NCBI RefSeq assembly: GCF_006345805.1
Contig: NC_043012.1
Location: 31,620,001 to 31,684,000, forward strand
From: Octopus sinensis
Taxonomy: Eukaryota
Direction of reading: 5' to 3'
DNA length: 64,000 bases
Shown: positions 1 to 64,000 of the stretch, one piece after another
Layout: every line of letters starts with the position of its first letter
How positions within the stretch are numbered: the stretch's first letter is position 1
Made by a program: the position numbers and the translations under genes
Notes under the pieces: generated by a model
Told to the model about the DNA's origin: nothing
Seen by the model: only the letters and a program-made list of their open reading frames with translations
Databases searched by the model: none

Positions 1-1600
1 ATGGTGTCGAAGGCTTCGTTATTGAGAGGGTGTGTGTGGAGATGTATGGTAAGGCTTTTGGTTGTAAGTTTTTCTTTGATTTGGATGTCTCAGTTCCTTG
101 ATGTTAAGTTGAAGGGCACGTTGAATGCATTTGTCAATAAGTGAAGGTGGATAGTTCCTGGTGATTGGGTATCTTTTAGTTCTTGTAGTCGTGTGTCTCT
201 GGTGTTTGCGTTAGAGACTATAGTGCATATCCTTTTTGCTAGATTGAAGGGGATATTCATCCTGGTGTGTCTGGGGTGGCATGAATTGAATGGAAGATAT
301 TGCTTAGAGTCTGTAGGCTTATAGTATATGTCTGTTTCTATTATATTATTAGCTTTCTTAATGAGGATATCGAGGAAGGGGAGTTGTTGTTGGCTATATT
401 CCATCGTGAATTGGATGTTTACGTCCAGTCCGTTTAAAATTTTCTGGAATTCTATGAGTTTTTCTATATTTTTATACCAAAGGATGAACAGTCATCTAGA
501 TATCTCTTCCAGTTGTTTTCTATGTAGATGGAGAAAGGGCTGCCATATCTTTCTAGAACCTTACGATACACAGACTGATCTCTAGGTATCCTATGACTAG
601 GTTGGCAAAGGAGGGGCCATTCGTGTACACATCGCAGTCCCCGATTTTTGTCGGTAGAAGTTGTCATTGAAGGCGAAGAAGTTATTTTCCAGGATGAATT
701 TAACCCCTTCTATCACAAATTCTTTTTTGATGCGGTGTGTAGTTCGTTGGCGTGATTCTCTAGCCAGAATTGGATTGCCTCTAGTCCTAGGTTGTGGGGG
801 ATATTGGAGTAGAGGTTGACTACATCGAAGAATACCAGTATGGTGTTTTTGTTTATAGTATTCGGTAGGTGATTGAGCAATATCTAAGTCGTCCCTTATA
901 TAGCTTTTGACATGTTTGAGGAGTGGTTTTAACAGGGTGTCTAAAAAGTTACTGAGGCGGTGGGTTTCGCATGCGGGACCTGCTATTATGGGTCTCAATT
1001 TGAGGTCATTAGGATTAGGGACTTTAATTATTTTGTCTGTAGCTATCTTGCATGCGTTGCTTATTTTTTCACTTTTGTGGATCTTAGGTATACCGTAGAA
1101 TTGGCTAGTTTTACTTGTGAAATTGGTCATATAATCATATTCTTTGTCGGTTAGCCCTGCTTTGTATGGGTTTACTATGGATTTTAGTTCCCTCATTATT
1201 TTTTGTTGACTGTAGTTTTGTGCCTTTTCATAGTATGTTGTGTCTTCCAGCATAGAAAGTACCAAAGTTATGTAAAATGTCGTATCCATTAAGACAACAG
1301 CACTCCCTTTATCGGCCTCTTTGATTGTTATTGTTTTATCTAGTTTTAATTTGTTCAACTCAGCCCATTCTTTTTTGCTGAAGTTTGGTTTGTGTTTTTG
1401 TTTGTGCATATGTTGATATGGGTAATTTGATATGTGGTCACAGAAATCATCAAGTGTTTTATTCTTACCTTTCGAGGGGGTGTAGTTACTCCTATTTCTG
1501 GCTAACGATTCGTCCTCGTTGTATTTATCGTATAGCTCCTCAGTAAGTCTTAATTTTCTGCAGAATTCTGCGATGTCTTCTTTCATTTCATTTCATTGTA
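1..1600 (-). mobile_element. Penelope-like retroelement (PLE) reverse transcriptase, frameshifted; runs off the window start
   Basis: Three overlapping minus frames (597-1586, 464-667, 90-404) carry PLE RT motifs: F.RKLRL, IKEADKGSAVV, FYGIPKIHK, LRPIIAG, FILENNFFAFNDNFYRQKSGTAM, WKRYLDD, LPFLDI, TDIYYKPTDSKQYLPFNSCHPRH. The GIY-YIG domain would lie off-window. Confidence 0.92.
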
Positions 1601-1680
1601 GTTGGTGGTGTTATATATATATATATATACTAGCAGTATAGCACACACAGATCCTGCCTTATATATATATATACAGATTA

Positions 1681-1736
<56 letters not shown>

Positions 1737-2004
1737 TATATATATATATATAGATATATATATATATATATATGCATGCAGTGTCTTTTTTTGTCTAATG
1801 TTAGATTTAATGCGGTGATATTGATAGCTCTTAATGATACTGGCATTTCGGTGGTTATATTTGTGATCGCGATTTCGCTGGTGGTAATAATGACTTTACT
1901 GAAATCAACTGTGTATACTTACTTACTTAACTGGCGGCGACTTAATTACAGGATTATCAATAACCAGATTTTACATTCTCTTTGATGATACGTTATGGTA
2001 CGTC

Positions 2005-2068
2005 CAACGTTGTCAGTGACCAGGTCGCAGTTTCGAGTGATAAAAATTTTGTCATCACATCATAGACA
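2005..2068 (-). ncRNA. degenerate hammerhead-like motif upstream of the PLE ORF (putative pLTR)
   Basis: Minus strand reads tgtct-atgatg-tgat...atcac-tcGAAAc-tgcgacctg-GTC-actgaca. The stem II hairpin, GAAA and GUC are present but the CUGAUGA core is damaged. Confidence 0.3.
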
Positions 2069-2143
2069 ATAAATGTTTGTAATATGTACCCTCCTTACAG
2101 GCAAATTTCACATACTTTAAGATGGAAGAGAACATATCTATCA

Positions 2144-2309
2144 TAGGCGTAGGCGTGGCTGGGTGGTAGGAAGCTTGCTTCCCAGCCACATGGTTCCACG
2201 TTCAGTCCCGCTGCGTGGCACTTTGGGTAAGTGTCTTCTACTATAGTCTCGGGTCGACCAAAGATTTGTGAGTGGATTTGGTGAACGGAAACTGAAAGAA
2301 GCCCGTCGG

Positions 2310-2346
<37 letters not shown>

Positions 2347-2633
2347 ATATATATATGTCCATATATATACATATATATACACACATACGCACACATATGT
2401 ATATATATATATATATATGTATGGATATGTATTTGTTTGTGTGTCTGAGCTTGTGCCTATGTTTGTTCCCCCACCATCGCTTGACAACCGCTGTTGGTGT
2501 GTTTGCGTCCCCGTAACTTAGCGGTTCGGCAGAAGGAACTGATAGAATATGCACCAAGCTTGCAAAGTATAAGTCCAGGGGTCGATTTCTTCCAGCATGG
2601 CCACAGTCAAATGACTGAAACAGGTAAAAGTAG
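2144..2633 (+). mobile_element. tRNA-derived SINE family A with internal (TA/TG)n
   Basis: Box A/B-like head (tggctgggtggtagg...gttcagtccc), ctttgggtaagtgtcttct CORE-like start, central microsatellite and 3' ccagcatggccacagtcaaatgactgaaac tail. More than 10 copies in the window. Confidence 0.85.
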
Positions 2634-2676
2634 AATTATCTGTCTGTCTGTCTGTCTCTCTCTCTGTCAGACTATG

Positions 2677-2711
<35 letters not shown>

Positions 2712-3507
2712 GTATATCCATCTATCTACGTATGTATGCACAGATGTTCTTTGTGGTGGCGATATTCGCAATAGACTTAGCTTCTGTATAGTTACCGTTG
2801 CTTAAACCCAGAGAAATTCTGACGAAGAAAACCCTCTGGTCAGAAAATATTCCTGTCTTTTATATTACGGAATGCGTTTTAGAGCACATTCTTGGCTGCT
2901 TAACTTTCCCCTAAATCGGATTTTTCTGCTATTTCGAGGAAATAAGATAACTCACCCAATTGTTGTTATTGTATATAGATCTCGCCTGTGAGTTGGTGTC
3001 GAGATTGGTATGGCTTAGTTACCGTTGGTGTTGGCAATAATATTAGTATCAGTGATAAGAATACTGATAAGAATAAATTGCACAGGACACTTTGTACAAG
3101 TATTGGTGATGGTAATACTAGTAACTAGAGAGAAACTTCACTTCGTATTTATGTGTCACTCAAGACAACTTGTTGTGACAAATATTTAGTATAGATATAC
3201 TTAGACTTTCCTTTACTTTCTTGCACAAAATTTACAAATGTGTTTGTATCCTCTTTTTCGTAAGATTATTTATTTATGCACCCAACCTCACTCTCTCTCT
3301 CTCTCTCACAGACACACACACACATACATACACACACGCGCACAAACACACTCATACACATATTCACAGACACATATGTAGCTGATAAGTTCGTGTGGAA
3401 AAAAGGCATACTGGCTAAGTCAAATATACCAGAGACGCATACCAATGATTTATCTGACAGAACAGTTAACAGTCTTCTCTCTCTCTCCCCACCTCTGTCT
3501 GTCTGTA

Positions 3508-3551
<44 letters not shown>

Positions 3552-4000
3552 TTGTGTGTGCGTGTGCATGTGTACAATACAATCTTCTCATGTACTCATA
3601 TACGAACAAACACATGCTCAACTGCTTGAACTATGTAAGATATTGCTTCCCCCTTAAGCCCTCCTCTCTCTCCCTCTATGTCTCTTTTCCATTATCTTTA
3701 CATTTTCTCTTCTATTCATACATTTCTTGGAGATAAAATCTCAAGGAAATCACACAAAATAGACTAAAAAAAAAATTAGAACTAAGCATAGCACAACCGC
3801 AAAACAAACAAAACACAAGACTGCCAAGCCCACACCTGAATGCATTATAAAATTCACTGATTTGTAGGGAGTGGGATAATACAAAATGATTTATGATCAA
3901 ACAAAAACACGAAATTGATTATTTTTACTTCTTCATAGACTCTGTAATCATAGAGTATATATTCATATACTGTATATTCCTCGATACTGTAAACAACTCC

Positions 4001-4190
4001 AAGGCGGCGAGTTGGCACAATCGTTAGCACGCCGGGCAAATGCTTAGCAAAGTTTCGTCTGCCTTTACGTTCTGAGTTCAAATTCCACCGGGGTCGATTT
4101 TAATCCTTTCAGAGCGATAAAATAAGTATGAGTAATTGTCTTACACCCTCCCTCGATTTCGCTGGCTTTGTGGCAAAAATTGAAACTAAT
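4001..4190 (+). mobile_element. tRNA-derived SINE family B (Meta-domain-like), diverged
   Basis: ggcggcgagttggcacaatcgttagcacgccggg...gagttcaaattcc head, similar to the other family B copies. Confidence 0.75.
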
Positions 4191-4299
4191 ATTTTAAACA
4201 ACTGTGAACTTAGTGGAGACTATAGAAGTGTTTTTTTTTTAAAGTAGACATTTTGGTCAGAAGAAATTTTCAGTCTTGAGAACATATATTCACCAACGG

Positions 4300-5742
4300 A
4301 CCTAGATTTAAAAAAACATCTTTCTGTATAAAATGGAATAGACTTATGTGTTATACTGAAGGGAATTGGGTATCATTGCTACAACCTCCCTGTCAACAGC
4401 CAAGAGTCCAATTTAATTCAACAAATTGCGGTCATTACCATATTATGTTCCTACATACCTTATTTCTCTTTAACGGTTAAGGAACGAACAGGCATTTATA
4501 TAAAATTTAAAAAACTCTAGGATTTCTATTGACATTCTCAGCTTTTCTGTACAACGAGAGTATGACAAAAAATAAAATAAAATAAAAAAATAAATAATCG
4601 GGGAAAATTCTATGAATTTTATTTGTATAAATTTCATTGAGGCGATCTTACTCTCTGCAACTGTACTAATAGAATTTTATCCAAATATCATAAAACTTAT
4701 AACAGGTTTATTACAGAATATAACCCACTTGGAAATTTGGAAAATTGTTGTGTCTAATTAGTATATTTGAAACTTAAAGACAATTAGTTAATTTTAATGT
4801 TTATTTTGATATCAAACGACTTGTTCTAAAAGATACAACTTAAAACGTGTAAGCAAGACAAGAAGTATGTACGGCGTTCTGCTTACTGAAGTTTGGAAGT
4901 TCAATGGCAGAAATTAATCTTATTTGAAAAGCCTTCACGTTTGCAGCTGAATGTTCTTTTATAGAAAACTGCATTTGTAAGAGTTTGATGCGCAATACAC
5001 TAAGCATTACATTGGCGATAAGTTTATAAAGTGAAAAACTTTGTGATAAATGAAATACTTGAAATATTTGATTGCCAATTTTAGTACTTAGTTTTCAACA
5101 TACATGGGCACAGGATTTAAAATGATACAGTGTAGAAAAAGGAGCAAGATTACATTTCGTGGCAAGTTTCAATTTACTTTCAGAGAATCTAAAAACATAG
5201 TAGCTCCTGGACGAGTTGCACAATACAATGATGTCTGCCATCAAACGAAATCTGTTGTAAAGGTTTTTAAAATTGCAGTGATTTTTAAAAATGTCTTGGT
5301 TCTCTCCAGATTCAGAATCACTTGTATTATCGTCCTCCTCTTCGCTGTTGATCGTATCATTTGTCTCTTGTAAGATCTCCATCAACTTCTATGGATCCAA
5401 CTTTAGACGTTGTTCATTTTAGACATTGCCTTTCAGATATTGTTCATTGCTTCGGATGCCACAAAGCCTAAAAGCAAAGACATATATATATTTATATCAT
5501 AGAGAGCACTATGGAATCAATTTGACCCAAACCAAAAGAATGTAACCACAACAACAACAACAACAGCAACAACAGCAACAACAACAACAACAACAACAAC
5601 TACAATGGAGACGAAATTGCAAGAATGTAAACAGTTAATAAGAAAGAACATTAAAAAAGGTAGAATATTGAATCATAAAACCTGACAGTGTTTTAAATAA
5701 TGCTGGGGTCATATTGACCCCATGGTAGCAGTTAAGGGTTAA
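4300..5742 (-). mobile_element. piggyBac-like DNA transposon remnant
   Basis: Right end reads TTAA|CCCTTAACTGCTACCATGGGGTCAATATGACCCC on minus (TTAA target plus CCC terminus). Acidic N-terminal patch (SEEEDDNTSDSESGE) in ORF 5095-5385; the rest is heavily degraded and the left end was not found. Confidence 0.45.
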
Positions 5743-8257
5743 ATTTATTGTTTTGTGCATATTACTTGTCTAGCTGCAGTACATTGACATTACGAACTTT
5801 AGTTTCTACGGAAGAAGTTCGAGCTTCAGTCGAAGCTATTACATTTACTCTACTAATTCCCCAAATAAACTCACCAATACAATATGCTCATTTCTTCGCA
5901 GTAACATAGCCAGAAGCTAAAGTGTATACTGCCTGGAACAATCATTGAGTTTGCTGCTCCGTATCGGACGTCCAAACTTATATAGGCTTATACAGCAAAC
6001 CCCAAAGTGCTACTCCTATGAAACGTCCACCCAAAAAGGACCGCTCCTCACCCTCTCCTCTAGCTGCGCCACTGCTTCCACAATTCCTAATGGTAAATGA
6101 ATTGAATACATGCTTGCGTATTTCTAGTAAAGAAACTTCATACTATTCCCTGTATTGCACTCAATTTTCTGAGTATAATACACACATAGATACAAACTGC
6201 GCTTTCATCTTCTCTCTTTCCCTGTCATTAAATACGACCACATATCTACACACTGCTAACCCACACAAACATAAGTGCACATATGTGTATGTAGATGTGT
6301 ATGAACTACTTGATATCAGTAATCGCTTCTCAAGATGTTTCTCTATTTAGGAAGTTGAACATATAGTCGATGTATTTGTGCAATTGTCTGTTACGCGATG
6401 TTTGAATATCATAGAACAATCAAAAGTTGTTTGGACTAATCATAAAGCTCACCTTTTGGTATTTCTTTAGAGTCTGTTGGTAAGATTATATCTGTGGATA
6501 TTTCTCTTCGTTGTTTTTTGAATGGATGGAGAGTATTTCCTCACAGAGTGAGCATCCTAAATATTGATATCAGGAAGACACTGTAAATGCATTTTGGTAT
6601 ATGGTCGTTGTATGAATTGTCATACGTTTTGAAGCCTTTTTGTTCTGTTCTATATGTATCGACAACAATTTTACAAGACACATTTTCGTCAATAGCCACG
6701 TATTTGTAGTTCATATTTTGCAGATAAACAGAATCCAGGGACGATGATTTGGAAGAAGTTGAGAAATAGGTTTTTCATGTAGTTTTTTTTTTTATGTTCT
6801 ACGTTGGATATTGAAATTTCTTTTGCATACACTGTATTTCTGTGGCACACTCTTTGAAATATTTTGATTAAATCTAGCAGTTTCTCAGCATTGTAAATAT
6901 TTTCAGTGTAGATCAACATAAATGATGTCTTACAAATGTGCTTCTTGCTATTGTAGTATATAACTACGTTGTATTTCCCCAGAAAATGACTGATTTTAGA
7001 GACTAAATAAACAAACTCCTAAACAGTTTCTTTTAAATATTTATAGAATCGGAAACAGCCAACTTACTTTCAGCAAAGAATGGTTCAGTATATATTTGAG
7101 AGTAATTCAGCAGTAACTAGGGTACTACGTACTTTTTTAAAATACAATGATTGAAGCAGCCGTTAATATCTTTTATGAAATCGTAAACTAGCAAGGTTTC
7201 TTCGGTGATTGCTTTCTCTTCAGATTGCACATCTCGACATAACAATGCTATCTCTTTTTCACCTGCTTACTCGTTAGTCACAAGCTTGCTGTATATGCAG
7301 TGGTTATAGAATCATTTGAGATTACTTATGTAGAACCTGTGTAAAAATAGTTATAATGCCTACCAAGTGCTTGACCTCTCAAATTATGTTATCAAACTTG
7401 TCTTCAAGATTTGTCTGTGCTATGTCATATCATTTTGATTTCAGTTCGGCCTTGATTAAATACCGTTTTGATAGACAGCTGCCTGATATACACAGCATCA
7501 AAATCTTCTGCTATTATATAAATATTAAGTTCCTTTTATTCAGTTAAATACTTTCTCGCTTCGCATATCAAAACTTTAGGGAAAGTTCCAGATTTACTTG
7601 TTTTATGGTGATTGGCATTTTTGCAACATATTAAATAGCTTACAGTTTTGACAGTTATGCAGAAAATGATGTTACTCTTCTTGTGAGTATCAATGATAGT
7701 GAAAACGAATTTCCGAGTCGTGAGTAGTTTCCATTCAGGTTTGATTAAGGGCGAGATGTCAAATAAAATGCATTAATTTTGTATTCGTAGGAGGAAACAG
7801 TCAGTTACAGAGAAATGTTGAATAAGGTTGAGGAAAATGATAAACATTTTAATACACTTCTGCACATCTGTTGTTGATAGCACTATATTTAGGTGGGAAT
7901 TGATATGTGTGTACATACATAATACATACATACATATGTGCATATACTTATATTCATATATAAGTAGACATATTTATATAAAATATATAATGTATGTTTC
8001 TGTATTTATGAATGTACATATACAAATATGTGCATATGTATACATACAACTTTGTATCACAATCAACAACTTTAATCCAAATAAGAAAAATCACTTCTCC
8101 ACCATTTAAATTTGCACTGCTTTACATCAGGATTTCAAGAAATTTTCGAATTTATAGTGTATGTGTTTTGGTGTGATTGGAATCTTAACACTTCATTTAA
8201 TAGCTACGTTTTTTTTTTATGGAAAAGTAGAATACAGTGTTGGTATTAATTGTAGTC

Positions 8258-8400
8258 ATTCAAATTCCTCTGGGGTCGACTTTGCTTTCATCATTTCAGG
8301 GTCGATAAAATAAGTACCAGTTGAGTACTGGGGTCAAAATAATTGACTAACCTTCCCTCTAAAATTTCAGGACTTGTGGCTATAGTACAAAGTGTTATTA
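8258..8400 (+). mobile_element. SINE family B, 5'-truncated
   Basis: ggggtcgactttgctttcatcatttcagggtcgataaaataagtaccagttgagtactgggg core. Confidence 0.75.
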
Positions 8401-8513
8401 ATTGCAGTCATGATAGCGTGGGTAAATTTCCATTTGAGGAGAATTAATTTATGTATGTATATATATATATGTATGTTCGTATATACACTTATATATATAT
8501 ATATATATATATC

Positions 8514-8596
<83 letters not shown>

Positions 8597-8768
8597 ATAT
8601 AATATATATATATATAATAATATATATATATACCAATTATAGGGGTTTATGGGGGTTTTGTTCACAGGTGATGTAAACGATTAGGTACGTTGTAGCGGAT
8701 TACTAGAGATCAAAGTTTATAGCAGAGATGGTAGTTATGCAGCCAATTCAGATTTCCGATGCAGCGGA

Positions 8769-9104
8769 TATATAATTGTTAAACAGGACAACAAACGTTA
8801 AGGCAAGGCAATAGTTACAAGTCGTATACATTATTATTATTGGAATAAAAGTCAAAGTCTTGCAGCTGTTACTGGGATATCCCCAAGTAAGGGATAAATC
8901 GCTCTCGAGAGACAAATAGGGAAAAATAGGCAAAATGAGAATGGTATATATTAATGAGATGCATATATCATTCTCATTTTCCCTATTTTCCTTATTTGTC
9001 TCTGATGACAGAATAACCCATATTTTTTTGCAATAATAATAATATATACGAGTTGAGATGTTTGCCTCGTCTTAACGTTTGTTGTCCTCTTTAGCAATTA
9101 TATC
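8769..9104. repeat. fold-back palindrome P1 with hammerhead-like remnants
   Basis: Arms tataattgttaaacaggacaacaaacgttaaggcaaggcaa / ttgcctcgtcttaacgtttgttgtcctctttagcaattata. Right arm has gtct-CTGATGA at 9002-9008. Left arm on minus has gtct...gtaa-CAGCTG-ca-agac. Confidence 0.8.
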
Positions 9105-9169
9105 TATCTATCTAAAAATTAATACAGAGAGTTGCTTATTTGCAAAAAAAAAAGAAATATAACACGTGA

Positions 9170-9461
9170 CTTCATTGACCGAGGTTACCGTGGTCTTTTC
9201 TGTAGGCTTTTCTTTCCACGGGTAAACCTCACCTATCCTCCCCTTTACACTTCATATTGACATTTCTGTGATAACGATCCCTATTGATCCAATTTCCCCA
9301 CTTTATTTTTTAAATTTACCCCCCCCCCCTTTTGTCCTCTTTTCTTTCCATTTACGATCCTTTTGATCGAAAACCAAAACCCCTTCTTTTACCCCCAAAA
9401 GAAAGCTCTACCTTGTAATTTTGTCCTGTCTGTTGCAGCCCTGTGTGGCTAAAAAGAAACA
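9170..9461 (+). mobile_element. 3' end of a LINE (probably Tx1/L1 group) with (TATC)n tail
   Basis: Ends ttgtcctgtctgttgcagccctgtgtggctaaaaagaaa then (TATC)n; a related end lies at 31966-32049. Confidence 0.55.
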
Positions 9462-9551
<90 letters not shown>

Positions 9552-9590
9552 CTCTATCTATCCATCCACCCATCCATCCATCATCCATCC

Positions 9591-9622
<32 letters not shown>

Positions 9623-9832
9623 ATCTACCTTACCTACCTACCTACCTACCTATCTATATCTATCTATCTATATACATACATACATACATACATACATACA
9701 TACATACATACATACATACATACACACAAACGCACATGCACACACACGGACATGGACACACACACACATACACACACACACACACACACGGACACGGACA
9801 CACACACACGGACACGGACACACACACACACG
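9462..9832. repeat. compound microsatellite (TATC)n/(TC)n/(CCAT)n/(CATA)n/(CA)n
   Basis: Direct reading. Confidence 0.95.
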
Positions 9833-10249
9833 ACGTATACGAACTTTAGGTCAGTTACAATATTTTTCTGACATATTTCAAATTCTAAAAGCAAATTCGC
9901 TGTCGTTACCGCGTAGAAATCAGAACATCTCTTACGGCAAAATTCACAAAAACACCACATTTCCCTGTTGTCATCCGCTGTCAGATTCCCAGAATTTTTA
10001 GCTCTTTATTTATTATCAATGGGAAATACCGAAGAGGGGTTACTGCAGGCAGATTTAAAGCTGCATATTTAAATAAAATGTAGTCAAAAACATTGAGTCA
10101 TTTGCGCTATTAGAGCGCCAGGTAGGAAGAAGCTCAGTAGTATAAACACCAACAGCGTTTAACTTATTCGAACATAAGCCAAGCTGCGTTTAGGTATAAG
10201 TTCCTTATGCCTAAACAGTGCTTGGAGCAGATACAACTTAATATATATA

Positions 10250-10460
10250 TAGGGAGAGTTTACGAAAAAAAAAAAGGACGAAGACAGGTGGTGTACAAAA
10301 CAAACAGATGTATTAGTATAACTCTCAGGAATAGAAAAAGTATTTTACGTTTCGAGCCTACGTTCTTCTACAGAAAGAGACACAGAAAAACAAGGAGAAA
10401 AACAAAGAGAGAAAAAAAGGGGAGAAAAATGTGTGTTGTGGCTAACGATCTATCATGGCG
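10250..10460 (-). mobile_element. short (TA)n-embedded element with hammerhead-like motif (PLE-derived?)
   Basis: TA runs on both sides. Minus 10341-10378 reads tcttt-CTGTAGA-a-gaac-gtag-gctc-GAAA-cg-TA-aaata. Confidence 0.55.
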
Positions 10461-10483
10461 ATATATATATATATATATATATA

Positions 10484-11110
10484 TCGGTGCATTCCAGAAA
10501 TTTTCAGACTTCTTTGAGACAGATATTTGTTAATTTCAAAGGAGTAAAAAACTAAAATCTATTCCGAAGTAAGCTCCTCTGACTTCAATGCACTTGTTAT
10601 AGTACCCCAGACATTTCGTGAATGCCCCATAGAAGTCCTCAAAAATGAAGGTGTCCAGGACACCCTTAGGTAAGGTGAGCAAAAGTTTTGATGTCCATCT
10701 CTGTCAAGTGATTGTAACCGTTGTCTTGGTCCAGGTGCTTTAGGCTTTTGTCTAAAAATCCCTCCCTGAACTCCTTTAACTCCTCCATGAAGCATTGTTT
10801 GCTGACCGTCTGCACAGGAAGAATCTAGTGGAAATAGATGATACGTTTGTTATCGAAAATGGAGATAATTACGTGCTTCCCAGTGGGCTCGCGTTGCCAG
10901 GCTTCTTGTGTCAGGGAAAAACAGATGCTCGGCTCATACAAATGAGCAGTCTGAAGCATTTCATATGTTTCTAGAATTTTTGACCAGTTTAGCACAAAGC
11001 CTAGTCGTATAGCGAGCTTCCAAGTTGTCTTATCGTCTCGATTACATTCAGCAACCAAGTCAGCTGTGACCAACGGTGTTAGTGGGGTGTGTTCAAAGTA
11101 TTGCGATATG
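10484..11110 (-). mobile_element. mariner transposon remnant, internally deleted
   Basis: Minus translations AIRLGFVLNWSKILETYEMLQTA (N-terminal HTH), KHVIISIFDNKRIIYFH, and C-terminus GAFTKCLGYYNKCIEVRGAYFE*; TA flanks. Confidence 0.75.
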
Positions 11111-11157
11111 TGTAGCTATATATGAATATATATATATATATATATTATATATATAAT

Positions 11158-11193
<36 letters not shown>

Positions 11194-11218
11194 ATATAAT
11201 ATATATATATATATATCC

Positions 11219-11423
11219 TATTTACTCTTTTACTTGTTTCAGTCATTTGACTGCGGCCATGTTGTAGCATCGCCTTTAGTCGAGCAAATCGACCCCGGGA
11301 CTTATTCTTTGTAGCCCAGTACTTATTCTATCGGTCTCTTTTGCCGAACCGCTAGTTAACGGGGACGTAAACACACCAGCATCGGTTGTTAAGCAATGCT
11401 AGGGGGAGAAACACAGACACACA

Positions 11424-11454
<31 letters not shown>

Positions 11455-11612
11455 CGACAGGCTTCTTTCAGTTCCGTCTACCAAATCCACACAACAAGGC
11501 ATTGGTCGGCCCGGGGCTATAGCAGAAGACACTTGCCCAAGATGCCACGCAGTGGGACTGAACCCGGAACCATGTGGTTGGTAAGCAAGCTACTTACCAC
11601 ACAGCCACTCCA
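11219..11612 (-). mobile_element. SINE family A
   Basis: Near full-length reverse copy of 41258-41655. Confidence 0.9.
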
Positions 11613-11911
11613 GCCCCTATGTACACGGTAGAGTGAATATATTGTCTAAATTGTGCACAAAAGTGAAACTAACATTGACATCTTATTTTAACAGATATCT
11701 TTACGAAAATTACATAAAAATATCTTGAAATACTAAAGAGGAAATTTATTCAATAAAATCGCCATTTGGCTTCAAAGGCACAGAAGCCTCTGTGCCCTTA
11801 ATCATGATTTTATTTTATACTATTACAAATCTCTACATAGGAATTTACCTAAATAAGTTTATCTTATATGTTGGCGACTGAGAACATTTTTAATGATTTC
11901 ATCCTTTAATG

Positions 11912-11964
<53 letters not shown>

Positions 11965-12991
11965 ATATAGATATAATATAATTATGTATGCACATGCATA
12001 CTTACACACACACATACACATGTATAGAGTATATGCATTTGAGTATGTGTAAATGCATAAATGAATCAGTGTATGGGTGGTTATGTGTGTGTGTTGCGTG
12101 CTTCTATACGCATGTAAAGATTTTTAATGCGTTCATGTCTGCCAAAATGTATCGAAGGTTGGCTTAAGCTAATCTAGAAAGCTGAACCGGTGTTGCAATC
12201 AGCTTGTAAGTGTCGTGCACGATTTACGTTGCTAAGATGCACATATGACCTCTAACCTTTTCATTGTCTCTATCAGTAAGAGACACGTAAATTGTCTATA
12301 CGTCGCCATGCGCAAGCAGTTTGGCTATGTGCCGTTGCTGTTACTTAATCCACTAGAAATAGCAGTCACATCTTCCACAAGTGTCACCTGCAATCATTAA
12401 AAAGAACATTTTGGACATTGTTTTTTTACAATGCCGGAGAAACAACGAATTGGCCACAGCTGATTTATTTCGATCACAGGTCTGCCTTATCAGTGCAAAT
12501 CTGCTGCTAGTAAACAACAGTAATAATAACGACCACTACAAGGACAACCACGACGACAACAATGTCAACAAGAACAACAATTTTCATCTAATCCAACTAA
12601 AATTGATATTAGCATTTACACTTTTAATAATTATTATGGCCGTCAATTCATACAGTTATGTCTTCATGTTTGCTTGTGCTACGTTCTTGGCAATAGCATC
12701 TGTTAATTACCTTTCAAGCTGTCATTCAACTGCAGCTATATCTGAAGAGTAAACGCAAAATAAGTTTTAAATGTCAGAATATGAAGGAGATTTTGCAAAT
12801 GATCGGTGTCCATCAGATGGGAGGACTACATCGTAAATAGAGCAGGACAGTTAAAGTAACAGATTCTACTTACTGTATTTGTGCAAACAAATAGAATGGT
12901 AACCGAGAAATGAAAAGCATTTGGTTGGTTTCTGTCCTCTTTATGTATTTTCGAATCTTTTTTTCTTTTTAAATTCAATATGAAATATATA

Positions 12992-13225
12992 TTTCTTTAC
13001 TACCCACAAGGGGCTAAACACAGAGGGGATAAACAAGGACAGACAAAGGGATTAAGTCGATTACATCGACCCCTGTGCGTAACTGGTACTTAATTTATCG
13101 ACCCCGAAAGGATAAAAGACAAAGTCGACCTCGGCGGAATTTGAACCCGGAACGTAACGACAGACGAAATACGGCTACGCATTTCGCCCGGCGTGCTAAC
13201 GTTTCTGCCAGTTCGCCGCCTTGTT
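12992..13225 (-). mobile_element. SINE family B, young copy with 20-bp TSD
   Basis: aattcaatatgaaatatata duplicated at 12972-12991 and 13226-13245; intact tRNA-like head and gcctttcatcctttcggggtcgataaa-type core. Confidence 0.92.
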
Positions 13226-13640
13226 AATTCAATATGAAATATATACAATAGTTTGGCGTAAGGTTAGCAATTTCGGAAGGTATGTGTGTGTGTATGGGGG
13301 AGGGGTGCAAGTCGAGTACATCTACCCGAAGAGGATGAAGCAAAGTGAACCTCGGTGGAATTTGAACTCAGAACGTAAAGACAGAAGAAATGCCGTTATA
13401 AACAAACTACCCGGCGTGCCAGTGATTCTGCCTGCTCGTCGTGTTATATGATATAAATATAAGCTACCTACTCCTACGTTCTGAGCTGAACTTAATTTAC
13501 AATCAACTTAGTTTTAATAGGATCCACTTCTACTAACTAAATGGTAGTCAGACTGTAATGTACAACCATTATAATATTAACACTAACTTCATAACTAAGA
13601 CATTGTAGGTATTTACAATTTCACTATTACAAAACTGCAA

Positions 13641-13865
13641 CGGCGGCGGGCGGGCTGACAGAATCGTTAGTGCGCCGGACGAGATGTTTAGAAGCATTTC
13701 GTCTGATTTTACGCTCTGAATTAAAATTCCTTCGAGGTCGGTTTTGTCTTTTATCCATTCGGGTTCGATAAAATAAGTACCAGTGAAGTACTGGGGTCCA
13801 TGTAACGGAGTGACCTCCTCCTCCAAAATTTCAGGCTTTGTGCCTATAGTAGAAAGGATTATTAT
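13641..13865 (+). mobile_element. SINE family B
   Basis: Head, core and aaatttcaggctttgtgcctatagtagaaagg tail. Confidence 0.8.
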
Positions 13866-14115
13866 AGAAACCACAAAGGACGTTCACTCTCGTCTCAACA
13901 ACCTTATAGGGCCAAGAGAAATCAATACTTGCTCCCCGTCTGCATACACACCCTGAGCATATGTCAAAACATGAACATTAGCATCGGGGGTTCTTAGACC
14001 CATGGGACACTGCCAAGCAACTAACTTGTTTGGTCACGCCTTAACATGAAATGGACTACTACTTGAATCGTGATTAAGTCTAACATATCATTAGCTGAGT
14101 AATATTTATCCCCAT

Positions 14116-14635
14116 AAGGCGGCGAGCTGGCAGAATCGTTAGCACGCCGGGCGAAATGCTTAGAGGTATTGCGTCTGCCGTTACGTTCTGAGTTCAAATT
14201 CCGCCGAGGTCGACTTTGCCTTTCATCCTTTCGGGGGCGATTAAATAAGTACCAGTTACGCACTTTGCCTTTCATCCTTTCGGGGGTGATTAAATAAGTA
14301 CCAGTTACGCACTGGTGCGTAACTGGTACTTATTTAATCGCCCCGAAAGGATGAAAGGCAAAGTCGACCTCGGCGGGATTTGAACTCAGAACGTCGATAT
14401 ACTCGACTTAATCCGTTTGTCTGTCTTTGTTTGTCCTCTCTGTGTTTAGCCCCTTTTGGGTAGTGAAAAAGGTATTTCGTCTGCTGCTACGTTCTGAGTT
14501 CAAATTCCGCCGAGGTCGACTTTGCCTTTCATCCTTTCGGGGTCGATAAATTAAGTATTAGTTACGTACGGGGGTCAATCTAGTCGACTGGCCCTTTTCC
14601 CCAAAATTTCGGGCCTCGTGCTTAGAGTAGAAAAG
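14116..14635 (+). mobile_element. composite SINE family B insertion (dimer with internal duplication and inversion), 15-bp TSD
   Basis: aatatttatccccat at 14101-14115 and 14636-14650; segment 14315-14394 is the reverse complement of about 14183-14263. Confidence 0.9.
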
Positions 14636-14654
14636 AATATTTATCCCCATTTAA

Positions 14655-14922
14655 ACATAGATGTTTTGGTAGAGCAAATTATACTGCGGTAGGTACCATG
14701 AGAGAAACCCTCGTATTGACTTTTGGTGCAAAATACAATCTTGTTTACATAGGAAGCGGGGAGAGAAACACGTGCCGCCTCTGGTGCCAAGATCACCAGA
14801 TCACATGATTTATCTCTCTGTTAGAGATAGGAACAAGAGTGCATTTAACAACAAAAGTCAATATGAGAGTTTCTTTCATGGTATCTACCGCTGTATAGAT
14901 TATTCCAATAGAACATTTAGTG
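14655..14922. repeat. fold-back palindrome P2 (MITE-like, no ribozyme motif seen)
   Basis: tatactgcggtaggtaccatgagagaaaccctcgtattgacttttg / caaaagtcaatatgagagtttctttcatggtatctaccgctgtata; centre tctggtg-ccaagat-caccaga. Confidence 0.75.
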
Positions 14923-16130
14923 GGTGTTGGTGATGGCTTTGGTGGTGGGGATGTTACCGTTCGTTATTAATGCTCTCTCTCTGTCACTAATAAATATTCA
15001 TTAGCAAAGTAACATAAAATTAATTAAAAACAATAAAAGAAATGAGTTAATTGGTATTCTTTAAAACTATATTTAAATATCTTCTTTTGAATCATTTTGT
15101 ACAGATAGGAATCTCGTGAGATACTAAATAAACGTAGTATATCACTTTTGGCACCCTGTTTCTCATATGTTTGGTAAATAGTTCAACAAAAAAGCAAGTA
15201 AGACTTACGTTATTGGCTATTGTATCGCAAATATAAATACATTTTAATTACGATAGAAGCAAATTATGATATAAAGCAAATGTTTCTTTCGCCTATGTTG
15301 ATTCTTAATTTTTTTTCGGCGTAGAGACATAAATTTCGAGAGGATGAAAAGTTGTGGTGCCAAGATTTCTGAAAATAGTTCCCGTTAATCTCTGCAATCA
15401 CACATCGGTATTTTTATTATCCTCTACTAAACTATATGTGTGTATGTATGTATGTATGTATGTATGTATGTATGTATGTATGTATGTATGTATGTATGTA
15501 TGTATGTATGTGTGAGTGTGTGTGTACCTACATGCGAATTTGCGGTGTGTATATGTGTGTGTGTGTGGATGTGTTGTGTGGTGTGGTGTGTGTGTGTGTG
15601 TGTATATATATATTATATATATACGTATAGGTAGATAGATAGATTTGTTAGATAGATAGATAGAGAGAGAGAGAGAGAATGTGTGTGTGTGTGTGTGTAA
15701 ACTGAAGTAAATGCTTATATGAAAATACCCACTGCTTGTGCGTATATGTGTATATTTGTAAGTGTATGAGTGTATGAAAAGTATGTAGATGTATTTGTTA
15801 TATGAATTGTAAAATAGACATTCAGACAGTATAACCAATGTATTCTACCCGGACCCTTATTTCTCCCTTTTTCTAAACAGGAGCAGATAATCCAGCATAC
15901 AGAGATGGCTATATATATATATATATATACCAAATGACTCAGACATTTATAATAAATGTCAGTAGAGGCCAAATGTAACTAAATACTTCCAAATCCAATG
16001 TTTAATTTAGTTGCTATATAAAACCTACTTCTGACAAGCGTGATTCCAAGCCTGTAAACAACTTATTACGACAAACTTCGTAACAGACACATACGTACAT
16101 ACAAACATATATATACAAATATATACATTT

Positions 16131-16163
<33 letters not shown>

Positions 16164-16202
16164 CACACACATATATAAATAAATATGCATTCATATATAT
16201 GT

Positions 16203-16252
<50 letters not shown>

Positions 16253-16758
16253 GTGTATATATATATATATATACATACATGTACATGTATATATACATAT
16301 ATATGTATATACATACGCGTACCAACATACACACGCACACACAAACACATACATGCACGCACACACCACATACATAGATAAACCAAAACCTGTGATACTT
16401 AAACGTTTGCTGAAGTCGTTACAGACAGACATATTGCGAAGAAAAAATAAACATATCAATTGAAATGTTTATGATTGTGGCGGGAAAATCTGGGTGGGGG
16501 GGAAGAAGGAGTGAGCGAGTGTGCGTGGTTGTGTGTGTGCGCGCGAATGAGAGAAAGAGACAGAGGGCGAGAGAAAGAGTGAGAGAGAGAGTGAGAGAGA
16601 GTGAGTGAGCACAGGAGCAAGTGGGAGAGAAACTAGAAAATTCGGTAAATTCTTTTACATATATCAACATTCTATTTTATAAACAGTGTTGACAAAACAC
16701 ACCCGATATTTCTGGCCGTGAAGGATAAAAAGTGCTATTACTAATAATATATATATAT

Positions 16759-17033
16759 ATATTCTGTTGTGTCTGGGGAGAGTCATTTTCTTTTTGTGCC
16801 TTATTATTTAACACACTCACCGGTAGCATTTCCACTTATTTCTTATTTTTATCGTCCTAAAATTTGCGTGTTGCAAACTTTTCAATAGTTTTGACTCTAT
16901 TTCAAAACTTGAAAAGGTTGCAAGACGCAACGAAAATTTTAGGACAATAAAAATAAGTGGAAATTCTACCGGTGAGTGTGTTAAATTAGAAGGCACAAAA
17001 AGAAAATGACTTTCCCCAGACACAACAGAATAT
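16759..17033. repeat. fold-back palindrome P3 with UUGAAAA hammerhead-like core
   Basis: Arms attctgttgtgtctgggga... / ...tccccagacacaacagaat. Plus 16908-16945 reads c-TTGAAAA-g-gttgc-aagac-gcaac-GAAA-attt-TA-ggac. Confidence 0.85.
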
Positions 17034-17706
17034 GCATCAACACGCGAACTCATATAAAGAATCTTGCAAGCCAAATCCAAAAACGAAATATATATATCCC
17101 AGGGTTTCAAGTTCGATAAAAGGAAAGTGTTGGTTGTTAGCGTGAAGCTAATTAATGAGTTTGGCAATATTTTTAGCAACCGACGTAAATTTAGCGATAG
17201 AGATCGAACCGGATAGCAGGTCATTGTACTAAAATCTATATTAAGTATTATAAATCACTCTTAATACTTTTAAATCTAATAGATCGTGTCAGTAATTAAT
17301 TAATTGAGCTTGTGCTTGTCACATAACTTAAATGATGACATTTAAAAGAAGACATTTGTGCTAACAATCCCTAGCTCATTAATAATTTCTGGAATAAGGA
17401 AAGGTTTGCAGATTTTTAAAGAATTTTTATGAGAAGAGGGAATTCGAATTGACGATATTCATGCATTTCCAAAGATTAATAACAGTTCAAATGAAGTGAA
17501 ATATTTGTAAACGAGAACCTAAAGCGATACTTCGCCAGTTTTCTACTAAATGTGTTGTAATCGTTATTCTAACTTCAATAATATCAATAAATATCTCCGG
17601 ACAAACTAACAATTAATCATGCTAAAAAAACAACACATTTTCAAAACCTTAAATATTCAGTAGAAACATGGAATGCACTCACGCGCGTGTATGTGTGTGT
17701 TTACAC

Positions 17707-17757
<51 letters not shown>

Positions 17758-17916
17758 GTATACATATATGCATGAATATGTGTATTTATATACATACTAT
17801 ATACATACATACATATATATACATATATATATATATAATGTAATATAATATACAATCATATATATATGAATATATATATATATATACACACACACATACA
17901 TACATACATACATACA

Positions 17917-17947
<31 letters not shown>

Positions 17948-18230
17948 GCTAAAGATAGTTGGATAAAATATTAAGCACTTAGTTGTTAGGGCAACGTATA
18001 CATTAGTCATGTTCGAAATGAAGACAATATCTGTGGTTGGCAAATGTTTATCTAATTAATTATTAACACTACTTATTAGTTTTAAAAGTAATAATTGTCA
18101 TTCTTAAAAATCTCTAAATATTTTTAGCCATCTGTCATTGGAATTTCAAACTGTTGTGATATCCTAAAATACATTCGTTTTTCTGGCATTAAAAAAGAAA
18201 TAACGCCAAGATGAATTTCATTACACGCAT

Positions 18231-19615
18231 TGTTGTGCGGACTCCCCTAGACGATAAGTAGGCCAGTCCAATACGTATAAATGGTGGACGTGATAGCTAG
18301 TGAGAAGCGTCGAGTAGAGAATGTTTGAGTTGTTGATTTAGTCTGGCGATAACGTGGTTATTGAGAGCGGTGAGTTGTTGCAATTTGCATTTTTTGAAAC
18401 TGTTATTTGTTGGAATTTTGAGATTTGTTAATTATTGTTGACTTTGTTTACTTCTTCCCCATTTTTGGGTGAAGATATGGAAGCTGGTAGTTACGTGGCA
18501 GTGGCGAGCAAAAGCTCGCTAACCGACGTCCTACAAAAGAAAAATATTTTAAAGGAAAATTTTTTAAAGGAAAAATATTTTAAAAAGTACCAAAGATTTT
18601 TTTTTTTAAAAGAGGGAGACTGTCTCAGGCTGATATCCCCGGTAGAAGCGATGGAAAGGGCAGAAAAGAAAATAATTACTTACAGAATTCTGAATGCCTG
18701 TGTGAAGTGAAGGGAGTAACGGCGTTCTATACTCGTAGAAGGAAGTACGGCATGGTGGAGGTTCGCTTCGTGAACGTGGATGAAGCGAAAAAGTACGCCA
18801 CGGTGCCGTTGAGATCAGCCAGGTGGGTACTGTTGCCAACCTATCGTGGTAAAAGGACGACGAGAGTACGGATAGGGAGAGTGCCGCCCGAAATAGATGA
18901 GGAATGGCTGGTGGCAGCTATCATGTACAACTGTGAGGAGGAGACCGAGACTATCAAGGTGGTGAAATCGGCAGAGATAAACTGACGGGGATATGGGCTG
19001 GAAATTATGGTCCATATAATCCTGCCAGACTTACACAAGATAGCAGAGGAGTTGGTGCTACCCGATGACACCTGGTTGAGAATCGTGGTGGAGGGGAGAC
19101 CACCGATATGTTATAATTGCAGTACAAGGGGACACATGAAGGCAAGGTTTCCCAAGAGACAAGAGAAAAGAGCGGAGAACCAGTCAGAGGAGGAAAAGGA
19201 GGCGGAAATAGTAGGAAACAGAAAAAGAACAAGTGCGGAGTCACCGGCAAAAAGCCCGAAAAAGAAGAGAAAAGCGGAAAAAGTACAAGAGAAAAAATTA
19301 GTAAAGAAAAGAGACAAGATTGAAACTGGAACCCCAGAACCAGAGCCTACAATAAGTAGGAGAGAAGAAATAGACAGAGAGGAGAAATATGAGGAGTGGA
19401 AAGAGGAAGTAAGGACGAAAATGGAATATGTGAGGCAAAGAAAGCAGCCGACTGGACGACACTTAAGAATGATGATAATTTACGATAAGAAAGTGGAAAT
19501 TGAGAAAAAGATCGCAAAGGTGAAGAATTTAATAAGAGTAAGACTAGAGGAAGAGGTGTTTGGTCGCGAGGAAAGAGCAGTACAAGCTGGCATGTTCAAA
19601 GGAGGTAATAAGTGA
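18231..19615 (+). pseudogene. non-LTR retrotransposon ORF1 (gag-like, RRM-like region plus CCHC zinc knuckle) with 5' leader, disrupted
   Basis: Frames 18435-18710, 18707-18985 and 19007-19615 join via a frameshift and an in-frame TGA. Motifs VRIGRVPPEI and VEGRPPICYNCSTRGHMKARF (CX2CX4HX4C with the last C changed to F), then a Lys/Glu-rich tail. Cut at the 3' end by a SINE. Confidence 0.75.
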
Positions 19616-20112
19616 ATTACATCGACTCCAGTGTACAATTGGCACTTATTTTATCGACCCCGAAAGGATGAAGGGCAATGTCGACCTCGGTGGAATTTGA
19701 ATTCAGAACGTAAAGACGGACGAAATACCGTTAAGCATTTTGCCCGGCGTGCTATCGATTACTCCAGCTCGCTGCCTTCTGTTGGCGAAATATTACTGTA
19801 CATAGAGTCACTTCGTCATCCTGTGATATGTGTATCTACTATGCATGGGATGTACATACTTCCGGGGGGGGGGGGGGGGGGGGCGGAAATAAGTGTTTCA
19901 AATTTTGGCACAAGGGCAGCAATTTTAGAGAGAGAGGGCAAGTCGATTACATCGACCCCAATCATTGACACCTACTTTGTATTGTCGACCCCGAAAGGAC
20001 GAAAGGTAAAGTTGAGCCTGACAGTATTTTAGTTCAGAACGTAAAGAGACGAAAGAAATGCCACTAAGCATTTTGTTCGACGCGCTAACGTTTGTGCTTC
20101 ATCGTCGCCTTA
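19615..20112 (-). mobile_element. two SINE family B copies (about 19615-19780 and 19895-20112)
   Basis: tttatcgaccccgaaaggatgaa core and reverse tRNA-like heads. Confidence 0.8.
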
Positions 20113-20954
20113 ACTACCGCGAAGTAATAATGTCAATCAGCCCATCACATTTTAAACATAACCACTTAACTATGAACACTTGATAACGAGGAAATGAAAT
20201 CAACTTGTTGATATAACTTTTATAATGATGTCTTTCATAGGAAAATAGTTATGGTTGCTCTGACCTCTTTCTACGTGACTATTTGTATGATAAGCAAAGT
20301 TCATAAGCTAATCAAAGAGAGTTTACGGTATTTACATACACGACTTCTAAGACTTAATCTTATACCGAATCATATTAAATTTCTATTTTCGTGAGGGTGA
20401 GAAAGTCAGAATCAACGTTATAAAACTTGTTGATATCAGAATAATAAAGATCTGTGATCTTTAAGTAACTACATAAGTCAGGTCAAGGGATCATATTTGT
20501 GGAGCGAAATAATTGCTTGAACCAAATATAAAGTTCCTTGCATTGAGGGACAGCACTTTATATTCTTGGTTCAAATTACGCCAAGGTTATCTTTGCCTTT
20601 TGCCTTTCATCCTTCTAGGGTTCATCAAGTAAAGTATTTTTCCCATTATTTCAGTCGTTGGACCGCGGCCATGCTGGAGAACCAGCTTGATGGGTTTAGT
20701 CATTGAAATCGTCCCCACTACTTATTTTTTGAGCCTAGTACCTTTCCATCGGTTTCTTTTTTGCCGATCTGTTCAGTTACGAAGATGTAGACAAACAAAC
20801 ACTGGATGTCGAGCGGTGGTTGGGTACAAACACAAACACAAAGACACACACACACACAAACAAACACACACATAAAAAGAAGTCGGTCTCTAAGGCACTT
20901 TCTCCGCCCCATCCTGCTATTGCACCAGCTCTTCTCCGCCAGCTCTTCGCCATC

Positions 20955-20999
20955 CCCCTCCTCCTCCTCCTACTACTACTACTATTATTGCTACTGCTG

Positions 21000-21081
<82 letters not shown>

Positions 21082-21140
21082 CGCAGCCGCCTCTGATGCT
21101 GCCACTGCTGCCGCTGCCGCCGCCGCTACTGCTGTTGCTG
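20955..21140. repeat. (CTC)n-(CTA)n-(CTG)n-(CCG)n trinucleotide series
   Basis: Direct reading. Confidence 0.95.
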
Positions 21141-21218
21141 CGTATTTTATGTATATTTATGTGCGCGCGAATGTGTATGTGTGTGCATATGTGCACGCGG
21201 ATATATATGCATAAATTA

Positions 21219-21261
<43 letters not shown>

Positions 21262-21316
21262 ATAGATAAACATACATATAAACATGAATATTTACACACA
21301 TTCATGTGTGTGTGTA

Positions 21317-21363
<47 letters not shown>

Positions 21364-22306
21364 GCACATATCACCTAACAGACTAATATCAGAATTAGAA
21401 GAAATCCCAAAGTGGACAAACACAATAACCTCAATGCAACAAGTATGCAACAGTGATAGAATGAAACTCCACTAATCTGTAGAAGAGATGGGGGAGACGT
21501 GCAAGGAGGAACCTTAGGAGACAAGTACTAAACTTCCGGAAGGGCTGTACCTATCATCAAAACACAGTTCACAGCTTAGGATTGAAAATTTGCCGATATC
21601 TCAAAGTAAATGGGAAACGTCCATGAAAAGTATATAAATGTATTAAGGAAACCCATGGGTACACTCTCTAGTATTAGGCAAGAAGTGCAGAGTGAGTATT
21701 GATTCCCTCCTTCACCAAAAGCTAGTTGCAAAAGGGAGGCTATGGAAACGGTAGTAGTAGCTAGGGCGTTGATTCGGCGTGGCCACAACACTTAGAATGG
21801 TTTTAGTAAAATACGAAGAAAACAAGGAATATGTACATACACATTTATACATACAATCGATTATACAAGTCAACAATCCTGTGGTGCAACTCGTCTTTCA
21901 TATGAAGGTGTCCGCGGACATCCTACAATATTTTCCGTACTTTAGATAAACAGCTTCCTCCTTCTACAAAATGTTATATATTATCTAATTAATAGACACT
22001 CACTTAAATTTCCGCATTCTAATTCTCTGAACTTCGCTGATAATATAGCCAGCGGAAGCGGCAGAAAATTAAACACTATTGGTAATTACTTAAGTATTAA
22101 TAACGATTCTTGTCGTTCGTCCATATTTAGTACATACCCCATTAATAATACTCATGAAAGTGAGAAGAATTGTACTATTGTTAGTAACTATTGTACTATT
22201 GTTTACGTTAGTAAAAAAAAAAAAAAAAAACATTAGTAAAGATAAAAACAATGTTGCTTCACTACTTAGTAAACCTGATATTTTATGGAAGTGTAGAGAT
22301 AGATGT

Positions 22307-22696
22307 GGTGGTGGAAGCACTCCGTCGGTTACGACGATGAGGGTTCCGGTTGATCCGAATCAACGGAACAGCCTGCTCGTGAAATTAACGTGTAAGTGGC
22401 TGAGCACTCCACAGACACGTGTACCCTTAACGTAGTTCTCGGGGATATTCAGCGTGACACAGAGAGTGACAAGGCCGGCCCCTTGAAATACAGGTACAAT
22501 AGAAACAGGAAGTAAGAGTGAGAGAAAGTTGTGGTGAAAGAGTACAGCAGGGATCACCACCATCCCCTGCCGGAGCCTCGTGGAGCTTTAGGTATTTTCG
22601 CTCAATAAACATTCACAACGCCCGGTCTGGGAATCGAAACCGCGATCCTATGACCGCGAGTCCACTGCCCTAACCACTGGGCCATTGCGCCTCCAC
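22307..22696 (-). mobile_element. tRNA-derived SINE family C, full length, 12-bp TSD
   Basis: agagatagatgt at 22295-22306 and 22697-22708. Head ggaggcgcaatggcccagtggttaggg...ggtttcgattccc; 3' end cctcatcgtcgtaaccgacggagtgcttccaccacc resembles an RTE-type tail. Confidence 0.9.
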
Positions 22697-22894
22697 AGAG
22701 ATAGATGTAATAGCCTTTTGAAATATCAATGACCCTGTAAGAATATAGTATATGTTTCTTCCTGATAACGGGGTTACTGCAACGGTACTTAAGGCGAGGT
22801 TGAATAATCATGAACATTCTTTTACATTCAAGAAGTAATTACGTAGCACGTCTTTAGTAAAGTTAATCTGGGATTTGAAAGACAAAAATATAAT

Positions 22895-23110
22895 TTCAAA
22901 TTTTGGCACAAGGTCAGTAAGCTTAGAGGAGGGGGTCAGTCGGTTATATTGATTCACGTGCTCAACCGGAACTTATTATATCGACACTGAAATGATGAAA
23001 GGTAAAGTTGATCTCGGCGGAGTTTGAACCCAGGACATAAAGACGGACGCAATGCCATAAAATAAAATATTTTGCCCGGCGTGCTAAACATTTTGCCAGC
23101 TCGCCGCCTT
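22895..23110 (-). mobile_element. SINE family B, diverged
   Basis: Core plus gccagctcgccgcctt head on the reverse strand. Confidence 0.75.
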
Positions 23111-23659
23111 ATAGCAAAATTATAAATCACTCAGTTTCGTAATCTATTATATAAACTGCATTTCCATGTAAATGGGGTGTTCCGTGAAGACACTTGAAAT
23201 TCTGAAATGAAAGTCAGGTCTAATTCATAAATATAACGAGCTGTTAATTAAAAAAAAAATCTACTCAACTTATGATTGGCAGAGAAATACATAAGTACGA
23301 ACATATATATTTATACTGTCTGAATTTCTTTTCCCGCTGTTACTACAATTCATCGTCAGTTGGTCTCGGATTACAGTACTGTTCCCCTATAATATTAGAA
23401 ATGACTTGTTGCTAGAACTTTATCTCTCAACTTATTTTTTATCTCCGACATATCCCGCTTTACACTTCATTCTTAAATTTCCTTGTAAGTCTAGTGTGTA
23501 TTTTGATTTAGTGTGTATATTCATTATTTACATATATCTGTTTATTTAATCAATTATTGTATATATGTGTATACATGAATCTATAGCGGTGTATGTGCAT
23601 GTATGTATGTATGTATGTATGTATGTATGTATGTATGTATGTATGTATGTATGTATGTA

Positions 23660-23992
23660 TGTCTTGCCTCAGTAAAGCTGGACTCAAGAGTCATCTTCGT
23701 AGTCATAAAGCGAGACAGATGATTGACAACCAGGCCCATGGTGGTGGTGTTACACTCCATAGTAATCCTATCTGCCAGGTATGTAGAAGGGAGTGTAATT
23801 CGACGGGAGGACTTAAACGACATGCAAAGGTACATGAAGCCCAGTTACAACTACAGCCGGCTATTGCCGGTAAAGATTTTAGCTGCCAATTCTGTACAAG
23901 ATATTGTAGATGTTTAGCTAGGCTAAAGAGTCACCGATAACAGTTAAACCGCATGCAATGGCCATACTCGATAACGAGGGGGCAGCCATCAT
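23660..23992 (+). mobile_element. RTE-clade LINE 3' end encoding tandem C2H2 zinc fingers
   Basis: CLSKAGLKSHLRSH, CQVCRRECNSTGGLKRHAKVH, CQFCTRYCRCLARLKSHR*, then a short 3'UTR atggccatactcgataacgagggggcagccatc; (TATG)n on both sides. Confidence 0.7.
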
Positions 23993-24007
23993 GTATGTAT
24001 ATGAGTT

Positions 24008-24071
<64 letters not shown>

Positions 24072-24628
24072 ATATATATATGCGACCTCGATATGTGAAT
24101 CGTTTTGAACGCAAGGACGTTACTTCTGTTTCCCGAAGATTCCTACAGCGGGAAAATGGGACTCGACTCACTTGTTTGACGTATCCACTTATACCGATTT
24201 TTTAAACTCGATATCCTAACAAAATGTACAAACACCTACAGTTCGACCCACGTAGGAGTGATGGTCTGGGAATCTAAAGCTAAATGATTCCAATATCTTG
24301 CATTCTCCATTACGTGAACCTATCAAAAAAGAACAAAAAAATACATATGATCTGAAATAACGTGCGTGTGTGTGTATGTATATGTATGTGTGTATGTGAT
24401 TTTGTGTATGCGTGTGTGCTGGGTTGTGTGGGTGTTGTGTGTGGGGTTTGTGTAAGCGTATATGTGCGTTCCTGTGTATATGTTCGTGCGTGCTTGTGCT
24501 TACGTGCGTGGGTGCTTGTATGTGTGTCTGTGTTTATGCCCATGTGTGTGTAATTGTGTGCGTGTCTCTATGAGTGTGTATTGTGTGTTTTGGAGGTATG
24601 GAATAACTACTGTGAAGCATTGTGTAAA

Positions 24629-24877
24629 ATATATTGTATAAAAGATCGTGGGTAAGACCAAAACAATGAGAAGTAAATGCAAGGTAAATCACAAGAAAAC
24701 GAATATGTGAATTAATGTAGACTTACCTTGTATTCAATATTTCGGGGTTATGACCCCATTCTCAAGAAATTGAATACAAGGTAAGCCTACATTAATTCAC
24801 ATATTTGTTTTCTTGTGATTTACCTTGCATTTACTTCTTATTGTTTTGGCTTTACGCATGATCTTCTATACTATATA
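24629..24877. repeat. fold-back palindrome P4 with a hammerhead-like motif as its loop
   Basis: Roughly 105-bp arms (aagtaaatgcaaggtaaatcacaagaaaac / gttttcttgtgatttaccttgcatttactt). Confidence 0.9.
24733..24768 (-). ncRNA. candidate minimal type-I hammerhead ribozyme, U3-A8 variant
   Basis: Minus strand: ttc-TTGAGAA-t-ggggt-cata-acccc-GAAA-ta-TT-gaa. Stem I ttc/gaa, 5-bp stem II, palindromic ATAT stem III. Confidence 0.55.
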
Positions 24878-24998
24878 TATATGTGTGTGTATATATACAT
24901 ACATATATACATATATGTGTATGTATATATGTATATAATATGTGTGTATCTATACATACATATATATATATATATGTATGTATATATATATATATATA

Positions 24999-25052
24999 TG
25001 GCGGTGCCCCAGCATGGCCACAGCTCGTGAGCTGAAACTAGATAAAAAAAAA
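24999..25052 (+). mobile_element. orphan LINE/SINE 3' tail inserted in (TA)n
   Basis: ggcggtgccccagcatggccacagctcgtgagctgaaactagataaaa; reverse copies at about 42478-42528 and 53858-53896; shares its start with the SINE A tail. Confidence 0.65.
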
Positions 25053-25061
25053 TTATATATG

Positions 25062-25092
<31 letters not shown>

Positions 25093-25175
25093 GTATGTAT
25101 ATATATATGTGTATATATATATACATATATATATATGTATGTATATACATATATGTATATATATATATACATACA

Positions 25176-25223
<48 letters not shown>

Positions 25224-25924
25224 CATGTGTGGGTGTGTATATATATATATGTATAGATGTGATATACATATATATATTCTGTGTTTACCGATACAAGGAA
25301 ATATTTTTATAAATCTGTATGTGTATCCGCAGAATAAGAAAAAAATCAGTAGCATGACATATGTAGAAAGTAAGGCCGGGGAAGATGAGGCAGTAAGAAA
25401 ATGGTAGAGGTTGTAGGAAAAAGAATAAAAAAAAAAGCATTCTACTGGCTGCGAAATCATGGTTGTTGGCATGCAAATCAAATATTGTGGATTTTCAGGA
25501 CACATGGCGTCTTGAAAAAGTTGTAAAGCTTTAGCTGACTAACAAAGTGTGGAATGTGCGTTATTGGATGACCTCGTCTAAACACTTCTCTGTTACCACG
25601 GAAACGAACGGCTGATACCGATGACATACAACAGTTTTGGCAGCTAACTGACTTTGCATATCTTTCCCCGAAATATCCTGCAAAATATTTCGCTTACATC
25701 AAACGTTGATGCCTTGCACAATGTAGTCGGCATCACATTAAGAGCTATATCGTTGAGCATGCTCCAAGGAGCTTCTCCTACAACAAAAGCCAAATCTACT
25801 CGCTATATTGTTCAAAAAGTTAAGAATGAAATCTTTCAATTATATTTGAGGTTTTCTACGGTTAATAACAACGTACGAATTGTGTAGTGATTTCATTTAC
25901 CAATATTTAATAACTGCAAGACAG

Positions 25925-26360
25925 CAAAATGGCAGAATCGTTATCGCGCCGGATAAAATGATTAGTGGTATTTCTTCCGGTGAGATGGCAGAAACGTTAG
26001 CACGCCGGACGAAATGCGTAGCCGTATTTCGTCTGCCGTTACGTTCTGAGTTCAAATTCCACCGAGGTCGACTTTGTCTTTCATCCTTTCAAGTACCAGT
26101 TACGCACTGGGGTCGATGTAATCGACTTAATCCGTCTGTCTGTCCTTGTTTGTCTCCTCTCTGTTTAGCTCCTTGTGGGTAGTAAAGAAATTAGGTATTT
26201 CTTCCGACTTTACGTCCTGATTTCGAATCACGTCGGGGTCGTCTTGGAGGTTCATCCTTATGGGACAGATAAAAAAAGTACCAGTTGAGCAGTGAGGTCG
26301 ATATAGTCAACTTACCCCTCCCCCGAGATTGCTGACCTGCGCCAAAATTCGAAACAAATA
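25925..26360 (+). mobile_element. nested SINE family B (young copy inside an older one)
   Basis: ggtatttcttccg occurs before and after the inner copy (about 25967-25979 and 26195-26207). Confidence 0.75.
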
Positions 26361-27404
26361 TTTAATACCTGCACGAGGGACGATGTTATGATCTAAGAGA
26401 CTTTCTCATTGGGGAATGTTGCAATTAGTGTTAATCTTATCCTTTGTTGGGTGATATATGCAGCATAAATTTGATATGGAAAGAATTTCAGAGGAAAGTA
26501 GTTCTAGGGATAAATGAAGGAGTATTTCTGACGAGCTATGGCAGTAGTAATAAGGAGAAAATTTTGTGCGGCTGTAGGATGGGGCCTAGGGTTACGCATT
26601 TTAACAGTTTAACGAAATGTAAGATTGTTTGGCGTTTGGACTCCAATTGTAATATATTCTGCTGTTGGTCGACACCAGTAATACTTTCTTTAAGATGATA
26701 ACCACTGATCAACTTGCATCTACATCTTTCAGGACGAACAAGATCTAATTACATAATTACTTGAACACAATAAAGCAAATGTGAATACTGCTTCTCAGAT
26801 GATGCAAGCAATAACCAAAGCAGACGAGCCGTAGCAGAACAAAATATTATTAAAGGCATATTCATAAAAACATCGCCAGGGAAGCTCCCGAATACCATAA
26901 GTGGATCCGCATAAACTGTCCAACACGCGCAAGACTTCATCCCCGAATATGTCCTTAGCATATAAGGGGACTGTTAATCTCTCGCCTTGACGATACTTCA
27001 AATATAGCTGTCCAGTGGGGCAAATTCAGAAGAGCTAAAAGACCTGGGGTCACATAATAACATGCTAATCGCAGACGTTGCTGGGCATGGATCACCCTTT
27101 CTTTATCATGTGAGCCCTTGATTGATGCAGCAAACATCAGCCAACTTTTAGCTGCTGGGTGATGGCCTTTATTGAGCGCCTGCGATTCCGTTGATAATGT
27201 CTTGAAACGCTGGATAAAATCGATGGCGGCCTGATAACGTCTGATTGCTAATATCGCTTTTTCTCTCTTGGAAGCCTAAAGCTATTTCCGTTTCTGAACA
27301 CAAACGACACAAGCATATCCAAGAAACTGATTAACAATTCTTGACCATCAATATTCTATATAGTCACATGTGTATCTATATGTAATATATTATATAGTAT
27401 ATAT

Positions 27405-27435
<31 letters not shown>

Positions 27436-27440
27436 CACGC

Positions 27441-27473
<33 letters not shown>

Positions 27474-27548
27474 CTATGTATATATATATATATATATAAT
27501 ATATATATATATGATATATGTATATATAATATATATGTATATTATATA

Positions 27549-27599
<51 letters not shown>

Positions 27600-27607
<8 letters not shown>

Positions 27608-27879
27608 GAAATGAGGTACTTAGAAATCTAGATGATATTTACAGATATTTTTAGTATGTTACATGCTTTATAAATCATATATCATACAATAGCGCTTTCG
27701 TCCATTCTAGTGGAGTTTTCAAATTGAATAATTTGAAAACTACAGTTCAATTTGAAAACTCCACTAGAATGGACGAAAGCGCTATAATATGATGTATGAT
27801 TTCTAAAAACATGTAACATACTAATAAATATCTGTAATATAAAGCCATCAGATTTCTGAGTACCTCATTTCTTCTAATA
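27600..27879. repeat. fold-back palindrome P5 with UUGAAAA hammerhead-like core in both arms
   Basis: Arms attagaagaaatgaggtact / agtacctcatttcttctaat. Plus 27752-27784 reads TTGAAAA-c-tcca-ctagaa-tgga-c-GAAA-gcgc-TA, with an exact reverse copy at about 27690-27722. (TA)n on both sides. Confidence 0.9.
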
Positions 27880-27967
27880 ATAATACCTGTACATCATCTC
27901 CAAACTTCTATTATATATATATATGTACATACATATATATATGTATATATACATGTATATATATATA

Positions 27968-28032
<65 letters not shown>

Positions 28033-28196
28033 TATATATCCATATATATATCCATATATGTATCATATATGTATAGCTATGTGGTAAGGAGTATGCTTCC
28101 CAACCAAATTGTACGCGTTCAGTACCTGACCCGGCCAATGCCTTGTGAATGGATTTGGTAAGCGTAAGCTTAAAGAAGTCCAACGTAGTGTGCATG

Positions 28197-28227
<31 letters not shown>

Positions 28228-28479
28228 TGTGTGTGTGTGTGATGTGGCGTGTGTGTGTATCAATGTGCGTGCTTTTTAGTCCAAAATAAAACCTGAGGCC
28301 TTGGAAGTTCCCGGTTTTGTCAATTTTCGTGTCACACTGTCGAAACTCTTCTTGAGTCAATAGTTGGTAGTAGTGCAGTGCAAGCTACATCCACTAAAAC
28401 ATTATTCATCTGCACAGTTACTTCTTGTACACCAATTCTTAGTGAAATCATTGAATTGGTTAGCAGAAACCTAAAAATG

Positions 28480-29336
28480 CACTTGCAACTTACTCTAAAA
28501 TGTCTCAAACAGATTCAGTAAATGGCGAAAAAGGCTTGGAAACGTCAAGGGTACAGGTCTGGCTCGCCAGGTGTCCCAGTATGTCGCAGGCTGGGCCCCG
28601 CCATCATCCTCCCACTGTGGCAAAAAATCTTCAAGAAGAAGTGAAAATGCATATCCTCTTAATTTTGGCTGTTGGAATGTGCGTACACTTCTTGATGATA
28701 ATTTCAACAAGAGCCCAGACAGGCGTACTGCACCTATTGCCTGTGAGCTTTAAAACTATTCTCTTGATATAGCTGCGCTCTCTGAAACTCGTTTCTCTGG
28801 TAAGGGTAAAATAAATGAATCTACTTATGGATTTACTATCTTCTGCAGATACCTACCTGAGGGTCAGCGTAGAGAATCTGGTGTTGGGTTTCCTCTTAAG
28901 AATTCATTAGTATCCTCCATTGCTGACTTCCCAAGTGGTATATCTGAACGAATCATGTCATGCCGTATAAAACTGACAAAAGGTAGGTTTCTTACCATTT
29001 TCAGTATTTATGCACCAACAATGTCTCAATCTGATGAAACTGTAGGACAGTTTTATGACGATCTAGCACATACTGGTCATACTGGGATATTTCAACGCAA
29101 GATTTGGCAATGACTACATTTCATGGCCTGTTTTAGACCGTCAAAGTATTAGAAATTGTAATAAAAATAGAGTAGCTCTTTTTGACATTTTGTACTGAGA
29201 ATTATCTGGGTGTTACCAACACTATTTAAGCAGAAAAATAAGTATAAAACCACCTGAATGCACCCACGATCTAAGGACTGGCATCTCAGATTATATTTTG
29301 ATCAGAAAGCGTGATATGAAAGATGATTCTAGTGTT
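28480..29336 (+). pseudogene. RTE/BovB-type LINE 5' part, AP endonuclease domain, disrupted
   Basis: FGCWNVRTLLD, DIAALSETRF, RESGVGF, ISERIMSCRIKL, SIYAPT, QFYDDL, ILGYFNAR, MHPRSKDWHL, DYILIRKRD, with stops and frameshifts. Confidence 0.9.
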
Positions 29337-29567
29337 CCCCCGAGGTGGACGGGACGCCAGTCCATCGCAGCGTTATTCAAGAAACAGGAACACAAAGTGA
29401 GAGAAAATTGTTGTGGCGAAAGAATACAACACGGGTCACCACCACCCTCTGCGAGAGCCTCGTGGAGCTTTTAGGTGTTTTTGCTCAATAAACACGCACA
29501 ACGCCCGGTCCGGGAATCGAAACCGCGATCCTCCGACCGCGAGTCCGCTGCCCTAACCATTGGGCCA
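29337..29567 (-). mobile_element. SINE family C head joined to a V-domain-like segment
   Basis: Head nearly identical to about 22520-22690, then ctgcgatggactggcgtcccgtcc instead of the family C body. Confidence 0.75.
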
Positions 29568-31416
29568 TATATATATATATACACACATACACGTTTTTAC
29601 ATTCTGGTTTTAATCATTGCATTATAGCGTTACATTATAGCTGGGCACCACATTGCAGTGTATCCTATACATTACAGTATATCATATACGTCGCAATAGT
29701 ACATCCAGCATGTATTTGAATTATGTGATTAGTGGAGTGATTTAATGGGCCTAATTAAATTTGTCTGTTGTTTTTCTGAGTTTATGCTATTTTACTTCCT
29801 TTCTTCAGTGGCATTGTTTTTCAGAGCTTTGTTTCGTTTCTGCTGCTTTGATCTCGCCCACTCATAGACACACAGACACACGTTCTGCTACTCTGAGACA
29901 AATGGTTAATTGGTACAGAATGTTTTTGAAGGCAGATTATGTTATTTTATATTTCAGATGTTAATTGTAAGATGCTTCATCTGGAGGAAAACAGCGGCAT
30001 CCAGAATCATCCGAATATATATGATGAAAACAATATGTATATGTATGTATGTGCATACGTATCTTTGTGTATGTGTATGCATTTGTGTGTAATTCTAAAA
30101 TACTTTTTGTATTAGTATATACAGGCTTGCGCACTTTGTTAATTCGATGTCTCCTTTTTCCTCGCTCTATGTTTCCGTAACACTGTTTACTACCTAATCA
30201 AAACATTCAGTCACTTCCATACTGAATTCCTTAAAACCTTCACTGCTATCGAGCCTTGATGTCTACCACGGCTCAAGGAGTTCGGGATAGCTTCCCTGTT
30301 GCCATCAATTTCATAATTCCAGCTACCCAGACCTCACCGATCAGTTTCACTTTATTACTCGTATATGAAATTACTTCTAGGAAAATATTTTTCTAATAAT
30401 GTTTCTGTTAAAAATATAAAATGATATATACATAAAAGATATTTACAACTAAATGGGAGATAATAGTGGAAATATGATGAAATAAAAGTGGGATAGAATG
30501 AAAATCAAAATTTTTGTATAGAATTATAAGGAATACAGGTGGTTATATAATTTAATTTACTTCGTAGCCGAGTATCACACTGATCACCACTTTTCTTATT
30601 TCTTATCGTTGCAACGACATTTCTTCTTCATTTCGTATTAAATATTTATACCTATTAATCTATACAACGTCATATATAAGGTATGAATATATGACTTATA
30701 TACGATATTGTATAGTCTATTCTGTTTTCATCATATCTATGCTTCAGTTTTCATAAGAATTTATATTCATAAATATATAATAGCAAATATACATTATCAA
30801 CCGTTCATAGACTTATTTCTGAAAACTTAGTGTCCAAATTTCTAATTGATCTAATAACATTGGTTTCAAATTTTGGTACAAAGCCAATAATTTTAGGGGA
30901 AAGGGGTAAATCGATTACATCAACCCTAGTGTTCAACAACCAAAGTTTAACTCGGTGGAATAATTCATGTAATAATATTAACGTTGAGTTATCGTATTAG
31001 AGTACTTAAACAGTTTCCGATAAATACGTGCCTAGGAAAATGTATTTATATTTATATAAACATGTGTGTGTGTGTAAATGGTTGAAAATGTGTTTATATA
31101 TACATATACGTGTGTGAAGAAGTGGCTGAAAATACGTTTAGGTGTACATGTATGTGTGTGTAAGTAATTATGAAAGGCAGCGAAATGGCAAAGCTGTTAG
31201 CATTTGTGAAAATGCTGTGAGAGTGTTGGACCAGATATATGAAGCGATATTTGATGCAAGTCTCTAACGTCTGTATTCAAATCTTGCTGAGATGAATTTT
31301 AGCTTTCATTTATTTTCAACGTCTGCTGCTGTAGGAAATTCAGGTATCACACAGGTAAATCTAAAATGTGGTTCTAGCGAAGAGTAAAATATAATCCAAA
31401 CAAAACAAAGAAGGAG

Positions 31417-31759
31417 TGTAACATATATTTAATGATCAGTCACGATTGTTTCTGTACCATTCTGTTTTAACAACATTGCACAAAAATCTCATGGGGAAAG
31501 TTACGTAATATCTGCAGTTTTAAACATTCGTGTGACACTTCGTCAGGCTTGCATCAAAGGGTGTGTCTGTCAAGCGTCGTATGTTGATTGACAGACGCAC
31601 ACTCTTGGAGCGCACGTTTGAGGCAAGTCTGACGAAGTGTCACGCGAATGTTTTAAACCACAAATATTACGTAACTTTTCACATCAACCTTTTGTTTGTA
31701 ATGGTGTTAAAACAGTGGCACAGAAATAATTTTAACTTGTCATAAGAGATGTGTGACAC
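31417..31759. repeat. fold-back palindrome P6 with CUGACGA hammerhead-like core in both arms
   Basis: aaacattcgtgtgacacttcgtcaggcttgc / gcaagtctgacgaagtgtcacgcgaatgttt; inner tgtgtctgtcaa / ttgacagacgca. Confidence 0.85.
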
Positions 31760-31784
31760 ATTTGACTTGTTCTATTATTTGGAA

Positions 31785-31914
<130 letters not shown>

Positions 31915-31965
31915 CCTACCTATCTGTCTGTCTGTCTGTCTGTCTGTCTATATATCTTTTTTTCT

Positions 31966-32049
31966 TTTCGCCCCCCACCCTCGAAAAGAAAAACTCTACA
32001 TTGTAATTGTCCCCTCTGTGTCTAGCCCTGTGTGGCCAATAAAGAAAGT
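31966..32049 (+). mobile_element. 5'-truncated LINE 3' tip embedded in (TATC)n
   Basis: Homologous to 9390-9461; TATC arrays on both sides. Confidence 0.65.
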
Positions 32050-32724
32050 TATCTATCTATTTATTTATCTATCTATCTATCTACCTGTCTACCTACCGAC
32101 CTACATACCTATCTATCTATCGATCGATCGAGCCGTTAGCAAACCAATTTCTTGTTATTCATATCGGTGGATTTTATAGGCCACTCTAATGATTGAAATT
32201 ACAGTGAGTTTTGAATCGAAATAGTGTGTTGTGTGATCTTGAATATCGTCAATTACATATTATTATAACGAAGCGTCTGCCTGTGTGTACAGTTAGAGAA
32301 TATCTTGAATAATCTCTTGCAAGGATCGTTTCCTTATATTATACGTAATGTATAAGTAATACACTTGGATAAGCCACTGAGCTATGGAGTAGTCGCGTTG
32401 ATAATGTTACATGCTATAATACGATGGTTATTCTCAGTTGCCCCAAATCTCTAAATACTAAGTCGAAACAGGAGAGTGGATATTTCTCTGTGCTTAAATC
32501 TAAAGAAGTACACATGCTGGTTGGAACGTTCCTCAAAATCGTTATCGGGAGTTCCGTGTACTTCCTCTGGATAGTTTCAGGTGGTGTATATGATATTTCA
32601 GAATCTTTTGGTGAATTGTGATTAATACGTCCTAAACAAACGAGTAAATTGATTTCAAAAATTGCAAGATGGAACATGTTTTCGAATTTGATTTATCTAT
32701 CTATCTATTTGTCTGTCTCTCTAG

Positions 32725-32777
<53 letters not shown>

Positions 32778-32781
32778 GTAT

Positions 32782-33160
32782 ATGAGCAAAACGCCCCCCG
32801 TCCAATGGACAGTACTGAGTTGTCAAACATTTAAACCAAATTTTCTCAAAACAACTTGTCCGACCGTTCCATTTTGTGGCATTATTTCAAGCCAGCCGGC
32901 TTTTTTTGCGCAAACTGCTCGTGCATTTTCCTCGCGAACGCGTAGTATTGATTGCAACAGCTGATGTACTTGCGCATACAAATGTACGTTCCCACGGCTT
33001 TATCGTTCGCATTCTTACCTGGAATCGATTTTCGTCATTTTTTCAAGAGTTATACACGCCCTGATACCGTCGGTATATACATATCAAATTTGAGCGCAAT
33101 CGGATGGAGGATGCCCGAGATCCTAGAAGACGCACGTACACAGACAGACAGAACGGATTT

Positions 33161-33170
<10 letters not shown>
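32782..33170 (-). mobile_element. non-autonomous Helitron-like element, 3' end not seen
   Basis: Minus starts tatataaaatccgttctgtctgtctg...ccgattgcgctcaaatttg, the same 5' architecture as 41865-42251. Confidence 0.5.
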
Positions 33171-33252
<82 letters not shown>

Positions 33253-34497
33253 CACACACACACGTATTTATATGTAGGCATGCGCTTGTGTGTGTACTAA
33301 ATATATTCATCCGTCTGAATATGAAAATTCAGTTCATATTTGTTTCAAGTTTCTATATTTACTCATTCGCATAAATGCAGTAAAGAAGGCGGAGACGGTG
33401 TTGTGACGCAGTCAACCATCATATTCGAATGAAGAAATGAATATTTTCGTGCATTGGGTTAATAGTTTTCAAGTTTAAATTATGCAATTGTAATCCATTT
33501 AGTGAGACCACAGAAGAATAAGCGCCATAGTTATCGATGTGATTGCATAAGGCAATGATTACCAACATTAGAACTACTCTGTACATTGTATGGATATATG
33601 GTCTGTTATGCGAACTTCTGTAATGGAATTGCACTTATTTTATTTATCGAAGAACCGAAGCTACAATTAATTCTTAGAGAATTAGATTTAAGAGAGACAT
33701 GTTGTCTGACGCTTTAACGATTTTATGACCAACCACCCGTATATATATATATACATTGCAAAAACATACACACATGCATACATCTTTATACACACGCATA
33801 TGCACGCACACACGCACACACACACTGACACACATACACAGGCATACAGACACACAAACACACACAGCCACACAGACACCAGCCGCACACTTGATGGTTC
33901 TGTTTGAAGTTATTCAACTCTAGTCATATCTGGTAGAACTATAATAGAAGACTTGTCACTCGAATTACGAACTACATGCAAATAACATTGTTCTCTCGGG
34001 GCATTTTAAGCTCTTAACCCGCGTTTAACCTACCCTTCTTTGTGTTTTAACGAATACTTGATTTAAAATCCTTCGTTTTTGTAACATTCATCATTTGGAC
34101 TTTGTGTTGTGAGATACTTGTTTTCCTAGTGGATATTGAGTGACCGCACTTGAAGTGCATTAGTTCAAGTTCCTACGGTTTCCTGTAATCAAAATCTTAG
34201 AATTGAAAACATTCAATCTCTCTATCAACAACTAGATTTTTCATCTGTAAATATATTACACATGCATAGATATTTACATTTTACACCCCTCACACATACA
34301 TATGTGTGTATGTGTCAACGTGTGTTTGTGCGCGTGTATATCGGCGCATTTAAATAAAAAATGATATATACAATTACATACATCCATAAGTTACATGCAT
34401 GAAAATAAAGCACACACACACACATATATATATATATATGTAGGGGGGTGTATGTGTATGTGTATATATATATATTATATATATATATATATATGTG

Positions 34498-34709
34498 CTA
34501 GGGATACTGAAAAGTTCCTTGTTTTGAGAGTGTCGCGAAAGGCATGGCTAGAAGTCCAACCTGTCGAGTTCTTTTACAGGGCTTAGAAAAACTTAAGGAC
34601 TGCTGCACTAAGTGGTTGAATCTGTGAGAGGAATATGTTGAATAAGAACATAATTGATCCTCCTGTGTTTCCTTTTATCCAAATGCAGAGACTTTTCAGC
34701 AGCTCCTCG
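34498..34709 (+). mobile_element. mariner-derived MITE
   Basis: TIRs ctgaaaagttcc / gacttttcagcagctcctcg; homologous to 51203-51417. Confidence 0.75.
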
Positions 34710-34739
34710 TGTGTATGTGTATATATATGTATATGTATG

Positions 34740-34777
<38 letters not shown>

Positions 34778-35366
34778 CATATGTATATGCATGTATATAT
34801 ACATATAAATGCATGTATGTATATATATGCATATATATACATATATATATGTAATATATATATATATGTTACACGCACATGCATGCATACACTCACAGAG
34901 AAGCACATACAGAAAGAAAATATTGTGGTATTGCTAAGGTAAAAAGGAAAAACACACGGCTTTTGAAAGGAGACGTTCAATTGAAACAGTCAAATCGGAT
35001 GCTGATCGTGATTAAAAGTGATGAATATGCAGTAAAGTATGAATTATGGATACTGTTATGGATAGGGATGCGGGTGAAATATGAAATATTCAAGGATTTA
35101 TGAGAGAATGTGAGAGGTACGTGTTTGCCTTTCTTTCTCTTTTCCTCCATTCTTTAACTCTCTCTCACTTTCTTTCTAACACACACACACACACACACAC
35201 AGATACACACACACGTGGATAATATAGACATATTGTTGTGTTTATGTATTTATAAATATATATTTGTATATGTCTCTTTCTCTCTCCTTTCTTTTTGTGT
35301 GTATACATATATATGTATGTGTGTGTGTTTCTGTCTCTCTATCATTTCCAATCCTATCCTATCCTA

Positions 35367-35409
35367 TCCATCCATCCATCCATCCATCCATCCATCCTTC
35401 CATCCATCC

Positions 35410-35483
<74 letters not shown>

Positions 35484-35485
35484 TA

Positions 35486-35536
<51 letters not shown>

Positions 35537-35550
35537 GTCTATTACTATCT

Positions 35551-35612
<62 letters not shown>

Positions 35613-35615
35613 AGC

Positions 35616-35708
<93 letters not shown>

Positions 35709-35735
35709 AGCCTGTCTGTCTGTCTATCTATCTAT
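35367..35735. repeat. (CCAT)n/(TATC)n/(TGTC)n compound microsatellite
   Basis: Direct reading. Confidence 0.95.
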
Positions 35736-36196
35736 TACAGATTAGAATTCTGCTCTACAAGCAAAGGGGAGACATTTTGAATTGTGAATACTTTCATAAC
35801 AGGTGTAGGCATATTTAATAATTTATGCGCACACATACAAAAATACACACACACACACACATATATATATATACACGTGTGAAGGGGTGTGACCTAGTGA
35901 TTAGGCTGTTGCATTCATGATCGCTAGATCAAGGGTTCGATTCCCTGATTGGATAGCGTATTATTAACAAAACAGAGTGGAATGTTAGCCTGCTCACCTA
36001 GCCAGCGGTGAGGCGTCATTTGAAAGCCTAAAACAGGGCATTGTGGTCAGCAATGTGTAACAAACACTGACATTATATACTATATCTATATATATATATA
36101 TATATATATATATAGATCTCTCACTTCTCTCTATCTGTCCATCTCACCCCTCCCTCTCTTCTCCATGTATATATATATATATAATATATATATATA

Positions 36197-36330
36197 TACT
36201 GTAAATCCTTGAGTGTAATTCGCGGGGGATTTTTCGGAGGCTGTACATCTGAAAAACCTAAACCTTGTGTACAATACGCACCCCTCCTCTAACTTGAGTT
36301 GAACGTAATTACGCCAGCAGCACCCAGTCG
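36197..36330 (+). mobile_element. pogo/Tigger-like terminal fragment
   Basis: TA-CTGTAAATCCTTGAGTGTAATTCGC start and an internal gtacaatacgcaccc repeat; possible decayed right end near 37235-37262. Confidence 0.35.
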
Positions 36331-37493
36331 AACAAATACTTCCACGCATAGATATGGCTTCATATAAATAGATAAATAAACTGTGCATTGATTTTTTCAG
36401 AGACAATGCTAAGAGTATATTTTTGTGTGTGAGTTCTTGTGTACACACACACACATACATACATACATACCTACATACAAACACAAACACAGAGTCACAC
36501 ACACACATGTGTATATATATCAACGAAAGTAGCCAGTGAGATCCGTGAAGGTAGAGTCCAAAAGAGTAGGAAGATCCAGTGGTAATCCGGGTGGAGTGCT
36601 GCTATGTGGATGAGGAGAGGATGCTGAAAGATCTGGAGTTAATGTATGCAAGATCAAGAGAGCGGGATGTTCAGTCAGAATCAAACTGGGGTACACACAC
36701 ACACACACACACACACACACCACACACACAACACACACAGACACACACACACACGCAAACACACACACACACGCATACACACACGCATACACGCACACAC
36801 GCATACACACACGCGCACACACACACGCACACACACCTACACCCACACCCACGCACACATACATGCGCGCACTCATACACACATATATGCATGTAGTATG
36901 TATTTATATATGTATGTGTGTATGTAGGCATGTAGGTAGGTATGAATGTGTGTATGTGTGTGTTTTTATGTGAGTGTGTTATAGTCGAAGCACAAAAATA
37001 CCCGGGTCATAGCATTTTGAGATATATTCCTACAAAAATACATTTCCTCATAGATGAAAACATGCAAATATCTCTCAGCCCCTCATATACATATTTTTGT
37101 CTGCAACTCAAGCGACGCCCACCGCACTGTTCCCATCACGCACACACACGCATATATAAAGTGGAACAAAACTACACGGTAACATAAACGGAATACTGTT
37201 TAAAAGAGAAAGAATCAGTGAAGACGGCTGCAGGCCGTATTATCCGTGCGCTGTTACTGTAGTAGTAACGGCTCGAAGATAAAGCCTCGTGTGGGTTAGC
37301 TGACTTAGAATAATCTTTACGATCCATCTTAACAAACACTAGATTCTTATCATTTATCGTTTGACAGATGCAATTAGTGGTAAAAGCAGGAGAATGTGTG
37401 TGTGTGTATATGCGTGTGTGTGTGTTTGTGTGTGAGTTTGTGTATTACACACACTTAGATATACAAGTAAGCATGTATGTATGTTGTGTGTTG

Positions 37494-37524
<31 letters not shown>

Positions 37525-37581
37525 TATATATATACATATATATGGTATATATATATAGATATATATATATATATAATATAT

Positions 37582-37608
37582 ATAACAAGACAGAAAAAAG
37601 TAACAAGA

Positions 37609-37676
<68 letters not shown>

Positions 37677-37777
37677 CCAAGAAAAAAGTAACAAGATATG
37701 TATATATATATATATATACATATATATGTATATATATATAATATATATATATAACCAAGAAAAAAGTAACAAGAATA
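37582..37777 (+). repeat. three copies of a roughly 25-bp unit separated by (TA)n
   Basis: taaccaagaaaaaagtaacaaga at about 37582 (variant), 37674 and 37752. Confidence 0.85.
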
Positions 37778-37803
37778 TGTATATATATAATATTATATAT
37801 AAC

Positions 37804-37846
<43 letters not shown>

Positions 37847-39065
37847 ATATATATATAATATATATGTATGTATATATATTTATACGTAAATATACGCGCA
37901 CACATACAACACACATATATTAAATATAGTATATTCACACAAAGTGCGCAGACACACGCACACACGTATACATACGCACACACACACATATATGCGTATG
38001 CAGGATTATATGTGTGAGTGTGTTTCTATGTGTGTCGATATATGTACAAGCAGGATTATTTGTGTGCGTGTGCTTGTGTGTGTATGTGTGTGTAAATGCC
38101 TGGATGCTTTTTTTTCTGTTTCAACGCCTGTCAGTTTTGTTTAGTTTATAACTCAGATGTTACATTCAGCCAAAGCACTCTCTCCTTCTCTCCCTGCCCC
38201 CCTCTCTGCCTCTCCTACATTCTTCATCTCATATCAACATTTCTTTCATCCCAACACATTTTACACCAGTCATGCCTCTCCTCCACTGTCCTTACTGAGG
38301 AAGGTGTGTTGATGTTAAAGTAAACGAACTCCTGGGTTTCAGAAAGTTTTCAAAATTGTTTATTTTATGAAACTTCTTTCAGAATCCACTCCAATAACAT
38401 TAGCCATGATCAACAAAAAAAAAAAAAAGCTGCTAAATAAAAATTTTAAAAACATTAATTATTTTAAACTATAAACCACCCTGTATTGTTCATGTTATTT
38501 TAAATCACAAACCACAAGAACAATAAAACGGTGTAAAGCCATACACGTTGACTTCCATTTTGTTTTCTTTTACATTCCTTCGTGCCATTTTGCTTTTCAA
38601 CGTGTTGAGCCAGGTATCGTGATGTTGGTGTTAAATTCTTATTAAACCGAATGTTTAAGCTTGTTTACTTTTGAAAATAGAAGAGTGTAATGTCCGACAT
38701 TAAAAGTATTTGTAAATAGCCTAAACAGCACTATCTTGCTCTTTATACAATCATATTATCATTCCTTTATGTATATAAATGGACCGTGTGTATTGTCGAT
38801 GCATCATGATTGTAACAGTTTATCGAAAATGAGGTTTACTGATTTTAATGTTGACGTTTGTGAATGAACGCATACCATCATCAATATGAAACACTTACAA
38901 AACGTTAAAGTGATATGCAAAAGAAACACTGTCGTATATAAAGTTTGTGTGTGTCTGTGTGTATACATATAAATATATACATATACATGTGTGTGTGTCT
39001 GTGTGGTGTGTGTACGTATGAGTGTATTATATTTATATATCATGTATATATGTGTATATACATAC

Positions 39066-39114
<49 letters not shown>

Positions 39115-39480
39115 GGTGTATACACACACACGTATATGTATACGTATATATATGTATATACACATATATACATGATCTATAAATATAATACACTCATACA
39201 TACGCACGTATACACACCACACACGCATACACGCACGCACGCACACACATATGTATAATTGTATGATTAATGTTAGCTTGGCATGGCAGAGGAGTATACC
39301 ATATATTATCCTCACATTCAAACTCACAAAGGGAAGAAATGGACAATGTAAAAGATAAAATGGAGAACAAACACTCATGAAAGTATTTATGAAATCCAGA
39401 CACCGGTTCATGCAATTATCAGAAACGATGAATAGTTGTAGTAGAAGGTGGAGGAGCAGCAGTAGCAGCATCAAAATCAT

Positions 39481-39583
39481 CATGGTACTACACTACTATA
39501 GCAATCATGGTACTACACTACTATAGCAATCATGGTACTACACTACTATAGCAATCATGGTACTACACTACTATAGCAATCAT
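39481..39583 (+). repeat. 25-bp minisatellite, 4 perfect copies
   Basis: catggtactacactactatagcaat x4. Confidence 0.95.
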
Positions 39584-40145
39584 TACCACAAAGTAATACA
39601 ACAGTCGCAAAAAAAAGACAAATTCACTTTTACTTAACGAACCTTGTGCATAGCCGTTAAAATTTCATTTCCTTCGTACGAGATTTACGAAAATGTATGC
39701 ACATTGCGAGATTTTAATATTCTGCACGTTTTACAAGAGATGTATATGGATATATTTACAAAATAAATAATTGGTGTATATTGTATCAGCCCATCTGGAT
39801 AAAGTACGAAATTATGAATTATTCAACTTAGAAAGAGAACACAGGTAGTTTAATAACACAAGCCATTTTGTTTAACAATCCACCGAGTCAGCCAATCAGC
39901 GCTTTACTACAAAATAAGCATGTGAATATATAATCCTACTTAAAGCGCGCATGCACGCACACATACAAACATCCAAAATATACGTCACAAATTTTATTTT
40001 AGCACCCTCGCTGGGGTCCCGCTGTGTCTGCAAATATAGGTGTTACATCATATTTAACATGTTGGTGTATGTCATAGAATGACATGCGCACCGGAAATTT
40101 TGTGTCTCTGCCCCACACACATTCATACCACAGACACACACAAAC

Positions 40146-40214
<69 letters not shown>

Positions 40215-40245
40215 ACACATCCTTTTCCAAGGTATATATATATTT

Positions 40246-40870
40246 TTTTACTTGTTTCAGTCATTTGACTGCGGCCATGCTGCAAGAGCACCGCCTTTAA
40301 TCGAGCAACTCGACCCCGGGACGTATTCTTTGTAAGCCCAGTACTTATTCTATCGGTCTCTTTTGCCGAACTGCTAAGTAACGGGGAAATAAACACACCA
40401 GCATCGGTTGTCAAGCAATGCTAGGGGGACAAACACAGATACACAAACACACACACGCATATATATATATATATACACATATACGACGGGCTTCTTTTCA
40501 GTTTCCGTCTACCAAATCCACTCACAAGGTTTTGGTCGGCCCGAAGCTATAGTAGAAGACACTTGCCCAAGGTGCCACGCAGTGGGACTGAACCCGGAAC
40601 CATGTGGTTGGTTAGCAAGCTACTTACCACACAGCCACTCCTGCGCCTATATATTTATATATATATATATATACATATATCTTTTAATCTTTTAATCTAT
40701 TACTTGTTTCAGTCATTTGACTGCGGTCATGCTGGAGCACCGACTTTAGTGGAGCAAATCGACCCCGGGACTTATTCTTTGTAAGCCCAGTACTTATTCT
40801 ATCGGTCTCTTTTGCCGAACCGCTAAGTGACGGTTGTCAAGCAATGCTAGGGGGACAAACACAGACACAA

Positions 40871-40929
<59 letters not shown>

Positions 40930-41103
40930 CATATATACGACAGGCTTCTTTCAGTTTCCCTCTACCAAATCCACTCACAAGGCATTGGTCGGCCCGCGGC
41001 TACAGCAGAAGACACTTGCCCAAGATGCCACGCAGTGGGACTGAACCCGGAACCATGTGGTTGGTTAGCAAGCTACTTACCACACAGCCACTCCTACGCC
41101 TAT
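40246..41103 (-). mobile_element. two tandem SINE family A copies (40246-40649, 40700-41103)
   Basis: Both full length and highly similar. Confidence 0.92.
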
Positions 41104-41104
41104 T

Positions 41105-41255
41105 CTTAGTCAGCAGAAGTTCGCCATTACCTTCTGCCGGAGCCACATGGAGCTTAGGTGTTTCGCTCATAAACACACACATCGCCCAGTCTGAGATTCG
41201 AACCCGCAGTCCCTTAACTGCGAGTCCACTGCTCTAACCACTAAGCCATGTGCCT
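41105..41255 (-). mobile_element. SINE family C-related 5' fragment
   Basis: gagcttaggtgtttcgctcataaacacacacatcgcccagtctgagattcgaacc resembles 22583-22640. Confidence 0.7.
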
Positions 41256-41257
41256 AC

Positions 41258-41655
41258 TAGGCGTAGGAGCGGCTGTGTAGTAAGTAGCTTGCTTACCAAC
41301 CACATGGTTCCGGGTTCAGTCCCACTGCGTGGCATCTTGGACAAGTGTCTTCTACTATAGCCTCGGGCCGACCAAAGCCTTGTGAGTGGATTTGGTAGAC
41401 TGAAACTGAAAGAAGCCCGTCGTATATGTGTATATATATGTATGTATGTGTGTCTGTGTTTGGCCCCCTAGCATTGCTTGACAACCGATGCTGGTGTGTT
41501 TACGTCCCCGTCACTTAGCGGTTCGGCAAAAGAGACCGATAGAATAAGTACTGGGCTTACAAAGTCCCGGGGTCGATTTGCTCGACTAAAGGCGGTGCTC
41601 CAGCATGGCCGCAGTCAAATGACTGAAACAAGTAAATGAGTAAAGGGTAAAGAGT
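41258..41655 (+). mobile_element. SINE family A, full length
   Basis: taggcgtaggagcggctgtgtagtaag ... gactgaaacaagtaaatgagtaaagggtaaagag. Confidence 0.92.
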
Positions 41656-41864
41656 ATATATATATATATATATTATTTAAATATATATATATAATTTAAT
41701 AAGGCAGCTAGTTAACAGAGTTTCACCAAAAGGAAAACAATTATTGTCACTAAATATAACTGAAGGTGTTACAACACCAACACTGCTGAAAATAAGATCT
41801 GAAGTGCCCCGTTGCTGCTGTCAAAAAACCAGCATGTACTCTTACTGCAATATATATACATATA

Positions 41865-42251
41865 TCTCTCTATATATAAACGGCAGTTTGTCTGAGTGCG
41901 TGTCTGTGTGTCTGTTAGGTTGTACCCTCACCCTGACCACGGCTTTCAACCGATTCTGATGAAACTTGACACACACATAGCCCAATGTCATAATTCAAAA
42001 CTAACGCAGCGAAAATTTTGAAAAGTTCCCCCAGTTCAGAAAAAGATCGATAAATTCGACATGGGGTCGACAATCAGAAACACAAACCACAGATGGTCTA
42101 GGGGACGCAACTCGACCTTTTTAACTCTCAAAAAAAATTTACCGTTATTTTTTCACATTTTTTTTTTTGCTATTTTTTGGCTATAGCTCTCTAAAAATGC
42201 TTTATAGTTATTTCCCTTACAAACCCGAGCAACGCCGGGCGATACTGCTAG
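41865..42251 (+). mobile_element. non-autonomous Helitron, complete
   Basis: 5' TC(TCTCTATATATAAA), 3' hairpin cccgagcaacgccggg then CTAG at 42248-42251; inserted between A and T with no TSD. Confidence 0.88.
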
Positions 42252-42604
42252 TATATATATATATATATAAAATTCTAACCATTGGTAAGAATTTGAATGT
42301 TATTAACATTCAGTAAATGGGAATCACCTGGGCCTCTCGCCAACAAGGGAATAGTTCTGTGACACAACGTGTCATCCGTTTAGCAAACACACGCACACGC
42401 AAGCACGCATGCACGCACACACGCATATATGAATGTGTGTGTGTGTGTATGTGAGTGTGTATGTATTTTCTTTTTTTTATTTTATCTAGTGTCAGCTCAC
42501 GAGCTATGGCCATGCTGGGGCAACGCCATTATGTATATTCTTTTATTATTGTATGTATATTCTTTATTGTATGAATATACCGTATGTATATTCTTTTATT
42601 ATTG

Positions 42605-42809
42605 TATTTGTTTCAGGTATTTGGCTGCGTCCATGCTGGGGCACTGCCTTTAGTTGAACAAATCTACCCCAGTACTTATATCCTTGTAAGCCTAGTACTT
42701 ATTCTATCGGTTTATTAAACCGAATCGCTAAGTGACGGTGACGTAAGCACACCAGCATCGGTTCTGAAGCGATGGGGGTAGTGGGGACAAATACACACAC
42801 ACACACACA

Positions 42810-42853
<44 letters not shown>

Positions 42854-43012
42854 GATGGGCTTCTTTTAGTTTCAGTCTACCAAATCCACTCAGGTTTTGG
42901 TCAGCCAGAGGCTATAGTAGAAGATACTTGCCCAAGGTGGCACGCTGTGGGACTGAACCCGGAACTGTGTGGTTGGTAAGCAAGCTACTTATCAGACAGC
43001 CACTCCTATGCG
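42605..43012 (-). mobile_element. SINE family A, diverged
   Basis: Full-length reverse homology. Confidence 0.85.
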
Positions 43013-43014
43013 TG

Positions 43015-43063
<49 letters not shown>

Positions 43064-43507
43064 TATATATATACACATACATACGCTTATATATAGATAC
43101 ACTACACATTTTATGTGTGTCTGTGTGTATCATTATTTTTATATATATACACATATACATATATATATATACATATATGCATACATCTATTTATATCTAT
43201 ATATGTATGTATATATACATATGTATGCGTTTGTATATAGTATGCATATGAATATATATAAACATCTATATCTTATATCTATATTTTTGGGCATATACAT
43301 GTGTTTATATATATATATATAATATATATATATATGAATATATATATATATATATATAATATATATAGAATATATATATATATTATATATATATAATATA
43401 GATATATGAATATATATAGTCGTATACACATAAACAAACACGAACACGCAAGCACACACACACACACTATCATATATATCTATATCTATCTATCTATCTA
43501 TCTATCT

Positions 43508-43544
<37 letters not shown>

Positions 43545-43779
43545 ATCTCTATCTATATATATCTATATTATATATATATATTATCTATATATATATATAT
43601 ATATATAATATATGTATTGTTTTGGCACCTCCCTGGTATTTTTGTTATTTATTCATTAATGAGAGTTGTTTTTATACCTTCAGGCACAGGACCAGAACTG
43701 TAAAGTGCAGAAATATTTCTTTCGTAGACAGTTTTATGCCTATCTCATTTGATGTGTTCTAAAAGAATCTGTAAAGCAA

Positions 43780-44170
43780 CGAGGTTAAGAACGTCTAGAG
43801 GTATATACTTAATCAGAAATTATTCAACATATTTTGCACAGAAGACCGGAAAATGATTATAGGTTTTCCTAGGAACCATTTGTGGCACCAGTGGATTTTA
43901 AGGCATTGTTCAAATGATTGAGAGACATTAGGTCCTTTAGTTTGATTAAGTGTCGCAAATTATTCGATAGAATTATTATGAGACCACTTCTTTTCTGATA
44001 TTAAAGAAAATATGGAGAGGACTCTGAAGATGAACTATTAATAGAAACAACACAAAAAATGTATATGAGATATATTTTAGTTTAGAAAGTTGTTGTTAGC
44101 TGCAGGCTTGTAGAATTTAGACACACAGAATTCACATTTCTATTCTAGTTGCAGAGAATGGAAAATATAA
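43780..44170 (+). pseudogene. possible Ty3/gypsy pol remnant (RT-RNase H junction)
   Basis: Spacing of IIGFLG, C.K.F..I, L.IET, VV..A.RI and YSS..E across frameshifts resembles gypsy pol; very degraded. Confidence 0.3.
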
Positions 44171-45559
44171 ACGAAAATTGCATGGGAATTTGAACAATAA
44201 ATCATATAATGGCAGAAAAGCAGAGTTCTATTTTAACTCTGTGCAATACTGCATTGTATATTAACACAAGCGTACATATTCACATAAACATATATATATA
44301 CATACTTTCATATATATATATATATATGTGCGCGAATATTTATATATACATATATGTGCACACACAAGCACACAGACGTGTCCCAGCATGAAGGCGTTGC
44401 CTCGAAATGGCTCCTGTTGTATAAGGTACGTGTGTGTGTGTGTGTGTGTGTGCTTTTTATGTGTGTGCGCGTGTGTGCGTGCGCACGCGTGTGTTTGCGT
44501 TTGTCTGTGTTCGTTTATATAATTTGTATGCGCAAATTTAGTACGTGTAGATATATATTTATAAAAAACATCTCTATGGGCACATACCCATGCACGCACG
44601 CACAGACACCCTCCTATATATATATATATATATGCAATTATATATGGACATGCATATACATATATATTTGAGAGAGTGTGTGCGTGTGTGTCTCTGTGTG
44701 TGTGCATATATGTGTGTGCATTGTGAGTAAATGTTAATAAGTGAAACAGTATGTTTCTCTCTATACTGGTGTCCAATTATAAAGCCTCATTGTTAAACAT
44801 TTTCAAAACAAAAAGCCAGTCACTTGCTCAGATTTCTTTAATATATCATCCTGGTAATGAATACGATAAGCTTGTTTTATTTCTTAACTACCTTTCAAGT
44901 AAATGATATAACCACTTAGAATCTTATTTATTGCTGTAACTTTGGCAGATGTATACAGAATCGTTGTCAAATTCAGATAAATATTTTCTGATGACTATAC
45001 TCCATACACTAAATTGGGGTCAGATTTGAAATTATCCGGCTCCGCTAGAATAACAAAACGGAGAAAGATTATGTAGTTCTACGTAAAATCAGGGATACAG
45101 GAAATAGTATTGAAACCAAAACCAATACTTCGAAGTAAAAGAGAGAAAATGGAAAGCATTGTTATTAGATCATTAATAAGTACATGTATTTCTTGTGATT
45201 ATTATGAACAAATATAATGTTGAAATAATAACCGTGTGTGCCAAACATGTTCTGACTGAAACAAACAAAAGCAAAACGAAACTGTTGCAGGAAGTACGAA
45301 GGAATCTTATTATGTGCAGTAAGGTGGTGAGCTGGCAGAATCGTTAGCACGCCGGCATTTCGTCTGTCTTTGTGTTCTGAGTTCAAATTCCGCCGAGATC
45401 GACCTCACCTTGCAGTCCCCGAACTTGCAGTCTTTGCGCCAAAATTTGAAACCACTATTTATTATACTCTGTGACCATGGCTTCTGCAGGCCTCTCGAAA
45501 CCGGTGGAATTGATGCTGTAATTTTTCCACTTAAACAATTGTAGGAAGAGATAAATATT

Positions 45560-46100
45560 TTTAATGCAGGAGAAGATATTGGTGGTTTAAGTCACAGAAT
45601 AAATGAAAATTGAAGAATGAGAAAGATGTTGTGCCAGTGTAACTGGAGCTCGTTACTGCTGATATCTCTGTGAAGGAATTCAGTGAATAGGAGACTGGAG
45701 TCTACGTATGCACAGATATCACCTCTGTACTGAAGTATGAACAATGATGTTTTGCATATAGGCATCAAGCAATTTGTGTCTCGGTAAGGAATAGGTTCAG
45801 AGGTTTGAGTGCGAAAAGTAATGTGTGGGATCTCAAGAGAAAAGAAGTCTCCAGAGGCATGAGAAGACAATGGATAATTGCTCTGGGATCGGATCTACTT
45901 TTTTAGCATTATGGAGTCTTGCAGAAGGTGATTGAGTGAAACGGTAAGCCCCATTCCTCATCAGATCGGATGTCTTGTCCAATTACTTCTGGCAGAGTTA
46001 ACTTTGTTAAAGACACACAAGTGCCAGACAGAGATGGTAAATGTGGCGGCGCGTTGCGCTTCATCTCCTAAAGACACCTTTACGCTACATACAAGCGGGT
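45560..46100 (-). pseudogene. possible LINE endonuclease 5' remnant
   Basis: PHITFRTQTS ... RGDICAYVDSSL resembles the N-terminal AP-endonuclease region; weak. Confidence 0.3.
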
Positions 46101-46809
46101 TACGGTGAAAACAAGAGCAAAGGAAAAATAAGACCTTCCTTTCTTCCCCCAAAAGGTATAAAAACCCCACAGCAATTCTATGACTATAGTAGTAATCGAA
46201 CTAAAATAGTGAGCGTAGTCGACGTATTAGCTTCAGCAGTAGAAGTGTTGGCTGTGAAGTAATCGAAGTCGCTGTAGTAGATATATGTGTATGTGTGAGT
46301 ACGTACATGTGTGTATGTAAGTATATATGTATGTGCACATGTATGTATATAAAACAATAAGGGACAAATCATACAAAATCGAACAATCTTGAGTACAAAT
46401 ATAAAAATCGTAATAATCTTAAGATATAAACTACGTTATTTAAAAACTAATAAATAATACCAATGTATAAATCAATCAGCTATAAAAACACAATGGTCCA
46501 GCCAGTATGTCTGATGAATTTCGTTGCATAAGATTATGTGAGTTGGTACAGTATGTGAGTTAGTTACATAACGCCTAAATCAGAGGCTGTGGCCACCACT
46601 AAAAGATCTCTTATTACTATCATCTAAGATAAGTTCGAGATTAAATGTTAAACCAAAGACCTTTATGTTTAATTGTTACATTCGTATTAAACATCACTGT
46701 TTAAACATCCAATACACATGGTCACTATAAAGTATATATATGAGCTGTGGCCAAAACAATCCAAAGATGTGAGGCATGCATCACTGCGACCACACGGGCG
46801 AATGTAAGT

Positions 46810-47135
46810 TGCGTGTAGTAAGAAACTTGGTTCTAGGTTCAGTCCCACTGCATGGCACCTCATGTTACTGCCTTCTAGTGTAGTATCGAGCCGACTAAAG
46901 CCTTGCACGTAGATTTGGTAGACGAAAACTGAAAGAAACTTTTCGTAAGGCTTAGGAATAGCTGTGTGGTAGGAAGCTTGCTTCCCAGCCAGATTGTTCC
47001 GGGTTCAGTCCTACTGCATGGCACCTTGGGCAAGTGTTTCCTACTAAAGCCTCGGGCAACCAAAGCCTTGTGAATGGATTTAGTTGGCGTAAACTAAAAA
47101 GGAAATCCGTCGTGCATATATATATATTATATATA

Positions 47136-47177
<42 letters not shown>

Positions 47178-47483
47178 ATATAATATATATAAATATATTA
47201 TGTGTGTTGTGTATGTGTGTATGTGTGTGTGTATGTTTATATCTATGTGTCTGTGTGGTATCTGTCCCCCACTACTGCTTGACAACCGGTGCTGTGTCTC
47301 TATTTCCCTGTAACTTAGCAGTTCGGCTAAAGAACCCGATAGAATAAGTACCAGGTTTAAACGAATAAAAAATCCTGGGGTCAATTTAGTCGACTGAAAT
47401 TCTTCAAGGCGTTGCCCCAACATGGCCGCAACCTAATGGCTGAAACAAAGAAAAGGAAAGAATGAAAGTTATACATATTATAT

Positions 47484-47547
<64 letters not shown>

Positions 47548-47790
47548 CGTGTGTGCGCGTGCATGTATGTGTGTGTGTATGTGTGTGTTTATTTGCCTTT
47601 GTTACCATCACCATTTGACAACCAATGTCGGTATGCTTACGTCCCCGTAACTTAGCGGTTCGGCAAACGAGACTGATAGAATAAGTACCAGTCTTATACA
47701 AAAGTGCTGGGATCGATTCAATCGACGACGATTTCTCCAAGGCAGTGCCCCAGTATGGCTGCAGTCTAATGATTGTAGGAAGTAAAAGAT
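46810..47790 (+). mobile_element. cluster of diverged SINE family A pieces
   Basis: 5' half 46810-46945, full copy 46950-47465, 3' half 47590-47790. Confidence 0.8.
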
Positions 47791-48254
47791 AATAAGGAGT
47801 AACGCGATCACAAGAATCTGTAGAAAATCACAAATAGCCGAATAAAAAGGACGACCTATCAGAGGAGGACCCGTCGAATACAAGATACATAAGATCTCAC
47901 AAAAGAAAGTATCGCAACGAAACGACCATCATAAATAACAGTAAAGCTACTACTAAAGAATCTGTCAGGAATAAACAAAATAAAGTATTATAGCAAAAAA
48001 AAAAGACAATAATAAATAGATAAATGAACAAAAAAAACAACAACTCCATGAAAAAAGAATTAAAACGCTAACGACGATAATAAAAACGATACACGTCCTC
48101 ATTTAAATGTTAAATCAAATTCACAAACTGAAGTCACACTTAATAAAAGAAGCGACGTCGCTGCTGGTCAGAGAATTGTAATACCTCTATTCTTGCAAGG
48201 GGCATCATTTTTGTTCTTTTTTAACTTGTTTTCTTTTTCTCTGAGCTACTGTAC

Positions 48255-48668
48255 CTATTTCTTTACTACCCACAAGGAGCTAAACACAGGACAAACAAGG
48301 ACAGACAAACGGATTAAGTCGATTATATCTACCCCAGCGCGTAACTGGTACTTAATTTATCGACGCCGAAAGGATGAAAGGCAAAGTCGACCTCGGCGGA
48401 ATTTGAACTCAGGACGTAGCGACGAACGAAATACCTATTTCTTTACTACCCACAAGGGGCTAAACACAGAGAGGACAAACAAGGTCAGAAAAACGGATTA
48501 AGTCGATTATATCGACCCCAGTGCGTAACTGGTACTTAATTTATCGACCCTCGAAATGATGAAAGGCAAAGTCGACTTCGGCGGAACTTGAACTCAGAAC
48601 GTAACGGCAGACGAAATAAGGCTACACATTTCGCCCAGAGTGCTAACGTTTCTACCAGCTCGCCGCCT
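48255..48668 (-). mobile_element. SINE family B tandem dimer
   Basis: tacctatttctttactacccacaagg...ggcggaatttgaactcag unit repeated twice, with a single head at 48668. Confidence 0.88.
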
Positions 48669-48671
48669 AAC

Positions 48672-50505
<1,834 letters not shown>

Positions 50506-50517
50506 AATAATAATAAT

Positions 50518-50586
<69 letters not shown>

Positions 50587-51202
50587 TGGGAGGAGGTTAG
50601 TCGATTACAACGACCGCAGTACGTAATTGGAACTTATTTCATTGACCCCGAAAGGATGAAAGTGGAAGTCAACCACGGCGGAATTTGAACTATGAATGTA
50701 CAGACGATCGAAATGCCGCTAAGCATTCTTGCCCCGCGTGTTAAGATCCTTGTATGCCCGTGAGCGGTGACAGCAGTTACGCAGCAAATATCCTTTAATA
50801 GTATGTATTCACGTTGGCAAATCCCTATCCTATAACCATAAATTTGTAAGTCCATTAGTTTTTGTTTCAATGCTAGGGAAGGGTTGCTAAGATTATATAT
50901 ACGTAAGTAGAGACATCAATTTGTAGGTGGGCTGGTCGGAAGAAGGTTGACTAAATAGCCATATAATTTTATGAACATACATGGATTCATACATAAAAAT
51001 ATATATCAATATATTCATGCAATACACAGACGTATAAAACTTATGTGTATATGTTTCTATATAATTATATTTATTTACTTGTATACAAATATATATATGT
51101 ATACATATATAAACACACGCACACGCACATACACAGACGCACACACACACACACACACACAACACACGCGCGCGCGCGCACGCACACACATAAATCTATA
51201 TA

Positions 51203-51417
51203 CGAGAAGCTTCTGAAAAGGTCCTGGCTTTGAGGTTATCGCGAAGGGCATGGCTGGAAACCCAAATTGTCGTGTTTTTTTACAGAGCTTAGAAAAACTG
51301 AGATACCGCTGCAATGAGTGTGTGAATCTGAGAGGGAAAATGTTGAATAAAATCATAATTAATTGATCCTCCTGTGTTTTCTTTTACCCAAAGCCAGGAA
51401 CTTTTCAGCATCCTTCG
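51203..51417 (+). mobile_element. mariner-derived MITE
   Basis: TA-cgagaagcttctgaaaaggtcctggcttt / aaagccaggaacttttcagcatccttcg; retains transposase C-terminus LEKLRYRCNECVNLRGENVE*. Confidence 0.82.
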
Positions 51418-51430
51418 TGCACGCGTGTGA

Positions 51431-51468
<38 letters not shown>

Positions 51469-51593
51469 AAGATAAATTAAGTATAGAGACATTGACAATC
51501 CAATAAATTATTCATATCAAAACATTACATTAAATACTATGAATATAATATATAACTTAATATTATATAAATATTTATAAAAACCGTAAAAGG

Positions 51594-51673
51594 CCAACAA
51601 ATTGTTCCGACTTATATATATTGTTTTCTGATATACATAATCACAGTTCTATTATATATAAGTCACTTCAGGG
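51594..51673 (-). ncRNA. degenerate hammerhead-like motif in a PLE-like 3' end
   Basis: Minus: cc-CTGAAG-t-gacttatatata...tatatataagtc-GGAA-caatttg-TT-gg; perfect 12-bp stem II; element sits between (TA)n tracts. Confidence 0.4.
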
Positions 51674-52072
51674 TTCTTGGTTCTGAAAAACGAAATTCTG
51701 TGTGAAAAGCCGTGCTGGATTGTAAAAAAAATTCAGTCTAAATTTGCAATCTTATATAGTGGTGCTTTCAAAACTTCTTGCCATATATATGTATTTATAT
51801 AATATATTATATATATATATATAGTATATATATATATATATATATTGTGTGTGTGTGTGTATATTAATTTATCTTCCCTAATTATGTAAATATATAGATA
51901 TATAATATATATATGTTATATTATATATATATCGATGTTGTTGGTAATTGTCAGCACAATCTTTTGATTTCTCTGATATATGGGTCTTCTGGGATAATAT
52001 CTAGATATTTCTGACATCCCGAAGCACGCATTTGATGCTGCCTGAATGTATATATTCATCGATTAGAAAAAC

Positions 52073-53011
52073 AACATCGTCTGTTCCATGCCTGACCCGT
52101 CTCTCAAAGTTTGTACGTAGTTGCCTTGCTTTTTGGTACTATGTATACTAGATTCCTTTTTCGTCTACCGCTGCACCCGCAATATAGTGTTAAGAATTAG
52201 GTGGAAAATAAAACCAAAGCGTGACTAATACTTGATATGTGAAGCACTACTGGGATATAATTATGTATGGCAATATATATGTTTACAATATATAGATATG
52301 GATTTTTTGTGGAACAGTGAAAATCTCTAACAACTGAAAACATGAAAAAAATAAAGGGTGAGATTTGCCTTTCATCCTTTTAGAGTTGCTAAAATCAGAA
52401 TCATGCAAAAGGGGGTTCGATGAAATCGACAAGCCCCCACCTCAAATCTGCGGGCTTTGTGCCTATAACAGAAAGGATTATTATTATGATTATTATTATT
52501 AGTAAGGGTTACACTAAATCATTGAGTACTTCCTATCCTAAAAGAAGAATTAGACGCATCTTCGAAAACATGCATAACAGAGTTGAACGTTAATAAATGC
52601 TGTATCAGAGTTCCTTATCAATATTGACAGGGCGTTGTATTGCTTCTTGCTGGAATGTGGCATTAGTTAATCAGTCGATGTCTTTACGGAAGTAGTTTGT
52701 ATCATTAGAGTCGGACAAATTTTGAATGGTGAGAGAGCGAGAGAGAGAGACACGCCTTGCTTTCTCTAATGTTATTAATTAAACAGCTGAGTCACATCAG
52801 CTCGAAATTATAGTAATTAAAGTTGAATTTCCAGTTCTGTTTGCATGTGTCCTGTTGTAATTAACATTGGAATAAGAAAAGCTCAAAGCAGCAGAAGCAG
52901 GGCTTCATCATGATCATCATAATTATCATCCTTATGATGATGATCAACATTGGCAGCAGCAGTACTAGCAGCAGTAGTAGTGGTAGTAGTAGTAATAGTA
53001 GTAGTAGTAGT

Positions 53012-53062
<51 letters not shown>

Positions 53063-53408
53063 CGAGTAGGCTTTCCTCGAAGCATGCATTTGGTGCTGCA
53101 TGAATGTATATATTAATCGATTAAAGCACAGTTTTAAAATAGTAACATCGTCTGTCAAACTTTGTACGTAGTTGCCTTACTTTGTGGTACTATGTATATC
53201 TGACTTCTTTTTCGTCTACCACTGCACCCGCAATATAGTGTTAAGAATTAGGGGGGGAAATAAAGCCAAAGCGTGGCTAATATTTGAAATGTGAAGCACT
53301 ACTGGAAGATAATCATGTATGACAATATATATGTTTACAATATATCGATATGGATTGTTTGTTGCGTTGTGAAAATCTCTAAGAAATGAAAAAAAATAAA
53401 AAATAAAG
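52073..53408. repeat. local direct duplication of about 270 bp (52073-52357 vs 53144-53408)
   Basis: Shared tttgtacgtagttgcctt...ctgcacccgcaatatagtgttaagaattagg...gtgaagcactactgg...gtgaaaatctctaa. Confidence 0.9.
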
Positions 53409-53598
53409 GAGGAAGTTTGGTGAGCAGTAAATTTTGAATATAATTTTCCTTTGCTTCATTCTGTATTTAGTGTCATTTTGTTTCACGACTGATGTTGAAT
53501 TTTAAAGATTTTCTTTTGTTAAGTTGTGACTATAACCTACTTGATGGTTCAAACATTTGTAGTGTTTATTTTTGTTGTTATCATACATGCACACACAC

Positions 53599-53649
<51 letters not shown>

Positions 53650-54472
53650 GTATATATATATATATATGATTATGTATGTATGTATGTATAAGATATATAT
53701 GATATAATAGATATATATATATATATAATAGAGAGGAGAGAGAGAGAGAGAGAGAGAAAGGGAGAGGGAGAGAGAAAGGGAGAGGGAGAGAGAGAGAAAC
53801 CTAGACAGATATATATATATATACGTACCTGTATGTATGCTTGTTGCTATGATTGATTCTAGTTTCAGCTCATGAGCTGTGGCCATGCTGGAGCATGTGT
53901 ATATACCTCAAAATTTTTTGTTAGCCTGTCTGCTATCACTAGGACAGAATAGTCTAGGCGGAGTAGCACGATACACGTGGATGGAATGGGTCACTGAAGA
54001 GGTCACAAGTGTGTAACAAAAGATTTTCAGACGATAAGATAAAATAAGAACAATAATAAATGTGTGCTTATTGGCAAAAAAGGAAAATGACCATCCCGAA
54101 ATATAACAAACTTTATTTCAACATAAGGTTCACATCTGGAATATTGCAACGCATATGCATCTCTAACATGTCACCCTCCAGTTTATAGTATATTACTTCG
54201 TTTTCTATTACCTTCCGCCATGTATTCCGTTTGAAAACTAATATTTGGTTCTGTGTAACCTTTGTAACTTAATCTGCAGAAATGATTAGCAGAACTTTCG
54301 TTTAATTATATATGGATTTACACAATTTGCATCAGTCATAATTATTGATTGATGAAGTAACTTCATCTGAATTTTGAAACGAACATCACTAATTAAAAAC
54401 TGCAATACTCTCATTTACCTTCCTCTCTTCCTTGACTATGTACATGAGTATATTTGTGTATGTAATATATAT

Positions 54473-54506
<34 letters not shown>

Positions 54507-54710
54507 ATATATAATATATATATATATTATATATTAATTTAAATGTTGGTGTTGTATTACGTGAAGATATTTCGCTACTGCCCCTGTCCCTGCCACTTCC
54601 CCTCCCCAAGCTTTCAGTCAAAACGTAACGTCTCCTGTCCTTCGCTCGCTCTAGGACCCTTGGTGTGTCTCGTCGGCATGTGATTGTAACAAACATGCAG
54701 GTTAAAAGTA

Positions 54711-54752
<42 letters not shown>

Positions 54753-54753
<1 letters not shown>

Positions 54754-55303
54754 CCCTGATACAGTACCCAGCATTGGCTCTCATGGCTTCTGATCTAACT
54801 GATTGGAAGTGTTATCATGTACATTGTTTTGTCTTGGTATAAAAGATGGGCTACAGCAAATATTCTGCTCATACACAGATTTGCTTGTCAGTTGTTTTAC
54901 CTTAACCAGTTGAGCATGTCCCTTAGTGGCTGACGATATGTGCATCTCTGATCACGAGCAGAAGTAGTGGGGGAGCATCATAGCCATGTGTTGAGAGGGA
55001 TCTTTGGGTTTGAATAATTCACCTCTGGAAACATGGGTGGTTCTTTTCAACATCCTTAAACAACCCTTATTCAGGGACCTTTTGAGCAGGATGGGCTACT
55101 CAACCTGAAGAAAATTCTAACTGGGCCCCACCTGCAAGGTCATGTGCCTGTTTATCTTGATATGAGATCACCATGTCGCGCACATATGGTTCTGATGCAT
55201 GTGCCTGGTGTACCCTTATCAGACGGGTAGTCATGATGGGTATATTGGGCTTCGTATATTTTACCCCAGTGTCACTTTGATGGCATGAACTGCTCTCTCA
55301 CTC
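54753..55303 (+). mobile_element. roughly 550-bp non-coding retroelement (LINE 3'UTR or SINE) inserted in (TAA)n
   Basis: (TAA)n on both sides; reverse homologue at 55862-56324. Confidence 0.8.
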
Positions 55304-55328
55304 AATAATAATAATAATAATAATAATA

Positions 55329-55361
<33 letters not shown>

Positions 55362-55559
55362 TAATAATTTCGAATTTTCGCACAAAGCAAGCAAGGTCAT
55401 AGACAACCAGGACTCAAGTGATTCCTGTTTCCTCGAAATAATGAAGATAAAGTGGCATAATTTGAACTCTGAACGTAAAAACGTACAAATACTGCTAAGC
55501 ATTTTGTCCAAATGTCGTTGTTGTTGTTGTTGGTATTATTGTCATTATCATATTTATTA

Positions 55560-55852
55560 TCTCTTTATTATACGTTTTGTTGGATCTTCAGGAGTCTTGC
55601 ATGCTTAGCGGTCTTACTACCTGCAGTCTACGGTACCATGCTATACGTTCTTTTCAAGTATCTAATACTTTCCAAGGTAGCACTTTCGCTACCTGGTCAT
55701 GTCACCACAACTTGTAGTGGTTTTGGACAAGTCTTAGGCATTCGTTTGTGATATGGTCAATGGTTTCATCCGCACTAATGCAGATACAGCACAGTGGAGA
55801 CTCTGGCTCATTCCTCGGGTTGACCCTACAGTTGGTGGCCAGAGCTTGGTCC
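55560..55852 (-). pseudogene. second, older Dong/R4-type fragment (zinc knuckle)
   Basis: Minus frame DQALATNCRVNPRNEPESPLCCICISADETIDHITNEC. Confidence 0.7.
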
Positions 55853-55861
55853 TATTATTAT

Positions 55862-56324
55862 GAGAATGAAAGCAGAGCATGCCATCAAAGTGACACTGGG
55901 GTAAAATATACGAAGCCCAGTATACCCATCATGACTACCCGTCTGATAAGGGTACACCAGGCACATGCATCAGAACCATATGTACTCGACATGGTGATCT
56001 CATATCAAGATAAACAGCGCATGACCTTGCGGTTGGAGACCAGTTAGAATTTTCTTCAGGTCGAGTAGCCCATCCCGCTCAAAAGGTCCCTGAATAAGGG
56101 TTGTTTAAGGGTGATGAACAAAACATCCATGTTTCCAAAGGTGAATTACCCAAACCCGAAAGAATTCTTGTCAACATATACCTATGATGCTCCTCCTCTA
56201 CTTCTGCTCGTGATCAGAAATGTATATATTGTCAACTGCTGAGGGACATGCTCAACTAGTTAAGGTCAAACAACTGACAAGCAAATCTGTGGTATTGAGC
56301 AGAATATACGCTGTAGCTGACCTG
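55862..56324 (-). mobile_element. reverse, 5'-truncated copy of the 54753-55303 element
   Basis: gccatcaaagtgacactggggtaaaatatacgaagccc etc.; (TTA)n flanks. Confidence 0.8.
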
Positions 56325-56350
56325 TATTATTATTATTATTATTATTATTA

Positions 56351-56401
<51 letters not shown>

Positions 56402-57538
56402 TATTATTTTATTATTATTATTATTATTTTATTATTATTATTATTATTCTATAATGAAAAATAGAAATGTGTACAGATAGTGTAAATTATAATCCATGGA
56501 AATGTTTTCCATTTCCAATAAGGCCAACAAATGAAAATAAATCCCGAAGTAACATTCGTATAAAGGTGGGTGAAACAATTATATAATGTTCACAAAATGA
56601 AAAACTAAATACAAAAATAGGACCACAGAATGTTATGTTTCGAAGGTGACAGCCAAATCTCTTATACGACTAACATTTGATAGACTGGGCAACATCAAAG
56701 TCGATGAAGACACATTCTGCTGCCGTGCGCAGCATTCGAAGCTGAGGCTGCAACGCAACACCAGGGCTTTTACGTATGCCAGAATCTGCCAAAATATATG
56801 ACGTATATTGATGTATAAAAACTATGTAGAAAATAATTCAATCACATTTTTCAATTTGTTTAGATTTGTCTAAACTGGATTATATAAGCAGACATATAAG
56901 AGATGATATTTTTATTACATTCGTTACTGCAGATAGACGAAAATATATGATGCCAAGGAAAGTATATTTCACAAAATGCGATATGCGGTTTCCGTGTCCA
57001 GAAAATTTACCGTGAGAAATTACGGCCCTATAGAAAAATTCACCGCAGAACAAATTCACCATATGCCTTTTATATTAGTATTTTTTTAACATCATGAAAA
57101 ACAATGATAAAAGGTTTTATACATGGGTTAAATGGATTAGTCTTTATTCAAAAGTGAAACATTAAAAAACGTTATGAGGTAATTTGAAACAAAATCTTGA
57201 ATATGGTGAATTTCCCTATGGCGAAATTCCTGTAACTGTACATTTTCGTGCAAACTAGAGAATTAAGTGGAAAACGAGACAAGTAATGACTCCTAATGGT
57301 GCAATAGTGGCTGCGTCTGTGTTTTGTGATACACTGACAATGAAAAAAAATAAATAAATAGAAGACTAAAAAGAAAAAAAAAAAGAAAAGAAAGAAGATT
57401 GCTTTTTTTCTCTTGGTATTCATATATTCTAAATATTACTCCATTTAGATATGTTATAGCCGTCTAATTATTTCGGAACAAACTGAGATGAACTTCCAGA
57501 TAAGACTGGATTACGATTTTCCATTTTTCTTTGTGTGA

Positions 57539-57570
<32 letters not shown>

Positions 57571-57583
57571 AGATATAGATACA

Positions 57584-57678
<95 letters not shown>

Positions 57679-58084
57679 ATCTTTGGATGGATTATACAAT
57701 CATTTGATGCATCGTTACACGCATTTTCACAGACCACGTATCTCTTAAGATCACGGTCCGTACTCTTTGGATGATTACAGCGCTGTCCGTTGTATCAGTG
57801 CGTGCGGGGTCGATCATCTTCATGGATTCTCTTCTTTAGGTGGTATCACATTAGTATATGTAGAACATAGGAATGTTTATCCCATTTTACAAGTATGAAG
57901 GTTAAGCGAGTTATGTGTGCAGTAGGTGGAGAGGAAGGGAGTTGTAGGAAATCAAGGAAGGAATGGTAGTTATATGGGGATGGAGGCGTGTGTGGTGGTT
58001 GTGTTGGACTTATTTTGCTATTCATTTAGCAGTGTTAAGGATGGGTTGTACATTATTTTGTTTGACTTCATTTAAGGCATCACT

Positions 58085-58745
58085 ATCAGCGTCGTATAGC
58101 GAGTTAGAGGCGGGAATGTACAACGACGTTCTCGGGCGTCGACGAACATCAACTCGCTGGTCTGTTTCGGAGAACTTTCGGGCCTGGGCCTACGAATAAC
58201 TTCTAGAAATCCCAGATCTTTTCGCTTTGACCGGCAGATTTTTAAAATAATTTCTGGCGGTGTCATATGAAAATGTCACCCATAATTATGACCCTAGTAT
58301 CGATCTATTGCATTTCAATCTGTTTTGGGGTTAGGGTTTGAGTTAGGGGTGGGGGAAGGGTGTCATTTTTTCTTCAGAAATGTAAATAAACCCAATCTGT
58401 TTCTTAAACGAGGGACATTTTCATATGACACCGCCAGAAAATGTTTACTGCAGAGAATGTTTTCACCTCAATAGACATTATTGATTGGTTGAAATTGCCG
58501 AACCTGAAGAAAAAAACAACAACAATTATCTTACAAACTACAGAATTTTCACAAGAAAGCCAAGAGAAATAGATGTTTTATAAACACATTCTACCAGTAT
58601 ACGAAGTTTAAAAGCGTTTAGTTACATGGAAATTATTTTAAAAATCTGCCGGTCAAAGCGAAAAGATCCGAAATCCCTTGCCCGGCAGTGCTACCGAAGG
58701 GCGCTGCACGTTCAGGATGAATTTTACTGGCCGGGAGGAACAGGC
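58085..58745 (+). pseudogene. Tx1/L1-type LINE ORF2 C-terminal (zf-RVT-like) fragment split by a MITE
   Basis: Removing the MITE restores ..FGPGPTNNF*KSLARQCYRRALHVQDEFY. Confidence 0.5.
58214..58669. mobile_element. MITE with about 38-bp TIRs and 8-bp TSD
   Basis: gatcttttcgctttgaccggcagatttttaaaataatt / aattattttaaaaatctgccggtcaaagcgaaaagatc; gaaatccc at 58206-58213 and 58670-58677; internal ggggttagggtttgagttagggg. Confidence 0.92.
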
Positions 58746-60559
58746 AATTTTTATTTGTCTAGTGGTTGTAGCGAAAGAGATAGTATTGCGCGCACACGTA
58801 CACACACATGCAAACACAGACATATTGTCCCTTTTGTACCTCTTTTTCAGATCATAGCAACTATTGTTATTTAAGTATACAGCCATCTAATCTCCCAGTT
58901 TTATGCGTTATATATTGTGAAGGTTCCCGATTAATATTTGTATATTCTCTAAATTATTTTTGTTTAAACTTTCCAATTCTCTTGATTTCTTATATTTTGC
59001 CTTCACCACACGAATATATTTTTAAAAATCTCCTTCATTTATATTCATGATAAATATTTTCGTATTTCTGTGGGGCCAACATTATTCTTTGTAATTACGA
59101 ATCGATGTAGATTTTACTTTCCAGTGTTATTTTTTGTTTATCTGAAGTGATTGAATTGGGATCTTTTTTCCAGTTACTTCCCGATCTTTTATGTAAATTA
59201 AGAAATTTATAATGATTACACTTGCTTGTTTTTCTTGATATTATTTGCAGAACGGTCGTTAAGTTCTCTTTTGCTATTCTAATCATGTATGCTAATGCCG
59301 CATTTATTTTGAAACGATTTTGCCTTAAATTATATTTCCTCAAATTTTAATGTATTTTCTTGTCTCATTTTGCAATGTTTATAATCTTGGTGTTTCCTTC
59401 TCCGTATAGATACGTTGTGTTCGTTTGTAACGTAATCTTTTGTGAATGAATATCGTCTTCTAAGTTCTGAGTTTATTTTTACTCTTTTCCATTTTTTTCT
59501 CATTGTTTGCGTATTCATCTCGTTTGTTTTCATACTTCATGTTGTTTACACAGTTGGTGACGTCCTGTACCCATATATGCATATATATATATATATATAT
59601 ATATAAACAAAATAAAAAAAAACGAAGAATAAACACAAAAAACAACAACGCTAATATATATATATACATATATATATATATACACATACACACACACATA
59701 TATATAAACGTATATATATTATTTATATTATTATTTAATTGAACGCTACGCATCCATTTCCAAGTAAGTTTATCATAAACTTTTTGATGGAACTGTAGAC
59801 AATTTCCTGTATAAAAAGGTTCATTTCAAAGAAATATTTCAAATTTGACACAGCTGAAAAAAAAAAAAAAAAATGACCAAATTCATACTACAATGAAGAA
59901 AATTACTTGTAAATTAGTAATGAATATGTTACATTTATTAAAAGAAAGCAATTATTAAAGTGATCACCGACTAGAAAACTCCTAAAATTCCAATTTTAAT
60001 TAATTTTTTATCAGTGTGATTTTCATTTCTCTTCATTATTGAAGATTTTTTAACAGCATGATTCTAAAAGAAAACTAACTTTTAATCAAAGCAATATATC
60101 ATTTTTTTAATAACTTACATTTGTATCTATTGTATTCTACCATATTGCTTTGCAGTGTTCTCTCTCACCCTCTCTTTCCAATCTCTTATGTACTTACTGC
60201 CTCCCTTCCTGTTAGTCTTCCTTCTTCTCTCTTCTTATAAATTATTCCCTCTTACTCGTCGTTTTAAACGTCTTTCGTCCAGTTCCTCTTTGTCTCTCCT
60301 CTTCTCCCTCTCTTTCTCTCTCTCACTCATTTCCTTTATTTCTCTTCCTCTATTACCTTACTTTTTAAAGTTATCCTGCACACTGTTATTTTCACTTTCT
60401 TTCTCTGCAATTCTAGGTCCTTCTATCTCTTTCACTCTGTCTCTCTGTCTCTCTGTTTCTCTCTTTCACTCGTTGTCTACTGCCTATGTTCAATTGCCTC
60501 CATTCAACATAACTGATTACGATGTTTTCACATTAGCATATGTGAATTTCACATGGGTC

Positions 60560-61392
60560 GTCCATAAAAGTTGTCAGCAAAAATAGAACGGTTGGTAGCA
60601 AAAGCCGAATTGCAGAAAGAAAGAAAGAAAGGCAACTAAGTACGAGAAAGCCAGGGCAGAACAAGTGAAAGAAATGTCTGAATATGTTTGTAGAGATAAA
60701 AAAAAAAAGATATGATTCTATCCCTGTTACACATGATAGATTAGCTCGGTTATCTCAAGAAGAAAATTATCTGCGTCAAAACAATACACTGAACAAGCTT
60801 TTACAGTTTCTGAATTGCCAATTGTTAAACAAATATCTAAAGCAAATAGCAGTGGGATACAAACAGCAAGAATACTGCAAAAACGTAGGAAACTGAGAGA
60901 CCAAAGCGAATATGCGCAGTGGAAGAATAAACTGAAACTAGGAAGAAGTCTGTTGAAGGATTAACAGTGAATGTAATGCTGGAAGTCTTTTCGGCAATGT
61001 TTCCTCACACTGCAAAGCTGAGATGGACTTCTGAATGGAAACCAGTATGTTGCTTCCAGGAACTGTAAATCAGGATGAACTGCATTCTCCTCTACCGAAT
61101 GCTATTAAATACATCGGTGTTGATCATGTAGGAATCAGAAAATATATGCGTATATCACAATGCGGTAGCATTGGCTTCTCTGAGTTGTAGAGAAATCAGA
61201 GTCAAGATTTAGTAATACATTTAAAGTACAGGGAAATGTTTCTTACACGATTGGATCACTAATTCCAAATGATGATAACTCAAAATTTGCTGAGACCTAC
61301 GTCTATGACACGGGTAATATATTTCAGAATCGTCTGTGGCATACAAAGTATGGTGAAATTTTCAGAGCCATACACGGTGAATTGCAAAACCA
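60560..61392 (+). pseudogene. Helitron RepHel N-terminal region, disrupted
   Basis: AKLRWTSEWKPVCC, NICVYHNAVALASL, TFKVQGNVSYTIGSLIPNDDNSKFAETYVYDT across frameshifts. Confidence 0.8.
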
Positions 61393-61393
61393 T

Positions 61394-61534
61394 GTACATA
61401 CATACATACATACATACATACATACATACATACATACATACATACATACATTCATACATACATACATACATACATACATACATACATACATACATACATA
61501 CATACATACATTCATACATACATACATACATACA

Positions 61535-61562
<28 letters not shown>
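61394..61562. repeat. (CATA)n microsatellite
   Basis: Direct reading. Confidence 0.95.
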
Positions 61563-61565
<3 letters not shown>

Positions 61566-61744
61566 GTACCAGTTGAATAAGGTTAAAACATAGTCTGGTT
61601 TTCACGTTTTTTAAAATGGTATTTTAACATTGAAAACATATTTTGTAATGTTCATAAAGTTCAATCAGCGCTTTCGTAGTAATATTGAAATACAATATTG
61701 TTTTGTATATCAATATTATTATTATACTTTTCAAGTTAATTATA

Positions 61745-61876
61745 TCTTCTGACGAGGCCCAGAGTTCTTTTAACATATAAGTATAGTTTTTAATGCCTAC
61801 AAACATAATATACTGATATCTATAAGCAATTTAGTTGGATTGACTTTTGACCATAGGCTGAAACAGCTGTAAGAAG
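61745..61876 (+). ncRNA. candidate type-I hammerhead ribozyme with long loop II
   Basis: tctt-CTGACGA-ggcc-[about 95 nt]-ggct-GAAA-cagctg-TA-agaag; canonical core, palindromic CAGCTG stem III, GUA triplet; stem I imperfect. Confidence 0.55.
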
Positions 61877-62111
61877 TAGTTTATGAATTTCAATAATTTA
61901 TATGACTTTTAAAATATGTATTTGTATTATTACTGGTATTATATTACCTATTGATTTATATAATGTTTTGTTTGCTTTTGATGTTCTCATTTGTATAATT
62001 AATAAGTAATGTAAAATTGTAATATCCGTAAGTTGATAAACGAGATGAATTTGTTTCTCCATTTTCTTATTTGTATTATACACACACGCACGCACCACAC
62101 ACACACACACA

Positions 62112-62200
<89 letters not shown>

Positions 62201-62817
62201 CTGTAGCACAATTACTTTTTCTCAACACAGAAAAAGTAATTGCTCCAGTTACATTATCCCAAAACAAACCGAAAAAGAGAAAGATGCCACATTTAAACGA
62301 TGTCTGGACAAATTTCTTCAAGGGATGCCAGGCTAGGGACATATTTGGATACATCTCAGTCAACAAATACTTCACTAATTGAATGGGCCATGATTTCACA
62401 AAACTTGATTTTAAAACTCACAGATTGTATTAGTTGGGTCCTACATGTGTCGTCGGTAACTTATTGACTGAAATATATCTAAGATTTATCTAAGTTTATA
62501 AAACATTTTACTGCTCATTCTACTTCGAAACTTGGACCTTCAAGATGTTGCGTTATATTTCCTTCATTTCATCAATATTACGAAATATTTGCATCGCATG
62601 CGTTAATATCTGTGGTTTCAATGAATTAGTGTAAAAGATATTAATGGTTTTCAATATTTTCAGAGCTGCTGTATCAGGCTTAGCGTTCTTAGATACAATT
62701 TAGACAACTATATTCGTATGTCCAAGTACAATCGTGTAATTGTCAATAAACAAAAAGGGTTTCCATATATTTCTGTATGTGCATGCTTGTGTGTGCATAT
62801 ATATATATATCTATCTA

Positions 62818-62897
<80 letters not shown>

Positions 62898-62914
62898 ATC
62901 TATCTATCTATCTA

Positions 62915-62962
<48 letters not shown>

Positions 62963-62968
62963 TATATG

Positions 62969-63066
<98 letters not shown>

Positions 63067-63675
63067 TGTACACACATATACATATGAAAACAACACGATA
63101 TTCCGACATATTTCGTTATAATCTTCATTGCTAATTTTTGACATGAAGCTAAATTTGGCGTAGATTACATCTAACCGTTCGTATTGCTACTTTTATATTA
63201 TAACACCGCTTAAGTTTAATAACCTGATGCTATCTATTTTTAGATGTTACGTTATGAAATAGGTTTTGACATAATACCGTTGTTCCATCTTGGTGGTGGA
63301 GATGTTTACTTAAGTAATTAGAATTTAATTGATGTTTCTAAGATTCAGAGAACGTTTCTATTTCAGGGTTTACTGATAATAATACTTTCGGAACAGATTG
63401 TATCTGAAGTGTAGCCAATGTTTCCAGCATATCTTGTGATATATCTCTCAAACATGATACAAGTTATTGAATATACATACATACATACACACACATACAC
63501 ATATATACACATATGTATATATATATATATATATATATCTATATATATATATATATACATATGTATATAACCTGCTTAATAGCTGTCAAATATGATAGAT
63601 TTTATTGAACACGTATACACGCACATGCTAACATATGCATACATACATACATACATACATATATATATATATATA

Positions 63676-63719
<44 letters not shown>

Positions 63720-63762
63720 TGTTTAATAGCTACAAACATATATTTCAACTACTTGTGTGTGT

Positions 63763-63832
<70 letters not shown>

Positions 63833-64000
63833 TATATATATACCCATCTATGTATGTATACACATCCATACACATTGATGCACTCACATATTACATTATT
63901 TATGATCTCTCAGTTGATTAGTTGTTCGTCTGCGTAGCAAGAGGATCTACATTCCGTATTGCCTTCAGTGCATCTTAAATATTTTATTCACATATTTTCT

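Follow-up and report, generated by a model that had tools for sequence, protein, structure and literature searches.

The 64,000-nt stretch of DNA analysed here (the window) carries five imperfect palindromes, first noted at 8769-9104 (P1), 16759-17033 (P2), 24629-24877 (P3), 27600-27879 (P4) and 31417-31759 (P5), which raise the question of what kind of element they represent and whether they move as palindromic units built around hammerhead ribozymes. P1-P4 are very short 3'-end insertions of different endonuclease-positive Penelope-like elements (PLEs), and P5 is likely an insertion of the same kind; that these are PLE stumps is, in our judgement, very likely.

Palindromes and hammerhead motifs in the window

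Comparison of each sequence with its own reverse complement yielded palindromes at all five places (identity 66% for P1, 83% for P2, 85% for P3, 87% for P4 and 72% for P5) and, as originally noted, their arms share no sequence, P1-P5 being without any match among themselves. They are the main palindromes of the window once microsatellites are set aside; a sixth at 14680-14897 had been overlooked. The boundaries first given were incomplete: in each of P1-P5 a one-sided tail lies outside the given range, and the P5 arms extend to ~31390-31788. The whole insertions are 280-470 bp long. Contact with a microsatellite is found once the true ends are used; among random 320-bp intervals, 17% touch a microsatellite as well. 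The parts of each unit are (window coordinates):

P1, 8633..8769, minus strand: one-sided tail of ~140 nt that ends at (TA)n; common to 13 aligned copies with a single end position
P1, 8770..8961, minus strand: tail-bearing arm, which is a Hydra-like PLE's 3' end; its own 5' end lies 54 nt upstream of the hammerhead core
P1, ~8862-8909, minus strand: hammerhead remnant with mutated core within the tail-bearing arm
P1, 8963..9103, plus strand: inverted, tail-less arm; first hammerhead box at 9002-9008, after which ~38 nt are deleted so that the GAAA box and helix III are gone
P2, 16759..16898, minus strand: inverted, tail-less arm; 5' end at -13, hammerhead without GAAA box
P2, 16909..17033, plus strand: tail-bearing arm, begins at U3
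P2, 16909-16938, plus strand: U3-A8 minimal hammerhead motif with an extra base before a 5-bp helix II and a palindromic helix III
P2, 17034..17088, plus strand: one-sided tail, with a family length of 57 nt; (TA)n follows
P3, 24601..24628, minus strand: one-sided tail of ~31 nt
P3, 24629..24773, minus strand: tail-bearing arm, 5' end at -8
P3, 24765-24736, minus strand: minimal hammerhead motif; in long copies ~80 nt past the stop of an ORF with RT plus GIY-YIG
P3, 24769..24878, plus strand: inverted, tail-less arm; 5' end at +27, overlaps the other arm by 5 nt; then (TA)n
P4, 27600..27734, minus strand: inverted, tail-less arm with hammerhead motif at 27722-27690
P4, 27744..27879, plus strand: tail-bearing arm, 5' end at -8
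P4, 27752-27784, plus strand: U3-A8 hammerhead motif with a C.C mismatch at the helix II base and a 6-nt palindromic helix III
P4, 27880..27915, plus strand: one-sided tail, with a family length of ~41 nt; (TA)n follows
P5, 31322..31389, minus strand: partial one-sided tail (~150 nt in other copies)
P5, 31390..31788, no single strand: head-to-head arms, end at (TATC)n
P5, 31546-31540 (minus strand) and 31629-31635 (plus strand): CUGANGA boxes; canonical second box absent
Control, outside the finding, 90..1592, minus strand: broken RT piece from a young PLE family

A structured minimal hammerhead descriptor, composed after the motifs had been seen, gave four matches in the window, all of them within P2 (one), P3 (one) and P4 (two), at a chance rate of 0.8-1.4% per shuffled palindrome and with 0-3 matches each in 20 shuffled windows. 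The looser YUGANRA..GAA pattern used originally is weak evidence by itself because 25-50% of shuffles contain one. The motif that had been ascribed to every palindrome is present in P2, P3 and P4; none is intact in the window copy of P1, and P5 has the CUGANGA box only. Both core boxes are intact in 40/58 arms of the P1 family, although the descriptor found no match in its window copy, and in 55/86, 52/89 and 34/47 arms of the P2, P3 and P4 families, respectively; among the 21 P5 arms listed, the CUGANGA box is present and no GAAA box was found at the expected place. Similarly, a location at or near the axis applies to P2-P4 (0-27 nt from the core) and not to P1, whose arms end 42 and 54 nt upstream of the core, or to P5, whose two first boxes are 82 nt apart. 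The motifs have the same sense as the ORF described below and read outward from the palindrome axis on both strands.

At motif level the proposal of minimal type-I hammerheads including the U3-A8 variant agrees with our data. The predicted motifs share with published minimal PLE hammerheads (PMC4209133) U3-A8, an unpaired base between A9 and helix II (P2, P3) and a palindromic helix III, but in P1 and P4 a mismatch replaces the usual G10.1-C11.1 pair at the helix II base, and P5 retains the first box only; motif pairs on opposite strands 100-700 bp apart were already noted in that study. Rfam gave no hammerhead family in two targeted scans or among the window matches listed (best 150 of 336), and on the palindromes only sub-threshold miRNA matches. 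A strict CUGANGA scanner, whose pattern does not provide for the published extra base, gave no match in the window. Helix II covariation was looked for, and no compensatory pair changes were seen within any family. In related Hydra-like families, 5/40 loci differ in the helix II loop while the core and helices I and III are retained, and the predicted core is kept across related families whose endonucleases are 52-58% identical.

Linkage of the palindromes to PLE reading frames

First-look searches returned 1854 (P1), 2608 (P2), 1055 (P3), 1482 (P4) and 366 (P5) candidates; P5 represents an old family with 70-80% identity between copies. The copies of P1-P4 form 5'-truncation series in which longer members run into a GIY-YIG endonuclease ORF on the same strand. 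Both RT and GIY-YIG lie upstream in long P3 copies, whereas for P1, P2 and P4 (E about 1e-20 for P4) the GIY-YIG end was recovered and the RT core was not reached. The P1 endonuclease, read in natural copies, contains a CxCX5C linker and CxxC and CxH motifs; it was missed by tblastn with the young-family ORF and found by translation, and no homologue came up when the P1 endonuclease piece was used as query, which is weak evidence. A Pfam search of seven ORF pieces of the window gave one sub-threshold match. For P5, two attempts found no upstream ORF, the upstream walk ending ~400 nt out, and no P5 arm was found near 70 Hydra-like endonuclease loci; its single endonuclease match (L359) appears to be part of a neighbouring element. 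The young control family has intact 784-aa RT and GIY-YIG frames elsewhere in the genome, and its hammerhead is likewise of the U3-A8 type; pLTRs arranged as direct repeats in partial tandems were seen in this family and were not recovered for P1-P5.

The ORF linkage substantiates the predicted PLE origin for P1-P4, and the inverted pLTR segments were also predicted correctly: each unit is a 3' end with pLTR plus an inverted 5'-truncated second copy. The data do not support separate non-autonomous or retrozyme-like families; P1-P4 are the short end of truncation series in which a PLE ORF is present in the long members; a fixed 5' end without longer parent, considered for P2 and P4, was dropped once longer copies with ORFs were traced. 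With canonical EN+ PLE insertion units (PMC8557442; PMC3846280) they share 5' truncation, an adjacent inverted 5'-truncated copy, a tail on one end, (TA)n preference, duplications of ~8-13 bp, a pLTR hammerhead, plus C-terminal GIY-YIG. In contrast to these units, P1-P5 lie at the extreme short end, their 5' ends are piled at family-specific places, and their tails measure 31, 41, 57, ~140 and ~150 nt, compared with 30-40 bp in print. P1 resembles the Hydra clade (PMC8557442) in its linker, endonuclease motifs, (TA)n targets and CUGAUGA hammerhead, and departs from it in its tail length and a long asparagine-rich stretch upstream of the endonuclease. Non-LTR retrozymes (bioRxiv 10.64898/2026.07.22.740005) are likewise short, non-coding and PLE-related with type-I hammerheads, but are defined by head-to-tail hammerhead arrays, whereas P1-P5 are single head-to-head pairs and P1-P4 are continuous with ORF-bearing copies.

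Copy structure and the position of 5' ends

For each family the best 30 of hundreds to thousands of candidates were sampled, the window's own copy was removed from the tail-anchored sets, and copy ends were taken as BLAST edges with an error of a few nt. A full tail was present on exactly one end in 21/23 (P2), 22/24 (P3) and 16/16 (P4) copies, and likewise by inspection for P1 and P5. Non-simple target duplications of 7-13 bp were seen in 13/21 P2 copies; readable ones were found in 2/22 P3 and 0/16 P4 copies, the flanks being (TA)n. Tail-anchored copies carried an inverted arm in 16/29 (P2), 16/29 (P3) and 12/29 (P4) cases, and inverted arms were also seen at P1 and P5 loci; a looser self-BLAST count had given 18/29 for P2.

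No inversion breakpoint is fixed: the fold point differs from copy to copy, and all 38 adjacent junction pairs are distinct (P2 14/14, P3 13/13, P4 11/11), many overlapping by 1-14 nt. Arm distances within and between copies were 0.046 and 0.063 (P2), 0.105 and 0.126 (P3) and 0.038 and 0.060 (P4; permutation p 0.0005 each), after exclusion of opposite-strand or identical duplicates (L003, L025, L032, L037, L042, L047) and the truncated locus L044. Left and right arms show no fixed difference, and in a hand count of 55 copies the longer arm was the tail-less one in 28 and the tail-bearing one in 24, with three ties. With junctions all distinct and arms alike within copies, movement as palindromic units, which the original prediction had left undecided, is answered in the negative; very probably the palindromes are made anew at each insertion, and some of the junction diversity and of the similarity between arms could come from later loss at palindrome centres or inter-arm conversion.

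Relative to the hammerhead, 5' ends fall at -20..-1 in 22/35 P2 (p 1e-9) and 11/25 P4 copies (p 0.001); the 9/33 of P3 are not significant (p 0.086), its ends being spread over -42..-6. Ends within 3 nt of the predicted cut are few (P2 2/35, P3 0/33, P4 4/25, the last a weak excess with p 0.055). In the young family, 14/27 ends lie at -145..-100, an interval picked after the data were seen, one at -20..-1 and none at the predicted cut. The pile sits at -8 in P4, about -11 in P2, -6..-42 in P3 and -100..-145 in the young family, and for P2 and P4 this is also roughly the 5' edge of helix I. Because it is off the predicted cut and 100-145 nt upstream in the young family, the pile likely marks a family-specific RNA start rather than the ribozyme, and the notion of palindromes built around the ribozyme does not fit a fold point this variable. 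Judged from these end positions, we lean towards the pLTR transcription start. P4 has a TATA-like box 31 nt ahead of an initiator-like A at -8, which we take to be promoter-like spacing; a TATA-like run is at best weak in P2 and absent from P3. A literature search, outside whose reach lay subscription journals, Repbase and supplements, found no report of a 5'-end pile or of these families, although some of them may appear in the HHR and family tables of PMC8557442.

Formation of the inverted units

Our overall explanation, which we consider probable, is that these short PLE insertions, established for P1-P4 and likely for P5, were each likely assembled at insertion from two head-to-head reverse transcripts. 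For the lizard PLE Anolis Poseidon PAc, two RT start sites define the tail in vitro, uncut RNA is the main template, and both strands of the target are cut and extended, with AT-rich targets (PMC11167929); no inverted joint product or 5'-end pile is shown there, and the elements studied here appear to belong to other clades. By analogy, the PLE protein would cut both strands of AT-rich DNA, reverse transcription would begin at two sites inside the RNA that are separated by one tail-length, and each DNA end would receive its own cDNA, the two being joined via short homologies or filler. Many cDNAs would run off a family-specific 5' end of an RNA uncut by the hammerhead, most likely the pLTR transcription start and possibly supplied by the element's own mRNA through its first pLTR. 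P2-P4 would fold beside the ribozyme because the RNA start happens to lie 8-13 nt (P4, P2) or 6-42 nt (P3) before the hammerhead. That each insertion involved two independent cDNAs we regard as fairly likely; whether the stumps are a genomic record of retrotransposition in which both target strands prime separate cDNAs with run-off at the pLTR transcription start of hammerhead-uncut RNA is an evenly balanced matter.

The same stumps might have gained their mirror arm by fold-back self-priming of one cDNA or antisense RNA, as proposed in PMC3846280, the pile then reflecting a stop or processing at the helix I edge. Variants common to both arms of a copy, the junction overlaps and the proximity of the P2 and P4 piles to helix I are in line with this, but either arm may exceed the other, the difference reaching 550 nt, an outcome that does not follow from one snap-back starting at the tail arm, and neither the distant young-family pile nor the scattered P3 ends match a helix I-edge stop; we therefore regard this route as unlikely. 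Less likely still are independent families, non-autonomous PLE or retrozyme-like, in which the short palindromic copies act as their own templates and propagate as units. Non-autonomous derivatives of PLEs are known (PMC8557442; also bioRxiv 10.64898/2026.07.22.740005), the pile of short ends is sharp, and nearly all of the copies closest to P2, P3 and P4 are short palindromes, but this uniformity reflects query selection, given that tail-anchored samples are 41-55% inverted with junctions all distinct. Moreover, long P1-P4 copies reach the ORF, no head-to-tail hammerhead arrays were seen at loci of these families, and the upstream TATA-like box is missing from short P4 copies, so that unit movement is already largely refuted.

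Long inverted arms and TA-rich targets would also suit MITEs or foldback DNA transposons in which the hammerhead-like strings are chance occurrences, the loose motif being frequent in shuffles and Rfam making no hammerhead call. Against this stand the one-sided tail, duplications that vary in length (7-13 bp), 5' truncation at variable points, termini that are not shared and the core conserved between related families, and the upstream GIY-YIG and RT refute it for P1-P4, leaving it exceedingly improbable overall. The original warning that a MITE label would be wrong was justified by the one-sided tails, duplications and all-distinct junctions.

P1-P4, and likely P5, are thus ordinary PLE insertions of a known kind, with an architecture already in print, and no new class of ribozyme-built element; thousands of such stumps would be prone to mislabelling as MITEs or hairpin precursors and belong with PLEs. 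The role of the PLE hammerhead and the origin of inverted structures are open questions (PMC8557442), to which the mechanistic contribution made here is modest: the end statistics favour an uncut RNA template, two separately primed cDNAs and a pile separable from the ribozyme. If so, the family-specific pile offset would map each family's promoter and ribozyme cleavage would not set copy ends in vivo; a direct test is possible with the young family, whose frames are intact elsewhere in this genome. The suggestion that a transcript is locked into dsRNA by its own antisense arm would not apply to RNA begun at the axis: as the hammerhead faces away from the axis on either strand, such RNA would lack that arm. 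A long hairpin, with a folding energy of -150.4 kcal/mol for P3, would be formed only by read-through host transcripts.

Palindrome families and their one-sided tails

The original prediction had described five imperfect palindromes, here called P1 to P5 in window order (8769-9104, 16759-17033, 24629-24877, 27600-27879 and 31417-31759), as unrelated to each other and each bearing a hammerhead core, an observation that was confirmed in part. All five are present at these positions with 66-87% self-complementarity, and comparison of P1-P5 with each other gave no pairwise match. In the 2.72 Gb host genome, which is microsatellite-rich (143 array rows in the window), a first look yielded 1854 (P1), 2608 (P2), 1055 (P3), 1482 (P4) and 366 (P5) candidates, of which 40 per family were scored; each palindrome is a repeat family. 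Alignment revealed an extension on one side only of the palindrome, and this tail was complete on exactly one end in 21/23 copies of P2 (~57 nt), 22/24 of P3 (~31 nt) and 16/16 of P4 (~41 nt). On both strands the hammerhead runs outward, away from the axis, so the two arms meet head to head. Target duplications of 7-13 bp were found in 13/21 P2 copies located outside microsatellites; P3 and P4 copies lie mostly within (TA)n, where such duplications are unreadable.

Tails, repeats and ORF fragments in the window
8633-8769: P1 tail, ~140 nt
31322-31389: partial P5 tail (~150 nt in other copies)
90-1592 (-): fragment of the young PLE (Penelope-like element) family, very abundant (12702 candidates)
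48773-49824 (+): putative other non-LTR retrotransposon ORF fragment
28754-29113 (+): putative other non-LTR retrotransposon ORF fragment
18584-19615 (+): putative other non-LTR retrotransposon ORF fragment
13055-14589: longer inverted pair of dispersed repeats
40328-41654: longer inverted pair of dispersed repeats
54874-56291: longer inverted pair of dispersed repeats, arms ~480 bp

The P1 and P5 tails (~140-150 nt) are four times the 30-40 bp given for PLEs in PMC8557442, which implies widely spaced reverse transcriptase (RT) start sites in these families. The three non-LTR-like fragments gave one sub-threshold zf-RVT match, and the longer inverted pairs are probably SINE-like. A sixth non-microsatellite palindrome overlooked originally (14680-14897, 72% self-complementary) matched neither the structured hammerhead descriptor nor sequence near 70 Hydra-like endonuclease loci.

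Coding elements upstream of the palindromes

P1-P4 are the ends of longer coding elements, as seen by walking 5' from the palindromes into longer copies. On the same strand, a GIY-YIG endonuclease lies upstream of P4 in two copies (38-40% identity to an intact PLE protein, E ~1e-20), of P2 and of P1, where its motifs agree with the Hydra clade as described in PMC8557442. P3 is preceded by RT and endonuclease on the same strand with a stop ~80 nt before the hammerhead, and its relatives carry RVT_1 and GIY-YIG domains. P5, the oldest family, was walked only ~400 nt upstream and gave no ORF link over that distance. The PLE insertion unit outlined in PMC8557442, in which a 5'-truncated copy is adjoined by an inverted and likewise truncated one, with a tail of 30-40 bp on a single end and (TA)n targets, is the same unit as these palindromes. 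P1-P4 are new members of this known kind of insertion and P5 probably is. The original interpretation is supported in part: a PLE origin holds, but independent non-autonomous PLE or retrozyme-like families are not supported. What is new in the window is several PLE families side by side, with tails longer than published.

The young family, used as a control, has intact 784-aa RT and GIY-YIG frames (L192-L197), each with an upstream ORF that overlaps its start in a different frame, forms 4.4-kb tandems and carries a U3-A8 hammerhead that immediately follows an acceptor-like CAG. It is a natural candidate for functional study. Before the endonuclease, P1 and its related families have an in-frame segment rich in asparagine and threonine (L295:4114-4713, L417, L431), which resembles N-rich inserts of rotifer Penelopes (PMC3846280). 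A genome search for a Hydra-like endonuclease gave 9108 candidates (G000), which fall into two or more groups by identity (~70-80% and ~52-60%); the published description of this clade rests on a small number of families. The ~1-kb 3' UTR of the P4 family (L290/L291, about 4950-5900) is made up of internal direct repeats that include stretches of (CA)n.

Formation of the mirror arm

The palindrome is very probably made anew at each insertion. With queries restricted to tail and distal arm, so that samples (the best-scoring copies among hundreds to thousands of candidates) were not selected on the axis, an inverted arm was present in 16/29 P2, 16/29 P3 and 12/29 P4 copies, the remainder being either longer or simply truncated. 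Every adjacent junction was distinct (14/14, 13/13 and 11/11, respectively), and arms were closer within than between copies (p 0.0005 in each family). No site distinguished tail arms from tail-less arms, save one near-even P2 polymorphism. In the young family 11/30 copies had an inverted arm, and all 11 of these arms terminate 34 nt before the end of the tail. Junction diversity could have been raised further by decay of the palindrome centres after insertion.

A single cDNA folding back on itself would also produce a mirror arm, but it fits less well than two separately primed cDNAs because either arm can be longer: by hand count of 55 copies, the tail-less arm was longer in 28 and the tail arm in 24, with 3 tied. 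PMC11167929 reports that both target strands are cut and extended, with reverse transcription starting at two internal positions separated by the length of one tail and uncut RNA as the dominant template. By this chemistry, each cut strand would be extended by its own cDNA from start sites one tail apart, and the two cDNAs would then be joined head to head, a joining step that we infer here.

Hammerhead motif and 5' ends

Among palindrome shuffles, 25-50% contain the loose pattern of the original prediction. A structured descriptor, composed after the motifs had been seen and allowing the published U3-A8 variant and an extra base, gave 4 matches in the window, all within P2, P3 and P4 (shuffle rate 0.8-1.4% per palindrome). 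A core in every palindrome thus held for P2-P4 but not for the window copy of P1, where both motifs are broken (both core boxes are intact in 40/58 P1 family arms), nor for P5, which has the first core box only. Rfam listed no hammerhead family among 150 of 336 window matches, nor in two targeted scans. The U3-A8 core, extra base and palindromic helix III are described in PMC4209133, as are motif pairs that lie 100-700 bp from each other on opposite strands. No compensatory changes in helix II were found within families, and the base of this helix is mismatched in P1 and P4. P4 core variation falls mainly at free base 7 and purine 8 (three variants: 19, 14 and 6 of 47 arms). Among 40 loci from Hydra-like relatives whose endonucleases share 52-58% identity, 5 differ in the helix II loop and retain the core and helices I and III. 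The young family motif is of the same U3-A8 type, and its predicted fold has helices I and II paired and an open core. Judged from sequence, the ribozyme motif is real and its cleavage activity putative.

Counting from the first core base (C3 or U3) in element sense, ends pile up at -20..-1 in P2 (22/35 of ends within -60..+59, p 1e-9) and P4 (11/25, p 0.001); P3 ends spread over -42..-6 (9/33 in -20..-1, p 0.086). At the predicted cut no pile was seen in P2 (2/35) or P3 (0/33), and P4 was borderline (4/25, p 0.055). Young family ends within -300..+33 gave 14/27 in -145..-100, a bin picked after seeing the data, 1 in -20..-1 and 0 at the cut; the pile offset is therefore family-specific and not tied to the ribozyme, a separation that the control family newly provides. 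The simplest candidate is that the pile marks transcription start, a reading we moderately favour; PMC8557442 locates the Penelope start in the pLTR (the PLE terminal repeat). Arms end at -8 in 3/29 sampled P4 copies and in the window copy. By the spacing rule between TATA box and initiator, the TATA-like box that P4 carries 31 nt upstream of its initiator-like A at -8 would suit such a start; no clear box was found in P2 or P3. The proposed switch, in which a transcript either self-cleaves or is locked into dsRNA, is unneeded because the long hairpin is predicted only for read-through RNA across the palindrome, and a transcript that begins at the axis would lack it.
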